From: Candidatus Latescibacterota bacterium
GTDB lineage: Bacteria; Latescibacterota; CBDEFO01
Direction of reading: 5' to 3'
DNA: 64,000 nt
NCBI GenBank assembly: GCA_965237525.1
Contig: CBDEFO010000008.1
Location: 320,001-384,000, forward strand
Shown: piece after piece, positions 1-64,000 of the stretch
How the letters are laid out: each line of letters begins with the position of its first letter
Position numbering within the stretch: position 1 is the first letter of the stretch
Notes under the pieces: generated by a model
The model's database searches: none
What the model was told of the DNA's origin: nothing
Seen by the model: the letters and a program-made list of their open reading frames with translations, nothing else
Position numbers and translations under genes: made by a program

Positions 1-1
1 C

Positions 2-556
2 CGCGAGGGCTTCCTGGGCAATACCGGCGTTCTGCTGGCCGGCCCTGTAGAAATCGACGAGACGTTCATCGGCGGGCGGGAGAAGAACAAGCGCGCGGAC
101 AAGAAGCTCCACGCGGGTCGGGGTACCGTCGGCAAGGCCGTGGTCGCTGGCGTCAAGGACCGGGAAACGAAGGAGGTCCGCGCCGAGGTCGTTCAGGGAA
201 CCGACAGGGACACCCTCCAGGGCTTCGTCGAGGACCACGTAGAACCGGACGCCCGGAAGTTCACTGACGAGCACCACGCCTACCAGGACCTCAGGAACCA
301 CTCGACCTGCAAGCATGGCGTGGGGCATTGGGTCAACGGCCAGGCCCACACCAACGGTCTGGAGAGCTTCTGGTCGATGTTCAAGCGTGGCTACCATGGC
401 ACCTTCCATCGGATGTCCGTCAAGCACCTGCACCGCTACGTCAACGAGTTCGCCGGGCGCCACAACATCCGCGACAGGGACACCTTGGAGCAGATGTGCC
501 TGCTGGCTACCGGGCTGGTTGGGAAGCGGCTGCGATACCGGGATTTGGTGGCGTGA
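2..556 (+). CDS. IS1595-family (ISXO2-like) DDE transposase, 5'-truncated by window
   Basis: Motifs VEIDETFIGG, FTDE, HTNGLESFWSMFKRGYHG, YVNEF; near-identical to 16476..17414. Confidence 0.95.
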   Translation, partial: REGFLGNTGVLLAGPVEIDETFIGGREKNKRADKKLHAGRGTVGKAVVAGVKDRETKEVRAEVVQGTDRDTLQGFVEDHVEPDARKFTDEHHAYQDLRNHSTCKHGVGHWVNGQAHTNGLESFWSMFKRGYHGTFHRMSVKHLHRYVNEFAGRHNIRDRDTLEQMCLLATGLVGKRLRYRDLVA

Positions 557-1407
557 TGGAAACAGCACCGGCGCTTCCAAGGTCAAACCGATCAAACTCC
601 CCCTTCAGATATCCCGGCGGGAAGTTCTACGCCCGCAGAATGATACTTGAGGAGATACCTCAGCACGAGTTCTATTGTGAGCCGTTTGCCGGGGGAGGGA
701 GTGTGTTTTTCGCTAAAGAAGCGGCGAAGGCATCAGTACTCAACGATCTAGATATCGAGGTCATAAACACGCTCCGGCATATACGAGATCGAGTAGAAGA
801 CTTGATTGGCCTACTTGACGGAATTCGGGCTACGAAGAAAAACCATGCCTACTACAAGGGCTATAAGCCAACTGACGGCCTTTCTCGTGCTGTCAGGTGG
901 TTCTACCTCAACCGTACGTCCTACAGTGGAATCATGCGCCGTGAGAACTGCTATTGGGGTTACGGCCGCAAATATTCGATGTGTCCCAAGAACTGGCCTC
1001 CACACCTGCGAACAGTGTCCGACAAGCTGCAAGGCGTGGAGCTGACCACATTGGACTTTGAGATGGTTATTGATGCTTTACCTGATGGGGCTTTTGCATT
1101 TGTGGATCCGCCCTATTACGCATCCGACCAACAGAAGTTCTATGTCTGTCCGTTCACCATGGAAGACCATGACCGTTTACGCCAGTGCCTGAAGAGAAAT
1201 GCAGATCGGGTCATGTTTCTACTAACCTATGACGACCACCCGGACCTGCGGCCTATGTACGAATGGGTCAAGTCTGTCAACAACAGGCAGTGGAACTACA
1301 CGATCAACCGCACGGATGACCAACGCAACGGCACCAAGCTAAAAGACGGATTTCGAGGGTCTAGAAAAAAAGGGAGTGAGTTGTTCATCAGGAACTACCA
1401 TGTCTGA
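556..1407 (+). CDS. Dam/D12-class N6-adenine DNA methyltransferase (type II RM)
   Basis: YPGGK, EPFAGGGSV (motif I), DPPY (motif IV); ATG at 556 overlaps the transposase stop (TGATG). Confidence 0.92.
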   Translation: METAPALPRSNRSNSPFRYPGGKFYARRMILEEIPQHEFYCEPFAGGGSVFFAKEAAKASVLNDLDIEVINTLRHIRDRVEDLIGLLDGIRATKKNHAYYKGYKPTDGLSRAVRWFYLNRTSYSGIMRRENCYWGYGRKYSMCPKNWPPHLRTVSDKLQGVELTTLDFEMVIDALPDGAFAFVDPPYYASDQQKFYVCPFTMEDHDRLRQCLKRNADRVMFLLTYDDHPDLRPMYEWVKSVNNRQWNYTINRTDDQRNGTKLKDGFRGSRKKGSELFIRNYHV

Positions 1408-2125
1408 TACCGATGAAGTCTATCGGGTTTACAACGGTATCACCGAGTATTGCGAGACATACAATATTCCACGTGAAAACCTGCTCGACATACTGGAGGA
1501 TCAGAAGGTTGTTCCGATGATTCGAGGAAAGGCTACGGAATACATTGGGGCAGCTGTGCTCAAGGAGGCCCTTGATCCGAGAGACTGGATCGTGGAAAAA
1601 CTTAACCTGAATCCTCAGCTTGGAACCCATGACGAGGACGTGAGCATTACGTACAAGCGGACAGGTTGTCGACTGAAAGCAGAGACAAAGAACGCTGTGC
1701 GGGATCACTTCCGGCTCCGTGCGAAATCGATCAAGGTTCCGCACTTTAACGTCAAGTGCCACAAATCACGGAGCCACTTGAAGAAGGCGAGTACGACAAA
1801 CGACAGATATGAGGTCGGAGACTTCGATGTTTTGCTGTGCAATGCGTCCAATGCTGTCTTTCAGGGTAAGACGTTGGACCGAGGCCTACCGCTTATAGAC
1901 GACAACGAGGCGATTGAGTGGCTTAGAGGCTTCTACGATGTGGAGACGGAAGACCAACTCCGCCGAGCAGCATACGACGACTGGAGGTTGTGCTTGCCGG
2001 TCACAATCGCCTCTCCGGACGGAACCCTGCCACGCACCCCGTCGGTGTTGATGGAGAACGACCCAAACTGGTTCGGACTTGATCGCGTTGCGGCCAACCT
2101 TCGCACACTTATCAGTGGGGGATGA
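1400..2125 (+). CDS. putative type II restriction endonuclease (PD-(D/E)XK)
   Basis: RGKATE...DEDVS...AETK pattern; overlaps the MTase 3' end. Confidence 0.7.
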   Translation: MSDTDEVYRVYNGITEYCETYNIPRENLLDILEDQKVVPMIRGKATEYIGAAVLKEALDPRDWIVEKLNLNPQLGTHDEDVSITYKRTGCRLKAETKNAVRDHFRLRAKSIKVPHFNVKCHKSRSHLKKASTTNDRYEVGDFDVLLCNASNAVFQGKTLDRGLPLIDDNEAIEWLRGFYDVETEDQLRRAAYDDWRLCLPVTIASPDGTLPRTPSVLMENDPNWFGLDRVAANLRTLISGG

Positions 2126-2129
2126 CGAT

Positions 2130-2303
2130 ATGAAGAAACCCAACGACGAGTCCCACTCCGTCCGTGGCCCCGGTCGCCCGGAAAAGCAGGACATTAAGTT
2201 GCCGGCCAGCGCGGAGGAGATCGCCCGTAACATCTTCACCAACGCGAAACCGGTGGACCCGTCAAAGCGCGGCAAGACTACCGACGGCCAGAAAGGAGAT
2301 TGA
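2130..2303 (+). CDS. small conserved IS1595-associated protein (57 aa)
   Basis: Near-identical to 19217..19387 (GPGRPEKQDIKLPASAEEIARNIF). Confidence 0.8.
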   Translation: MKKPNDESHSVRGPGRPEKQDIKLPASAEEIARNIFTNAKPVDPSKRGKTTDGQKGD

Positions 2304-2421
2304 GAAGGTTGACCAATGGCCTATCGCAATGCGGGCGGGCTGATACCGAGTGACAACGGTTGGCGTGATTTGACGGATGATGCGATAGCTAGTAAATTGT
2401 TGTAAAGTCCAGAGTTACGGT

Positions 2422-2461
2422 ACAAAAAAAGTGCCCGTCGGTTCGGAGCCGACTGGCACTT
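2422..2461 (-). terminator. hairpin with A-run, terminator-like on the minus strand
   Basis: AAAAAAAGTGCCCGTCGGTTCGGAGCCGACTGGCACTT imperfect inverted repeat. Confidence 0.45.
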
Positions 2462-2499
2462 AAATACAAAAACACTCTTTACCAAGAGGAGGTATTTGT

Positions 2500-2811
2500 A
2501 TGCCTCAACGTACGACTCCACAACCAGCGTGTCAAGCGTCATTTGTTGAATTCCTGGAAGGGTTCTCGGAAGGGTTCTCACGATCCCTCAAACCTTTCCA
2601 GGAATTAGCGGAAGTGGCCTCCCAAACTCCCGTTTTCAAGTTGTTCCGGGACGCGACTAGATCAATGGCGCAATTTCCTATCCCTGATTTACGGCCGACA
2701 GTAGAAGCGCTCTCGCAGACCACCACTGTGCAAGATATTCTTATTGGCTATCTGAGAAGTCCTACGATAGAGGGCACCGGGATTCAGTCATTCAGAGCCG
2801 CCATCTGGTAA
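2500..2811 (+). CDS. hypothetical cargo protein
   Basis: GAGGAGG RBS upstream; stop codon lies inside the right TIR. Confidence 0.5.
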   Translation: MPQRTTPQPACQASFVEFLEGFSEGFSRSLKPFQELAEVASQTPVFKLFRDATRSMAQFPIPDLRPTVEALSQTTTVQDILIGYLRSPTIEGTGIQSFRAAIW

Positions 2812-2829
2812 CTTTGGTATATAATCCCC
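2807..2829. repeat. right terminal inverted repeat of element 1
   Basis: 19/23 match to 20505..20527. Confidence 0.85.
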
Positions 2830-2831
2830 TA

Positions 2832-5327
2832 ATGTTCAAAGTGACCTCTATATGCGTTGGTGTGATGGTGGTTTTCCTGGCGTCGAGAGTTATCGCGCTA
2901 CCTCCCGGGCGGCATCCAGTTCTCCTCTACGAAGAGGTTGATATTCCGGTCATCAAAGATAGGATCGAAAGGGAGCCTTACGCCTCGTGGTGGGCCTGGA
3001 TAAAGGGAAAGTCCGATGAAGCTCTCTCCAAATCGGCAGGCCAGTTGGGGGATGAAAGGCAAAAGACGAGGTTTGCAAAGGCATTGGCGTTCGCATATAT
3101 GATTACACAGGATTCGACCTACGCTCAGAAAGCAATAGATGTTATGAAGGCTGTGAAGTTCCCTCCCGGAGGGGGTAACCTGGGTGAGCCTCATGCCGAA
3201 GCAGAGGGGGCGGCTAACTATTTTGAGGCCTACGATATGCTGTATAATTATCTCAGAGGTGATTTGGACTCTGATGGGACTATAAGGGCGATAGCCGCAG
3301 AAGAGGCCGACAGGCTCTACGGAGGGCTTTTTGTACAGTTGGGATTCTTCAAGATACCCCTTTGGCAGACTCCTCACAAGGACAACTGGCATATCAGGGC
3401 TTACTCAGCACTCGGAATGGGGGCGATCGTTCTGTCGGATTACGTAGGGGAAAGTTCGACTCCCGACCAGTGGGACGAAAGGGCCAGATCAGTGGTTATG
3501 GAGACTATGGATTATCAGATAGATGCAAATGGAGGATACGCCGAGGGACCCTTCTACAGCCAATATGCAGCGGATATATATATGCCCTATCTGTTGGCTT
3601 TGAAGAGATTCTCAGGCGAGGACCTTTTGAATGATTCCAAGATCCACTCTATGCACGATTGGTCTTTGAATATAAGGTTGCCAGATGGATCGAGGCCAAA
3701 CGTGGACGATGCGCATCTGTCGTATTTCTTCGGGAATTACCTATCCTCAGTTTATCCAGACGGAGCTGTGCACGCCTGGGACTGGGGTAACGCAAGAGAT
3801 CTATATGCCGCCGACTTCTACAGGGTTGACGCAGTGGCTCTGTATGACGACAGCGTCCAGCCTCGGGAGCCTAATCTCAACGCGACGGTTTTTATGCCAG
3901 AAGCTGGCGACGCCGTATTCAGAAGCGACTGGTCGAGGGACGCTATATATATGCTCTTAAGGGGAGAGCACGGAAAGGCAAGGACTAACGGTCTTTCACA
4001 CGAGCACCCCGACGGCACCAGCTTTATTATCTTCGCCTACGGAGAGATGTTAGCTCTGGACGCTGGATATATCGAGTTCGCACAGCACCACAAGGTCAAC
4101 AAAGCGCTTAACCACAACCTCATCTTGGTCGATGGGAAGGGGCCTCCTCTAATCGAATTGTTGGGTAACGTTATAGGAGCAGGAGTGGATGCGACTATCA
4201 GTAACTTCTTCAGCACGAACTTCCTAGACTACGCGGAAGTGAAGGCAAGGTACCAGAATACGAATTTCGTAAGGAGCGTGTTCTTTGCGGATAATAAGTA
4301 CTTCGTGATAATAGACGATATTGATGCTGGGGCGGTGCATGCGTACGAATGGCTTCTGCACGGCAACGGAGGCGGCACGAGTGGTGGGGAATTTGAATCC
4401 AGGGAGAAAGGCGTAAAATGGAGGATCAACGATGTGGAGCTTATAGCCTACATAGCAGCTCCTAACAATGCAAAGATGATCCTAGAGGAGGGAGGCACAG
4501 CGGGTGTTCACTCCTTCAGCTACAGGCAGGAGTTGACGCATACAGTCTTGAAGGCGAGGGCTTCGGGAGAAGATTTGAAATTTCTGAGCGTGCTCTATCC
4601 TAAAGCTGTAGATAGCGATGAGCCTGAGATCATCGCGCTGGCCGCAGAAGGAGGAAGAGGAGTAAAGGTGAATGAAGATGCGATAGCGTACAAAAATAGG
4701 GACTCGGCGGGTTTAAGCTTACATAGTTTAAGTGCAGACAACGATACCGTTCGGACAGATGGTGAAGCACTATTTGTTAAGTCGTCCCCGCGTCTGCAGC
4801 CCGCATTTGAACTGTTCGACAGAAACTCCTTCCCAGCGTGGCTCGGCTGGGGATCTGTAGGTAGATTCAGCGTTCTGGGCGGAAGATTCCTGAAAGTGGG
4901 ATCTGACAGTCTATTTAGTTCATCGGAGAAGATAAGACTTGCGCTCGATGCGAATGAGCTGGAATCCTCATTAGAGGGATATTTTAGCGGTCAAAATCCC
5001 TTCAGTCTAAAGTTGTGGACAACGCTGGAACCAGATTCAGTCTATGTAAATGACGCGCCCCTGGACTTTTCCTTCTCTCCCAAAAGTGACATCCTGACCT
5101 TAAATCTTCAGGGACAGGGAACTCTAAAGATGGTCCTTATACCTGTCAGGAGCGATTTCAACAGAGACCGTGATGTCGGTCTCGGAGATTTTGTACTATT
5201 CCTCGATGTCTTCGGATCATCCGCCGGGACAACGAATTATAGTCCTATATTTGATTTAGACGAAGACGGTGAAGTCGGTTTGAGCGATTTTGTGATCTTT
5301 CTGGACGATTTTGGCAGCAGTTTATGA
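2832..5327 (+). CDS. secreted heparinase II/III-like polysaccharide lyase with C-terminal dockerin-like EF-hand repeats
   Basis: Signal peptide MFKVTSICVG..., NWH, GGYAEGPFY, HEHPD..SF, HNLILVDG motifs; C-terminal DFNRDRDVGLGDF / DLDEDGEVGLSDF. Confidence 0.82.
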   Translation: MFKVTSICVGVMVVFLASRVIALPPGRHPVLLYEEVDIPVIKDRIEREPYASWWAWIKGKSDEALSKSAGQLGDERQKTRFAKALAFAYMITQDSTYAQKAIDVMKAVKFPPGGGNLGEPHAEAEGAANYFEAYDMLYNYLRGDLDSDGTIRAIAAEEADRLYGGLFVQLGFFKIPLWQTPHKDNWHIRAYSALGMGAIVLSDYVGESSTPDQWDERARSVVMETMDYQIDANGGYAEGPFYSQYAADIYMPYLLALKRFSGEDLLNDSKIHSMHDWSLNIRLPDGSRPNVDDAHLSYFFGNYLSSVYPDGAVHAWDWGNARDLYAADFYRVDAVALYDDSVQPREPNLNATVFMPEAGDAVFRSDWSRDAIYMLLRGEHGKARTNGLSHEHPDGTSFIIFAYGEMLALDAGYIEFAQHHKVNKALNHNLILVDGKGPPLIELLGNVIGAGVDATISNFFSTNFLDYAEVKARYQNTNFVRSVFFADNKYFVIIDDIDAGAVHAYEWLLHGNGGGTSGGEFESREKGVKWRINDVELIAYIAAPNNAKMILEEGGTAGVHSFSYRQELTHTVLKARASGEDLKFLSVLYPKAVDSDEPEIIALAAEGGRGVKVNEDAIAYKNRDSAGLSLHSLSADNDTVRTDGEALFVKSSPRLQPAFELFDRNSFPAWLGWGSVGRFSVLGGRFLKVGSDSLFSSSEKIRLALDANELESSLEGYFSGQNPFSLKLWTTLEPDSVYVNDAPLDFSFSPKSDILTLNLQGQGTLKMVLIPVRSDFNRDRDVGLGDFVLFLDVFGSSAGTTNYSPIFDLDEDGEVGLSDFVIFLDDFGSSL

Positions 5328-5469
5328 GTAACAGATGAACGGGGATGAGAGAAAGTGTCCCAATCTGCTGGACAGACAAGAATGTCTGTATTACCTGCGA
5401 AATTGTTTCGCTGCCTCCCGAGTGAGTAGGGGTCGCGATGACAGTATAGTAGGCTCGCAACGAAATTGC

Positions 5470-5925
5470 TTAGCTTCGACTCTTAGTCATTGCGAGAGGC
5501 TTATGACCCGAAGATAGGGCCTTGGGTATCCAGGGTTTGAGCCCATCTAAGCGGATCTGCACTATATGTTTTTCCCATTCGGACTTCTGCTCGGTAAAGA
5601 GGCTTGACCTGATAGGAGTGTCGGAAAAGATCGTTTTCCAATCGGTATTTGCGATCAGAGATTCTATCTCGTCAGGGGAATATCCTGAAGCGTAAAGCCC
5701 TCCCATCACGCTGCCCATGCTTGACCCAGCGATCATATCTATGGTTACATTCTCCCTATCAAGCGCTCTAAGCACAGCTATCTGAGCGCTGCCCCTTGCT
5801 TCGCCTCCACTTAATGTCAGACCGATTTGGGGTCTCTTGGATCCGGACTCGCCTGCGACCTGCCGTGTAAGAAGAGCGACTGGAAGGAGAAGTAATGTGA
5901 TAATTAGAGCTATCATCGTGTGCAT
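5470..5925 (-). pseudogene. truncated patatin-like phospholipase (N-terminal part only)
   Basis: LSGGEARG and GSSMG motifs; ORF ends before the DGG motif, next to a GTCATTGCGAG-type palindromic repeat. Confidence 0.7.
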
Positions 5926-6432
5926 TGTGTGCCTCGGCGATTTCAAAGTACTCGCAGACAAATATATGACAAACTCAGAGATCAGTTAAGCCGCAAGATT
6001 CGTAATCTTTCTGTATCTTTGTATTTGTACTTTTACAGACTGAATTTCGATTCTTGACAAATCACAAAAAAACATTATCACTGCACCCATAGAAGTTGTC
6101 ATCTGTTCCTAAGTCGCTGTTATCGTATAAAGAGGGTCCACATCAGTCATTTCCAGAGAGGACAGATCTGTCCTGCTTTTGATCTTCACTCTATACTGTC
6201 TGCAAGATAGCTTTGGTGGCCCTTCGGTTCGCTCTGGGCTTCGGCTGATAAGCAGACTTTTTACTTCTACTTTCAGTCATAAAAAGAGTCAAATGCCCGA
6301 ACCAGACTCATCCTACTGTTTACTTTCTATTGACTTATAGGAGATCCTTTTCTATATTGTTATTGATACGTATTGAAGCAGAAAAAACTTTAGGGCATAT
6401 TCAAATTAAATTTACAAGGAGGGGAATGGGCA

Positions 6433-7596
6433 ATGATTACGCCTGTTATAATGCCAAAGTTGGGATTGACAATGGAGAAAGGGTCAGTGGCAGAGTGGCG
6501 CGCAAAGGAGGGGGAAAGAATAGCAAAGGGCGAGCCGCTCTTTGTGGCGACGACCGATAAGGCGGATATGGAGATAGAGGCCCCGGCATCTGGTATTTTG
6601 AGGAAGATCCTCGTTGACATGGACGTGGATGTGCCGGTGACCGAGCATATCGCGATCATAGCGGACGAAGACGACGATATAAGCGAATATTTGAAGGGAG
6701 CAGAGCCCGCGAAAGTTGAACAGACAAAAGAGGTCGCAGAGCCCGCACAGACGATAGTCCAAGAGGAAAAGGCTCCCGCCAAGAGCCCAGGAGGAAGGAT
6801 AATTGCGTCTCCTGCGGCAAAGAGGATCGCGAAGGAAAGGGGAATAGATCTTTCCCTCATAGAAGGCACAGGCCCCGGAGGAAGGATTACTACTGAAGAC
6901 GTGGAGAGATTCTCCCCCGAAGAAGCAGTAAAGATAAAGGAGGAACTAGTCCCCTTAACAAGAATAGAGGGTGTAGCAGCTGAAAGATTAACGGAGGCAT
7001 CGAGGGATATTCCTCACATCAATCTCTTTATGGACGTAAATTGCGAAAGCATAGTCCAGATAAGAGTGGATCTGAGCCAAAAGGGGATCTCTGCCTCCTA
7101 CAACGACATTATCGTCAAAGCCCTCGCCTCCACCCTGAGGGAGTTCCCAAGGGTCAATTCGATCCTGGAGGGGGTAAATATCAGGTTGCTCCCCGACATA
7201 AATATAGGGATCGCCACAGCTACAGATCAGGGTCTAATGGTTCCGGTCTTAAAAAATGCGGGCAGGATGGACATTGCTGGGATAGCACAAGAGACCGCCA
7301 AGTTGACAGAGTCGGCAAGGAGCGGGACATTGAGCCTAGACGACATAAGCGGAGGCACATTTACGATCACCAATCTGGGGATGTACGGCGTCAGCAGGTT
7401 TACGGCTATCATAAATCCCCCTCAGGTGGCTATCCTATCTGTGGGGGCTATAGTAAAAAGGGTGGTCGTAGTTGACGATAACACTTTCAAGATACAGCCT
7501 ACGATGACTCTGAACTTAGTCTGCGATCACAGGGTAATAGACGGAGCCTTAGGGGCTAACTTTTTGAAGAGGTTGAAAGAAACTTTAGAGCAGTAG
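6433..7596 (+). CDS. 2-oxo-acid dehydrogenase E2 (dihydrolipoamide acyltransferase)
   Basis: Lipoyl TDKA, E3-binding ASPAAKRIA..GTGPGGRI, catalytic DHRVIDG. Confidence 0.95.
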   Translation: MITPVIMPKLGLTMEKGSVAEWRAKEGERIAKGEPLFVATTDKADMEIEAPASGILRKILVDMDVDVPVTEHIAIIADEDDDISEYLKGAEPAKVEQTKEVAEPAQTIVQEEKAPAKSPGGRIIASPAAKRIAKERGIDLSLIEGTGPGGRITTEDVERFSPEEAVKIKEELVPLTRIEGVAAERLTEASRDIPHINLFMDVNCESIVQIRVDLSQKGISASYNDIIVKALASTLREFPRVNSILEGVNIRLLPDINIGIATATDQGLMVPVLKNAGRMDIAGIAQETAKLTESARSGTLSLDDISGGTFTITNLGMYGVSRFTAIINPPQVAILSVGAIVKRVVVVDDNTFKIQPTMTLNLVCDHRVIDGALGANFLKRLKETLEQ

Positions 7597-7663
7597 ACAG
7601 TAGAACAGACATTCTTGTCTGTTCTGTTTAGACAGAATATCAGACAGGAATGTCTGACCTACC
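7592..7663. repeat. REP-like palindromic repeat with CAGTAGA units
   Basis: ACAGACATTCTTGTCTGT...CAGACAGGAATGTCTGACCTAC; related copy at about 5370-5395. Confidence 0.55.
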
Positions 7664-7682
7664 CTGCTGTATGGGGCAGGAG

Positions 7683-9146
7683 ATGAACCTTCACAGGGGA
7701 AAAATAGGAAACAGACTTGTAGTAACCTTTATATCCTTCGTGACTTTGATTATAGGTTTAAGCGGCTGGTTGCTCTACAGGTCAGCCAGGAGGAATCTGG
7801 ACGACGAACTCGGCACGAAGCTTATAGCCATAGCTCAGACAGTAGCCGTTCAGATAGATCCTGGCGTCCTTTTGAGATTGGAACCCGGATACGAAGAGAG
7901 CCGCACCTACAGGAATATACTGCGAAAACTCCAGAGGACCAAAGACGCTACGGATGTAAGAAAACTCTACATCTTCGACAGCCAGAACAGAGGCATTGTA
8001 GATAGCGATCCTAATGTTCCTATCGGGTATGAGTACGTGAGGCTCAAGTCCGACTTAAGGGAACTACGGTCTGTATGGAGCGGAAAAGCGGCTCACTCTG
8101 TCCTCTTTAAGGGAAACGACGGGAGATTTTACAAGACAGGATATGCCCCTCTAATAGATGATCAAGGCAAGACTGTAGCTGTCGTTGCGGTTCAGACGGG
8201 CGCGGCCTTTGTCCGGACGATAGAGAACTTCAAACGGAACGTCATTATGTTCGGGACGATAGCCCTCGCCTTAGCGATTGTAATTGGTCTTTTTTTGTCC
8301 AGGACTATAACAGATCCGATAGACAGTCTTGTGGAGGCAGCAAGGAGAATCGGAAGCGGGGACATGGAGACCCCTGTCCAGGTGGAGTCCAGAGATGAGG
8401 TCGGATACCTGGCTCTGTCTATGGACAGAATGAGAAAAGATGTAACAGAAAGAGATAACAGACTCAAGATGATGCTATCAGCGGTCGCTCACGAGATACG
8501 AAACCCTTTAGGAGGCATTGAGATATTCGCTAGTTTGATACAGGACGAACTTGAAAGTGGGTCGCAGGAACAGGAAAACGCAAAGAAGATAATAAAGGAA
8601 TCAAGGAACCTCGACAGGATAATAACCGAGTTTTTGGATTTCGCCAGACCCTCCGAGCCTCAAAAGTCATCCGTATCGTTGAAATCGTTGATAGACGAAG
8701 CCTATTCACTAGTTTCGACTGAAATTGAGAACAAGAAGATAGATTTCAAGACTCAACTGAACGATGGCGAGGTCAATGTCTATGTTGATCCCGAACAGAT
8801 CAAAAGGGCGCTGATAAACGTTTTCAAAAACGCAGTTCAGGCTATGCCAAAGGGAGGCTGTCTGACCGTAAGAGACGGTGAGACCACCCCTCGGGAGATA
8901 GAATCTAACGTAGACTCCGTCGGAAAATTGGCCTCTGTGCTTGTGGAGGACACAGGGCCGGGCATACCCGAGAAGGATATTGATAAGCTCTTTGAACCTT
9001 TCTTTACGACCAAGGAAAAGGGAGTTGGATTAAGGCTTTCGATAGTCAAAAAGACCATCCAGGACAACGGCGGATCGATAGAGGCTCAAACAGGCTCGAA
9101 AGGAGCGATCTTTCGCATTGATCTGCCGCTTTCTAAGAGATCATAG
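7683..9146 (+). CDS. membrane sensor histidine kinase (HAMP-HisKA-HATPase)
   Basis: Two TM segments, HAMP, AHEIRNPL H-box, N/G1/F boxes; G2 box reads GVGLRL. Confidence 0.95.
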   Translation: MNLHRGKIGNRLVVTFISFVTLIIGLSGWLLYRSARRNLDDELGTKLIAIAQTVAVQIDPGVLLRLEPGYEESRTYRNILRKLQRTKDATDVRKLYIFDSQNRGIVDSDPNVPIGYEYVRLKSDLRELRSVWSGKAAHSVLFKGNDGRFYKTGYAPLIDDQGKTVAVVAVQTGAAFVRTIENFKRNVIMFGTIALALAIVIGLFLSRTITDPIDSLVEAARRIGSGDMETPVQVESRDEVGYLALSMDRMRKDVTERDNRLKMMLSAVAHEIRNPLGGIEIFASLIQDELESGSQEQENAKKIIKESRNLDRIITEFLDFARPSEPQKSSVSLKSLIDEAYSLVSTEIENKKIDFKTQLNDGEVNVYVDPEQIKRALINVFKNAVQAMPKGGCLTVRDGETTPREIESNVDSVGKLASVLVEDTGPGIPEKDIDKLFEPFFTTKEKGVGLRLSIVKKTIQDNGGSIEAQTGSKGAIFRIDLPLSKRS

Positions 9147-9147
9147 A

Positions 9148-9198
9148 TGTAGGGGCTGGGTTTCCCAGCCATCGGGCGAGGTAACCTTCCCCCTACAA
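9148..9198. repeat. GTAG-type REP palindrome
   Basis: TGTAGGGGCTGGGTTTCCCAGCC...CCCCTACA; related GTAGGGGTGAACCC at about 10616. Confidence 0.55.
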
Positions 9199-9212
9199 AC
9201 TGTCTAGTAAGT

Positions 9213-10592
9213 ATGAGCAATATACTGGTCATAGAGGACAACGACACGATGAGGGATGGAATATCCCTGATACTCCAAAAGGAAGGTCATCAGGTAACTG
9301 AGGCTCTCGAGGGTAAGGAGGGAGTGGAGACCTTCCGAAAGGGAAAGTTCGATCTTGTCATCACGGACTACAGGATGGAGGACATGGACGACGTCGAGGT
9401 GCTCAAAGAGCTCAAACAAATAGACGAAAACGTGGACGTAGTCCTCATAACGGCATACGGAACGATACCCATAGCTGTGGAGGTTATGAAGACAGGGGCA
9501 GCGGACTTTATTACCAAGCCTTTTTCTCCCGATGAATTTAAGATCAAAATAGATAAGGTCCTGCAATTTAGAGAGGCTAAGACCTTGGGGAGAAAGCTTG
9601 TCGAGGAGAACCGATATCTTAGGGAGGAGATAGAGGTCCGGTACAACTTCAAGGAGATAGTCGGAAGATCTCCTAGTATGATGGAGGTATTAAGCAAGAT
9701 AGGAAAAATAGCGCGCACCGATTCCTCCGTTCTGATTCAGGGCGAAAGCGGAACAGGAAAGGAGCTTGTGGCAAGGGCTATTCACTTTCAAAGCCCCAGA
9801 AAGGACGGGCCATTTATAAAGGTCAACTGCGCCGCGCTTGCAGAAGGGGTCTTAGAAAGCGAACTTTTCGGCCATGAAAAAGGGTCGTTTACGGGGGCCT
9901 TAAGGCAGAAGAAGGGGAAATTTGAACTTGCAGAGAGCGGCTCGATATTCTTAGATGAGATAGGCGACATACCGCAATCTGTGCAGATCAGGCTCCTTAG
10001 GGTCTTACAGGAAAAGGAGATAGAGCGGGTCGGAGGCGAAAGAACTATTAGTCTCGATGTCCGAATTGTCGCAGCTACTAACAAGGATCTCAAGGAGTTG
10101 GTCTCAGAGGGCAAGTTCAGAGAAGACATCTACTACCGGCTGAACATCATTCCCTTAGAACTTCCCCCCTTAAGGGACAGGAGAGAGGACATCAAGGAAC
10201 TGGTGTGCCACTTCCTAAACCTCAAATGTTTGGACATGAAGATAAAGAAGATGGGCATTGAGCCGGAAGCTATGGACATCCTCTCCCACTACGATTGGCC
10301 CGGAAATGTCAGAGAACTTGAAAACATTATAGAAAGAGCCGTAGTCCTATCCGACGGAGACACCATCAAGGCTAGCGATCTTCCCATACTGCTTGAGATT
10401 CCCCTCTCAAACGATTTCCTAAGACTCCCTAAAGAGGACATCCCTCTAAACGACGCCATTGAGAGCCTTGAAAGACAGCTTATAGAAAAAGCTATGGACA
10501 AGGCCTCCGGCGTTAAGATGAAGGCGTCCCAAATACTGGGGCTAAAGACGAGCGCCCTCTATTATAAGCTCGAAAAGTACGGGATGGTATGA
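9213..10592 (+). CDS. sigma54-dependent NtrC-family response regulator
   Basis: REC domain, GESGTGKE, GSFTGA, WPGNVREL, C-terminal Fis HTH. Confidence 0.96.
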   Translation: MSNILVIEDNDTMRDGISLILQKEGHQVTEALEGKEGVETFRKGKFDLVITDYRMEDMDDVEVLKELKQIDENVDVVLITAYGTIPIAVEVMKTGAADFITKPFSPDEFKIKIDKVLQFREAKTLGRKLVEENRYLREEIEVRYNFKEIVGRSPSMMEVLSKIGKIARTDSSVLIQGESGTGKELVARAIHFQSPRKDGPFIKVNCAALAEGVLESELFGHEKGSFTGALRQKKGKFELAESGSIFLDEIGDIPQSVQIRLLRVLQEKEIERVGGERTISLDVRIVAATNKDLKELVSEGKFREDIYYRLNIIPLELPPLRDRREDIKELVCHFLNLKCLDMKIKKMGIEPEAMDILSHYDWPGNVRELENIIERAVVLSDGDTIKASDLPILLEIPLSNDFLRLPKEDIPLNDAIESLERQLIEKAMDKASGVKMKASQILGLKTSALYYKLEKYGMV

Positions 10593-10815
10593 TTTTTGCG
10601 CTATATTTTTGACAGGTAGGGGTGAACCCGTATATTCGCCCAACATGGACAAAGTTACCCTGCAAGATCAATGTCGGTACAGGGTTTCCCTTCCCACGCG
10701 CGAGGCGCCGTGGCCGCTTTGTCAGGGAGGATGAGATGCAGCGAGCAAAGCCGGAAGTGCCGTAGGCCGTACAGACACGGTAGACAGATTTACATTCAGG
10801 AGATGACAGATCCTA

Positions 10816-11910
10816 ATGATACGAACATTTACAAGGATATTAGGCTTCTCTTTGATACTTATCAGCATAGGAACTACTGTAATCTACGCAGACGACCAGA
10901 TAGAGAGCCTGCAAATGGAAATCAGCAGGCTTGAGGTTCTAAAAGACAGCCTTTCCTCCGTGGATCGCAGCTTGATAGCACGAAGCGATAGCCTCTCTCA
11001 TGTCATAGACCGGCTAAAGTCAAAGATCGAAGACCTAACGGGCGTGTTCGTCGAGTACAGACTCGAAAAGGAGCTCAGATACGCTCAAAAGATTGCAGAA
11101 AAGACACAGAACGTAAGAGATAAAATGAATTCTGTAGAGAGTAAATTAACAGATAGAAAAGCAAAACTAAGGGTCCTGTATCAAAAAGAGATAGACCTTC
11201 TGTTCATTCAGCTTAAGGAGACGGACTCCCACGAGGATAAAAGGCAACTGATAGACAAAATAAAAGAGTATTCTTCCGCCAAGGGGAGTCTGAAAACATC
11301 CGACAAATTTCCGGAACTTGGGGAAATCGGAGCTGAAGATATGGAGATCGAGCGGGACGATGGTCCAGCGGAAATAAGGGGAAAAGCTGATCTTTTAAGC
11401 GACATCGCCGACAAGCTTAGGAGGACTTTAGAAAAGATAGAAAGTAAGATGAAGGACCTATCTGAGGAGAAAGATGCGCGCGATAAGATGCAGGAATTTT
11501 CCGAGGAGATATCCTTCTTCGATGAAGACCTCTTCACAAGCAGAGCTATAGGTTCGACTTCAAAAGAGGTGGCATTGACCTCCGGAAGTGAAGGGGTAAA
11601 AGACAGGGGTGCAGATCCAACTTTTGTCGATAACGTGTCAGACGCTGAAGGTTTTGCCCCGAGTCTCCCGGAGGAACCCGCTCAGACTGAGAATGTGACC
11701 GAACTCTTTTCGGGTTCCTCATCAGATAGAGATATAGCTCCCTCAGGCGAGGTCCTGTCAGCTGCATTGGAAAATGTAGAGACAGAGATAAATAAGCTCA
11801 GAGATGAAAATGAAAGGCTCAAAGAGAAGTTTTCCAATTTGAAAGAAAGAGCCCGGAGGCTTTATCACATAGCCCGAGAAATGGAGACCGCACCGGAGAA
11901 CAATAGGTGA
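10816..11910 (+). CDS. secreted coiled-coil hypothetical protein
   Basis: Signal peptide and heptad-rich helices. Confidence 0.7.
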   Translation: MIRTFTRILGFSLILISIGTTVIYADDQIESLQMEISRLEVLKDSLSSVDRSLIARSDSLSHVIDRLKSKIEDLTGVFVEYRLEKELRYAQKIAEKTQNVRDKMNSVESKLTDRKAKLRVLYQKEIDLLFIQLKETDSHEDKRQLIDKIKEYSSAKGSLKTSDKFPELGEIGAEDMEIERDDGPAEIRGKADLLSDIADKLRRTLEKIESKMKDLSEEKDARDKMQEFSEEISFFDEDLFTSRAIGSTSKEVALTSGSEGVKDRGADPTFVDNVSDAEGFAPSLPEEPAQTENVTELFSGSSSDRDIAPSGEVLSAALENVETEINKLRDENERLKEKFSNLKERARRLYHIAREMETAPENNR

Positions 11911-13019
11911 AGTGGCGGGACCACTCCGTGCAACATCAGGCATTTGTACCCTTCATATTGCCCATTATCCTCTTGCTATTTTCCTCCTCCCCTTACGCTG
12001 GAATCTCCCACCAATCCAAAGGAAAGATCGGATTTGAGTACGATGACAACACCTTTGAGGATATAAGCGGCGGAGTAGGGGGCATTCTCCTAAGAACCTA
12101 CATAAACAGCAAATTACAGATTCTCACCCTCAAAAGAGCATCTGGCTCTGTGAACTATCAGACAGGTGCGAAAAGATATATTTCGCCTCCCAATAGAAGT
12201 GGGCTTTCGGCTGGCAATCTGATAGTCAACGATCTGGATCTGAAGTTACGCCTGGGACTCCCTTTAAATGTGAACGCATTGGGAGGGGCGAGGATCAAGG
12301 ATAAAAAGGTCTTCGGAGAAAGGGGAGAAAGGCTCTCCCCCGATGACGGCTATCTTTGGGGAACTGTATCCTTTTCGCTCAGCTTTCCTATCCTTAGGCC
12401 ACTCGTAGGGACACTTACCTACGGCCGATCACTCCTGGACTTCGACAGCTTCGACGACTTCGACCGAAACGGGCACCAGTTTGATATCGGCATCGCATAC
12501 AGATTGTCCAGAAAGTTCAAAGCCGGAGTACACTTCAAAAGGAAGGAACTCGACTTTGAGGGATCCGTCGTCCTGCCTCCCGAATCGGAGAACCCTTCAC
12601 AAAGGAAGAGAGAGGACACGTTCAGCCAGGTAGGGGTCACATGCCAGGCGTACGTCCTCAAATCTCTCATCGACTTTGCATACTCCTATCAAAAAAACTC
12701 ATCTATAAGCTTCGGAAGCTCTTATAGGAGCAACGTCTTTAGAGTTATCATCGTCAAGCGTGTACCCCTCGGCTCGACCGTTCAGGTCTATGCCAGGATA
12801 CAGAACAGACGCTACATGGACAAGATAAAGCTCCCGGATGAAGCGGAGCCGCTCACAGACGAGGACGATCAGGACTCCCTCCAGATCAGAATATCCAAAT
12901 CCCTTACCCCAAGATGGGACATCCAGACTCAATACAGAATCAACAGAGACGAATCCTCCCGAAAGACCGAGTTCTACACTAAGGGACTCTACTCTGTGTC
13001 CCTGAACTATTCCTTCTGA
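11907..13019 (+). CDS. putative outer-membrane beta-barrel protein
   Basis: Signal peptide, alternating aromatic strands, C-terminal YSVSLNYSF. Confidence 0.7.
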   Translation: MKWRDHSVQHQAFVPFILPIILLLFSSSPYAGISHQSKGKIGFEYDDNTFEDISGGVGGILLRTYINSKLQILTLKRASGSVNYQTGAKRYISPPNRSGLSAGNLIVNDLDLKLRLGLPLNVNALGGARIKDKKVFGERGERLSPDDGYLWGTVSFSLSFPILRPLVGTLTYGRSLLDFDSFDDFDRNGHQFDIGIAYRLSRKFKAGVHFKRKELDFEGSVVLPPESENPSQRKREDTFSQVGVTCQAYVLKSLIDFAYSYQKNSSISFGSSYRSNVFRVIIVKRVPLGSTVQVYARIQNRRYMDKIKLPDEAEPLTDEDDQDSLQIRISKSLTPRWDIQTQYRINRDESSRKTEFYTKGLYSVSLNYSF

Positions 13020-13229
13020 AGAGCGTCATTTTTATCAGAAATCTGATACTCGACCCTCAGATTTTTGAGGTTTGTCCGACTGTCAAAGCTTCTTTCGCCG
13101 CGGCTGCTTACCTGCTATTTCGCGCGACAGTGAAGTAATCTCCCTTATCTGAATGACTGATGGCGTCACGACGGGGGGTAAGGGATAGGATAAGACTTTT
13201 TACGATCACGGAATCGTCGTCTTAGTGTG

Positions 13230-13244
13230 TGGCACGAATGTTGC
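13230..13244 (+). promoter_or_regulatory. sigma54 -24/-12 promoter
   Basis: TGGCAC-GAATG-TTGC matches the consensus; lies upstream of the serpin genes and near an NtrC-family gene. Confidence 0.8.
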
Positions 13245-13512
13245 GTTTCGTTTTGTGCAGAGCAGCGACAATTCAAACTTTAAATCATATAAGAAGAGGT
13301 TAAAGACTGTGAAATTATGGATGCTGATAAAAGATATGAGCCTAATTATGCTTGTATCAGGGCTTATGCTGTATGTTGTCATCCAGATCGCCACTGTTCT
13401 GTTCTAACTTCAAGGAGCTGCCAGATGAAAAGGATGCTACTGTGTTTTGCGTGGATACTCGTTATTTGTGCACCGGCTCTTTCACTTGCTCGTTTAATGA
13501 GGAGGTGACATC

Positions 13513-14781
13513 ATGTGCAAGATATTAAATTTCAGCTTCGTACTCTTCTTCTGCATCGGATTTACCCAATGCGGAGGGCATAATCCCCTCTCACCGATTT
13601 TGAATGAGGCGCGCGACTTAACTCCAGCCGAAAAGCGTCTGGTCGAATCGGACAACAGATTCGGCATCAAACTCTTCAAGGCAATTGTCAAAGAAGAAGA
13701 CTCCAAGGTGACATTTGCACCAGCACCCATAGAGGATAGAAACGTCTTTATGTCTCCATTGAGCGTCTCTATGGCGCTGGGGATGACATACAACGGAGCA
13801 GATGGGAGCACAGGGGAAGCTATGCGCGAAACCCTCGAACTCGCAGGTATGACAATTCAGGAGATAAACGAGTCCTACAAAGGTCTGATAGAACTGTTAG
13901 CCAACCTAGATCCGAAGGTGAGATTTGATCTTGCAAATTCGATCTGGTATCGTCAGGGATACTCCTTTGAGGAGGCGTTCATGGATCTGAACAAGGCATA
14001 TTTCGACGCCCAGGTGAGAGAGCTGGACTTCAGTGATGCGAGTGCCCTGGATATAATCAACGGATGGGTCGATGACAATACCAACGGGAAAATCGATGAG
14101 ATCGTGGACAGGATCGATGCTCGTACGGTGATGTTTCTGATTAATGCAATCTATTTTAAGGGAACATGGACCTACGAGTTCGATGAAGAACTCACGAGAG
14201 ACGATCTCTTTTTACCGCCCGACGGTTCCGAGAAATCGTGCAGGATGATGATGCAGGTGGGCAACTTCCAATATTTTGAAAATTCCGATTTTCAAGCCGT
14301 CGATCTTCCCTACGGCGACGGCTATTTCAGCATGGTCATCTTCCTTCCACGCACGGAGAAGGACATGAATTTCCTGATTGAAGAATTTAATCAGGAGAAC
14401 TGGGATCTTTGGATACACAGCTTTTCCGAACATGATGGGACTCTGCAATTGCCCAAGTTTACTCTCGAATATGAATTGGAACTGAACAATGTGTTGCAGG
14501 CGTTGGGGATGGGAATTGCTTTCTCGGATCAGGCTGATTTTACCAAGATGTACAGACCAGGTGGTCTATTCATCAGCAAGGTTAAGCATAAAACATTTGT
14601 AGATGTAGACGAACAGGGCACAGAAGCCGCGGCAGTCACTTCTGTGGAGATACGTGAGACGGCAATTGGTCCCTCCGGTTTTTCAATGCGAATTGACAGA
14701 CCATTTGTATTTGCGATTCGAGAAAATCGCACCGGCACGATATTGTTTATGGGCAGAATCGTTGCACCGACCTTGGGTTAA
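13513..14781 (+). CDS. serpin family protease inhibitor (lipoprotein) 1
   Basis: SPLSVSMAL, NAIYFKGTW, hinge EQGTEAAAVT, DRPFVF. Confidence 0.96.
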   Translation: MCKILNFSFVLFFCIGFTQCGGHNPLSPILNEARDLTPAEKRLVESDNRFGIKLFKAIVKEEDSKVTFAPAPIEDRNVFMSPLSVSMALGMTYNGADGSTGEAMRETLELAGMTIQEINESYKGLIELLANLDPKVRFDLANSIWYRQGYSFEEAFMDLNKAYFDAQVRELDFSDASALDIINGWVDDNTNGKIDEIVDRIDARTVMFLINAIYFKGTWTYEFDEELTRDDLFLPPDGSEKSCRMMMQVGNFQYFENSDFQAVDLPYGDGYFSMVIFLPRTEKDMNFLIEEFNQENWDLWIHSFSEHDGTLQLPKFTLEYELELNNVLQALGMGIAFSDQADFTKMYRPGGLFISKVKHKTFVDVDEQGTEAAAVTSVEIRETAIGPSGFSMRIDRPFVFAIRENRTGTILFMGRIVAPTLG

Positions 14782-14800
14782 TAGGAGGAGAGATACTACC

Positions 14801-16039
14801 ATGTCCAAGATATTAAACTTCATCTTTGTGCTCCTGCTCTGCGTTGGATTTATGCAATGTGGAGAGGATAATATCGTCTCACCGATTATGAGTGAGTCGC
14901 GCGACTTAACCGCGGCTGAGAAGCGCCTGGTCGAATCGGACAACAGATTCGGACTCAAGCTTTTCAAGGAGATTATCAGAGGCGAGGAGGACAAGAACGT
15001 CTTCATCTCACCTTTGGGTGTCTCAATGGCGTTGGGGATGACCTACAACGGCGCGAATGGGAGCACAGAGGAGGCTATGCGGGAGGCACTCCAACTCGGA
15101 GATCTGACGATTCAGGAGATAAACGAGTCCTACAAAGGGCTGATAGAACTGTTAGCCAACCTCGATCCGAAGGTGAGATTTGATCTTGCAAACTCGATCT
15201 GGTATCGTCAGGGATTCCCCGTTGAGGAGGAGTTCATCAAACTGAACAAGGCATATTTCGACGCTCAGGTAAGAGGATTGGATTTTGACGATCCGAACGC
15301 GTCGGACATAATCAACGAGTGGGTCGATGCGAGTACTGACAGCAAGATTGAAGAGATCGTGCCGAAGGAGATCGATCCCAGTACGGTGATGTATCTTATC
15401 AACGCAATCTATTTCAAGGGCAGTTGGACCTACGAGTTCGATGAGAGCCTGACGAAAGATGATCTCTTTAGTTTGCCCGACGGTTCACAAAAGTCTTGCA
15501 AGATGATGAAGCAGGAAGGAGGCTTTCAATATTTTGAAAATTCTGATTTTCAAGCAATCGATCTGCCCTACGGCGGCGGCGACTTCAGCATGACCGTTTT
15601 TCTCCCGCGCGCAGGAAAGGACGTAGATTTCCTGATTGAAGAATTCAGTCAGGAGAACTGGGATCTTTGGATAAACAGTTTCTCCGAACATGAATTGACT
15701 CTGCAATTACCCAAGTTTACCCTCGAATATGACCTGACTCTGAACGATGTCCTGAAGGCGTTGGGGATGGAGATCGCCTTCGACCGCGACCGAGCCGATT
15801 TTACCAAGATGTATACAGGGCCAAGTCGTTTGTACATCAGTAAGGTGAAGCGTAAGACGTTCGTAAAGGTAAACGAAGAGGGCACGGAGGCTGCTGCGGT
15901 TACTGCCGTGGATATGCAGATCGATTCGGTGCTCCCTTCGATGCGTGTCGATAGACCGTTCGTATTTGTGATTCGGGAGAACCGCTCAGGGACGATACTC
16001 TTTGTGGGCAAGATCGTCGAACCGATTCTGGAGTCATAG
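14801..16039 (+). CDS. serpin family protease inhibitor (lipoprotein) 2
   Basis: Paralog of serpin 1; AGGAGGAG RBS; hinge EEGTEAAAVT. Confidence 0.96.
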   Translation: MSKILNFIFVLLLCVGFMQCGEDNIVSPIMSESRDLTAAEKRLVESDNRFGLKLFKEIIRGEEDKNVFISPLGVSMALGMTYNGANGSTEEAMREALQLGDLTIQEINESYKGLIELLANLDPKVRFDLANSIWYRQGFPVEEEFIKLNKAYFDAQVRGLDFDDPNASDIINEWVDASTDSKIEEIVPKEIDPSTVMYLINAIYFKGSWTYEFDESLTKDDLFSLPDGSQKSCKMMKQEGGFQYFENSDFQAIDLPYGGGDFSMTVFLPRAGKDVDFLIEEFSQENWDLWINSFSEHELTLQLPKFTLEYDLTLNDVLKALGMEIAFDRDRADFTKMYTGPSRLYISKVKRKTFVKVNEEGTEAAAVTAVDMQIDSVLPSMRVDRPFVFVIRENRSGTILFVGKIVEPILES

Positions 16040-16081
16040 ACCAAATCTACAACATTCTTTCAAAACCACAAGGAGGACAAA

Positions 16082-16390
16082 ATGAAAAGTGTCGCGATGA
16101 GTCTGATGATAGTCCTTTGCACCATTACTGCAGTAAATGCGGAGCTAATTTTTAAGCAAGATTTTGAGAACGGTCTTGCTGATTGGACCCCGGGCTTCGA
16201 TCTTCCTGACGATCCCAACAATCCCGGCAATATAGTAGCATGGGAGGTCGTCCCCTCAGACGAGCAGGTATTCGCCGGCGATCGGTCGCTCAAGCTCTTC
16301 ATAGACGGTCGGCAGGACGACGGTACGGTCTGGCTCGCCGGGGAATTTCCCTCCTACCCGACACAGAACACGGACGTCACAGTAAATTTT
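16082..16390 (+). pseudogene. secreted protein, 5' part, interrupted by element 2
   Basis: Signal peptide; joins in frame with 20536..20859 when the element and one TSD copy are removed. Confidence 0.88.
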
Positions 16391-16421
16391 GGGAATTATA
16401 TCGAAAAGTGCCCATCTCCTC

Positions 16422-16450
16422 TTGACTTCCCCCGGTTTAGGCACTATATT
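16422..16450 (+). promoter_or_regulatory. sigma70 promoter of the transposase-RM operon
   Basis: TTGACT-N17-TATATT, followed by GAGGAG RBS. Confidence 0.7.
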
Positions 16451-16475
16451 GTAAGTAGTCAAGAGGAGATGTTAA

Positions 16476-17414
16476 ATGAGCCAACCTGCTCCAGGACGTT
16501 CCCACCGCAAAGGCGTTACCCTTCGAGAGTTGTTCCGCCGGTTCCCCGATGACAAGGCCGCCGAGGCGTGGTTCATGGAGACCCGGTGGCCGGACGGGCC
16601 GGTTTGCCACCATTGCGGTTCGACCAGCGTGCAGACCGGGGCCGCCCACAAGACCATGCCATTGCGGTGCCGCGATTGCCGAAAGAGATTCAGCGTTCGC
16701 ACCGGGACGGTCATGGAAAGCAGCAAGCTTGGATTTCAGGTCTGGGCCATTGCCACCTACCTGCTGACGACAAATCTCAAAGGCATCTCCAGCATGAAGC
16801 TCCACCGTGAGCTGGGCATCACCCAGAGAAGCGCCTGGCACTTGGCGCACAGAATTCGGGCAACCTTCGAGGCGCAGCCTGACAAGGCTTCTTTCGCTGG
16901 CCCCGTCGAGATCGACGAGACGTTCATCGGCGGGAGGGAGAAGAACAAGCACTCCGACAAGAAGCTCCACGCAGGCCGGGGCACCGTCGGAAAGGCCGTG
17001 GTCGCTGGAGTTAAGGACCGGTTGACGAAGGAAGTCCGCGCCGAGGTCGTTCAGGGAACCGACAGGGAAACCCTCCTTGGCTTCGTCGAGGACCACGTAG
17101 AGCCGGACGCCCGGAAGTTCACCGACGAGCACCATGCCTACCAAGACCTCAGAAACCACTCGACGTGCAAGCATGGCGTGGGGCATTGGGTGGACGGACA
17201 GGCGCACACCAACGGCCTGGAGAGCTTCTGGTCGATGTTCAAGCGTGGCTACCATGGCACCTTCCATCGTATGTCATTCAAGCACCTGCACCGCTACGTC
17301 AACGAGTTCGCCGGGCGGCACAACGTCCGCGACAGCGACACCCTGGAGCAGATGTGCCTGTTGGCTACCGGGCTGGTTGGGAAGCGGCTTCGATACCGGG
17401 ATCTTATCTCGTGA
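16476..17414 (+). CDS. IS1595-family transposase (intact)
   Basis: Zn-ribbon CHHC...CRDC, HTH region, EIDET, TDE, NGLESFW. Confidence 0.96.
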   Translation: MSQPAPGRSHRKGVTLRELFRRFPDDKAAEAWFMETRWPDGPVCHHCGSTSVQTGAAHKTMPLRCRDCRKRFSVRTGTVMESSKLGFQVWAIATYLLTTNLKGISSMKLHRELGITQRSAWHLAHRIRATFEAQPDKASFAGPVEIDETFIGGREKNKHSDKKLHAGRGTVGKAVVAGVKDRLTKEVRAEVVQGTDRETLLGFVEDHVEPDARKFTDEHHAYQDLRNHSTCKHGVGHWVDGQAHTNGLESFWSMFKRGYHGTFHRMSFKHLHRYVNEFAGRHNVRDSDTLEQMCLLATGLVGKRLRYRDLIS

Positions 17415-18451
17415 CCACGACCGCAAGTAGGCCCCCGCGCGGATCGCAGAGATCCGCCTCGGCCGCGAAGAGGACTACATACTCCAGGGCCGGAGTTACG
17501 GTGCACTTCGCTCCGGCTGAATCTCTGTACGATGAATGGCCCACCCCCACATGCATCATATCCGACGGGCCTTACGGGCTGAGTGGTTATCCTGGAGACT
17601 TGACCACAATCGACGGACTCGTGGACTGGTATCGCCCGCACGTAGAAGCGTGGTCTGAACATGCAACGCCGGAAACCTCCCTGTGGCTCTGGAACTCGGA
17701 GATAGGGTGGGCGACCATTCATCCCCTTCTCGCAGAGCACGGATGGGAATATCGGTGCTGCCATATCTGGGACAAGGGATTGGGGCATATTGCCGGCAAC
17801 GTCAACACCCAGACGCTTCGCAAGTTCCCGGTGACAACGGAAGTGTGCGCCCATTACGTCAAGGCCCCGAAGTTCGGAGGGATGTCGGCACAAGAATGGC
17901 TGCGCCACGAATGGCGACGCTCCGGACTCCCTCTCAGACTGGCCAACGAGGCTTGTGGCGTCGCCAATGCGGCCACTCGCAAGTACTTGACTGCGGATCA
18001 CCTGTGGTACTTCCCGCCCCCCAAAGCGTTCCAAGGGCTTTGCTCTTTCGCTAACGAGCACGGAGACCCTGCGGGCCGTCCCTACTACAGCATTGATGGA
18101 CGACGGTCCATGACTCCAAATAAGTGGGCTCGTTGCCGCGCAAAATTTCACTGCTCCGTGGGGATCACCAATGTCTGGCGCACCCCCCAGGTGGCGGGTG
18201 CTGAGCGCGTCAACGGCACGCGCCAATCCATGAGATGGAAGTACATGAGTCTCCACGGCAGCCAGAAACCTCTGTCTCTGGTCGAGATCGCAATTGAGGC
18301 CAGCACCGACCCCGGAGACGTAGTGTGGGAACCCTTTGGAGGACTCTGCCCTGCGGCGGTATGTGCGGTCCGCTTGAGTCGGTTCGGGTGTAGCGCCGAG
18401 ATCGTCAGAGAGTTCTACAAGGCGGCCTGCGAGAGACTCAAGAATGCCTGA
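17411..18451 (+). CDS. beta-class N4/N6 DNA methyltransferase
   Basis: N-terminal ISDGPY (motif IV variant), HGSQKP, GDVVWEPFGG (motif I); GTG overlaps the transposase TGA. Confidence 0.85.
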   Translation: MTTTASRPPRGSQRSASAAKRTTYSRAGVTVHFAPAESLYDEWPTPTCIISDGPYGLSGYPGDLTTIDGLVDWYRPHVEAWSEHATPETSLWLWNSEIGWATIHPLLAEHGWEYRCCHIWDKGLGHIAGNVNTQTLRKFPVTTEVCAHYVKAPKFGGMSAQEWLRHEWRRSGLPLRLANEACGVANAATRKYLTADHLWYFPPPKAFQGLCSFANEHGDPAGRPYYSIDGRRSMTPNKWARCRAKFHCSVGITNVWRTPQVAGAERVNGTRQSMRWKYMSLHGSQKPLSLVEIAIEASTDPGDVVWEPFGGLCPAAVCAVRLSRFGCSAEIVREFYKAACERLKNA

Positions 18452-19217
18452 TCCGCCGACACCCCCGTCAATAGTTGAACCCACCAATTGGGAGCATTTC
18501 GATCTATACCGGCGGGTCAAGAATGCACTGTATGCGGTCCCCGATCGGTTCACCACTCCGACGAACATAGAAGGGCTACTCGTCACAGACATTTTCACCC
18601 TCAACGCAGTCCTGAGTGCATCCATCGAGGAGTCCGTTGTAAACACCCTGAATGCCCTTCGTCCTGTTTGGGACCATGACTCCAACTACCAGACCTACTC
18701 CTTTGTCCGTCAACCACAAACCTTCCCGGACGTTGTTCTGCGGACTGTCGACAACGGCGCAAAGCCCTTGATGGGAATCGAACTGAAGGGGTGGTATCTG
18801 CTCGCACGCGAAGGCCACCCCACCTACAGATTCGCGGTAACCGAGAAAGCATGTAGCCCTTGGGATCTACTCGTAGTCATTCCTTGGGTCCTGTCCAATG
18901 TCCTGGCCGGATCACCTGTTCTTTTCCGGCCATTCATTCGGCCGGCCGTGTTCTGCGCACAGAAGAGGAACCATTATTGGCAACATGAGCGCCAGGCAGC
19001 CGGCGGGAACACGGGAATTAACATTCCCTCTGAAGTTCATCCGTATCCCACGAAGAGAGATCATATCTCAGACAAGCCACAAAGTGACTCCGGTGGAAAC
19101 TTCGGGAGACTGGCGCGATACGGGATCATGGATGAGTACATAAAGAGCATGCTGGATGATAAGGTTCGTGGTGTGTCTGTCCGTAAATGGCTGGAATTCT
19201 TCAAGAAAGAGGCATAA
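18444..19217 (+). CDS. putative type II restriction endonuclease (PD-(D/E)XK)
   Basis: FPDVVL...GIELKGW catalytic pattern; overlaps the MTase. Confidence 0.75.
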   Translation: MPDPPTPPSIVEPTNWEHFDLYRRVKNALYAVPDRFTTPTNIEGLLVTDIFTLNAVLSASIEESVVNTLNALRPVWDHDSNYQTYSFVRQPQTFPDVVLRTVDNGAKPLMGIELKGWYLLAREGHPTYRFAVTEKACSPWDLLVVIPWVLSNVLAGSPVLFRPFIRPAVFCAQKRNHYWQHERQAAGGNTGINIPSEVHPYPTKRDHISDKPQSDSGGNFGRLARYGIMDEYIKSMLDDKVRGVSVRKWLEFFKKEA

Positions 19218-19387
19218 TGGGAAAATCCAACGACGATTCCCACTCCGTCCGTGGCCCCGGCCGCCCGGAAAAGCAGGACATCAAGTTGCCGGCCAGCGCG
19301 GAGGAGATCGCCCGTAACATCTTCGACAACGCCAAGCCGGTAGATCCGTCGAAGCGGCAAACCAACCAGAACAAAGAGAGCAAGTAA
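19217..19387 (+). CDS. small conserved IS1595-associated protein (56 aa)
   Basis: Near-identical to 2130..2303; TAATG coupling at both ends. Confidence 0.8.
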   Translation: MGKSNDDSHSVRGPGRPEKQDIKLPASAEEIARNIFDNAKPVDPSKRQTNQNKESK

Positions 19388-19704
19388 TGGCAGTATCGAT
19401 TTACGATTTAATCCGACAAGCCATTCTCAACAAAGAGCAAGTCTTTGCTACCTACGACGGACATCGGCGGGAAATGTGCCCTCATGTGATTGGAACAAAA
19501 AATGGCAGAGAACAGGCTCTTTTTTACCAGTTCGGAGGAAGCAGTAGATCGGGGCTGTCAATTGACCCTCGAAAAAACTGGCGGTGCATTCCCATCAACG
19601 GCCTAAGCGCCGTATCAGTGCAGAAGGGAGAATGGCACACAGGGCCTAATCATACTCGTCCACAAACGTGCGTAGACGACATTGACGTCGAAGTCGCCCT
19701 TTAG
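19387..19704 (+). CDS. stand-alone WYL-like protein
   Basis: IRQAILNKEQVFATYDGHRREMCPHVIG resembles a WYL-domain start. Confidence 0.55.
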   Translation: MAVSIYDLIRQAILNKEQVFATYDGHRREMCPHVIGTKNGREQALFYQFGGSSRSGLSIDPRKNWRCIPINGLSAVSVQKGEWHTGPNHTRPQTCVDDIDVEVAL

Positions 19705-19917
19705 CTAAGGCGTACTCTTGCTGCGATTCTTAAAGTCGCCGTATTCCTTAGCCCTTTCTTCCGCATTTTGCCCCGTAAATCGAGCCATATAGCAGTTCCC
19801 TTCGTCCTCATAGTCAATCGTCTCTGCGATCCATTCTCCTGGGTAAAACTTGCACTCCTGAACTTCGTAAACTAATGAGCTCTCCATTTGAGGAGCTTCT
19901 GGGGCAGTCGTAGTCAT
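19705..19917 (-). CDS. small hypothetical cargo protein (70 aa)
   Basis: CAGGAGG RBS before ATG at 19917. Confidence 0.55.
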   Translation of the reverse strand: MTTTAPEAPQMESSLVYEVQECKFYPGEWIAETIDYEDEGNCYMARFTGQNAEERAKEYGDFKNRSKSTP

Positions 19918-19934
19918 TGAGTTATCCTCCTGCT

Positions 19935-19957
19935 GGGAACTTTGGTAGATAATCCCT
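19935..19957. repeat. internal copy of the IS1595 right end
   Basis: GGGAACTTTGGTAGATAATCCCT, 20/23 match to the element-1 right TIR. Confidence 0.8.
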
Positions 19958-20042
19958 TTTTTTACCGGTCGCCGTCCGAACCTGCCGATAGCCGCATGAA
20001 TGAAGACCAAGTGATGAATGATTTTCTATGGGGAGTTCAATC

Positions 20043-20213
20043 ATGAATCAGCACAAACCCGATAGCCGTCCCACAGTAGAGATTCCGCCGCAGGACCACC
20101 AGCCGAGCAAGGCGGAGCTGGAGGAAGAGATCAAGATTGACGCTACGCCGGAGGAGGTGGCACGGCAGCTGGTGCAGCCAGTGGTGGCAGTGGAGCGGGA
20201 GGAACCGAAATGA
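20043..20213 (+). CDS. divergent homolog of the small IS1595-associated protein
   Basis: IKIDATPEEVARQLV vs IKLPASAEEIARNIF; similar length (56 aa). Confidence 0.6.
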   Translation: MNQHKPDSRPTVEIPPQDHQPSKAELEEEIKIDATPEEVARQLVQPVVAVEREEPK

Positions 20214-20434
20214 TTGTCAGCCTCGAAAGTGTAAGCTACCAGCAAACCGAGGCGAAGGTGGTATGGGCTTTCCAGTCTCATGACAGCGAAATGTTTCGGC
20301 TATCTGTTCAAGTAAGACTTGCCGATCTTCCTCCAGCGCAGCTACACGAGAATACAATTCGCGTAGCGCAGAAAGTGCTGATTCTTCGCTTGGAGGAGAT
20401 TCTGTCAAAGCTTCAGGAACAGCCGGAAGAGTAG
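20210..20434 (+). CDS. small hypothetical cargo protein
   Basis: ATGA overlap with the preceding ORF. Confidence 0.5.
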   Translation: MIVSLESVSYQQTEAKVVWAFQSHDSEMFRLSVQVRLADLPPAQLHENTIRVAQKVLILRLEEILSKLQEQPEE

Positions 20435-20535
20435 TTGCGCTCATGCTATAATAGATAGGAAATTTCAGCACGTCTGGCAAGGTGGCGCCTGACTACCCGC
20501 CCGTGGGCACTTTGCGATATAATCCCCTAAATTTT

Positions 20536-20859
20536 CGGTTCTGGAGTCCGTTTAAGGGCGGCTTTAATAATTTAGCCTCTGTGGTCGGCTATATCGGGCC
20601 GAAAGAGCCGAGGGCTGAGAGAGATTTTCAACTCCTGGCTCCAGTTGTCGAGGTGGGCGAATGGGATCTGCTTTCCTTTTCATTCTCAGTGCCGCCCAAC
20701 AGGCCAGAAAGCGTCTGGGTCGCCGTGGGATTTACGGTCACGTGGGAGTCCGAGCAGACTTATTACATAGATGATGTAGTTGTGGAAGTCAGCGGTTCTC
20801 AACCGACGGCTGTGGAGGCGATCTCCTGGGGACAGATTAAGAGTAAGAGCCGACGGTAG
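20536..20859 (+). pseudogene. secreted protein, 3' part, with VEAISWGQIK C-terminal motif
   Basis: In-frame continuation of 16082..16390 (...VTVNF|RFWSP...). Confidence 0.88.
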
Positions 20860-20895
20860 ACGGTTACAATTGAAGATCGGTTAAGGAGAAATAAT

Positions 20896-21306
20896 ATGAT
20901 CGCCGGCATCAACCATATAACACTGTCCGTCAGGAATGTAGAGGAGTCCTTTGTCTTCTACACTCAAGTTTTGGGGTTTCACCCCGCGGCTAAATGGCCC
21001 AAAGGTGCTTATCTATTGGCCGATGACGTCTGGATTGCTCTCGTCCTGGATCGACATGTCCGAGAGAGCGTGCTTCCCGAATATACACACATCGCTTTTA
21101 CCGTCTGCCCTCAGAGCTTCGAAGCTCTGAGTGAGCGCATAACGCTTTCTGAGGCAGAGATTTGGCAGGATAATTGGACTGAAGGGGCATCTCTTTACTT
21201 TTTGGATCCTAATGGGCATAAGCTGGAGATTCATGCGTCTGACCTCGATACCCGAATAAGAACAGCAAAAGAGAGTCCGTGGGAAGGGTTGAAGTTCTAT
21301 GTTTAA
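20896..21306 (+). CDS. VOC family protein, FosA-like glutathione transferase
   Basis: GINHITLSV, YTHIAF, EGASLYFLDPNGHKLEIH. Confidence 0.85.
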   Translation: MIAGINHITLSVRNVEESFVFYTQVLGFHPAAKWPKGAYLLADDVWIALVLDRHVRESVLPEYTHIAFTVCPQSFEALSERITLSEAEIWQDNWTEGASLYFLDPNGHKLEIHASDLDTRIRTAKESPWEGLKFYV

Positions 21307-21343
21307 CCGGCAATGTGCAATCGTAAGATTGGAGGTCGCTAAG

Positions 21344-22576
21344 ATGAAAAGAATGCTACTATCTTTTGTGCTCATTTTCCTCATTTCTACACCGGCCCTC
21401 GCACAGGCCCCGCGCATAGACGTGGTATTCCTTTTAGATGCTACAGGGAGCATGGCGGACGAGATAGCCGTGGTCAAGGGTAAGATCAGGGATATAATCA
21501 CCGAAATCTCTCTTGGTGATCCCGCTCCCGACGTCAGGTTCGGAATTGTAGCCTACAGGGACAGAGGAGACGAATACGTGACCAGGTCATTCCCGCTCAC
21601 AAGAGACCTCGATTCTATCGTGGAGAATTTAGAATCCATAGAGGCCGCCGGAGGTGGCGACTACGAGGAGAGCCTCAACGAGGCCCTGCACGTGGCCATA
21701 AACCAGATAAATTGGGACCTTGATCCCCAGACGGTCAAGATCATCTTCCTGATCGCAGACGCTCCGCCGCACACAGATTATCCCGACGACTACGATTACT
21801 GGGACGAGGTACCTATAGCTCTGGAGAAGTTCATTATTGTCTATGCCATAGGAGCCAGCGGGTTGAGTGAGGAGGGAGAGAGGATATTCACGGAGATAGC
21901 TGAGGGCACGGAGGGGACTTTTCAGTGGCTCACATATCAGAGGGAATTTGTCGATTCTGAAGGAGATACGGTGCTCGTCGTCACAAAAGGACGGGAAACT
22001 TCCTACACCAAGGGTGACAGCACGTGGGTACCGTCGGAAGGAGAGGTCATATTCGCTGGAGAAGGACCAAGTGAAGGAGACGTTGTAACCGTAGGTGGAG
22101 AGCCAGAGAGGGGAGGAGACGGCACCGCAGGTTCCGCTGGTACCTCAGCGGGAGCTGCGGAGAACAATCTGGATGCGCTGGTGACGGAGACCATCAAAAG
22201 GGCGGCTGAGGAAAGAGGGGTAGAATACGAAGATCCCACGGCTGTCGAGGAAGAAACGGACACAGGCACATCGATACCAGAGCTATTTACGCTCGGAGAA
22301 AACTTCCCCAATCCATTCAACCCAGCGACCGTGATTCCGTTCTCCATAGCCTCAAGTTACGGATTCTCTGTCAGATACGAGCTATCGGTCTACGATATAC
22401 TCGGGAAAAGGGTCAGAACTCTCTTTGAAGGGGGACTTTCCCCCGGAGAATACACTGTCGGATGGGACGGCACAGACGAAGGAGGTAGGCAAGTCTCAAG
22501 CGGCATCTATCTGTACCGTCTCAGGGGATTGGACGGCTCGTTCTTGCAGGCTAAAAAGATGATACTGGCAAGATGA
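21344..22576 (+). CDS. secreted vWA-domain protein with FlgD/T9SS-like C-terminal domain
   Basis: DATGSM MIDAS, GGGDYEE; ENFPNPFNP...WDGTD...SSGIYLYRL. Confidence 0.9.
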   Translation: MKRMLLSFVLIFLISTPALAQAPRIDVVFLLDATGSMADEIAVVKGKIRDIITEISLGDPAPDVRFGIVAYRDRGDEYVTRSFPLTRDLDSIVENLESIEAAGGGDYEESLNEALHVAINQINWDLDPQTVKIIFLIADAPPHTDYPDDYDYWDEVPIALEKFIIVYAIGASGLSEEGERIFTEIAEGTEGTFQWLTYQREFVDSEGDTVLVVTKGRETSYTKGDSTWVPSEGEVIFAGEGPSEGDVVTVGGEPERGGDGTAGSAGTSAGAAENNLDALVTETIKRAAEERGVEYEDPTAVEEETDTGTSIPELFTLGENFPNPFNPATVIPFSIASSYGFSVRYELSVYDILGKRVRTLFEGGLSPGEYTVGWDGTDEGGRQVSSGIYLYRLRGLDGSFLQAKKMILAR

Positions 22577-22592
22577 ACGGAGGTGACTTGTA

Positions 22593-24971
22593 ATGAGATT
22601 CATTATGATTATGATTTCCATTCTCGCATTCGCAACATCTGTCTTTGCCGACGGCATAATACTACCTGAGCCTTGGGTTGACATCTCGATCAAATATCAC
22701 AGGGTCGAAGTCCAGATAAGGGATCAGGCCACGACCACGTTCATAGATCAGGTCTTCATAAACAACGCCAACTTCGACGTCGAAGGGATCTACATGTTTC
22801 CCATCCCCGAAGGGGCGTCAATATCGGCATTCTCCATGTTCGTGGATGGAGAGCCTTTGAACGCCGAGATCCTTCCTGCCGACGAGGCGAGAAGGATATA
22901 CGAGGATATAGTCAGACAGAGAATCGATCCGGCGCTCCTGGAATATGCAGGGCAGGGCGCATACAGGGCCAGGATCTTTCCGATCCCCGCGAACGGAGAG
23001 AAGAGGGTTCAGCTCTCCTACGACGAGATCATAGAGAGAGAGAATGACGTTTTAAAGTACACATATCCTCTTAACACGGAAAAGTTCTCGTCCAAGCCCT
23101 TAGAGGACGTGTCCGTGAGCGTGACGATAAACTCCACAGATCCTATTAAGACCATCTACTCGCCGTCTCATGACATTGCGATCATAAAGTCGGACGGCCA
23201 CAATGCGCTGGCCATCTACGCCGATGAGGACACGACACCCACACAGGACTTCGTCCTCTACTATACCATATCAGAGGACAATGTGGGGATCAATCTCTTG
23301 ACATTCAGGGAAGAGGGTCTGGACGGATTCTATCTGTTGTTGGCGTCGCCCAAGGTGGAGATAGCAGAAGATGAGATAGTAAATAAGAGGATGATATTCA
23401 TACTCGACACGTCGGGGAGCATGAGCAGAGATAACAAGATGGAACAGGCAAAAGAGGCGTTAAAGTTCGTTCTGGACAACCTTAACGCTACGGATGAGTT
23501 CAACATCGTGGCTTACAACACGATAGTGTCGGAGTTCTCTGATGTCTCCCTGCAGGCCACGCCGGAGAACGTTGGGGAAGCCAAGGTCTATGTGGAGGGA
23601 CTAACATCCAACGGCGGGACGAACATCAACGGTGCGCTGATAAGAGGACTGAGCTTTGTGGGGGAGGACGACCTGACAAATATGATGATCTTTTTAACGG
23701 ACGGAAAACCCACGATTGGGGTCACAGAGGACGAACAGATCATAAGTAACGTCCAGAACGCCAACACACAAAACGTCAGGCTATTCATCTTCGGCGTGGG
23801 ATACGACGTCAATACCATCCTTCTGGACGCCCTCTCAAGCCAGAACAGCGGTATATCGTCCTATGTGACACCCGAGGAGGACATCGAAGTCGAGGTTTCA
23901 TCGTTCTACAGCAAGGTCAGCAACCCCGTCCTTTCCAATCTGGTTCTGGATTTTTCGAGCATCAGCGTCCTCGACTTCTACCCGCAGGAGCTCCCTGATC
24001 TGTTTAAAGGCTCACAGATAATACAGTTGGGACGCTTCAGGGGAGATGGAACTAACGCAGTGGGGCTGTCGGGAGACGTAAACGGAGCTCCGCTGGTCTT
24101 CCAAATGGAAGTGGACTTCCCGGTTTTTAGCCTGGAGAACGACTTCATACCGAGGCTCTGGGCCACACGGAAGATCGGGTTTTTGATGAACCAGATAAGG
24201 CTGCACGGACAGGATCAGGAACTTGTGGACGAGATAATCGCCCTATCTAAGGAATACGGCATAATCACCCCCTACACGTCCTTCCTGATAGTCGAGGACG
24301 AAGTCCCGCCCACCTTTGCGGACAACTTTACAAAGGAGAGCGGAGTTGAAGCCGTAAGGGCTTCTGACGCTGCTGCTGACTATAGTAGCGCCTCCAACGC
24401 CGGGGGAGTCCAGAAAGAAGGCGTGAAATACGTGGGGAATAAGACGTTTTTCTTGAGAGACGGATTCTGGCAAGACAGCCGCTATACAAAGGGAGATCCT
24501 GCACTCGATTTCCGCTACGGAAGCGAAAGATATTTTAAGCTAATAGCTCAAAAACCGGAGAGCGGGCGCTATCTTGCAATAGGAACAAACGTCATAGTCA
24601 ACTTTGAGGGACAGACCTACAGGATAGGCGAAAGTATAACGGCAGTGAAGGAAGAAGGTAACGATGAATCGTCCCTTCCCGATCAGTTCCAACTGGATCA
24701 GAACTTCCCGAACCCGTTCAACCCTACGACAACTATCCGATTTACAGTGCTGCCAGAAGATTCACCAGACGTGAAACTATCCGTGTATAATTTGTCGGGA
24801 CAGAGGATAAGGACACTTATCTCCAGCAAGATGGAAATCGGAGAGTATGCAGTTACGTGGGACGGGAAAGATGAGGTTGGAAAAGAGGTCGCAAGCGGAG
24901 TCTATCTCTACAGATTAGATGTAGATAAGGACAGGTTCATCCAGACAAGGAAGATGGTCTTGATGAGATAG
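22593..24971 (+). CDS. secreted VIT + vWA (inter-alpha-trypsin-inhibitor-like) protein with FlgD/T9SS-like tail
   Basis: VIT N-terminal domain, DTSGSM, LTDG, RLWA, TPYTSFL; QNFPNPFNP tail. Confidence 0.92.
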   Translation: MRFIMIMISILAFATSVFADGIILPEPWVDISIKYHRVEVQIRDQATTTFIDQVFINNANFDVEGIYMFPIPEGASISAFSMFVDGEPLNAEILPADEARRIYEDIVRQRIDPALLEYAGQGAYRARIFPIPANGEKRVQLSYDEIIERENDVLKYTYPLNTEKFSSKPLEDVSVSVTINSTDPIKTIYSPSHDIAIIKSDGHNALAIYADEDTTPTQDFVLYYTISEDNVGINLLTFREEGLDGFYLLLASPKVEIAEDEIVNKRMIFILDTSGSMSRDNKMEQAKEALKFVLDNLNATDEFNIVAYNTIVSEFSDVSLQATPENVGEAKVYVEGLTSNGGTNINGALIRGLSFVGEDDLTNMMIFLTDGKPTIGVTEDEQIISNVQNANTQNVRLFIFGVGYDVNTILLDALSSQNSGISSYVTPEEDIEVEVSSFYSKVSNPVLSNLVLDFSSISVLDFYPQELPDLFKGSQIIQLGRFRGDGTNAVGLSGDVNGAPLVFQMEVDFPVFSLENDFIPRLWATRKIGFLMNQIRLHGQDQELVDEIIALSKEYGIITPYTSFLIVEDEVPPTFADNFTKESGVEAVRASDAAADYSSASNAGGVQKEGVKYVGNKTFFLRDGFWQDSRYTKGDPALDFRYGSERYFKLIAQKPESGRYLAIGTNVIVNFEGQTYRIGESITAVKEEGNDESSLPDQFQLDQNFPNPFNPTTTIRFTVLPEDSPDVKLSVYNLSGQRIRTLISSKMEIGEYAVTWDGKDEVGKEVASGVYLYRLDVDKDRFIQTRKMVLMR

Positions 24972-24997
24972 ACCCCTTTTGAGTGGAGAGTATTACA

Positions 24998-25032
24998 AGA
25001 GCCGAAGATCAGTTGTTGAGGGCTTCGGCTCT
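24998..25032. terminator. hairpin between convergent genes
   Basis: AGAGCCGAAG...CTTCGGCTCT. Confidence 0.55.
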
Positions 25033-25115
25033 CTTAGTTTGCTATATATCTCTCGACGATCGAGTATCCCTTGAAGAGATGCGATTAAGGTTCGTTTGAT
25101 ATATCTTCTACTCTG

Positions 25116-26648
25116 TCAGCCCACTCTGTCAAACCCACATAATTTGAGTGTGGATACCTTCTTGGTCTTCAGATCGGCGGCACGGATCACGTGGTTATTG
25201 GTGTCTGCGATATAGAGTTTGTCATAGGCCACACTTACCCCGGACGGTTCATCGAAGGTGGCTGAATCGCCATCGCGCAGGCCCTCTTCGCCTGTCCCCA
25301 GGAAGGTCACTGCGCTTTTTGTGCGCGGAAACACCTGTTTGATCTTGTTGTTGTAGGTGTCCGCCACAAAGAGAACGCCAGCGTGATAGACAACGCCCAG
25401 GGGATGCTGCAGACGAACGTGCTCCCCGCTCCCATCTTGGTCGCCGAATTCGAACAGGTCGAGGCCCACGATGGTCTCAACGCGGCCATTTGGATCCAGA
25501 TCGGCGGCGCGAATTGAGCTGACTTCGCTATCGGCAAAGTAGAGTTTCTCACCGTCGGTGGTGATGCCTGAAGGCTGTGCCAGGGCAGAGGCGCGCAGGG
25601 GTCCATCGGTCCTGGCTTCCTGTCCGCTGCCGGCGTAGGGACCGATTTCGGCACTCTCTAAATCCATCTTCCAGATCTGGTGCGGTCCAGCCATGGCGAT
25701 ATACAGATAACCGTCGTGCACTACGAGGTCCCAAGGCGAGTTCAGCGCCACGTCTACCCCAACGCCCCAACTGTTAAATTGCCGCGCCTGCACTCCCGTC
25801 CCGGCGATGGTGGCGACGGTTCTGCTTTCCAGATCCAGACTTCGGATAGCGTGATTTTCCGTGTCCGCTACATAGAGGATATTACCGTCCGGCGCGAGCG
25901 CCATGCCCTGCGGGTGGTTAAAGGCCGCCTCTTGAAAGCTCCCATTATCCAGTCCGATCGCACCGTTCCCGACAATCTCCTCTATCGCCCCATCCAAAGA
26001 GGCGATGAGGATGCGGTTGTGATTAGAATCGGCTATGAAAAGCCGCTCCGATGCCTCGTCTGCCAGCACTTTGCCGGGGAAGGAAAGGTCGGTCGCTGAC
26101 TCCGTGTCGGTCGCCGACCCCGCGGTCAAATCGGACAGGCGCTGGCGCTCCAAATTAAATCTGATAGGCTCACGGTTCAGGATCCCCTGACCCTCGAACT
26201 CCTGAATCACCTGCCCGATCAGTCGGTCAAACGCCTCGTAGATGCCTTCGCCCGGCAGATATCCTACCACCTTCCCAACAGGATCGATCAGATAGAGAGT
26301 CGGCCAGGAACGCACACTGTACTTTTGCCAGATGACCATATCCCTATCGTTTACCACGGGGTGCTCGATCTCATAGCGGAGGATCGCCTGGCGGATATTG
26401 TCCGTCTCCTTTTCGGTGGTAAATTTGGCCGAATGTACTCCAATGACGACAAGCTCGCGGCTGTATTTCCGTTCAAGCTTCTTCAGATCAGGCAGGACGT
26501 GCATACAGTTGATACAGCAGTACGTCCAGAAATCCAGCAGGGCTACTTTCCCGCGAAGCGCCTTCAAAGTAACCGGGTACTCGGTGTTGAGCCAGTGCAT
26601 CCCTTCTGGGAAATCAGGAGCGTCCACTTTTTCCGCATAGTCTGCCAT
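25116..26648 (-). CDS. thioredoxin-like + NHL-repeat protein
   Basis: [17 protein letters not shown], multiple ADTxNH NHL repeats. Confidence 0.92.
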
Positions 26649-26662
26649 CCAAGCTGTCTCCC

Positions 26663-27331
26663 CTAAACATTTTGGCCTATCGCATCCCAGTACATCAGCT
26701 CGTACGCTTGCAGCAGTCGCGCGGCGCGGACGATCAGGGCTGGAGCGATTCCGCGGTCGAGTCCGCCCTGAATGACCAGCAGTGCTTCTTCTTCAAAGGG
26801 CGGAAGATTGGCGAACCGGTCGAAGAACTCCACGTCCGCCTCAAGAAAATCGTACTGTTCTGTGAGTGCCTTGCTCATTCGCCCGCAGTTGGCGCCCCAC
26901 GCAGCGAAGTTGAGAAGGAAGGCGGCGGCGAGTTCCGCGTCGGAGCCGTAGAGCGAAAGCCATGCCACAAACGCGCAGTAGGCGTGACCTCCCGGCAGCG
27001 GTTCAAACGCTTTCAGAGCTCCCTCGGTCATTCCCAGCGCTGCTCCGAATTGCAGGAGCTCCTCAAAGGCCGCAGTTTCCCCCTCGAGCACTCCCAGCAA
27101 AAACCTCCGGCTCGGCAGATGCCCGTGCCGGGACACTAACTGTGCTACACTTCTCAGGTCGCTCCCGATGACGTGATACTGCTGTCCGGCGAAGACCTTT
27201 AAACTCTTGCGTTTAACCTGTCCCTTGTCCAGGGCGTCGAGATAAGGATGATGTAGGATTCTCCCTTCAAGAGGTTTCAAATCAGAGCGAATCTGTTCAA
27301 CAAGTTGACGGACGTCGCCCACAGAAGTCAC
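26663..27331 (-). CDS. TenA/THI-4/PqqC-like protein
   Basis: HPYL...QQY...YELMYWD; GTG overlaps the FIST gene stop. Confidence 0.75.
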
Positions 27332-28512
27332 CTCTCTCCGAATAGCACCAGCGCCGCTGTGTAGTTGTGGGCATAGTTGCGACCGCCCACCGGGGCAATC
27401 TCTCCGTTGCCGAAAAAGCCGGTCAGGGGCAACTCCCCGAAGAACTCCTTGATAACCCCCAGGTCGTGGTTGGGTTGTCCGTAAAGCCCCGCACCCCGTC
27501 CCAGACAGTTGAAGCAAAGACCGAAGTGCAACTTTACCCCCTGCGTCTGCCCGAACAGGCCAGAGACCATCTGGTGCATGTCGCTACGGGCAGCGCGGGC
27601 GTCCCGGATTTGGAACTGGGCAGTTTGACCTTCCTGCACCAGTTGTGCCACTGCTGTGCCTTGCGATTTCGGGTCCATTCCAATAATGTTGCGCACCAGG
27701 AAGTCACCCCACCTCAGAGACGCGTTCTCTTCCATAGCGATTCCCACAAACAGATTATGCGTCGCCCGCTCCCTCTCATCATCGGGGAGCTCCTGAAAGA
27801 CCTCTTCCAGCATCTCCAGGGTGGGGCGGCCGTCTATTTCCAGGATGAGGTTCCCTTCACAGTGGGTGATGAACCCCGGTTCCCCGATAGGTTCACAGCC
27901 CTGCGCCACACCGACGTGCGTGGTGAACTGGCCGCCCCAGAGGACTCCGGAGATCCCATGAACCTCGATGTCAGTATTGCACCACTGGAAGGTCTCCCGT
28001 TGGACCCCCCCGCCCGATGCCGCTCCACCCACAATAGGCAGCGTGCCGCCATCGCGCTCAATGTGCTGCACTAACTCATTGGCCCCAACGCTGAGGACAT
28101 CCGGGAGTATCATCATCAGCGGATGCGCCTTTTGAGAAGGATCGGCAAGGTTGCGGATATCGGCGGCGGGCAGAGCGGCGTCCCTGGTATCTGGGTTCAC
28201 AGATACTAAGAACGGTTCGACAGACATGGCGTCCGACCTCACTGCGAGCACGGCGATCCCCGGCTGACGTTCGAACTCCCCCTGGGTCGTCAGCACTCCC
28301 ATCCCGCTGCACCCGACCAAATTGCGGGCGCCCGTTACCGTGCTGACAGTCGAAAGCATCTCTCCGTAGGCGTTTCGGTAGTCCGTAGTGGCAAACACAA
28401 CTGCCAAGTCAGCTCTATTCACACCTGCCTGATCCAGGGCGCTCTCTGCGGCGGTGCGGGCGGCAGCCTCCGCTGCCTCCGATCCCGAATATCCGACCCC
28501 TGCGTGTGTCAT
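27328..28512 (-). CDS. FIST signal-transduction domain protein
   Basis: GCSGMG, GGAASG, VAQGCEPIG, CLGRG, GFFGNGEI. Confidence 0.9.
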   Translation of the reverse strand: MTHAGVGYSGSEAAEAAARTAAESALDQAGVNRADLAVVFATTDYRNAYGEMLSTVSTVTGARNLVGCSGMGVLTTQGEFERQPGIAVLAVRSDAMSVEPFLVSVNPDTRDAALPAADIRNLADPSQKAHPLMMILPDVLSVGANELVQHIERDGGTLPIVGGAASGGGVQRETFQWCNTDIEVHGISGVLWGGQFTTHVGVAQGCEPIGEPGFITHCEGNLILEIDGRPTLEMLEEVFQELPDDERERATHNLFVGIAMEENASLRWGDFLVRNIIGMDPKSQGTAVAQLVQEGQTAQFQIRDARAARSDMHQMVSGLFGQTQGVKLHFGLCFNCLGRGAGLYGQPNHDLGVIKEFFGELPLTGFFGNGEIAPVGGRNYAHNYTAALVLFGER

Positions 28513-28654
28513 GACAATCACAGCCTCAAAGTTGTGCAGTTGAACCTTCTACAAAGATGCTAAGTTTGTGTATTGTGCCTTCGTCGTTAAACCTTCATTG
28601 GCACTGTAGGGTAATAGTGATGGGTAAAAGTAGAAAAGCTGCGGCATGTGTTAG

Positions 28655-29368
28655 TCATCCCAGGTTTACGTCGTGCTGGCGTGCGCGATGAAATCCCTCC
28701 AACTGGCTGTTAGCGTTGACAATGGATTCCAACTTCTGAATCAGGGTGTCTACCTGACCTCCGAGCAGGGCAAAGTAGAGTTCGTCATCCTCCAGCCCGG
28801 TATAGACCCGATTGCCGATGCAGCCGAGGCTCGCCACGCTTCGCTCTGTGCGCAGGACCTCAGGGATTGCCGCGCAGGTCGGACGCCCCATCATCGCGCC
28901 CTCGGCGCCGATCCCTGCGGCGTGTGCTGCCTCTGCAAGGAGCATCACCTGCTTGGCATTGCCGCTGACAAGTACAACATCCGGTTCTAAGGGCGCATCA
29001 GCGAGCGGGGCGTAGATGGCGACGCCGAACCCACCTTCCCGTCGCGGAATTGCTGCCACTTCCTCAGGGAGGAGATAGTCAAGATCGGCCATCGTCCGTA
29101 CAAGTCCCTCGAGTTCCTTCTCCTGTGCCGGTGGAAGGTCAATACCGTGCGTGTGTGCGCCGATGGGGCAGTTGAAATGGTCCGACGCTTCCGTGTAGAA
29201 GATCTGACCCTCGGCTGCGTGCTTCCAGTAAGCGCAGCCTGCGGGCGCGGAGGATGAGATCCTGAGGACATTTTCCGGAGGAGTCGCCCGGAATGCCAGC
29301 GCGATCGGAGCCATTCTCAGCCCCAGAAGATCCACGAGCTGCTTTGCTGCCTTTATACTATCCATCAC
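28655..29368 (-). CDS. DUF169-like Cys-rich protein
   Basis: AGCAYW, NCPIG, PTCA, SLGCIGNR. Confidence 0.7.
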   Translation of the reverse strand: MMDSIKAAKQLVDLLGLRMAPIALAFRATPPENVLRISSSAPAGCAYWKHAAEGQIFYTEASDHFNCPIGAHTHGIDLPPAQEKELEGLVRTMADLDYLLPEEVAAIPRREGGFGVAIYAPLADAPLEPDVVLVSGNAKQVMLLAEAAHAAGIGAEGAMMGRPTCAAIPEVLRTERSVASLGCIGNRVYTGLEDDELYFALLGGQVDTLIQKLESIVNANSQLEGFHRARQHDVNLG

Positions 29369-29486
29369 GCAATCCTTTCTCCTTTTAAATTGAAATAGTT
29401 CTCCTTAACTCGTCACAGGTGCTGCAACGCTTGATCGTCGAAACGCTCGATGTGGTGATAAGGACAGGGGGCGTCGGTGCTGTGGA

Positions 29487-30899
29487 TCAGAAAGGAGCGA
29501 CCTGCTCCTCGGTGGGTTCCGCTCAGCAGTACCACGGTTCGGTCAGGTAGGGGATCGGCGCGCGCTGTGGCCACCGGTCTGCGTACGTTATAGGTCCAGG
29601 ACTTCTTGATAGTGACTGCTCAGTCAGATTCCAGATCTGAGAGAATATCTCGTCTCTTCCTTCTCCCTGCGCCGCTGCCGACTCGACCAGCGCCTGAATT
29701 TCCGCCTGCAACTGGTCGACCTGAGGGTCTGCGTGATGCCAGGGATAGATGAGGGCAACCTCATCAAACGGTCCCACCATCTCTCGCACTTCGGAGAGCT
29801 CCAGCAGCTTCGAACCGGCGGGGATCAACAGGCGAATTGCAAGCTGGATGGGCGCTACGTGATCGATCAGATCCAGCTCCGCCAGAAGTGACAGCAGATC
29901 CTGGTAGCCCTCGACCGAGGTCCAGGGTGTAAAAGATACGAAGGTCGGGTTTAAGATCAGTCCCTCCTCCCGAAAGAGGTGGGCGACCCGGACAAAATCG
30001 TCCCGGCTGTGACCCTTATTAAGGAAGGCGAGCACGCGGTTATCAATCGACTCTACAGCGCTTGTGACAAAGAGGCATCCGGTCTCTCGCAGCGTAGATA
30101 GGTGCTCTCTATACTTAAGGAGATGTTCAATTTTGATGGTCACGTCATAAGTCAAATGCGGGTGTTCGTGGTGGAGAGAACGCACCAAGGCCAGGGAATG
30201 ACCTATGCCGTTGAAAAAATCGGGATCTCCAAACGTGATGTGTTCCGCGCCAGCGACGACCTGTTGCCTGACGTCCTCCAGCACAACGTCTCTTTGCACG
30301 ATGCGGAACTTGCCCTCATAGACCGGTACGATAGGGCAATGGCGACACCGATGCTTGCAGCCTCGACTGGCTTCCGTATACCCCACTGTTCTGCTGTGAC
30401 CATTGCCCCGGTTCAAGCGCGCATATTTCGATAATGAAACAAGGCCCCCTCGATCCGGGACTAGAAACTTTTGCTTGGCCAGCGAGATGAGGGGTTCCGG
30501 TTGGGGAACCCCAACAGCTGCGGCTGGTCTTGCGGAAAGACGCTGCACCAGACTTACCAATCCCGATTCGTACTCTCCGCCCAGTATGGTGCCCGCACCA
30601 AGAGAGCGCAGGAAGGATTCGTTCATCGGCGCATAGAGACCATAGAAGCACAGATGCGCTGCTGGATTGAGCGCTTTTACCCGATCAATGACCAGTGTGC
30701 CGATCCGCGTTGCTGTGTGCATCGGCAGATAGAACGCCACCACTTGAGCAGCACAGATCGCCTCCTCGTTTAACTCCTCTACGGCCAGGTCCAGGCAGGT
30801 TACCTGTGCTCCTGCCTGTCGGAGCCAGGCGGCAGGGGAAGCCAGACCAAAGGGCTGCCGACCCAACTCATAAGTGGATATCAGCGCGACACGTATCAT
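29487..30899 (-). CDS. CUAEP-tail B12-binding radical SAM selenoprotein (UGA=Sec at 29523-29525)
   Basis: CKHRCRHC radical SAM motif; ...EPWYC-TGA-AEPTEEQVAPF-stop; stem-loop just downstream of the UGA. Confidence 0.88.
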
Positions 30900-30982
30900 A
30901 GACTCATTCTAACTGTCAAGTCAGCAGGACAAGCGACTCTCCAGATGTTTTTCTGGAGGCAGCTCTGGATCGTTTCAGGGAC

Positions 30983-31582
30983 CTACGCCAGAGGAGACTG
31001 TCCACCCTCACCTTTTGAGGGCTCATAGTAAGGGTTATTGCCGTCGGCATGATCGGTCTTGTCAATGATCTCCCGGATTTCTGGTACCGCTTCCTTGATC
31101 ATCACCTCGATACCCTGTTTCAGGGTCACGTCAACCATTCCGCATCCCTGACAGCCGCCGCCGAGGGCTATGTAGGCAATATCGTCCTTCACTTCAAGGA
31201 GCGCGACGCTACCTCCGTGCGACGCCACGGCAGGATTGATCTGATCGTCTATCACCTTCTGGACGGCCGCCGCCCTGGGATCTGCCCATAGGGAGTTGGG
31301 GTTCTCGATCTTAAAACCACTCTGCTGTGTATCCTCGATATAGTCTATGGTCACGCCTTTGAGGTTGGGTGCGCTTTCAGGGTCCACGAACACATTGAAA
31401 CCGTCAACCTCGAGCACGATGTCCTCTGCGCCCTTGTCCTCCTCCTTTTCAAACTTGAGATCGTACTGGAATCCACCGGGTCCGCGCCCCTTAATGGCCA
31501 CACGCACCCCTAAACCTTGTTGGTCTTGAGCTTTCAGAAGCTCGAGGATCTTCTTCTTTGATGAATCAGTGATAGTAAGCAT
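30983..31582 (-). CDS. nfuA: Fe-S biogenesis protein NfuA-like (degenerate A-type domain + NifU C-terminal)
   Basis: INPAVASHGG, GGGCQGC. Confidence 0.88.
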   Translation of the reverse strand: MLTITDSSKKKILELLKAQDQQGLGVRVAIKGRGPGGFQYDLKFEKEEDKGAEDIVLEVDGFNVFVDPESAPNLKGVTIDYIEDTQQSGFKIENPNSLWADPRAAAVQKVIDDQINPAVASHGGSVALLEVKDDIAYIALGGGCQGCGMVDVTLKQGIEVMIKEAVPEIREIIDKTDHADGNNPYYEPSKGEGGQSPLA

Positions 31583-31612
31583 TAGTTCCTCCTTAAAATA
31601 AGTAGACAGTGG

Positions 31613-33031
31613 TCAGTAGACAGTAGACAGGGGCACCTCTCCCCGCCCTGCATGCTGTCCACTGTATGATGTATGCTGCTTCTGCGATGGAGTGATGATC
31701 AATGTAAGTCTCCGATGGGCTTCGCGCAGCGCCGCCTCGACCCGCTCCGGGGTCTCGCCGCTAGCGAAGATGAACCCCAGGTACTTCGTCCCTTCCGGCG
31801 GCGGGACGACCTCTTGGCCTATGGAAATGGTGAACTTAATCCCTTCGATGCCAGGAACACTTTTGGCCTCCTCCTGGCCCAGGGCCTCACGTAGGATACC
31901 GGCCTCGGGGATTGGGATCATCATTACCCCGGCAGCTCTCCCCTCCCGCTGGAAGGACTCCACTGGATGTCCCAGAGAATGTCTCAGGATCAGCTCCTCG
32001 AGTGACATGTTGTCACTAAACCGAAGTGTGCCGGAGCAGAGACCTCCGATAGATCGTGGGGCGATCTCAAGCATCCATGGTCGAACTCCGACTACACGCC
32101 CCTGACCTCGATTGATCCCCGACCCCCGATCCATTCGGGGGCTTGCCCCCGAATGATTCAATCGGGGATCGGGGGCCACCCGAAGCTCCGCATGCACAGG
32201 ACCCTCTGAAAGTCCAAGTGCAGCGGCTGCCTTCGCCGTGCAGGCTTTGATCTCTGCCTGCAGGGGCATGGGAAGGCGAGAGGGGGTAACGTATATTGTC
32301 TCTTCAAAGAACGGTCCATCGAGAGGATCAGGCTTGTCGAACAGCGCCAGAACCTGTAGCTTGCCCTTGGAGAGGAGTCCCTCCAGCGCCACCTCGAGGC
32401 CCGGGATGAAGGTCTCGACCAGGATATGCTGCACTGATTCGCCTCCCTGGGCGGCCACTTCCGGCCGGCGCAAGATTGCGACGAGACGACGAAAGGCGAC
32501 GACGAACTGGGCCACATCGTCGGCGCGGATGACACCGCGACTGGCGGAGAGAGACAGCGGCTTGATGACGCACGGGAAGCTAATTTCTTGCGCCACATCT
32601 TCTGGCTTATCGTCGATAGAAAACCTCTCAAAGCGCGGCGAGAGGATGTCCACCTTTGCCAGGATCTCCCGCATACAGTACTTGTTTCGGGCGGCAGAGA
32701 CCGAGCTCACTGAATTGTGCGAAAGTTCCAGCGCTTCCGAGGCTACCGCTGCTAATATTGCACCGTCGTCATCTGTGGATACCACAGCCCGGATCGGATA
32801 TTCTTTGGCAAAATGGACAATGGCTCCCAAGGCCTCCTTCGGATTCAGAAAGTTGAGTGTGAGGTTTCCAGCTGGGTTTGCCGCCGATAAGACCTGAGGG
32901 CGGTCAGTCCCGACCACAACGGACACATCCGCGATAGGATCAATCGGGGACAAGCGGAGCCGCTTTGCCGCCTCGAGGAACGCATTGGCCCTGTAACTAT
33001 TAGTAGACATCAAAAGAAGAATGCGATGCAT
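31613..33031 (-). CDS. ATP-grasp domain ligase
   Basis: VIKPLSLSASRGV, EIAPRSIGG; two in-frame palindromic insertions. Confidence 0.88.
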   Translation of the reverse strand: MHRILLLMSTNSYRANAFLEAAKRLRLSPIDPIADVSVVVGTDRPQVLSAANPAGNLTLNFLNPKEALGAIVHFAKEYPIRAVVSTDDDGAILAAVASEALELSHNSVSSVSAARNKYCMREILAKVDILSPRFERFSIDDKPEDVAQEISFPCVIKPLSLSASRGVIRADDVAQFVVAFRRLVAILRRPEVAAQGGESVQHILVETFIPGLEVALEGLLSKGKLQVLALFDKPDPLDGPFFEETIYVTPSRLPMPLQAEIKACTAKAAAALGLSEGPVHAELRVAPDPRLNHSGASPRMDRGSGINRGQGRVVGVRPWMLEIAPRSIGGLCSGTLRFSDNMSLEELILRHSLGHPVESFQREGRAAGVMMIPIPEAGILREALGQEEAKSVPGIEGIKFTISIGQEVVPPPEGTKYLGFIFASGETPERVEAALREAHRRLTLIITPSQKQHTSYSGQHAGRGEVPLSTVY

Positions 33032-33333
33032 TCGTCTCCAAGACCCTTCCTGCTTATAAAGCACCGGTAAATAATACGTCCAGACAGTCCCGATATGTTC
33101 AATCAAGGATAGAATCAATCTGGGGTCGAGAAACTTAATCAGGTGGATATTGTAATAATATTAGCAAACTTGCTTGAGAAAGGGCAAGTAAATCAACTCC
33201 TTTTTTCTATAGAATCTTCTGCCTGCGGCAAGAGTCCATATCAGCCGCTGTCAGCCAGCAGAACTGGCAGTGTGTCGTATCCATTGGTACAACGACCCCC
33301 GATTCAATAGGGGACAAGATTTCGGTATTGAAG

Positions 33334-33831
33334 TCACCGTCGGTTCGGTTGATATTCATAAGTCTTACTCTGTAAGTACTTGCTGTCATAGAAGATAAGA
33401 GGATAACCGTCGCGCAGATCGCCCGTTATGATCTCACCAATGAAGATATCATGGTCACCGCCCGACAGAACTTCAACGACCTGGCAATCCACGAACGCCA
33501 GCGCTTCGGACAGAATCGGAGAACCGGTCGCGGCCGTCGTCACCGCAAGTCCGGAGAAATCTTTCGGGCCAGGTGTTGCAAACCGGCGTGAAATCTCTTG
33601 TTGATCTTCCATCAACACATTAACCGCAAAGCATCTGCTCTGCTTCAGGCACTCGTACGTGTGGTTTCTTTGATCGACCGCAACTAAGACCAGCGGCGGG
33701 TCAAGCGACAGGGACGCGACTGCATTGGCTGTCAGCCCGCAGACATGGTCGCCGTAGCGCGTTGTCACCAACGTCACACCCGTTGCAAAGCGGCCCATGA
33801 TCCTCCGCTGCAACAACTCATCAAACGCCAT
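33334..33831 (-). CDS. flavin reductase family protein
   Basis: FATGVT, SLSLDPPL, GGDHDIFIG. Confidence 0.93.
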   Translation of the reverse strand: MAFDELLQRRIMGRFATGVTLVTTRYGDHVCGLTANAVASLSLDPPLVLVAVDQRNHTYECLKQSRCFAVNVLMEDQQEISRRFATPGPKDFSGLAVTTAATGSPILSEALAFVDCQVVEVLSGGDHDIFIGEIITGDLRDGYPLIFYDSKYLQSKTYEYQPNRR

Positions 33832-33843
33832 TATTCGTTTCCC

Positions 33844-34707
33844 CTAGTCCCCGATTGAATCTATCGTGGAATAACCCTCCAGCACATCATGACATTTGTG
33901 CTTAATCTTTTGGATAGCTCTGTTTCTAATCTGACGCGCCCTCTCCCTGCTTATACCAAAAGCCGATCCAATTTGCTGCAACGTCATCGGCTCATCGTAG
34001 CCAAGCCCATAGTAAAGACGAACTATCTTAGCCTCCCTATCATTAAGCTTGGATAGACAATTCTCTATTGCCTGTGAAAAATTCTCCTCCTCAACTTGCC
34101 TATCCGTCACAGCACCTTGGTCTGATATTGTGTCCAACAGCGGGTTGTCCTCAAATTCGTCCAGTGCGGCGTCCAAGGATATGTCCGACTGCACGCACAC
34201 CAAAGCTTTATAGACCCGATTAAGACTTATATCGGCACTTTGGGCTATCTCTTCTGGTGATGGCCGCCGACCTAACTTCTGGGTTAAAGGCCCCACCCTT
34301 TTTGCCATCCTTTCAAGATCGTCAAAGTGACTCATAGGGAGACGAACTATCTTGATCTGCTCAGCGAATGCCTTTAATATAGCCTGTCTGACCCACCAAA
34401 CAGCATATGTTACGAATTTATAGCCTCTGGTCTCATCAAATCTTCTTGCTGCTTCGATAAGCCCGATGTTGCCTTCTGCTATCAGATCGGAAAGAGAAAG
34501 TCCTCTTCCCAGGTAATCCTTTGCAACAGAGACGACAAAGCTTAAATTGGCTGTAACTAACTTATCCCGGGCTTTCCTATCTCCCGTTTTGATCCTTTCA
34601 GCCAGTTTGACTTCCTCTTGTCTTTCAAGAGGTTTGTATGTCCTTATGTCCTTCAGATAAAGGTTTACGGACACGTCCTCGTTGAAAGAGAATGCCTTAT
34701 TCTTCAT
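33844..34707 (-). CDS. RpoD/RpoS-like (non-primary) sigma70 factor
   Basis: LYLKDI, DLIAEGNIGL, YAVWWVRQAI, ISRERARQI; lacks region 1.1. Confidence 0.92.
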   Translation of the reverse strand: MKNKAFSFNEDVSVNLYLKDIRTYKPLERQEEVKLAERIKTGDRKARDKLVTANLSFVVSVAKDYLGRGLSLSDLIAEGNIGLIEAARRFDETRGYKFVTYAVWWVRQAILKAFAEQIKIVRLPMSHFDDLERMAKRVGPLTQKLGRRPSPEEIAQSADISLNRVYKALVCVQSDISLDAALDEFEDNPLLDTISDQGAVTDRQVEEENFSQAIENCLSKLNDREAKIVRLYYGLGYDEPMTLQQIGSAFGISRERARQIRNRAIQKIKHKCHDVLEGYSTIDSIGD

Positions 34708-35089
34708 AGTATTCTCATCCCCAGTTCTGTTCTGCGTGACATCGCCCAATTCTCCCCCCAAAAAGCCCTTCGATCCAGCTCGTAGCTTAATTCTCACTTT
34801 CTGGGGATCCCTCAGATATAGAGACGACAGCGTCCTTTGCCTTCAGATCCTCGAAGTCTACAGTGCACATAGCACAGATGTTCCAGGTCAGGGCGGACAG
34901 CTCTTGTGAGGGCTTTTGTTATATTTTATAAACTATATAATTAAAAAATATGCCGATTTTTATATTTTGTCAAGTATTTTTTTATAAAGTCTTGCTTGTG
35001 ACCGATTTTCATGTTATACTTGCTTGTAACCTCTTATACTTCTTGTAACCTCCAAAGTTTCCGAAAATTAAGGAATGTGAAAACCCACT

Positions 35090-35719
35090 ATGAACGAAAC
35101 GCCACAATCGACACGCCAGGAGCTTCTTGAGACACTCAAGATGAATGGTGAGATGACTGTCGAGGCATTGAGCGCGCTGATCGGAATTACTACCATGGGA
35201 GTGCGACAGCATCTGGCAGTTCTGGAAAAAGATGGTCTCGTTTCCAGCCGGACTGTGCGCCAGAAGGTGGGGCGTCCCGCTCTCCATTTTCAGCTCACAG
35301 AGCGGTCCGAAGCCCTCTTTCCCCAGCGATATGGGCACTTTGCAACGAGCATTCTGGAGCAGATTCGCCAACTTGACGGAGATGAGAAGATCGATCTTAT
35401 TCTGCGAAAAAGGGCCGAGTTACAGATCGAAGCTTACCGACAGAGAATAGAGGCAAAGCCTCTTTTAGAACAGGTAACGGAACTGGCCAGAATCAGAGAC
35501 GACGAGGGTTATATGGCTGAGGTTCGGGATCTTGGCGATGGCAGTTTTGAGCTCATTGAACACCACTGTCCGATTGCTGACGTTGCGCGTATGTGTGAAA
35601 AAGTTTGCACATACGAACTCGAGGTCTTTCGTCAGGTGCTCGATGCTGATGTGGTGTTTAGTGATCATAAGATGCGTGGCGATTCTCAGTGCAGCTACAT
35701 TCTGAAAAAGAGAAAATGA
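35090..35719 (+). CDS. SufR-like HTH transcriptional regulator
   Basis: VRQHLAVLEKDGLV HTH, GRP, HHCPI...C..E...C. Confidence 0.85.
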   Translation: MNETPQSTRQELLETLKMNGEMTVEALSALIGITTMGVRQHLAVLEKDGLVSSRTVRQKVGRPALHFQLTERSEALFPQRYGHFATSILEQIRQLDGDEKIDLILRKRAELQIEAYRQRIEAKPLLEQVTELARIRDDEGYMAEVRDLGDGSFELIEHHCPIADVARMCEKVCTYELEVFRQVLDADVVFSDHKMRGDSQCSYILKKRK

Positions 35720-35787
35720 CAGGATACAAATAGGGCTTGACCTATCCTTCTAATTTTGTTATATTCAATGTAGTTAAGGAGGATACA

Positions 35788-35934
35788 ATGAACTTACTTG
35801 CCATTTACCGCCAGTTTACAGACCAACAAGCTTGCATTGACCGCTTAGAGAATATTCGATGGCTGGTTTTTTCCCTTTGCCCTTTCTGTGGCAGCGACAG
35901 AGTAGCCCGGAAGGCCGAAAATAGCCGCTTATGA
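35788..35934 (+). pseudogene. IS1595 transposase N-terminal stub
   Basis: MNLLAIYRQFTDQQACIDRLENIRW...CPFCGS, homologous to the 37736 start; TTGACC-N17-TATATT promoter at 35737-35765. Confidence 0.8.
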
Positions 35935-36113
35935 TGTGGAAAGAGGCTAACGGAAAGAGTAAAACAGCCGCTACCAGACAAGAGCTAAAAAAGATGAGGG
36001 ACAACTCTTCAAAAGCCAAGACCATAGCTCGCTTGGGAAACGAAGGTAAAGCTCCCGAGAATCCGAGTGATGAAATATTTGTTGAGGCTTTTGGACAGAC
36101 TGCTCCAACTTAG
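35931..36113 (+). pseudogene. possible C-terminal fragment of a phage scaffold-like protein
   Basis: Charged fragment directly upstream of the capsid gene; call rests on position only. Confidence 0.3.
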
Positions 36114-36130
36114 AAAGAAGATGAACTCAA

Positions 36131-37436
36131 ATGGCTACACTATCAGAAATGAGAGCGACAGAGAACGTAGGCGGAACAGTGCCGCTTCAGGATAGGAGAA
36201 AGTACGACACGTCAGACGGGATAATCTTGATGGGACTTGCTCAATCTCCTTTGCTGAATATCATGAGTCGGAAGATGATGAAGAAAATGACTGATGACCC
36301 TGAGTACAAGCATTGGTCTGATCTTGAGTTAACATACAAGGGCACTCTGGAAGGTTCTGATGCAGACGGTAATGCAGCTGCTATTGCTACTGGCACAGAG
36401 TACTTCAAGGGGACTAACCTTGGTATCATGATGCAAGTTGGTGCACAGCTTTATATGGAGTCAGAACAGGTTAATCAGACCAATACTGCCCCAGCTATAC
36501 ATGGTGAGGTTTGTATATGTGAAACCAAGATCACAAATGATGTTATCAAGGTTAAAAGAGGTGGTGGTGACGGGAAATTGTCTACTAACGTGACTGCTGG
36601 CTCCGGCAAGACTCTCAATTGGGTTGCTATGGGTGTTACCTACCAGCGAAGGCGCCGGGACTGGTACTGGCTTTACAGAGACACTGACAGAGGACAGTAA
36701 TTATATTGAGATAGTCAAGTGTCCCTGGAGTGCTACTGATACCAACGTAAAGACTAAGTGCTACGGTGAAAATGACTTTCAACACCCGGAGAGAAAGGCT
36801 CGGGACTTCTTCTTAAGGACTGTCGAGCTTAAGTTCTTCTTAGGTCATAAGTATAGAGACTCTGTTGATGGAGAACGCAGGCGGTTCACAGGTGGCGCCG
36901 TAGACTATATACTTGGTGGTAACAACGTCGCCTATGATTCAACAAAGGACATGGTGAACGGTGATGGCTCGAAGAGATACTGGAAGATAGGAGCTGTGGC
37001 GAAGCTCACCAAGGCTAACGTCAACAAGTTTGTTGAGCAGTTGTTCAAATACGGCAACAAGAACAAGGTTGCCTTCTGTTCTCCTGGTTTCTTGACCGTG
37101 TTTCAGGATCTCTTTGACTCAGCTCTCAGGCTGGAGAATGGTGTGACCAGTTACAAGCTTGCCATCACTCGGTATGAAAGTAGTCATGGAGTTCTCGATC
37201 TGGTGTCTGATCCTGTTTTCTATGATCTTCATCAGTATGATGTAGTTGTGCTTGATACCGACTACACCGCGTATAGGTTTATGCCTGACATGGACATACA
37301 TATTGACAAGGGACCTAACGGAAAGGGAATTCAGAGCAATGATGCCAAGAGAATGACCTATCAGATGTATGCTCAGATAGGATTTGATATTACATTCCCC
37401 GACGCACATGCATACATATATGGCTATAACGGCTAA
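36131..37436 (+). pseudogene. phage major capsid protein (SU10/DUF5309-like), frameshifted near 36640
   Basis: SPLL..., EG..., NYIEIVKCPWSATDT, ELKFFLG, RFTGG, YESSHGVLDLV patterns across two overlapping ORFs. Confidence 0.7.
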
Positions 37437-37735
37437 AGGGAAGATGGCAATATAGCATTACGAATGCTTGATGCCAGTGCGTTGCTTTACTTCGATGACA
37501 TGTTAACTCTGTTAATACTGCCAAGATAACCGGGAGTGTTGATTGTGTAGGTGGGGTTACAATGTAGATGAAGCTACTCTGAAGACTGGCTTACCCGCTT
37601 CGGTAAGTCTTCTAATGGCCCTCTTGCAGTAACAATAGCTGTAGTGACACTCCCAACTAAAACATTACGCATTGAAGCGATATGGGCTTGACTTTCTGTA
37701 GGGCGCGTGCTATATTAGATGCAGGAGGACAAGCC

Positions 37736-38600
37736 ATGAACTTACTCACCATCTTCAGCCGCTAACCCCAATCAGGAAGCCTGCATCGAGCACCTTGAGA
37801 AGGTGCGCTGGCACAGCGAACCGCACTGTGATAGCGTCCGCGTGGCGCGCAAGATAGACGGGGGGCGTATAGGCCGGTGGAACTGCCACGCTTGCCATCG
37901 CAGCTACAATGTTCTAGCTAACACCGTCTTTTGCGGCACCAAGATACCGCTCCAAAAGTGGTTCCTGTGCATTGGCCTCATGGTAAACGCCAAAAAAAGC
38001 CTGTCAAGTCATCAACTGGCCCGCGACCTCAACTTGGTGCAGTCCACCGCTCTTTACATGCAAGTGCGCATCCGAGCGCAGATGGGTTCTGCGCAAGCTG
38101 GCCTGCTTCGAGGCATCGTCGAAGTTGATGAGACCTATGTGGGCGGACGCCCCCGCCACGCTTCACCTACTTCCCCTCGGAATAACCCGCGCGGACGCGG
38201 AACGCGTAAGACCCCTGTTATCGGGGCAGTTGAGCGCGGCGGGAAGGTCGTTGCGCAGGTTGCCAAAGACCTCACGGGCAGAGGTGTCCTGCGCTTCATC
38301 AAGGCCGCCGTCGATCCCTACGGCTCCCTACTCGTAACCGACGAATACAGGGCCTACAACACAGTCCGGCGTGACTTTCGCCATGCCATCGTTGACCACA
38401 GCAAGACTTACTCTGACGGCCTTGTTCACACGAACACGATAGAGGGCGTATGGTCGTTGCTCAAGCGGGCGTAGTACGGTTCGCACCATCACTACTCGAA
38501 GCGTTACGCGCCGCTCTATGTAGCCGAGGCCTGCTACAAGTACAACGAGCGTGAGAACGACAACGCCTTCGGCTCCTTCGTGCGCGGGTGCTTCGCATGA
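37736..38600 (+). pseudogene. IS1595 transposase, inactivated
   Basis: EVDETYVGG, TDE, HTNTIEGVWSLLKRA; frameshift/stop near 37765 and TAG at 38472 where W is expected. Confidence 0.88.
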
Positions 38601-40193
38601 ACCGGCTTTACTGCGGCGATTGCCTTGCCATCATGCAGAATATGCCATTCTCAAGCGTGGATCTGATTTACCTTGATCCGCCCTTCAACTCCAATCGATA
38701 TTACAACGCCATCTACAAGGACGAAACCGGACGCCCGCTACCCGATCAGATAGAGGCATTTTGCGACACCTGGGAGCTAGATGACGACCGCGAACGCGCC
38801 ATACGTACCATGCCGGTTTTGATGCGCAAGGCGAGTATCGACGATACCGCAGCAAAGCTATGGCAATTGTGGATGCATGCGTTGCGTAACACACAGCCGC
38901 GCCTGTTGGCTTATCTATCATACATGACTGAACGCTTGCTCTATATGAAGTCAATCTTGAAACCGACGGGGAGTATTTATCTGCACTACGACCCCACAAC
39001 AAGCCATTATCTCAAGGTGTTTATGGACGCGATATTCGGGCATGACAACTTCAGGAACGAAATCGCATGGGAGCGAATTAAAGGCGCTGGAAAAGGGAGC
39101 CAACACAAGGCAAAGGGCTTTGGGCGGTCAAGCGATAGGGTTCTTTTCTACTCAAAGTCGGGGGGGGCATAGAGTTACAAGGACTGAAATCATGACCCCA
39201 TACAAAAACATAGAGACAGACTTTCCTTGCCTCGATGAGAAAGGCCCCTACAAGCGAAGGAGCCCATTTCGTCCACCCGGACTAGGTGAGCGCCCCAATC
39301 TTTGCTATGAATACAAAGGGATATACCCACCTCACAAATCGGGATGGACTACAAGCAAAGACCGCCTTATTACCTTAGACGAAGAAGGCGAATTAGAGTT
39401 TATAGACGATGTGGTTTGGAGAAAGCAGAGGCCCGGCAAGGGAATAGCCCCGAATGACATTTGGCATGACATCGGCCCCGCGCTAGGCTCAGAGCGCATG
39501 GGTTATGCCACCCAGAAGCCAGTAGCCTTGTTAGAGCGCATTATCAAGGCTTCTAGCAACCCAGGCGACCTTGTGTTAGACCCATTCTGCGGATGCGCCA
39601 CTACGCTCGAAGCAGCGCACCATCTTGGGCGGCGATGGATCGGCATTGACATCGCCATTCACGCCGTCAAGCGAGTCGCGCAAAAGCGCTTGCAGGAGCG
39701 TTGCGGCCTGGAGGCTGGCAAGGACTACGTTATCGAAGGCATACCGCGCGACCTATGGGAGCGAGACAAGTATCACTTCCAAAAGTGGGCCGTCGAACAG
39801 GTAGACGGCTTTGTAACATCGCGGCGCACGGGCGACGGCGGTATTGACGGGCGTGTTTACTGCGACGTGCCAGGAGAACGCGAGCTACAAAGCATGGTCA
39901 TCGAAGTCAAGGGCGGCAAGAACGTCAGCATCCACGACCTTCGCGCGTTGCGTTGCGTGCTCGACAATGACGACGCGCTCATGGCTGGGCTCATCGTCAT
40001 GGAGCCGTTGGGGGAAACGAAAGCGCACAACTTCAACCGCTTCATGGCCGAGGTGGGCGATCTTGAGGTGTTGGGCATTCCTTACCCCAGGATGCAGATG
40101 CTCACCGTTGCAGAGATTGTCGAGGGCAAGCGGTTCAGTACGCCGAGCGTGGTGGGCTTGCGCCGCGAACGGCAGACGCAGTTGCCCGTCTGA
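38597..40193 (+). pseudogene. beta-class DNA methyltransferase fused to Mrr-like endonuclease, frameshifted at a G8 tract (39160-39167)
   Basis: DPPFN, ATQKP, DPFCGCATT; C-terminal GDGGIDG...IEVKGG; ATGA overlap with the transposase. Confidence 0.85.
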
Positions 40194-40253
40194 GGTCGTC
40201 AAGCCCATATCGCTTCAATGCGTACAAATATAGACCTCAGCTAATTACGGAGG

Positions 40254-40280
40254 AGGCTCGTCCAATATGGACGGGCCTTT
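40254..40280. terminator. rho-independent terminator-like hairpin
   Basis: AGGCTCGTCCA-ATA-TGGACGGGCCT-TT. Confidence 0.6.
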
Positions 40281-40290
40281 GATATGTACG

Positions 40291-41415
40291 CTAAAACTGA
40301 CCACTGCAGAGCTTCTCAATCATGCGCTGGTACACTCCGACGGCCTCTCTAAGCTCTGCTATTTCAATCCACTCACCGACCGTATGCGCCTGGGCGATGT
40401 CTCCGGGCCCCAGGATCACGAGTTGAAGGTGATCTTTGAAGATCGCCGCATCTGTGCCAAACGGCACAGTTCTTGGTTTCTCCACTCCAGTGGCTTCAAG
40501 CGCAATCTGAACGATCTCTGCCTCAGGTGAAATGTAAAACGGACTGTTGACGGACGAGGCTACTTCAAAACCATAACTGTTGGCTTTTCCCGCCACCATA
40601 TCGATCACGTCGTGACTGCGATCGTTCGGCATCGTCCTGAATCCGATGGTGCAGACTGCCTTTTCTGCAGTGACGTTGGACTTACAGCCGCCGTCATCCA
40701 GCACCATATTGAATCCGATAGTCGGAGGATCGAACTGGTGATTCATAAACGACTCGTCGGTCTTGAACATCCTGGCCAGTTCGGCCATCTCTGCCAGAAA
40801 GGGAGCGATGAGGAAGTTCGCTGAGATGCCCAGATCGGTACTTGTATGGGCAGCCCTACCGTGAGCAGTCACGATCACTCGGCCGCCCCCCTTATGTGCA
40901 TAGACGGGGACGAGGCTTGTCGGCTCGGCTATCACACCGTATCTAGGGCGAACCGTCTTGAAGTGAACGGACTCTTCAGCTACTTGGCAGGCGCCCTGAC
41001 CCGTGATCTCCTCATCCGCCGTGATGACAATAAGAAGGGGGCTCTTGAGTTTGGCACCGTCGACTCTGGCCCCAGCGGCAATTGTGGCGGCCAGCGGACC
41101 CTTCATATCGCAACTGCCAAGACCAATGAGGCGACCATCTTCAATTGCAGGATCTAACGCATCCCTGTCCCACTCGTCGGCAGGAACAGTATCCGAGTGT
41201 GATAACAGTGCAAAACCGCCTGCATCCTCGCCCTTCTTACCCACCAGACTGACCTTGCGCTCGCCGTTCAGGTCCACGTACTCCAGACGTTCTACTTCAA
41301 AGGAATACCGCTCCAATGTCTCTTCAAGGAGATCGGAAACTTGTGCGTTGCTCTCTCGGCTGACAGAGCCAACTGCTACGAGGTCTCTGGTAAGTTGAAC
41401 TACGTCAACTTCCAT
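40291..41415 (-). CDS. argE: acetylornithine deacetylase / M20 peptidase
   Basis: SHSDTV, GSCDMKG, ADEE, AEPT, AHTVGE. Confidence 0.85.
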   Translation of the reverse strand: MEVDVVQLTRDLVAVGSVSRESNAQVSDLLEETLERYSFEVERLEYVDLNGERKVSLVGKKGEDAGGFALLSHSDTVPADEWDRDALDPAIEDGRLIGLGSCDMKGPLAATIAAGARVDGAKLKSPLLIVITADEEITGQGACQVAEESVHFKTVRPRYGVIAEPTSLVPVYAHKGGGRVIVTAHGRAAHTSTDLGISANFLIAPFLAEMAELARMFKTDESFMNHQFDPPTIGFNMVLDDGGCKSNVTAEKAVCTIGFRTMPNDRSHDVIDMVAGKANSYGFEVASSVNSPFYISPEAEIVQIALEATGVEKPRTVPFGTDAAIFKDHLQLVILGPGDIAQAHTVGEWIEIAELREAVGVYQRMIEKLCSGQF

Positions 41416-41921
41416 TTAGTAACTCCCAATTTAGAAATGCGCTGTAACGCAGATTTTCAACTGGGGATATTACATTGTAGCAAGGATAATTTGTTTTGGC
41501 CAGAAAGTCAACTGAAAATTGACATCGCCATATACTGTCTGTCATTTTTGTCTGCTGCAAGCACAAGAAGTTGATATTATCCCCACAATTCCAATTCACA
41601 TCCCAAAGTTCCCTTTGTATCTCCCGTCCTGAAGTGGGTTATACAAGCTTCGTCAATATCCAGAATAACAAGGGTGACTAAACACGATGATTAAGAAAGT
41701 TATCGCCCAAGCTCCCGAGCGTGTAGTAGTCGCCGACATCCCTCTTCCCTTTACGCAGGCACCTGACGTTTACAGAATGCTCATGGAAAAGCCGCAGGAA
41801 AACGTTGCTGTCTTGTTGCAATGGGAGTGAGAAGAAGTAGGGAGAGTGCTTAGCCCACTTAGTGCCTTTCTGCCACCCAGGCAAAGCGCGCAACGCTCCG
41901 AAGAATCCCATGACGCCAACT

Positions 41922-42743
41922 TCACCTATCGGATAAGTCGTCTCCCAGATCGGTGGAGTCGAATTTGCCCTTTTCGAGGCAGACGTCCATGCTGATAAGC
42001 TCTATGTCCCGGTCTGTGTGGTTGTATATCCCGTGAGATCCTCCAAGCCTGTTGGGCACAAGGTCGCCTGCCTTCACTTCCTCCGTTTCATCGTCCACAG
42101 TAATTCTTCCGCTCCCCGAAAGTATTATGTAGCACGCCTCCATTGTGTCGTGCTTGTGGTAGCCGATCGAACAGGCTGGCGGTATGAGCATGTGATGGCT
42201 GAAGCCCCAAGAGGTCTTAAAGTCTTTGTGAGACCAGAGTTCCCGAATGCCGATCTCACCTTTGCCTTGATGAGCACTGCTGCTCCACATTAGCAGATTT
42301 TTGTCCAAATAGGCTTTGGGAAGCTTTTCCGAAGGACCGGGTTCTGCCTTTGCCAGGTCGTCTTCAAAGTTGCGGCAATCGTATGGTAGGCTTGGGCTCA
42401 CTACCCCCATGTTCATAAACTGAGTCTCCATGTCAGTGTGGTTGTAGAGGCCGTGCGAGTCTCCCTTAAAGCAGGGAACCATTACAGGGCCTTTGAGTTC
42501 TGCGGTGTTTCCGTTGTGTGTGAACATAGCGGCGTTGTCGAAGATCGTGTACATCTCCTCCATAGCCTCGTGGGCGTGGTGTCCGATGCCCGATTTTGGC
42601 GGCAGAACGCCCATGCCGATGAATAACCACGGCGTCTGAAAATCCTCCTCTCCCCACAGATTCATATATTGTATCGCCCCAGCGCCAAAGTGGGACTTTT
42701 CGGGTTCTCCGTATTTCGAGGGGTCATTGTGAGCGATTCTCAT
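41922..42743 (-). CDS. bicupin protein
   Basis: Two cupin repeats (IGHHAH..EE, IGYHKH..., HGIYNH). Confidence 0.85.
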   Translation of the reverse strand: MRIAHNDPSKYGEPEKSHFGAGAIQYMNLWGEEDFQTPWLFIGMGVLPPKSGIGHHAHEAMEEMYTIFDNAAMFTHNGNTAELKGPVMVPCFKGDSHGLYNHTDMETQFMNMGVVSPSLPYDCRNFEDDLAKAEPGPSEKLPKAYLDKNLLMWSSSAHQGKGEIGIRELWSHKDFKTSWGFSHHMLIPPACSIGYHKHDTMEACYIILSGSGRITVDDETEEVKAGDLVPNRLGGSHGIYNHTDRDIELISMDVCLEKGKFDSTDLGDDLSDR

Positions 42744-43157
42744 GGCTTGTATATCCTTTTTCTCTTATTGTGATTGGTTCAGCCGAGCATAATATAAACA
42801 AATTTGCTCCGGACATCAACACAAAATTGAAGGTTTTTAGCTTATGATTGACAGGGGGGGGATTTACTCTATATATTCAGACCTTGGGAGTTTTGCTCGA
42901 TCATTTTCCGAGTTGCAGTGATAAGAGCAACAGCCACTACGACCTGAGGTAATTTAAGGAGACTGTAGATTCTCTGAAAAGCCAGGGTCTTATAGGATAG
43001 CGACCAGCTTTCAGATTTCTAACCTTGGACAGAATGGAGAATCTACAGTGGTTTTGGACTGAGAATTTTTCTATTGACATCCAACATTTTGTTTTGTATC
43101 TTCCTTCTACTATCGGTCTACACCTTTGTATCTCTCCTCAATTTTCTTTAAGGCAGA

Positions 43158-44342
43158 ATGATTCTGATGGACGAAAACGTAAAAAGGCTTAAAGGTTTGG
43201 GCCTAGAAAGAAAGCGGAATGGCGATTTCCAAGGCGCAAAAACCGCATACTATGAAGCTATAAAAATCGATCCAACCGACACCATGTTATTCTATGGATT
43301 AGCCAAAGCATGTTACCTTAGCAATGAGGGTGAAGAATCTTACAAGAATTATCTTATAGCAGCACATCTGAGTCTTCAGTATATGAAAAAACATATAGAA
43401 GCAAATACAACAACTGGTCAGGTAATTAAGTGGCAACTGGATCAAGCCCCATCCGAACTAATTGCCCCGTTAACTGTCGTCCACCCTGATGCCGTGTTGC
43501 TTCTCCTAGACCAAAACACACCCCGCCATCTAGCACACTCTTTCTATGATTTGGACTTGAATACATCTAACGAAAAGATGAACGAAGACCACAGAAAGCA
43601 AGCTGCTGAAGCCAGAGAGCGAATAAAAGAAGAATACAGACGTAAAGATAGCTTTATAACAAAAGTCGGCAGGTTTATGAGGGTTTTATCTCCTATACCA
43701 GAATCCCCCGACCTTCTCGAACATGCAAAACAATACAGAAAGATGTTATTGGGAAATCAGAACGTTGTGCTTGATGATCGGCTTGAGGATGGGGGTTTTT
43801 ACTCGGAAGGCATTAGGTTCATCCTTTATCATCTTCGATGGGAGAAATTTGACGATCCGAATCCTGCCCTGCTTTATAATCATTACTACATATCTACATA
43901 TGTACGCCAGATAGCGAAGGCAGTGGAAGAAAAAATGGGCTTCGAGGTACCATACTACGATGTGATTGACATGACAGATGCAGATGAATCTGAGTGGTTC
44001 TTCGGCTTAACCAACCCAGAGAATGTTACCAACAGAGTCTATGTTTGCTATGTTGCTATGGAGCTCGACCGTTCGGATTACTTAGTTGCACTGAAACATG
44101 GACCCCTTTCTCAAGAAGAGGGTATGAAGATTAAGGAATCTTTGGAATCTAGGACACACTGGAATATGGACGCCCGTATTGAGACGGCCATTGCGATGGA
44201 CAAGTTGCTTCGTCAGAGTGTCTCAGATGATGATTTTACAGTTTTTCTACAGGAGCTTGTGGGGACGAGTGTAGCAAACGTAGGAGCAATTATAAAAGGT
44301 GAGAAAAGATTTAGAACTTTCAAATGGGTGATTTTGGATTAG
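43158..44342 (+). CDS. TPR-containing hypothetical protein
   Basis: N-terminal TPR pattern GDFQGAKTAYYEAIKIDP. Confidence 0.7.
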   Translation: MILMDENVKRLKGLGLERKRNGDFQGAKTAYYEAIKIDPTDTMLFYGLAKACYLSNEGEESYKNYLIAAHLSLQYMKKHIEANTTTGQVIKWQLDQAPSELIAPLTVVHPDAVLLLLDQNTPRHLAHSFYDLDLNTSNEKMNEDHRKQAAEARERIKEEYRRKDSFITKVGRFMRVLSPIPESPDLLEHAKQYRKMLLGNQNVVLDDRLEDGGFYSEGIRFILYHLRWEKFDDPNPALLYNHYYISTYVRQIAKAVEEKMGFEVPYYDVIDMTDADESEWFFGLTNPENVTNRVYVCYVAMELDRSDYLVALKHGPLSQEEGMKIKESLESRTHWNMDARIETAIAMDKLLRQSVSDDDFTVFLQELVGTSVANVGAIIKGEKRFRTFKWVILD

Positions 44343-44595
44343 CTCACAGATGCTGAATCCGAAAGGAAAAAGCCCGTCAGAAGTGACAAGTCTTTTCCTT
44401 TGTATCGGCATTATCTTCCTGTTCCTCCCTATGTAGTAAAGATTGGTAAGGGATCAGTACTTTAAGAAGGCTTCCGTAGAGCCTTTCCAGAATTTGGTCC
44501 TCGTAAATCCTTAATTTTACGGGGCCAATTTTTTATAATTAAAGCTACCCAATCAAAAATCGGCAATCTAATCTTAAGTTTCCAAGGGGATCACC

Positions 44596-45383
44596 ATAAA
44601 AGTCCCTATCCTCGTCTATCACCATGTCTATCCCAACGATGTGCCACAACTGGAGCGTACATCGCAAAAGCCAGCGACTGGCGCGATCGGACAAGCGCAG
44701 TTCCGACGCCAGATGTCATATATAGCTGAAGATGGATGGAAGGTTGTTTCCACCACTCGTATTTTGGATTGGCTACTTGATGATGTGTCACTTCCTGAAC
44801 GATCAGTTGCCCTGCACTTCGACAACGGCTGGCTCGACACACGAACAGCAGCGATGCCGATCCTTCAGGAGTTCGGCATGACTGGAACTTGTTATTTGAT
44901 CACCGAAGCGATCAACGCGTCCTCTGAGGGAAAATCCTCAACAATTCGTACGCAGACAGAAGGCCTAATCGAAAAGCCTTTTATGACGTGGGATCATGCG
45001 GAGGAACTGATTGGGGCAGGATGGGAAATCGGTGCACATACAGCTACTCACTCTAAGCTTGCAGATAAGCTTCCGAAGAGAGAGACAAGGGCGTAATCTG
45101 GGAGGTGGAAAGCTCCAATAGTGTCTTTGCCGAGCGCCTGGGCTTTGTGCCCGCACATTTTGCCTACCCCAGCGGCTCGCGCAACGAAAGGACGGATGAA
45201 CTGTTAGCTCCGTACTACCGTTCACTGCGTCTGTGGCATTACAACTATCCCATTGTGTGGAGATTTACCGATCGCAACACCTCCCGACTAGCTCTGGACT
45301 GTCAAAATGTCGACAATACCGTCCCCTTTGAGGACTTTGTGCGCATCTTCAATGAGGCGTTGAACGTTGATCTCAATCCATAA
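44596..45383 (+). pseudogene. polysaccharide deacetylase (NodB), frameshifted
   Basis: PILVYHH, HFDNG, GAHTATH, FAYPSG split across two frames near 45090; start codon reads ATA. Confidence 0.8.
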
Positions 45384-46113
45384 GCATCCCTCCGTTGACG
45401 TCCAGGATCTCGCCTGTGATGAATTTGGCTTTATCAGACGCTAAAAAGACCACAGCTTGGGCTATGTCCTCAGCCTCGCCGAATCTTCCGAGCGGTATGC
45501 CCTTTATGATAAATTCCCTCTGCTCCTTCGTGGTGACGTCGTGAAAGGGAGTGTTGATAGGGCCGGGGCAGATGGCGTTGACCGTCACCTGGTATGGAGC
45601 CAGCATCTTGGCAAAGTTCTTGGTGACGCAGATCACACCAGCTTTCGAGACGGAGTAGTTCATTCCTGTATATATGCCTCCTATTTTGCCCACAACGGAC
45701 GATATATTTACGATCCTTCCGTATCTCTGCTCCTGCATCTTCTTCATCACCGCCCAACAGCCCGTGAAGACCCCCCACAGTTGGATGTCGAAGACCCTAT
45801 CCCATTCTTGCTTAGTCATATCCTCCACAGAGGTGGTACAGTTAAGTCCTGCGTTGTTGACAAGTATATCCACCCTGCCGAATCTGTCCAGAGTCACCTC
45901 CACCATCTTTTGGACGTCGTTCTCGTCGGCGACGTTTGCCTTAACGCAGAGCGTCTCTCCATCCTTGGCTTTGATTTCTTCTGCTACTTCCTCCGCTTTT
46001 TCCAGATTCAGGTCGGCCAGGATGACAGAGGCCCCTTCATCTGCTAAAGCCTGTGTTGTGGCTTTGCCTATACCTGAGGCAGCTCCTGTGACAATAGCTA
46101 TTCTGTCCTTCAT
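45373..46113 (-). CDS. SDR family oxidoreductase (FabG-like)
   Basis: TGAASGIG, NNAG, YSVSK. Confidence 0.93.
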   Translation of the reverse strand: MKDRIAIVTGAASGIGKATTQALADEGASVILADLNLEKAEEVAEEIKAKDGETLCVKANVADENDVQKMVEVTLDRFGRVDILVNNAGLNCTTSVEDMTKQEWDRVFDIQLWGVFTGCWAVMKKMQEQRYGRIVNISSVVGKIGGIYTGMNYSVSKAGVICVTKNFAKMLAPYQVTVNAICPGPINTPFHDVTTKEQREFIIKGIPLGRFGEAEDIAQAVVFLASDKAKFITGEILDVNGGMLMD

Positions 46114-46436
46114 TTTTTCACCCCCGATTCTTAATTCCCATTTCCCTACATACCGTTTCCGATTTTCCAGAGGCAGCGAAACCGCCTCCGCTGTGGCGGC
46201 GTATTCTGAAAAAAAGTAGATGACCATCTCCTGACTGGGACAGGGGCGGTTGAGATCGCCCAACGTGTCAGAGTCTGCCCTAAAGTAGCAAATTCTTCGA
46301 CCGCAGTCAATAAAAAAGCCAAATCCGGGCAAAGAGCGAAAACTCCTTGCCTTTTAGACTCGATTTAGCTATACTTTAGTAATTATATAGAAAGACGAGT
46401 CTCAGCTTCAACTTCAATTTTGGAGGGTTTATTCCT

Positions 46437-47273
46437 GTGTCCACAACGAATTTCCTATGTCGAGTATGTCTCACCCTCATCGTCCTGTCTTCTGGATGCA
46501 CCAGCGTGTCCAAGATGAAGCAGCAGTACGATTCCGGAGACGAGTCTAAGTTCCACGATCTGGTCAGGATAGTGGGCGATTACACATATCCTTACTCCAC
46601 CAGGAAGAAGGCGGCAAGAGCCCTTGGCCAGATAGGCGATAAGAGAGCTGTCCCAGCGCTGGTAAGGGCTCTCGTCAGCGACGCCGACGGCAGAGACGGT
46701 CTTGAGAAGGAGGCCATAATAGCCTTGGGGAAGATAAAGGACAGTTCCGTAGTTCCCGCGCTGGCGGCGGCTTTGACTACGAAGGAGGAACTCACGATAG
46801 ACGCTACACGGGCCTTGGGGGAGATAGGCGGCCCCAGATCGGTAGAAGTCCTTGTAAACATGATCAAGTTCTACACCAGCATTGAGGAAAGGATGCATCT
46901 TAAGGCTCGGTTCCGGGACCCCACAGGTGTGCTGGAAGATGAAGATTCCCCTTACAGTTCAGAAGCCAAAGAGGATAAATCCGATCTCCCGACGGATATA
47001 TCCGTCGGCAAGAGGGACAGGCGCCCCATAGCGCCGGGGGGCTTTTTCGGAGGTCCTAGACCCTTGCGTATCGAGGAGAAAGATGAAGCTGGCAAGTTAG
47101 CCGAGCAGATGGAGGAGACGGTAGCGGCAATGGTAAAAATAGGAGATGAAGCCCTTCCCGTTCTGACAGAAGTGCTCGACACTCTCAAGCCCGGGGAAGA
47201 GAGATTAGGAGCCCATATAGCCGACATAATAAGCAGCATAACTGAAAATAGAGAGAATATCCAACAAAGGTGA
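46437..47273 (+). CDS. HEAT-repeat lipoprotein
   Basis: LSSGC lipobox; AARALGQIGDKRAVPAL-type repeats. Confidence 0.85.
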   Translation: MSTTNFLCRVCLTLIVLSSGCTSVSKMKQQYDSGDESKFHDLVRIVGDYTYPYSTRKKAARALGQIGDKRAVPALVRALVSDADGRDGLEKEAIIALGKIKDSSVVPALAAALTTKEELTIDATRALGEIGGPRSVEVLVNMIKFYTSIEERMHLKARFRDPTGVLEDEDSPYSSEAKEDKSDLPTDISVGKRDRRPIAPGGFFGGPRPLRIEEKDEAGKLAEQMEETVAAMVKIGDEALPVLTEVLDTLKPGEERLGAHIADIISSITENRENIQQR

Positions 47274-47274
47274 G

Positions 47275-49032
47275 TTAAGCCTTTTTATCTTCAGCTGATG
47301 CTATCAACCGTGGCGCCACAAAGAGGGTCTTTTCTCGCTGTATCAGGACAAGGCCGGGTTCTCCTCCTTTTGGTTTATTGACATATTTGACGAGTGTATA
47401 ATCTACGGGAACTGTCTTCGAGCCCTTAGCCTTGCTCCAAAATGCTGCGAGTGCTGCTGCTTCTTCCAGGGTCCTGCGGCTCGGTTCGTCTGACTTTATC
47501 TTCTTCTGGAGTATCACGTGCGAGCCCGGATAGCCTCTGGCGTGCAGCCATATATCGTCCCTTGACGCCTTTTTATGCGTTAGGATATCGTTTTCTTTAT
47601 TGCTACGGCCAACCAGTACCGTCCATCCGTCGGAGGTCACGTACCTTCTGGGGCTTATCTTTGACGGGTCGTGGACTTTTTGCTTCTTATCGTCCTTCTT
47701 TTTAAGGAGTCCTTCGGAAATCAGCTTGTCTTTGAGGTATTCTAATTTCCTCAAATCTTGAGCTGAGAGGAGGATTGAGCGATAGTTTTTTAGAGTCGAA
47801 AGCTGGCTCTTTGTAGCTTCAGTCCGACGATAGACGATTCTTCGGCTTGCTTTGGCTTTTCGGTACATCTTGAAGTATTCCTGGGCATTCTGGACGGCGG
47901 AGAGCCCAGGGTCGAGGTCGATTGAGATTTTGGCTCCCTTTGGATCATAGACATCTTCAAGTTCTACGGACTCAGACCTTTTGGGAATTCTGTGGATATT
48001 GGACAGGAGTATATTGCCTTTTTTTAGAGGAATTTCGGCCTCTTCGGCCCTTTGGAGGTCTCCTTTGAGGAGCTCAAGCCTCCTTTCGAGAGGGTTTATC
48101 TTCTGATCCAGGGTTGATCTCAACTCGATCTTGAGCCGATTTACCCGTTCTGACTCAACTTTGTGTCCAAAGACGGTCTCTATAGCTTCGCTGATGGGTA
48201 AAGGGCGGGATTTTCGACTATGCTCTATAAAAGATAGATCCACCGAGGAAAAATCAAGCGGCTTGCCGTCGTGGTCTAGTATAACAAAGGCGTCCTTAGA
48301 ATCGGGGTTCTCCCATTCGGAATAGAGTTCAAGGGCGGATTGCCATAAAGAATCTATCTTCTGGTCGCCCACCTGTCCGAGGCGCATCGAACTTTCGAGT
48401 CCGGCTCTAAGGCATATCTCTTCGGATACGAGGCGGCTTAATCCCGTCAGTGTCTTGGAAAGGGCGTGCGTTAGCTTGTCTTCCGAAAGAGAATCGAGAC
48501 GTTCCTTGAATTGAAGGTGATCTGCATCCAGTGGAAATAGTCTGTCCTGAGGAGGCGGTGGACTGTAAGGAAGACCGGGCAATATCTGTCTGAGCCTGCT
48601 CATTGTGGAGGTGACCCTTCGTACGCAACCGACTATCCGTCCGCTCGATTCGTCTATGGCTATTGTGTTGCTGTTTCTACCCGAAAGTTCGAAGATTAGA
48701 CGGGACTTTATATCGCCTTCTACTTCGTCCTCCTTCTCAAGATGGATGGAGATAATACGGTCGGTGCGGTCGGGCCGGACGTCTTTAACGAACGATCCAG
48801 AGAGGTACTGTGAGGCCCAGTCAGAAGGGGAACCTCCTTTGCCCGGTCTTTCCGATGAGATCAGCATCCGGGCCAGATGCGGTGAGGCCGAGACCAAGAC
48901 CCAGTCTCTCTTGTCGACCTCCAGCCAGAGATCGTATTCTCCAGAAAGGCGCACAGAGGTAATTTGACCTCCTTTCAACCTGTCTTTGAGTTCTTTAGAT
49001 AAGGCTCTGATTGTGAAATAGTCAAATGGCAT
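47275..49032 (-). CDS. rqcH: RqcH/FbpA (NFACT) ribosome quality-control protein
   Basis: MPFD start, ELSGRNSN, NAQEYFKMYRKAK, VGRSNKEND, WLHA..PGSHV. Confidence 0.9.
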   Translation of the reverse strand: MPFDYFTIRALSKELKDRLKGGQITSVRLSGEYDLWLEVDKRDWVLVSASPHLARMLISSERPGKGGSPSDWASQYLSGSFVKDVRPDRTDRIISIHLEKEDEVEGDIKSRLIFELSGRNSNTIAIDESSGRIVGCVRRVTSTMSRLRQILPGLPYSPPPPQDRLFPLDADHLQFKERLDSLSEDKLTHALSKTLTGLSRLVSEEICLRAGLESSMRLGQVGDQKIDSLWQSALELYSEWENPDSKDAFVILDHDGKPLDFSSVDLSFIEHSRKSRPLPISEAIETVFGHKVESERVNRLKIELRSTLDQKINPLERRLELLKGDLQRAEEAEIPLKKGNILLSNIHRIPKRSESVELEDVYDPKGAKISIDLDPGLSAVQNAQEYFKMYRKAKASRRIVYRRTEATKSQLSTLKNYRSILLSAQDLRKLEYLKDKLISEGLLKKKDDKKQKVHDPSKISPRRYVTSDGWTVLVGRSNKENDILTHKKASRDDIWLHARGYPGSHVILQKKIKSDEPSRRTLEEAAALAAFWSKAKGSKTVPVDYTLVKYVNKPKGGEPGLVLIQREKTLFVAPRLIASAEDKKA

Positions 49033-49181
49033 TTCAAAGTGGTGAAACTATGAATCACAAACGCAGTGAGATTATAGGTGGTTGCCTTAGTTTCGTTAAG
49101 AAAAGATAACATCGTTAGGTACATCTGTCAAGCTGGGAAGGCGATCATCTCTGACCGCTGATTGGACTGCTGAAATTAAAT

Positions 49182-49670
49182 ATGGAAGCAATGTTAAGTT
49201 TTGCGGAATCTTATCTGGGTCAACTTCGAAAGTTAGTCGGTAATCGGAAGTTAATCCACCCAGCCATAAGGGCCATTATTCAAGATAAGCAAGGACGAGT
49301 TCTATTCGTGCTCCGAAGAGATAATGACGCGTGGGTGATGCCAGCAGGCTGTATGGAACTCGATGAGTCTGCCTTTGATTGTCTTAAACGAGAAGTTAAA
49401 GAAGAAACTGGGCTCGAGACAATATCTGCTACTCCAATCGCTATTTACTCTGAGCCAAGGTTTTCATTTACCAATGAATACGGCGCTGAGCATCAAATGT
49501 TTGCCATTGTCTTTAGGGTAGATGAATGGAGCGGCTTGCTGGTGTCCGAGACGGATGAGACGGTAGATGCACGCTTCTTTTCCGTAAATGAACTACCTGA
49601 TATTCCGGACCTATATCGGGAAACGTTGGAAGATCTAAAGAACTTTGATAGCCGATTGATTCTGAAGTGA
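49182..49670 (+). CDS. NUDIX hydrolase
   Basis: G..ELDES..DCLKREVKEETGL. Confidence 0.92.
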   Translation: MEAMLSFAESYLGQLRKLVGNRKLIHPAIRAIIQDKQGRVLFVLRRDNDAWVMPAGCMELDESAFDCLKREVKEETGLETISATPIAIYSEPRFSFTNEYGAEHQMFAIVFRVDEWSGLLVSETDETVDARFFSVNELPDIPDLYRETLEDLKNFDSRLILK

Positions 49671-49796
49671 TGCGACTTCAGGATGTTGCGATGCTGCTGG
49701 CAAGCGGACAGTCACGTAAGGAGTGAGGAACGTCCGCTGCGACGCAACGATTTTTACGAGCGCAACACTCTATTCTGACGCAAAGGAGGTGCTCCC

Positions 49797-50954
49797 ATGG
49801 GAATGTTTGTCGGCAGAGGCAGAAAAGCCAGAAGGTGCTACGGCTTTGATGAAATATCTTTGGTGCCTGGGGATATCACCATCAATCCGAACGACGTGGA
49901 TCCATCGTGGGAACTGTTCGGCAGGAGCTTCGAAGTCCCCATAATAGCGGCGGCGATGGATGGGGTCGTAGATGTCAACTTCGCCATCCAGATGGGGCGT
50001 CTGGGAGGCCTGGCTGTTTTGAACTTAGAGGGGGTTCAGACAAGATATGAAGACCCCAAGCCCATTTTCGAGGAAATAGCACAGGCCAGCTATAAGGAGG
50101 CCACAGCACTGGTTCAGGATATCTATAAGGAGCCGATCAAGGAGGAACTCGTCTTCAAAAGGATACGTCAGATCAAAGAGGCGGGAGTCCCGGCCGTAGT
50201 CTCTTCGATCCCTCAAAGAGCTGAAAGATTCGGGAAGATAGCACAAGAGGCCGAGGTGGACATCTTCGTGGTTCAGTCCACGGTAACTACGGCAAGGCAT
50301 ATTTCTACTGAGTACGAGACGCTCGATCTTGAGAAATTCTGCAATACTATGAGCGCCCCGGTCATCACTGGGAACTGCGTGACCCATAGTACGGCTTTGG
50401 AGCTTATGCGCACCGGCGTTGATGCTCTCCTGGTAGGGATCGGACCGGGGGCGGCCTGCACGAGCAGAGCCGTACTGGGAATCGGGGTCCCTCAGGTTAC
50501 GGCTATCATAGACTGCGCCTGGGCTCGGGATTTCTACTACAAACAGACGGCCAGGTACGTTCCGATCATCGCAGACGGCGGCATGAGTGCAGGAGGGGAT
50601 ATCTGCAAAGCCTTAGCCTGCGGAGCAGACGCGGTGATGGTCGGCTCTGCCTTTGCAAAGGCTAAGGAGTCTCCGGGGAAGGGTTACCACTGGGGTATGG
50701 CGACCCCCCATGCCAATCTCCCCAGAGGCACCAGGATACACGTAGGAGTGACCGGAAGCCTTGAGCAAATAATCTACGGTCCGGCTGTCCTGGACGACGG
50801 ATCTCAGAACCTGATGGGGGCCATAAGGACTTCGATGGGGAGTCTGGGATCCCGTAACATCACAGAGATGCAGCTTGTGGAGATCATCATAGCCCCTGCT
50901 ATAACTACAGAAGGCAAGGTCTTCCAGAACGCCCGGTTAGGCAGTAGTCAATAG
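49797..50954 (+). CDS. guaB3: GuaB3-family IMP dehydrogenase-related protein
   Basis: GIGPGAACTSR, IADGG, LGGLAVLNLEG; no CBS domains. Confidence 0.9.
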   Translation: MGMFVGRGRKARRCYGFDEISLVPGDITINPNDVDPSWELFGRSFEVPIIAAAMDGVVDVNFAIQMGRLGGLAVLNLEGVQTRYEDPKPIFEEIAQASYKEATALVQDIYKEPIKEELVFKRIRQIKEAGVPAVVSSIPQRAERFGKIAQEAEVDIFVVQSTVTTARHISTEYETLDLEKFCNTMSAPVITGNCVTHSTALELMRTGVDALLVGIGPGAACTSRAVLGIGVPQVTAIIDCAWARDFYYKQTARYVPIIADGGMSAGGDICKALACGADAVMVGSAFAKAKESPGKGYHWGMATPHANLPRGTRIHVGVTGSLEQIIYGPAVLDDGSQNLMGAIRTSMGSLGSRNITEMQLVEIIIAPAITTEGKVFQNARLGSSQ

Positions 50955-50962
50955 CGGTTGAA

Positions 50963-52250
50963 TATCAAATGAAATCGGTGCACCTAATTTGATCTTTGTT
51001 TAGAGTATTAGTAGATTAAGTTGAGTTGATTGTCTTAACTTTAATCTACGGAGTCCTATGGACAAAGAGAGATTGGCCGTATTAAGACAAGAAGTCAACG
51101 AGATGTATTTTAAGAAAGAAATGTCAAAGCGAGAAGTTATCAAACAAGCGAGAGTTTCCAATGATTTCGTTACGGCTTGGACTAAATCTCCGGATCAGGA
51201 TTTTGCCATGGATAATCGGGGTTGGCCAAAAGGAAAAAGGCGAAAATTGGCTAAAGTTGACGAACAGAGAATCAAAGAGATTTACCATAGCTTAGAGGAC
51301 GATCCTTATCAGTTCTATTCAGGAGCCACTGTTATTGAACAAGAATGGAGGAATCGATATTCTAGCACCTCTCCTCCGTCGTTGCCGACTATCGGCAGAA
51401 TGCTTTCAGATTTAGGACTTTCCCAGAGAAGGAAGAAAGGTAAAAACAAGGGTGCATCTCGTTATCTTTGTTATCCAGAGTATACCATTTACTATCTTTC
51501 AGGAGGCAGAGTCCTAGAATCAGACTTTATTGGTAAAAAGTATCTTACCGGCAGAACTGAGCCGGTCAACTTCGTTGGATTTTCCTTTAAGAAAGAGCCT
51601 AAGTTAAGGTATTTTCGGCGGGTTGACGGTCAAACAGCAACTAACTTTATCGAGAAGTGTCAGTCTTTCTTTGACAGGTTTGAAAAACCAGATTTCGTTA
51701 AGGTGGACAATTGCTCGGCGACTATTGGCAGTGTTTCAGGTAAAAGGAATGTCAGCAAAGCAATGCAGTTTCTCTTGAAAAATCAAGTGATTCCGATATT
51801 TGCCGTTCCCAGAAGGCCCTTTTCTCAAGCATCTATAGAAGGCAACAATTCTGTATTTTCAAGGAAGTTCTGGAACAGAATTCAGTTCAAAAGCTTACAA
51901 GAAGTTGATCAGAAGTTAGAATGGTTTAATCTTTCATCACAGAGATACACCGGCTACCGTCCACCTAAGCAAGAGAAGTCAAACGAGAAAGATTTCATTC
52001 CCAAGACCTATTTTATCAGACAAGTCAAACAGGACACAGAACAGACAGATAAAGCCTTTATCGATGTCCTAAATGAGAAAGTATCTCTTCCCTCCTCTTA
52101 CACCAACTACTTTGTCCTGGCTGAATGGAACCTAAAAGAAGAACAATTATACATCCATTTTGAAAAAGAACAGAAACCAAAGATTGTCGAAAACCTATCA
52201 TTCAAGATCAATCAAAGATCGAAAGAGAAGTGCACCGATTTCATTTGATA
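50963..52250 (+). mobile_element. insertion sequence, IS481-like
   Basis: Perfect 21-bp TIR TATCAAATGAAATCGGTGCAC (50963-50983 / 52230-52250); AT-rich. Confidence 0.85.
51058..52248 (+). CDS. integrase-core (rve-like) DDE transposase
   Basis: HTH N-terminus; ESD...VDN...PFSQASIEGNN. Confidence 0.8.
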   Translation: MDKERLAVLRQEVNEMYFKKEMSKREVIKQARVSNDFVTAWTKSPDQDFAMDNRGWPKGKRRKLAKVDEQRIKEIYHSLEDDPYQFYSGATVIEQEWRNRYSSTSPPSLPTIGRMLSDLGLSQRRKKGKNKGASRYLCYPEYTIYYLSGGRVLESDFIGKKYLTGRTEPVNFVGFSFKKEPKLRYFRRVDGQTATNFIEKCQSFFDRFEKPDFVKVDNCSATIGSVSGKRNVSKAMQFLLKNQVIPIFAVPRRPFSQASIEGNNSVFSRKFWNRIQFKSLQEVDQKLEWFNLSSQRYTGYRPPKQEKSNEKDFIPKTYFIRQVKQDTEQTDKAFIDVLNEKVSLPSSYTNYFVLAEWNLKEEQLYIHFEKEQKPKIVENLSFKINQRSKEKCTDFI

Positions 52251-52396
52251 AATAACCAGTAGACAGTAGTCAGTAGACAGGTCCCCGATAGATTCAATCG
52301 GGGATTCCATCAGAGTGCCACGGGAACCGTGTCCCCCTGTCTGTCCACTTAAGGAAAGCTCTCAAGAGTGCGTTACCCAGGGGACCGAGGAGCAAA

Positions 52397-52822
52397 ATGG
52401 CCCTAAATGGCAATATGTCTGAGCCCATAAAGTCCTGGATCACACAGTTGTGGGTTAAAGACTTCTCTATCTGTCTGTTATTGATCCTCCTTTTGGTAGT
52501 CCTCCTTATACCAAAATTTACTCAGATTAGCCAGGAGGAGAGAAGGTTCGGCAGAGCAAAGACGGTCTTAGAGCAGATATACGGTCTTGAGCGTAAATTC
52601 TACAAAGATCATCATCACTATAAAGATAACCTCGATTCACTCAATTTCATTCATCCTGGTGATTCCTATATCTACAGTATAACGGTAGCAAGCGATACCT
52701 TCTTTATCGCTACCTCGTTTCCCAAAGAAGGGCATGAGGACAGTTGGGGGATATGGGCGGTGGATCAGACAGGGAAGGTGATACAGATCCTACATCCGCC
52801 TAAATTACCAAGAGGAAATTAA
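52397..52822 (+). CDS. type IV pilin-like membrane protein
   Basis: Hydrophobic helix + IPKF, AKTVLEQIY..E.KFY...Y pattern. Confidence 0.55.
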   Translation: MALNGNMSEPIKSWITQLWVKDFSICLLLILLLVVLLIPKFTQISQEERRFGRAKTVLEQIYGLERKFYKDHHHYKDNLDSLNFIHPGDSYIYSITVASDTFFIATSFPKEGHEDSWGIWAVDQTGKVIQILHPPKLPRGN

Positions 52823-52824
52823 CC

Positions 52825-54543
52825 TTGAACAACGTCGCTGATCAGCTCTACTCGATTCCAGAGATGCTCGAAAGGAGCGCAGAGACATTTTCTGAGAAAA
52901 TCGCTCTCCAGATAAAACGCGGCGACAGCTACGAACGCATTTCGTATCTTGAACTGAAGGAATACGTCCAGAAACTGTCGCAAAGCCTTGCAGAGTTGGG
53001 CTTAAGTCCTGGAGACAGGGCGGGAGTTATGGGAGAAAACAGGCCTGAATGGGCTATCTCCTATCTTGCGATCCTTGCGTGCAATGCGACGGTTGTCCCG
53101 TTAGACCCACTCCTGAAACCTGTGGAGATCACGCATATCATGCGTGACTCGGAGGTCAAGATAGCGATAGTTTCAGGTAAGTTTTTGGAGACTCTACACG
53201 AGATTAAACCGTCCCTGTCTCATGTGGAGGAAATTATCTCTATGGATTCGCACAAGGAGGGCCTGGAGCTCTGGAAGTCGATAGCTCAGGCCGGTTCAAA
53301 GGAGAAAAAGACCCAAGGTCCATCTTTGGAAGACCTTGCGGCGCTCATATACACGTCCGGGACGACAGGTCAGCCCAAGGGCGTGATGCTGACGCATAAG
53401 AACATAATGTCCAATGTGGTCGGGGCTTCCATGGCTATTGACGTAAACCAGGACGACAACTTCCTTTCTGTCCTTCCGATCCATCATACGTTCGAGTGCA
53501 CCTGCGGATTTTTGGTACCTCTTTGCGTCGGAGCGACGATAACTTACGCCAGGAGCCTTAAGTCAAAGGATATTATAGAGGGTATGAAGGATACGCAGGT
53601 ATCTGTGATGATGGGTGTGCCTCTTCTATACGACAAGATGTTTTTGGGAATTGTGCGAGCTATTAAGAAAAAGCCCGCGATCACAAGGGCGATGTTTAAG
53701 GTGAGTATGGGTGCGGTAAAGTCCGCTAAGAACCTTTTGAGGGTGAACATTGGAGATGCGGTGTTCAAGGGCTTGAGGAAGAAGGCGGGGATAGATTCCC
53801 TCAGATTCTTAATGTCTGGCGGAGCTGCGCTGCCTCCCTACATAGCTTATGGGTTTGAAAATCTGGGCGTCAATCTGGTTCAGGGATACGGCTTGACGGA
53901 GACTTCTCCTGTGCTTTGTGTGAATCCCATTCTAAATCCCAGACACGAATCTGTGGGACCGCCGATACCGGGTGTGGAGATCAAGATCCTGGATCCCGAG
54001 TCAGATGGCGTGGGCGAAATAGCAGCACGGGGCGAGTCTGTGATGGCGGGCTACTACCAAAATCCAGAGGCGACCGAGGAGGTAATGGAAGGTGAATGGC
54101 TCAGGACTGGGGACTCCGGATGGATTGACAAGGACGGGTTTTTGCACATTTCAGGCAGATTGAAGAATCTCATAGTGACAGGCGCAGGAAAGAACGTCTA
54201 TCCCGAGGAGGTGGAGAACGTTCTCAACGAGAGTCCCTATATTTTGGAAACGATGGTCTACGGAGAACCTTCAGAAGACGGATTGAGAGAGGAGATAAAG
54301 GCTATAGTCGTGCCCGATTATGAGTATATAGAACAAAGCGGTGCAACCGCCGGTGCGATGAGCGATCAGGAGACAGAGGCGATCATAAAGGAAGAGGTGT
54401 CGAAGATGTACAGCCAGTTCGCCGATTACAAGCGTGTGAAGGAGAAGGATGTCTCCATTCGCAGGGAGGAATTTCCAAAAACTTCAACAAGAAAGATACA
54501 AAGGTTCCTGGTGCTTCAGGAGATGGAACAGACAGCTAAATGA
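52825..54543 (+). CDS. long-chain fatty acid-CoA ligase
   Basis: YTSGTTGQPKG, GYGLTE, TGD, GKNVYPEE. Confidence 0.93.
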   Translation: MNNVADQLYSIPEMLERSAETFSEKIALQIKRGDSYERISYLELKEYVQKLSQSLAELGLSPGDRAGVMGENRPEWAISYLAILACNATVVPLDPLLKPVEITHIMRDSEVKIAIVSGKFLETLHEIKPSLSHVEEIISMDSHKEGLELWKSIAQAGSKEKKTQGPSLEDLAALIYTSGTTGQPKGVMLTHKNIMSNVVGASMAIDVNQDDNFLSVLPIHHTFECTCGFLVPLCVGATITYARSLKSKDIIEGMKDTQVSVMMGVPLLYDKMFLGIVRAIKKKPAITRAMFKVSMGAVKSAKNLLRVNIGDAVFKGLRKKAGIDSLRFLMSGGAALPPYIAYGFENLGVNLVQGYGLTETSPVLCVNPILNPRHESVGPPIPGVEIKILDPESDGVGEIAARGESVMAGYYQNPEATEEVMEGEWLRTGDSGWIDKDGFLHISGRLKNLIVTGAGKNVYPEEVENVLNESPYILETMVYGEPSEDGLREEIKAIVVPDYEYIEQSGATAGAMSDQETEAIIKEEVSKMYSQFADYKRVKEKDVSIRREEFPKTSTRKIQRFLVLQEMEQTAK

Positions 54544-54703
54544 GTAGACAGCAGGCAGGGATACCTCCTCTCCTCTCCTATTGGGTGTCTGGTATCTATT
54601 GTCTACTCTGCCCGCGACGGGTTGGGTAGGGCTGCCCTGTCTACCCCCGATTGAATCTATCGGGGGCTACTTTGTGCTGTCTCCTTGTTCAGGGAGAGAT
54701 TAC

Positions 54704-56182
54704 ATGGCTCAACAAAGAGAACTTTGGAACAACCGCTCGGGGTTCATTCTGGCGGCCATAGGTTCTGCTGTAGGTCTGGGCAATATCTGGAGGTTCCCTT
54801 ACGTCTGCTACCAGAACGGAGGAGGGGCATTCCTGATCCCCTACTTTGTGGCGCTGATCACCGCGGGCATTCCCTTGATAATTTTAGAGATGGGGATCGG
54901 CCACATGATGAGACGGGGAGCCCCCTTATCGTTCTCCAAGGTGGACAGAAAGTGGGAGTGGGTCGGCTGGGGAGCACTGCTGATGGGGTTTATTGTGGTC
55001 GTCTATTACGCTGTGGTGATGGCATGGTGCTTTAGCTATCTGAAGTACTCTTTTACCCTGGCCTGGGGGGAGGATACCGCTGGTTTCTTTGTAAATCAGT
55101 TTCTGGGGAAGACCTCAGACCCTGCTGACCTGGGCGGCGTACGATGGCCTATTTTGGCAGGTCTGGTCGCTACGTGGGTCTGCATCTATTTCATTATCTT
55201 CAGGGGCCTCCGGACTGTGAGCAAGGTGGTCTTGGCCACAGTTCCCCTCCCACTTCTCATAATCGTCATCTTCGTGATCAGGGGCGTTACACTCCCCGGG
55301 GCTATGGACGGGCTGAACTTCTATTTGACCCCTGACTTTTCCAGGCTACTGGATCCGAAGGTGTGGCTTGCTGCCTACGGACAGGTATTCTTCAGCCTCA
55401 GCCTGGCGTTCGGCATAATGATCGCCTACGCCAGCTACGTGCCGTCCAGATCGGATATAACCAACAGCGCCCTGATCATCAGTCTCAGCAACTGTGGAAC
55501 AAGCTTCCTCGCAGGGTTTGCAGTCTTCAGCGCCTTAGGATACCTTGCCCATATCCAGGGTACGGACATCCAGAACGTGGTGTCAAGCGGCCCTGGACTG
55601 GCATTTGTCACCTATACCCTGGTGATTAATAAACTTCCCTTTTGGTCCCAACTCTTTGGTGTCCTTTTCTTCGTGATGCTTTTGACACTCGGCATAGACT
55701 CCGCCTTCTCACTGGTGGAGGCAGTGGTGGCGGGTTTCATGGATAAGTGGGGCGGCTACAGCAGGAAAAAAGTTGTCGGATACACGTGTTTTGTGGCTCT
55801 TATATTGGGTCTAATATTCACCACGGGCTCCGGAGTAGCCTGGCTGGACATTGTGGATCATTTCGTCAACAACTTCGGTCTGACCTTCATCGGATTCTTG
55901 GAGTGTCTGGTGATCGGATACATTTTAGGGAGCGGCAAACTCAGAAAGCACCTAAACTCTGTGTCCGAAGTGAAGGTCGGCCTCTGGTGGGAACTCTTTA
56001 TCAAGGTGATTACTCCCCTTATCCTGGTTGTCTCTTTTGGGCTTTCCCTCTGGGAGCGGATAAAGGCCCCGTATGAGAACTATCCTGAATGGGCTCTCCT
56101 TTTAGGAGGATGGCTGCTCCTGGCTGTGGCTCTTGTGATAGCCTTCCTCTTCGGAAAGATCAGATCAGCGGAGGAGCTTTAG
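54704..56182 (+). CDS. NSS (SNF) family sodium-dependent transporter
   Basis: GSAVGLGNIWRFPY, GGGAFLIPY, QVFFSLS. Confidence 0.95.
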   Translation: MAQQRELWNNRSGFILAAIGSAVGLGNIWRFPYVCYQNGGGAFLIPYFVALITAGIPLIILEMGIGHMMRRGAPLSFSKVDRKWEWVGWGALLMGFIVVVYYAVVMAWCFSYLKYSFTLAWGEDTAGFFVNQFLGKTSDPADLGGVRWPILAGLVATWVCIYFIIFRGLRTVSKVVLATVPLPLLIIVIFVIRGVTLPGAMDGLNFYLTPDFSRLLDPKVWLAAYGQVFFSLSLAFGIMIAYASYVPSRSDITNSALIISLSNCGTSFLAGFAVFSALGYLAHIQGTDIQNVVSSGPGLAFVTYTLVINKLPFWSQLFGVLFFVMLLTLGIDSAFSLVEAVVAGFMDKWGGYSRKKVVGYTCFVALILGLIFTTGSGVAWLDIVDHFVNNFGLTFIGFLECLVIGYILGSGKLRKHLNSVSEVKVGLWWELFIKVITPLILVVSFGLSLWERIKAPYENYPEWALLLGGWLLLAVALVIAFLFGKIRSAEEL

Positions 56183-56184
56183 CG

Positions 56185-56310
56185 ATGTCTGGATCGGCAA
56201 TTGCGATGCTCGTTTTTGGGAGTGTCCTCCTCTACGTCCCCCTCGCCTACTGTCTCTACAGGGCCATCAGGAGCAAAGAGAGGGTAGAGGAGGACGAAGA
56301 GTCCCGCTGA
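56185..56310 (+). CDS. MetS-like NSS transporter small subunit
   Basis: MSGSAIAMLVFGSVLLY single-TM peptide directly after the NSS gene. Confidence 0.75.
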   Translation: MSGSAIAMLVFGSVLLYVPLAYCLYRAIRSKERVEEDEESR

Positions 56311-56432
56311 GGTTGAAAATAGAGGGGCGTCTGCTGCGTTCCCGGCTGACCACTAACTGCTTCTTCTTTGATGTGGGTGTAGAGGGTGTAGACCTTTTGT
56401 ATATCGCTGTCCGTAAAAAATTTTCTGTTCTG

Positions 56433-56543
56433 TATAGGAGCACTAAACTCTGTATAGAAGTACTAAACTCTGCTATAGAAGTACTAAACTCTGTTATAGA
56501 AGTACTAAACTCTGTTATAGAAGTACTAAATAGAAGTACTAAA
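56433..56543. repeat. 20-21-bp tandem repeat (TATAGAAGTACTAAACTCTGy) about 5 copies
   Basis: Directly visible; no spacers. Confidence 0.9.
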
Positions 56544-56948
56544 AATGGTATACACCATATACACGGTATACACCTCGTACCTTAAACCGATTCCCAGTTG
56601 GCAAAAATATCCCTCTTTCTTCGATGAAGAGCCTTCCGTGCGTGTCCCAACCTGGAAAAGTCTATGTAGGGAAAAAGCGAAAGCCTGCGTCAAAGGCGGA
56701 TATTTTAGCCTTGACAAAGAGATAGGTATCGAGTACCTTGCCTTTGTACCCAGTGTCTGGTCAAGATACTCTGGAGTTGAAGACTGTGGAGACCTGCCTA
56801 TCTATGGGCCGTTCGGCGATCCGGCCAAGGAACTTAGTGACCTGTTGCCGATAGGGGCTCAGTCGCTGCACCTAATAAGGATCCAGGGCGTCATCTATCG
56901 CAGTCAACAGATGGGGCAGAAGCAAAAGTGGAAACCTAAGATAAGGAG

Positions 56949-58508
56949 ATGAGAATGCCTAGACCCCCCGACTACGGAATCATATACAACTGGGACGGCG
57001 CCCCGCACGGCTGCTCTGAGGTGCCGCAGTCGATGGAAGCGTTCCTGGAGAAGGTATACGCCCCACTGGAGGACACTCAGGTGGGCGCCCACTTCTGGTG
57101 CATCGGAGAGCATGCCGCCCGATGGAAGAGTGATGTGCTCGAACTCCTCGGCGACTTCCATGATCGGCGCTACGAGAACGCCCAAACCTACACGTTCACG
57201 GAGAACGTCCGCCAGATGTTAGAGCGGGGTGAAGATCCGCAAGAGGCGCTGATCGAGCGGGGTCATCAACTCGGCCTGGAGGTCTATGCGTCGGTTCGCA
57301 TGAACGACAATCACTTCGACGGGGCTCAGGTGGAGGAGCTTGGGAAGCTGCACCACACCGAACTGACGCGCATGCGGATCGAACATCCGGAGTGGCTCCT
57401 GGGTAACCAGACCACAGAGTGGTACGCCCTCTCGTGGAACTTCGCGGTGCCCGAAGTGCGGGAGCACCGCTTTGCTCATATCAAAGAGATATGTCAACTT
57501 TATGACTGGGACGGCGTCGAGTTAGACTGGCAGCGGCACGCCTTCCATTTCCCAGAGGACGATGCCTACAGACTCCGCTACCTCCTGACTGACCTCCAGC
57601 GGACTGTGCGCCGCATGACAGATGATCTGGCAAAAGAGCGCGGGAGGCCGTTCTACTTAGCCGCTCGTGTGGCTGGGAATCTTGAGATGTGTCGTAAGAT
57701 CGGCTACGATATTCCCACCTGGATCGAGGAAGGTCTTCTGGACATCATAATTCCCGCAGGCAATGCGGTGACCGACCCCTCGATCGATGTGGCAGCGTTT
57801 GTCCAGATATGCAGGGGCACGAATATCGCTGTCTACCCCGGATTCGACAGTGCGCTGCCCGATCCCTTTGTTGGCCCTGAAGATGCAGGGACCAAAGATA
57901 GGATGCGGACACGCGCCATCGCAAGCCGCTACCACAGGGCGGAGGCGGACGGCATCTACGTGTTCAACTGGTACGCAGACCGGGATTCGAGACGCGAACT
58001 CTTATGTCAGGTAGGCTCTCCCGACACTCTGCGGCGTAAGGACAAGATCTATGCGGCTACAAACCGCTTCATCCAGAAGGAGGGCCAGTGGCGCGGCGCC
58101 TACCGCCGAGATCGGATCTGGGGCGAAGTGCCGGTGGCTCTGAAGCGGACACTTACCGGCGAAGGACCAGAGATCTCACTGAACGTGGCGGATGACCTAT
58201 CGGTGGACATCCCCGATAGCGTTGAGCTCAGGGTCCGTCTCGACCAGTGGGTGAAAGGCGATGTGGTGCACATCTTCTGGGATGGATCAAAGTTAGATGA
58301 TCTCGAAGTTAAATACTGCAAGCTCGGCGATCCGCACAGGATCTTAGATGTGGGCTGGGCGGCATGGCTCTGCTGCCAGATGGATCGTTCGAAAGTCGGG
58401 GTAGGTCCTCATACGGTGAAAGTTGCACTTTCAGAGCGCAACCCGAAAGTGGCCTGCGATATCGTGCTAACAGATGTGGAATTAGTTATACGATATCCTG
58501 GGAATTGA
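56949..58508 (+). CDS. glycoside-hydrolase-like TIM-barrel protein (GHL10/DUF187-like), copy 1
   Basis: SVRMND, WNFAVPEVR, YDWDGVELDW, DGIYVFN. Confidence 0.75.
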   Translation: MRMPRPPDYGIIYNWDGAPHGCSEVPQSMEAFLEKVYAPLEDTQVGAHFWCIGEHAARWKSDVLELLGDFHDRRYENAQTYTFTENVRQMLERGEDPQEALIERGHQLGLEVYASVRMNDNHFDGAQVEELGKLHHTELTRMRIEHPEWLLGNQTTEWYALSWNFAVPEVREHRFAHIKEICQLYDWDGVELDWQRHAFHFPEDDAYRLRYLLTDLQRTVRRMTDDLAKERGRPFYLAARVAGNLEMCRKIGYDIPTWIEEGLLDIIIPAGNAVTDPSIDVAAFVQICRGTNIAVYPGFDSALPDPFVGPEDAGTKDRMRTRAIASRYHRAEADGIYVFNWYADRDSRRELLCQVGSPDTLRRKDKIYAATNRFIQKEGQWRGAYRRDRIWGEVPVALKRTLTGEGPEISLNVADDLSVDIPDSVELRVRLDQWVKGDVVHIFWDGSKLDDLEVKYCKLGDPHRILDVGWAAWLCCQMDRSKVGVGPHTVKVALSERNPKVACDIVLTDVELVIRYPGN

Positions 58509-58535
58509 CGATATAGGACGTAAGCGAAGGTGACC

Positions 58536-60137
58536 ATGACTAAACACGCTAAATATACTGAGTACGGAATTATCTACAACTGGGACGGCGCCCCGCACGG
58601 CTGCTCTGAGGTGCCGCAGTCGATGGAAGCGTTCCTGGAGAAGGTATACGCCCCACTACTGGAGGACACTCAGGTGGGCGCCCACTTCTGGTGCATCGAG
58701 GAGCATGCCTCCCGCTGGAAAAGCGATGTGCTCGAACTGTTAGACGACTTCCACGATCGGCGCTACGAGAACACTTACACCTACACGTTCACGGAGAACG
58801 TCCGCCAGATGTTAGAGCGGGGTGAAGATGCACAAGAGGCACTGATCGAGCGGGGTCATCAACTGGGCCTGGATGTCTATGCGTCGGTTCGCATGAACGA
58901 CAACCACTTCGGCGGTGCCCAGGTGGAGGAGCTTGGAAAGCTTCACGACACCGAACTGACGCGCATGCGGATCGAACATCCACAGTGGCTCTTAGGCGAC
59001 CAGACCTCAGAATGGTTTGCCCTCTCGTGGAACTTCGCGGTGCCCGAAGTGCGGGAGCACCGCTTCCTGCATATCAAAGAGATATGCCAGCTATATGACT
59101 GGGACGGCGTCGAGCTGGACTGGCAGCGGCACGCCTTCCATTTCCCAGAGGACGATGCCTACAGACTCCGCTACCTCTTGACTGACCTCCAGAGGGCTGT
59201 GCGGCGCATGACAGATGATCTGGCAAAAGAGCGCGGGAGGCCGTTCTACTTAGCCGCTCGTGTGGCTGGGAATCTTGAGATGTGTCGTAAGATCGGCTAC
59301 GATATTCCCACCTGGATCGAGGAAGGTCTTCTGGACATCATAATTCCCGCAGGCAATGCGGCGACCGACCCCTCGATCGATGTGGCAGCGTTTGTCCAGA
59401 TGTGCAGGGGCACGAATATCGCCGTCTATCCCGGATTCGACAGTGCGCTGCCCGACCCCTTTGTTGGCCCCGAAGACGCAGGGACCAAAAATAGGATGCG
59501 GACACGCGCCATCGCAAGCCGCTACCACAGGGCGGAGGCGGACGGCATCTACGTGTTCAACTGGCACGCCAACCGCGATTCGAGACGCGAACTCTTATGT
59601 CAGGTAGGCTCTCCCGACACTCTGCGGCGTAAGGACAAGATCTATGCGGCTACAAACCGCTTCATCCAGAAGGAGGGCCAGTGGCGCGGCGCCTTCCGCA
59701 GAGACCGGATCTGGGGCGAAGTGCCGGTGGCTCTGAAGCGGACACTTACCGGCGAAGGACCAGAGATCTCACTGAACGTGGCGGATGACCTATCGGTGGA
59801 CATCCCCGATAGCGTCGAGCTTAGAGTTCGGCTCGACCAGTGGGTCAAAGGCGATGTGGTGCACGTCTATTGGGATGGATCAAAGTTAGATGATCTCGAA
59901 GTTAAATACTGCAAGCTCGGCGATCCGCACAGGATCTTAGATGTGGGCTGGGCGGCATGGCTCTGCTGCCAGATGGATCGTTCGAAAGTCGGGGCAGGTT
60001 CCCATACGGTGAAAGTTGCACTTTCAGAGCGCAACCCGAAAGTGGCCTGTGATATCGTGCTGACAGATGTGGAATTGGTTATACGATATCCCGGGAATTC
60101 AGAACAAAGAACGGCAAGTGGAGGTGAGAATGCCTAA
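58536..60137 (+). CDS. glycoside-hydrolase-like protein, copy 2
   Basis: Near-identical paralog of copy 1. Confidence 0.75.
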   Translation: MTKHAKYTEYGIIYNWDGAPHGCSEVPQSMEAFLEKVYAPLLEDTQVGAHFWCIEEHASRWKSDVLELLDDFHDRRYENTYTYTFTENVRQMLERGEDAQEALIERGHQLGLDVYASVRMNDNHFGGAQVEELGKLHDTELTRMRIEHPQWLLGDQTSEWFALSWNFAVPEVREHRFLHIKEICQLYDWDGVELDWQRHAFHFPEDDAYRLRYLLTDLQRAVRRMTDDLAKERGRPFYLAARVAGNLEMCRKIGYDIPTWIEEGLLDIIIPAGNAATDPSIDVAAFVQMCRGTNIAVYPGFDSALPDPFVGPEDAGTKNRMRTRAIASRYHRAEADGIYVFNWHANRDSRRELLCQVGSPDTLRRKDKIYAATNRFIQKEGQWRGAFRRDRIWGEVPVALKRTLTGEGPEISLNVADDLSVDIPDSVELRVRLDQWVKGDVVHVYWDGSKLDDLEVKYCKLGDPHRILDVGWAAWLCCQMDRSKVGAGSHTVKVALSERNPKVACDIVLTDVELVIRYPGNSEQRTASGGENA

Positions 60138-61641
60138 ACATACTGACTACGGAATTATCTACAACTGGGACGGCGCCCCGCACGGCTGCTCTGAGGTGCC
60201 GCAGTCGATGGAAGCCTTCCTGGAGAAGGTATACGCCCCCCTGGAGGACACTCAGGTGGGCGCCCACTTCTGGTGCATCGGAGAGCATGCCGCCAGATGG
60301 AATAGCGATGTTCTCGAACTGTTAGGTGACTTCCACGATCGGCGCTATGAGAACGCCAACAACTACACCTTAACGGAGAACGTCCGTCAGATGTTGGAGC
60401 GGGGCGAAGATCCGCAAGAGGCGCTGATCGAGCGGGGTCATCAACTGGGCCTGGATGTCTATGCATCGGTTCGCATGAACGACAACCACTTCGGCGGCGC
60501 CCAGGTGGAGGACCTTGGGAAGCTTCACCACACCGAACTGACGCGCATGCGGATCGAACATCCGGAGTGGCTCTTAGGCGACCAGACATCGGACTGGTTT
60601 GCGATTTCGTGGAACTTCGCGGTGCCCGAAGTGCGGGAGCACCGCTTCCTGCATATTAAAGAGATATGCGAACTGTATGACTGGGACGGCGTCGAGCTGG
60701 ACTGGCAGCGCCACGCCTTCCATTTCCCAGAGGACGATGCCTACAGACTCCGCTACCTCCTGACTGACCTCCAGAGGGCTGTGCGCAGGATGACAGATGA
60801 CATAGCAAAAGAGCGCGGCAGACCCTTCTACGTAGCCGCTCGCGTGGCTGGGAATCTTGAGATGTGCCGCAACATCGGCTACGATGTTCCCGCCTGGATC
60901 GACGAAGGTCTGATGGACATCATAATACCCGCCGGACATGCGTCGACCGATCCCTCGATCGATGTGGACACGTTCGTGCAGTTGTGTCGGGGTACGGATA
61001 TCGCTGTCTATCCGGGACTGGACAGCGGATTGCCGCCTTCCTATCTGGCTATAGCAAGCCGCTACCACAGAGCGGGGTCGGACGGTATCTACGTCTTCAA
61101 CTGGCACGCGAACCGCGATTCGAGGCGCGAACTCTTATGTCAGATAGGATCCCCCGACACTCTGCGGCGTAAGGACAAGGTCTACGCTGCCACACACCGC
61201 TTCATCCAGAAGGAGGGTCAGTGGCGCGGCGCCTACCGCCTTGACCAGATCTGGGGCGAAGTTCCGGTTGCCCTGAAACGTACGCTTACGGATGAGGGAC
61301 CGACAATCACACTGAACGTGGCGGATGACCTATCGGCGGACATCCCCGAAAGCGTTGAGCTTAGAGTTCAGCTCGCGCAGTGGGTGAAAGGCGATCTAGT
61401 GCACGTCTATTGGGATGGATCAAAGTTAGAGGATCTCGACGCGAGCTACGGCTCCCCCGGCCATATCTCAGATGTGAGCGGGGCGGTATGGCTGTGCTGC
61501 CAGATGGATCGTTCGAAAGTCGCGGTAGGTCCCCATAAGGTGAAAGTTACACTTTCAGAGCGCAATCCGAAAGTGGTCTGCGATATAGTGCTGACGGATG
61601 TGGAGTTGGTTATACGATATCCTGAGGAATTGACGATATAG
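60130..61641 (+). CDS. glycoside-hydrolase-like protein, copy 3
   Basis: Paralog lacking the DPFVGPEDAGTK..R loop. Confidence 0.75.
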   Translation: MPKHTDYGIIYNWDGAPHGCSEVPQSMEAFLEKVYAPLEDTQVGAHFWCIGEHAARWNSDVLELLGDFHDRRYENANNYTLTENVRQMLERGEDPQEALIERGHQLGLDVYASVRMNDNHFGGAQVEDLGKLHHTELTRMRIEHPEWLLGDQTSDWFAISWNFAVPEVREHRFLHIKEICELYDWDGVELDWQRHAFHFPEDDAYRLRYLLTDLQRAVRRMTDDIAKERGRPFYVAARVAGNLEMCRNIGYDVPAWIDEGLMDIIIPAGHASTDPSIDVDTFVQLCRGTDIAVYPGLDSGLPPSYLAIASRYHRAGSDGIYVFNWHANRDSRRELLCQIGSPDTLRRKDKVYAATHRFIQKEGQWRGAYRLDQIWGEVPVALKRTLTDEGPTITLNVADDLSADIPESVELRVQLAQWVKGDLVHVYWDGSKLEDLDASYGSPGHISDVSGAVWLCCQMDRSKVAVGPHKVKVTLSERNPKVVCDIVLTDVELVIRYPEELTI

Positions 61642-61660
61642 CACGTAAGTGAAGGTGACC

Positions 61661-63202
61661 ATGGCTAAACACGCTAAATACACTAAGTACGGAATTATCT
61701 ACAACAGGGACGGCGGTCCACACGGCTGCTCTGAGGTGCCGCAGTCGATGGAAGCGTTCCTGGAGAAGGTATACCCCCCGTTGGAGGACACTCAGGTGGG
61801 TGCTCTCTTCTGGTGCGTTGGAATTCATAGTGCTCACTGGAATAGCGATGTCCTGGAGCTGCGCGGCGACGGCCACGGCCGACGCTATGAGAGCGCCGAT
61901 GCCTACACCAGCACTGAGAACGTCCGTCAAATGTTAGAGCGGGGTGAAGATGCGCAAGAGGCGCTGATCGAGCGGGGTCATCAATTAGGTCTGGATGTCT
62001 ATGCATCGGTTCGCATGAACGACAATCACTTCAACGGCGCCCAGGTGGAGGACCTTGCGAAGATGTACGGCACGGGACTGACGCGCATGCGGATCGAACA
62101 TCCGGAGTGGCTCTTAGGCGACCAGACATCAGAGTGGTTTGCCCTTTCGTGGAATCTCGCGGTGCCCGAAGTGCGGGAGCACCGCTTCCTACATATCAAA
62201 GAGATATGCCAGCTCTACGACTGGGACGGCATCGAGCTGGACTGGCAGCGCCACGCCTTCCATTTCCCGGAGGACGATGCCTACAGGCTCCGCTACCTCC
62301 TGACTGACCTCCAGAGGGCTGTGCGCAGGATGACAGATGACATAGCAAAAGAGCGCGGCAGACCCTTCTACGTAGCCGCTCGCGTAGCTGGGACTCTCGA
62401 GATGTGCCGCAACATCGGCTACGATATTCCCACCTGGATCGACGAAGGTCTCCTAGACATCATAATTCCCGCAGGAGGTGGAGAGACCGACCCTGCGCTC
62501 GATGTGGCAGCCTTTGTCCAGATGTGCAGGGGTACGGATATCGCTGTCTACCCCGGATTTGACTGCGGACTTCCAGAACCCTCTGTGGGCCCTGAAGACG
62601 CAGGGACCAAAGATAGGATGCGCACACGTGCCATCGCAAGCCGCTACCACAGGGCGGGCGCGGACGGTATCTACGTATTCAACTGGGGGACTTCCAGACC
62701 CGAACTCTTATGTCAGGTCGGCTCCTATGATACTCTGCGGGGTAAGGACAGAATCTATGCGGCTGCGCACCGTTTCATCAAGAAGGAAGGCCAGTGGCGC
62801 GGGGCCTTCCGTATCGACTGTATCTGGGGCGAAGTGCCGGTTGCGCTGAAACGTACGTTTACAGATGGAGGCCCGACAATCACACTGAACGTCGCGGATG
62901 ACCTATCGGCTGATGTGCCGGAGAGCGTTGAGCTTAGGGTCCGGCTCGACCAGTGGGTGAAAGGCGATGTGGTGCACGTCTTCTGGGATGGATCAATGTT
63001 GGAGGATCTCCACGCGAGCTACTGCTCCCCCGGCGATATCTCGGATGTGAGCGATACAGTATGGCTGCGCTCAGAGATGGATCGTTCGAAAGTCGCGGTA
63101 GGTCCCCATAAGGTGAAAGTTACACTTTCAGAGCGCAATCCTAAAGTGGTCTGCGATATAGTGCTGACGGACGTGGAATTGGTTATACGATATCCTAATT
63201 AA
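61661..63202 (+). CDS. glycoside-hydrolase-like protein, copy 4
   Basis: Most divergent paralog. Confidence 0.75.
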   Translation: MAKHAKYTKYGIIYNRDGGPHGCSEVPQSMEAFLEKVYPPLEDTQVGALFWCVGIHSAHWNSDVLELRGDGHGRRYESADAYTSTENVRQMLERGEDAQEALIERGHQLGLDVYASVRMNDNHFNGAQVEDLAKMYGTGLTRMRIEHPEWLLGDQTSEWFALSWNLAVPEVREHRFLHIKEICQLYDWDGIELDWQRHAFHFPEDDAYRLRYLLTDLQRAVRRMTDDIAKERGRPFYVAARVAGTLEMCRNIGYDIPTWIDEGLLDIIIPAGGGETDPALDVAAFVQMCRGTDIAVYPGFDCGLPEPSVGPEDAGTKDRMRTRAIASRYHRAGADGIYVFNWGTSRPELLCQVGSYDTLRGKDRIYAAAHRFIKKEGQWRGAFRIDCIWGEVPVALKRTFTDGGPTITLNVADDLSADVPESVELRVRLDQWVKGDVVHVFWDGSMLEDLHASYCSPGDISDVSDTVWLRSEMDRSKVAVGPHKVKVTLSERNPKVVCDIVLTDVELVIRYPN

Positions 63203-63440
63203 GGATACGGTAGATAGGCACCCGCTTGAATCCATCGGAGGCAGGGGGGTACCAAAGCCCCGAATGTGCGCTCCTCACTGTAGAGTTAATTGTCTGTTCT
63301 ATCTATACAGCGATTGAGGCAGATAAAGAGTAAGTAATTCGATAAATCAGGCTCTAGCTGCTCCCAAAGGGGGGTCGTCTTATTCCCTTCTGGAGCCTGA
63401 AGAGGTCATTTGGTGTGAATAACTCTGTAGAGATAACAGA

Positions 63441-63905
63441 ATGTCGGCACAAATAATATTGATGTCTCACGTCGCCTTTGGACTTTTGGGAATACTTGCA
63501 GCTATGTGGATATTTGTGGAGGTCCTAAATGTCACTTATCGCAACAAAGACAGGATAAGATATATGAGCATGGCAGTGGCCGTCTTTGTGTGGGCTTCGT
63601 TCTTGCTCGGAGGGTATTGGTATATGACTTACTACGGAGGTGACAGGGGTATAATAAAGGCCGGCCCCTAGCCGTGGGCGCACTTGTTTTTCATGGAGGC
63701 AAAGGAGCACCTGTCCTTCATGTTTCTTGTACTCGGTACGTACCTGCCGATTGTAGTCAACGATAACCGCCCACTTGCCGAAAGAGGCGCCCGGACTCTG
63801 ACGTTGACAGTTACAGGATTGATCGTACTTTTGGGACTTACAATGGAAGGATTCGGAGCCGTGATAAGCCTTGCGGTCAAGAGGGGGCTCTTAGGGAGTG
63901 ACTGA
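63441..63905 (+). pseudogene. membrane protein with internal TAG (AGP*PWAH)
   Basis: Two in-frame hydrophobic ORFs separated by TAG at 63669-63671. Confidence 0.65.
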
Positions 63906-64000
63906 AATATCCCACAAGAAGAGCGGGAAATACGCCGTAGGATTCGGACTGTCGTTTGTGATGGCGAGCCTGTTCAATGCGCTGGTTGTGGTTTTAAAGG

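Follow-up and report, generated by a model that had tools for sequence, protein, structure and literature searches.

The window analysed here, that is, the whole 64,000-nucleotide stretch of DNA, contains two IS1595-family transposons that each carry a predicted restriction-modification (RM) gene pair between the transposase gene and a small open reading frame (ORF) (Table 1). Both belong to the IS1595 family, combining a DDE domain, a zinc ribbon, terminal inverted repeats that start with GG, and an 8-bp target-site duplication (TSD). The C-terminal DDE_Tnp_IS1595 domain of the transposase matched PF12762 (E 8.8e-37) and scored above the cut-off of NF033547, the N-terminal zinc ribbon matched PF12760 (E 8.1e-8) with four invariant cysteines, and the catalytic residues D147, D217 and E249 are conserved across 29 aligned sequences. 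The 25-bp inverted ends of element 1 are flanked on both sides by the duplication TAATGTTC, and the inverted ends of element 2 by TAAATTTT. Each element is present in one copy only in this genome. At the corresponding positions in G001, a genome of the same genus, both sites are empty and the gene interrupted by element 2 is a single open frame; since the whole 3.3-kb and 4.1-kb units are absent there, the elements were inserted as single units together with their cargo. In carrying passenger genes inserted as one unit, they fit the transporter insertion sequences (tIS) of the IS1595 family.

Table 1. Features of the two IS1595 elements and their insertion sites, numbered along the window.
Feature	Position	Strand	Basis or remark
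Element 1	1..2829 (in full C8:319514-322829, 3316 bp; 487 bp precede window)	+	type A ends, IS1595 with cargo
Element 1 transposase, 3' part (317 aa in full, open frame)	2..556	+	77% protein identity to element 2 transposase
M1, D12/Dam-like adenine methyltransferase	553..1407	+	start overlaps transposase stop
R1, predicted PD-(D/E)xK restriction endonuclease	1400..2125	+	PADLOC, motif, fold
Small ORF type A, element 1, 57 aa	2130..2303	+	unnamed IS1595-associated protein family
ORF, 103 aa	2500..2811	+	second variable region of element 1; ORF only
Element 1 right terminal inverted repeat	2805..2829	-	end comparison
Element 1 right 8-bp target duplication copy	2830..2837	+	end comparison and empty site in G001
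Host gene 5' part, split by element 2	16082..16390	+	left target duplication is 16383-16390
Element 2	16391..20527, 4137 bp	+	hybrid IS1595 transposon; outer ends type B, inner parts type A
Sigma70-like promoter inside element 2 left end	16422..16450	+	TTGACT-17-TATATT, consensus match only
Element 2 chimeric IS1595 transposase, 312 aa	16476..17414	+	N-terminal zinc-ribbon half of type B, DDE half of type A
Recombination breakpoint in element 2 transposase	16895..16913	+	at conserved GPVEIDET codons
M2, beta-class N6/N4 methyltransferase	17411..18451	+	variant DGPY motif
R2, predicted EcoRV-like PD-(D/E)xK restriction endonuclease	18444..19217	+	PADLOC, motif, fold
Small ORF type A, element 2, 56 aa	19217..19387	+	DNA match to element 1 copy
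ORF, 105 aa, likely WYL-like (lead only)	19387..19704	+	ESM Atlas features
ORF, 70 aa	19705..19917	-	ORF only
Internal type A right-end remnant in element 2	19933..19957	-	terminal base changed, T-rich stretch next to it
Small ORF type B, element 2, 56 aa	20043..20213	+	second member of same small-protein family
ORF, 74 aa, type B right arm	20210..20434	+	97% to L160
Element 2 right terminal inverted repeat, type B	20503..20527	-	end comparison
Right target duplication (20528-20535) and host gene 3' part	20528..20859	+	comparison with G001

The genes of both elements are tightly packed. Overlaps of the translational-coupling type, as proposed in a preliminary description of this DNA, are seen as GTGATG, GTGA, 8-nt overlaps between the methyltransferase and endonuclease genes, and TAATG twice. 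The near-consensus sigma70 promoter reported just within the left end of element 2 is likewise present as a consensus match (10 of 12 positions), in a region that has four such sites versus 1.5 +/- 1.1 in shuffled sequences. The 103-aa and 70-aa ORFs gave no family match in profile searches that included Pfam, PADLOC and PHROGs, and the 74-aa ORF gave no significant match in Pfam or PHROGs. The 105-aa ORF had no Pfam match; it is likely WYL-like, a lead that comes from ESM Atlas features (0.94-0.96) and from one cluster in which 10% of the members carry PF13280.

M1-R1 and M2-R2 are predicted type II RM pairs, each joining methyltransferase motifs to a linked endonuclease with a nuclease fold. 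M1 matched PF02086 (E 1.5e-27) and the PADLOC MTase_II profile (E 7.8e-72) and has EPFAGG and DPPY motifs, while M2 matched PF01555 (E 6.8e-12), with DGPY found in 16 of its 22 homologs and EPFGGLC in all 22. Both putative endonucleases, when checked for a nuclease fold, were found to have one, as judged from PADLOC profiles, motifs and model folds. R1 matched REase_II (E 7.5e-24), its residues D80, E95 and K97 are invariant in 71 sequences, and its model (pLDDT 85) has I-Ssp6803I as best fold match (Z 11.2, rmsd 3.5, 139 aligned); a Foldseek search with R1 returned nothing at E<=0.001, I-Ssp6803I again being best at E 0.03. R2 matched REase_II (E 3.6e-8), has the motifs P95-D96 and E113-x-K115, and gave a model (pLDDT 94) that matched EcoRV in Foldseek (E 2e-4; VIA SwaI, Z 7.4). 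A PDB sequence search with both endonuclease profiles produced nothing meaningful, and the R1 query had no match among 167 further genomes from this phylum. The methyltransferase and endonuclease genes are paired in all six M1-R1 loci and all 22 M2-R2 loci. Palindrome avoidance was analysed and is not attributable to R1/M1 or R2/M2. As claimed at the outset, the two pairs are unrelated, with no blastn or tblastx match between the cargos.

The genes on either side of the cargo are shared, to differing degrees. The transposases had been described as near-identical in DNA, which is true of the 3' half, where 468 of 513 nucleotides (91%) are identical, but not of the whole gene, which is 81% identical in DNA; the 5' half has only 55-74 matches per 100 positions in each segment compared. 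The limits of similarity had been placed abruptly at the transposase stop and the small ORF. The cargo between them is indeed unlike, but the limits do not coincide exactly with gene ends: similarity stops three codons ahead of the transposase stop and resumes a few bases within the small ORF. The type A small ORFs themselves are near-identical, as reported (92% over 134 bp). Because the shared half of the transposase differs at 9% of positions, mostly synonymously, the exchange appears to be old and was probably not between elements 1 and 2 themselves.

The sequence of element 2 combines two IS1595 lineages, which makes it a hybrid rather than a cassette-swapped sister of element 1. Among informative sites in its transposase, type B accounts for 76 of 105 before the breakpoint and type A for 91 of 95 after it, a partition reached in none of 2000 permutations. 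The region between the first small ORF and the right end had been described as a second variable slot; in element 2 it is not one block, as it contains an internal right end of the element 1 type followed by a second homolog of the small ORF. The internal end matches the right end of element 1 at 22 of 25 positions and that of element 2 at 19 of 25, and the resemblance to the element 1 end runs about 45 bp. The second small ORF aligns with type A, and is 98% identical to its counterpart in L160 and 60% to that in L148, both elements with type B ends. No pure type B parent was found, L148 being only about 78% identical in the 5' half. L220 was considered as the type B parent and rejected, since it has a third end type and a mosaic transposase of its own.

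We reject the explanation that assembly joined two strains or two copies into a chimera and so produced element 2 or the shared anchors. The assembly is of the metagenome type with 4% contamination, but the stretches common to the two elements differ at 8-9% of sites, mostly synonymous, and so are not a collapsed repeat; in addition, the TSDs of each element match, the empty site in G001 is clean, and the pattern recurs in independent genomes, which together make such an artefact extremely improbable.

Tabulating other copies of the transposase and small ORF, as the preliminary description had suggested, identified a third element, L080, which shares the anchors and carries yet another RM pair. 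It is 91% identical to element 1 across the end and transposase (1041 bp), then carries an unrelated methyltransferase and EcoRI-like pair, followed by a small ORF that is 91% identical to the element 1 copy and is of type A with a type B N-terminus. Replacement of cargo is also evident in a second family of this genome, whose members X, Y and Z are 97% identical over the first 1012-1027 bp and 89-94% over the last ~240 bp, yet carry three different cargos: a type IIG RM system, Dcm with Vsr and an EcoRII-like enzyme, and a beta-class methyltransferase with an EcoO109I-like enzyme. Conversely, Y and L004b have like cargo on different backbones, with 78-80% identity over ~2.7 kb of cargo against only two short transposase matches, of 30 and 50 bp. 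M1-R1 lies between transposase and small ORF in two of six other loci and M2-R2 in one of 22. Both cassette families thus occupy this position on different backbones, from another phylum, and the backbones that share them are only 52-63% identical.

At least 12 such elements are present in this genome, and the same-genus relative has no close copy of them. All 12 long elements here carry RM genes in the slot, but among elements elsewhere only 10 of 27 and 1 of 18 do so. The label of a mobile defence platform is thus too narrow, and a slot reserved for RM genes is rejected.

The small ORF belongs to a family of 537 clusters at E<=0.001; it has no Pfam or PHROGs family and matches only Atlas clusters that are unnamed, and none was found in the viral contigs searched. 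Among the best 150 of the 537 matches, lengths range from 33 to 147 aa, except for one 1429-aa repeat protein, and no fusion to a transposase was seen. At E<=0.05 it was detected in just 13 of 39 elements. The type A copies of elements 1 and 2 differ by eight synonymous and four non-synonymous changes among 47 codons, and the copies of element 1 and L080 by nine synonymous and one non-synonymous codon change; with 9-11 synonymous versus 1 non-synonymous change in the codon comparisons with L080, the small ORF is kept as a protein and not as a DNA site.

This last point bears on whether an integron-like, site-specific system swaps RM modules at fixed sites, namely where the transposase gene stops and where the small ORF begins. 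Integrons hold exchangeable genes that are transcribed from a promoter in their constant region, an arrangement the elements here resemble, and both the tight coupling of cargo to the two anchors in elements 1 and 2 and the restriction of differences among three type A elements to the cargo slot would be expected of such a system. Unlike integrons, however, these elements have no integrase and no fixed attachment site; family searches found no recombinase gene among the ORFs of either element, the cargo ends have no common sequence, and what is conserved in the small ORF is its protein. Breakpoints vary among elements and fall inside the anchor genes, which makes nested insertion with homologous recombination likelier, and we reject a fixed-site cassette system as very improbable. 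The earlier proposal that RM modules are swapped at a fixed slot through the flanking anchors holds insofar as differing RM pairs repeatedly occupy the slot and recombination is visible; its partners, however, are other IS1595 elements, and the breakpoints are variable.

Scars of nesting and recombination are found in several other elements. X has an internal end and a second small ORF, X and Z have foreign transposase fragments past the transposase stop, at the cargo junction, and in L160 an IS1595-like end lies a short way ahead of small ORF B. Profile searches identified transposase remnants in only two of 39 delimited elements, and a panel scan for internal ends gave three matches versus 0, 3 and 0 in three shuffles, which is no excess by that scan alone. 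No intact nested intermediate was found among the elements compared.

These scars, the chimeric transposase and internal end of element 2, and the recurrence of shared cassette families at one position on dissimilar backbones are left unexplained if each element captured a chromosomal RM pair independently by illegitimate recombination, with the anchors as mere backbone genes, the slot as the sole insertion-tolerant place and inter-element exchange as incidental. Such capture fits the mixed cargo of elements elsewhere and the cargo-poor elements L099, L100, L110, L047, L085 and L088, in which the small ORF directly follows the transposase. There is also no IS1595 element near M1-R1 in four of six loci or near M2-R2 in 21 of 22, so cargo must also come from, or settle in, ordinary chromosomal sites. 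As a full account, we consider independent capture unlikely.

We favour, with a probability of roughly 0.7, the reading that IS1595 units carry RM pairs that are exchanged through nesting or adjacency and recombination through the conserved transposase and small-ORF sequences. The backbone would consist of transposase, small ORF and ends, with cargo between the two genes expressed from the promoter in the left end through translational coupling. Stretches rich in AT before the small ORF may draw further IS1595 insertions, and deletion or conversion between two transposase genes would then remove the old cargo, so that the outer ends stay and enclose the inner cargo. The simplest order for element 2 is one event, in which a type A element with M2-R2 would have moved into a type B element, both then being fused by a crossover at the transposase breakpoint. 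This order is put in question by L259, whose backbone is type-B-like and carries M2-R2, the whole being colinear with element 2 (66% over 2.7 kb); a two-event order, with M2-R2 native to type B and type A patches arriving later, is about as likely.

IS1595 tISs were reportedly described by Siguier, Gagnevin and Chandler in 2009. Within the family, the ISNwi group has the end consensus ggnnatTAT, which the elements here resemble in ends that begin GGGAATTAT or GGGGATTAT, together with an N-terminal zinc ribbon and an 8-bp TSD; these features make ISNwi membership a lead. ISNwi is listed as a group of the IS1595 family (PMC8101967). The tISs outlined in PMC5704250, such as MTnSag1/tISSag10 and tISCpe8, likewise have an IS1595 DDE transposase, ~25-bp inverted ends, an 8-bp target duplication and passenger genes within the ends; whereas the cargo outlined there is lincosamide resistance, the elements here carry RM genes, of many types in one slot, with a conserved small second gene and hybrid or nested forms. 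Furuta, Abe and Kobayashi (2010; PMC2853133) described RM genes that, as here, are enclosed by inverted repeats and come with an 8-bp duplication and an empty site; their account includes a Neisseria RM unit with a likely inactive COG3677 transposase and allelic RM substitution. In contrast to the units in that account, the transposases of elements 1 and 2 are intact, and RM genes are replaced within the mobile element itself, repeatedly so in several families of one genome. Our literature search, which covered main texts and few subscription papers, returned no report of RM exchange within IS1595 elements. The elements are a variant of known tISs.

A wider and rather doubtful extension is that this IS1595 clade forms a cross-phylum system of RM exchange, in which the elements would insert by preference into one another, guided by the ~55-aa accessory protein, with its RGRP DNA-binding-type motif, and recombination between nested copies would reassort the domains for end binding and catalysis along with the RM cassettes; if so, one genome could quickly gather a dozen new RM specificities. 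With at least 12 elements here and no close copy in the same-genus relative, the methylation and phage-restriction profile of this host may have been rewritten quickly. While RM genes are known to move between genomes, the vehicle and the mode of pair replacement are seldom caught; both can be seen here, in units that inserted whole at sites empty in the relative, in three different cargos carried by backbones that are 97% identical, and in the scars of recombination. These data give a testable answer to how tISs of the IS1595 family change passengers, and point to a large unnamed small-protein family and a source of many uncharacterised predicted restriction enzymes. Recombination among related elements likely explains the shuffling of predicted defence genes between bacteria.

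The two IS1595 cargo transposons of the window, elements 1 and 2, lie in a host genome of 4.58 Mb in 8 contigs (G000). In a genome of the same genus (G001) both insertion sites are empty within flanks that are 91-97% identical, and the gene split by element 2 is a single open frame, so each element was inserted as a whole unit. Their transposases are of the IS1595 type by family profiles and alignment. The gene overlaps reported in the preliminary description are present in both elements, and the promoter-like site that it described is supported by its match to the consensus. The insertion site of element 1 (2830-2837; C8:319506-319513) is a stop/start-like TAATG between two host ORFs, and the duplication appears to retain the stop on the left and an ATG on the right. 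Immediately left of element 2, at 13513-16039, are two serpin-like genes in tandem, identified by eye. Within element 2 a stand-alone 105-aa ORF, putatively WYL-like (19387-19704), is coupled to the small ORF, the 56-57-aa gene 3' of the cargo.

Coordinates of IS1595 elements in the window and elsewhere in the host genome
Feature	Position	Ends and duplication	Cargo
Element 1	C8:319514-322829 (3316 bp; 487 bp precede the window)	25-bp inverted ends; TAATGTTC	
Element 2	window 16391-20527 (4137 bp)	TAAATTTT	
X	C8:1581351-1586203		split type IIG RM
Y	about C8:1190800-1195127		Dcm+Vsr+EcoRII-like
Z	about C8:1201062-1204203		beta-methyltransferase+EcoO109I-like
Seven further cargo-bearing elements	C8:390000-410000, C3:254411-258929, C7:557700-560300, C7:175400-179300, C4:59000-61400, C4:173900-177300		methyltransferase/RM: MvaI-like, EcoRII-like, HNH fusions, type IIG-like; frameshifts in several

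As first described, the cargos of elements 1 and 2 are unrelated, with no detectable similarity between them. Family profiles and PADLOC identify the methyltransferase of element 1 (M1) as D12/Dam-like and that of element 2 (M2) as beta-class. The accompanying nucleases, R1 and R2, match no Pfam family; PADLOC type II REase models match them at E 7.5e-24 and 3.6e-8, respectively, and PD-(D/E)xK motifs are kept across the relatives of each. The predicted structures point to the nuclease folds that the preliminary description called for: the R1 model (pLDDT 85) gave no Foldseek match at E<=0.001 and resembles the PD-(D/E)xK nuclease I-Ssp6803I by VIA (Z 11.2), while the R2 model (pLDDT 94) resembles EcoRV by Foldseek (E 2e-4, with a low TM-score of 0.3) and SwaI, NlaIV and EcoRV by VIA (Z 7.4, 6.0 and 5.4). 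In other genomes M1 adjoins R1 in 6/6 loci and M2 adjoins R2 in 22/22. M1-R1 and M2-R2 are predicted type II RM systems.

The proposed swapping of RM pairs at the slot between transposase and small ORF recurs beyond this pair. Over its end and transposase, L080, an outside locus, matches element 1 at 91% identity; behind these come an unrelated third pair (a methyltransferase and an EcoRI-like nuclease) and a small ORF at 91%. Its right end was not found, being interrupted by another IS; other IS elements break the right arm (L080:9286-11190), with related IS sequence on the left side of L080 too. In a second family of the host genome, X, Y and Z (L002 and L003), the backbones share 97% identity in the first 1012-1027 bp and 89-94% in the final ~240 bp, around three unrelated cargos. 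The converse, related cargo on differing backbones, also holds. Across ~2.7 kb the cargo of Y shares 78-80% identity with the cargo of another element in the genome, the two transposases having only two short matches. M1-R1 occupies the slot in 2/6 loci (L253 and L254, from relatives of a Dehalococcoidia genome), the latter with ends, a target duplication and a transposase 52% identical to that of element 2. M2-R2 does so in 1/22, L259, whose backbone is type-B-like and aligns colinearly with that of element 2 (66% over 2.7 kb).

Traces of recombination are seen in element 2 itself. The near-identity first noted between the two transposases holds for the 3' half (91%, 468/513 nt) and not for the whole gene (81%). 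We used two outside elements as references, L080 with element-1-type ends (type A) and L148 with element-2-type ends (type B). Of the informative sites in the element 2 transposase, 76/105 are type B as far as 16895 and 91/95 are type A from 16913 onwards, a switch matched by 0/2000 permutations. The switch point falls in the conserved GPVEIDET codons, which separate the end-binding half from the DDE half; the last three codons of the gene are not type A. Element 2 also contains an internal right end (19933-19957), closer to the end of element 1 (22/25 positions) than to that of element 2 itself (19/25), with a second small ORF (20043-20213) 3' of it. The right arm of element 2 and a type B right end in another genome (G101) share 97% identity over 507 bp. 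Element 2 is therefore type B in its outer parts and type A in its inner parts. Because they are 9% diverged, elements 1 and 2 were probably not direct exchange partners.

Comparable scars of nesting are found elsewhere. In X and Z a foreign transposase fragment directly follows the element's own stop (E 5e-9 and 3e-5), and in Y only a few matching codons were seen there by eye. X also has an internal end like that of another element (19/24) and two small ORFs. With both RM swapping and foreign transposase scars, this family is a cleaner case than elements 1 and 2. In L160 an IS1595-like end lies immediately upstream of a type B small ORF. Such scars are a minority, however: transposase remnants occur in only 2/39 delimited elements, and when the panel was scanned for internal ends, the 3 matches were no excess over the 0, 3 and 0 obtained in shuffles.

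The suggestion that recombination runs through the flanking anchor genes is borne out by the switch within the element 2 transposase, by another mosaic transposase in L220, and by the L080 small ORF, in which a B-like N-terminus is joined to an A core. Insertion as a whole unit, cargo that varies in the slot and recombination inside the flanking genes are all shown. We propose that one IS1595 would insert into AT-rich sequence that precedes the small ORF of another (most of the target duplications seen are AT-rich), after which the two transposase genes may recombine, or a deletion may join them, so that the outer ends come to flank the inner cargo. For element 2 a single crossover would suffice. 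Alternatively, and about as likely, a type B element that already carried M2-R2 may have received type A patches: L259 is type-B-like with this pair, and the last three transposase codons of element 2 are not type A. In either order the recombination is between IS1595 elements. Such exchange is not the whole story, because M1-R1 and M2-R2 also occur with no IS1595 nearby, in 4/6 and 21/22 loci; RM pairs must also be captured from, or released into, ordinary chromosomal sites. Once acquired, RM cargo may be retained for phage defence or through addiction, as the general behaviour of RM systems would suggest.

The small ORF is conserved as a protein: comparisons with L080 gave 9 and 11 synonymous changes against 1 non-synonymous change. 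A search with its profile gave 537 clusters at 50% identity (of the best 150, almost all are 33-147 aa); it has no Pfam or PHROGs name, and one subtype begins RGRP, which we take to recall an AT-hook. It was detected in 13/39 delimited elements, and 8/11 loci found through it alone have an IS1595 transposase piece or end-like sequence nearby. It is likely a backbone gene, judging by its sequence context, as it directly follows the transposase in cargo-poor elements. At L143:4600-4830 and L144:8040-8260 a small ORF precedes an IS1595-like right end and no transposase was found in 13 kb; these are possibly non-autonomous elements. Another short peptide (PKELDRIVDQVL-like) directly follows the transposase at L004:15196-15270, in an in-frame fusion to the methyltransferase, and is possibly a second small-ORF family.

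The host genome has 20 IS1595 transposase loci, of which 12 are long elements bounded by inverted ends; the target duplication is perfect in 7 of these. A DNA methyltransferase is present in all 12 and a recognised nuclease domain in 10, several RM-carrying members being frameshifted; the other eight loci are two 843-bp cargo-less elements, three remnants beside methyltransferase genes and three without RM. G001 has no close transposase copy (best E 1.8e-11). The "defence platform" originally proposed is too narrow a label, since elsewhere RM was found in 10/27 distinct elements (duplicates dropped; 113 of 146 picked ORFs and two hand-picked ones scanned), the rest carrying KilA-N, BRO, IrrE or Panacea, uncharacterised genes or no cargo. 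In another batch of this phylum, with 48 of 53 ORFs scanned, RM was clear in 1/18. At fourteen more loci, which lack an end pair, no RM was seen in the slot, except an opposite-strand type III pair in L151. The slot is thus a general cargo slot, with RM its commonest identifiable load and the rule in the host genome. One genome of the phylum (G027) has about 30 copies of a less closely related IS1595, many of which read with one stop. In the host genome CTAG is strongly under-represented (0.27 of expected) and several 6-bp palindromes stand at 0.55-0.7.

The RM-swapping IS1595 elements of the window are a real feature. Siguier et al. (2009) reportedly described IS1595 elements with passengers. 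Such passengers are already known from PMC5704250, and RM exchange within the element distinguishes the window's elements; family features are given in PMC8101967. PMC2853133 describes inverted-repeat units that hold RM genes and have 8-bp duplications, with a decayed COG3677 transposase in one of them; the inverted repeats and the duplications are shared here, and exchange inside IS1595 is added. We found no account of such exchange, or of the small ORF, in the literature, where subscription papers or supplements could hold one. What the locus contributes is the evidence for mechanism and the density of RM-carrying IS1595 elements in one genome.
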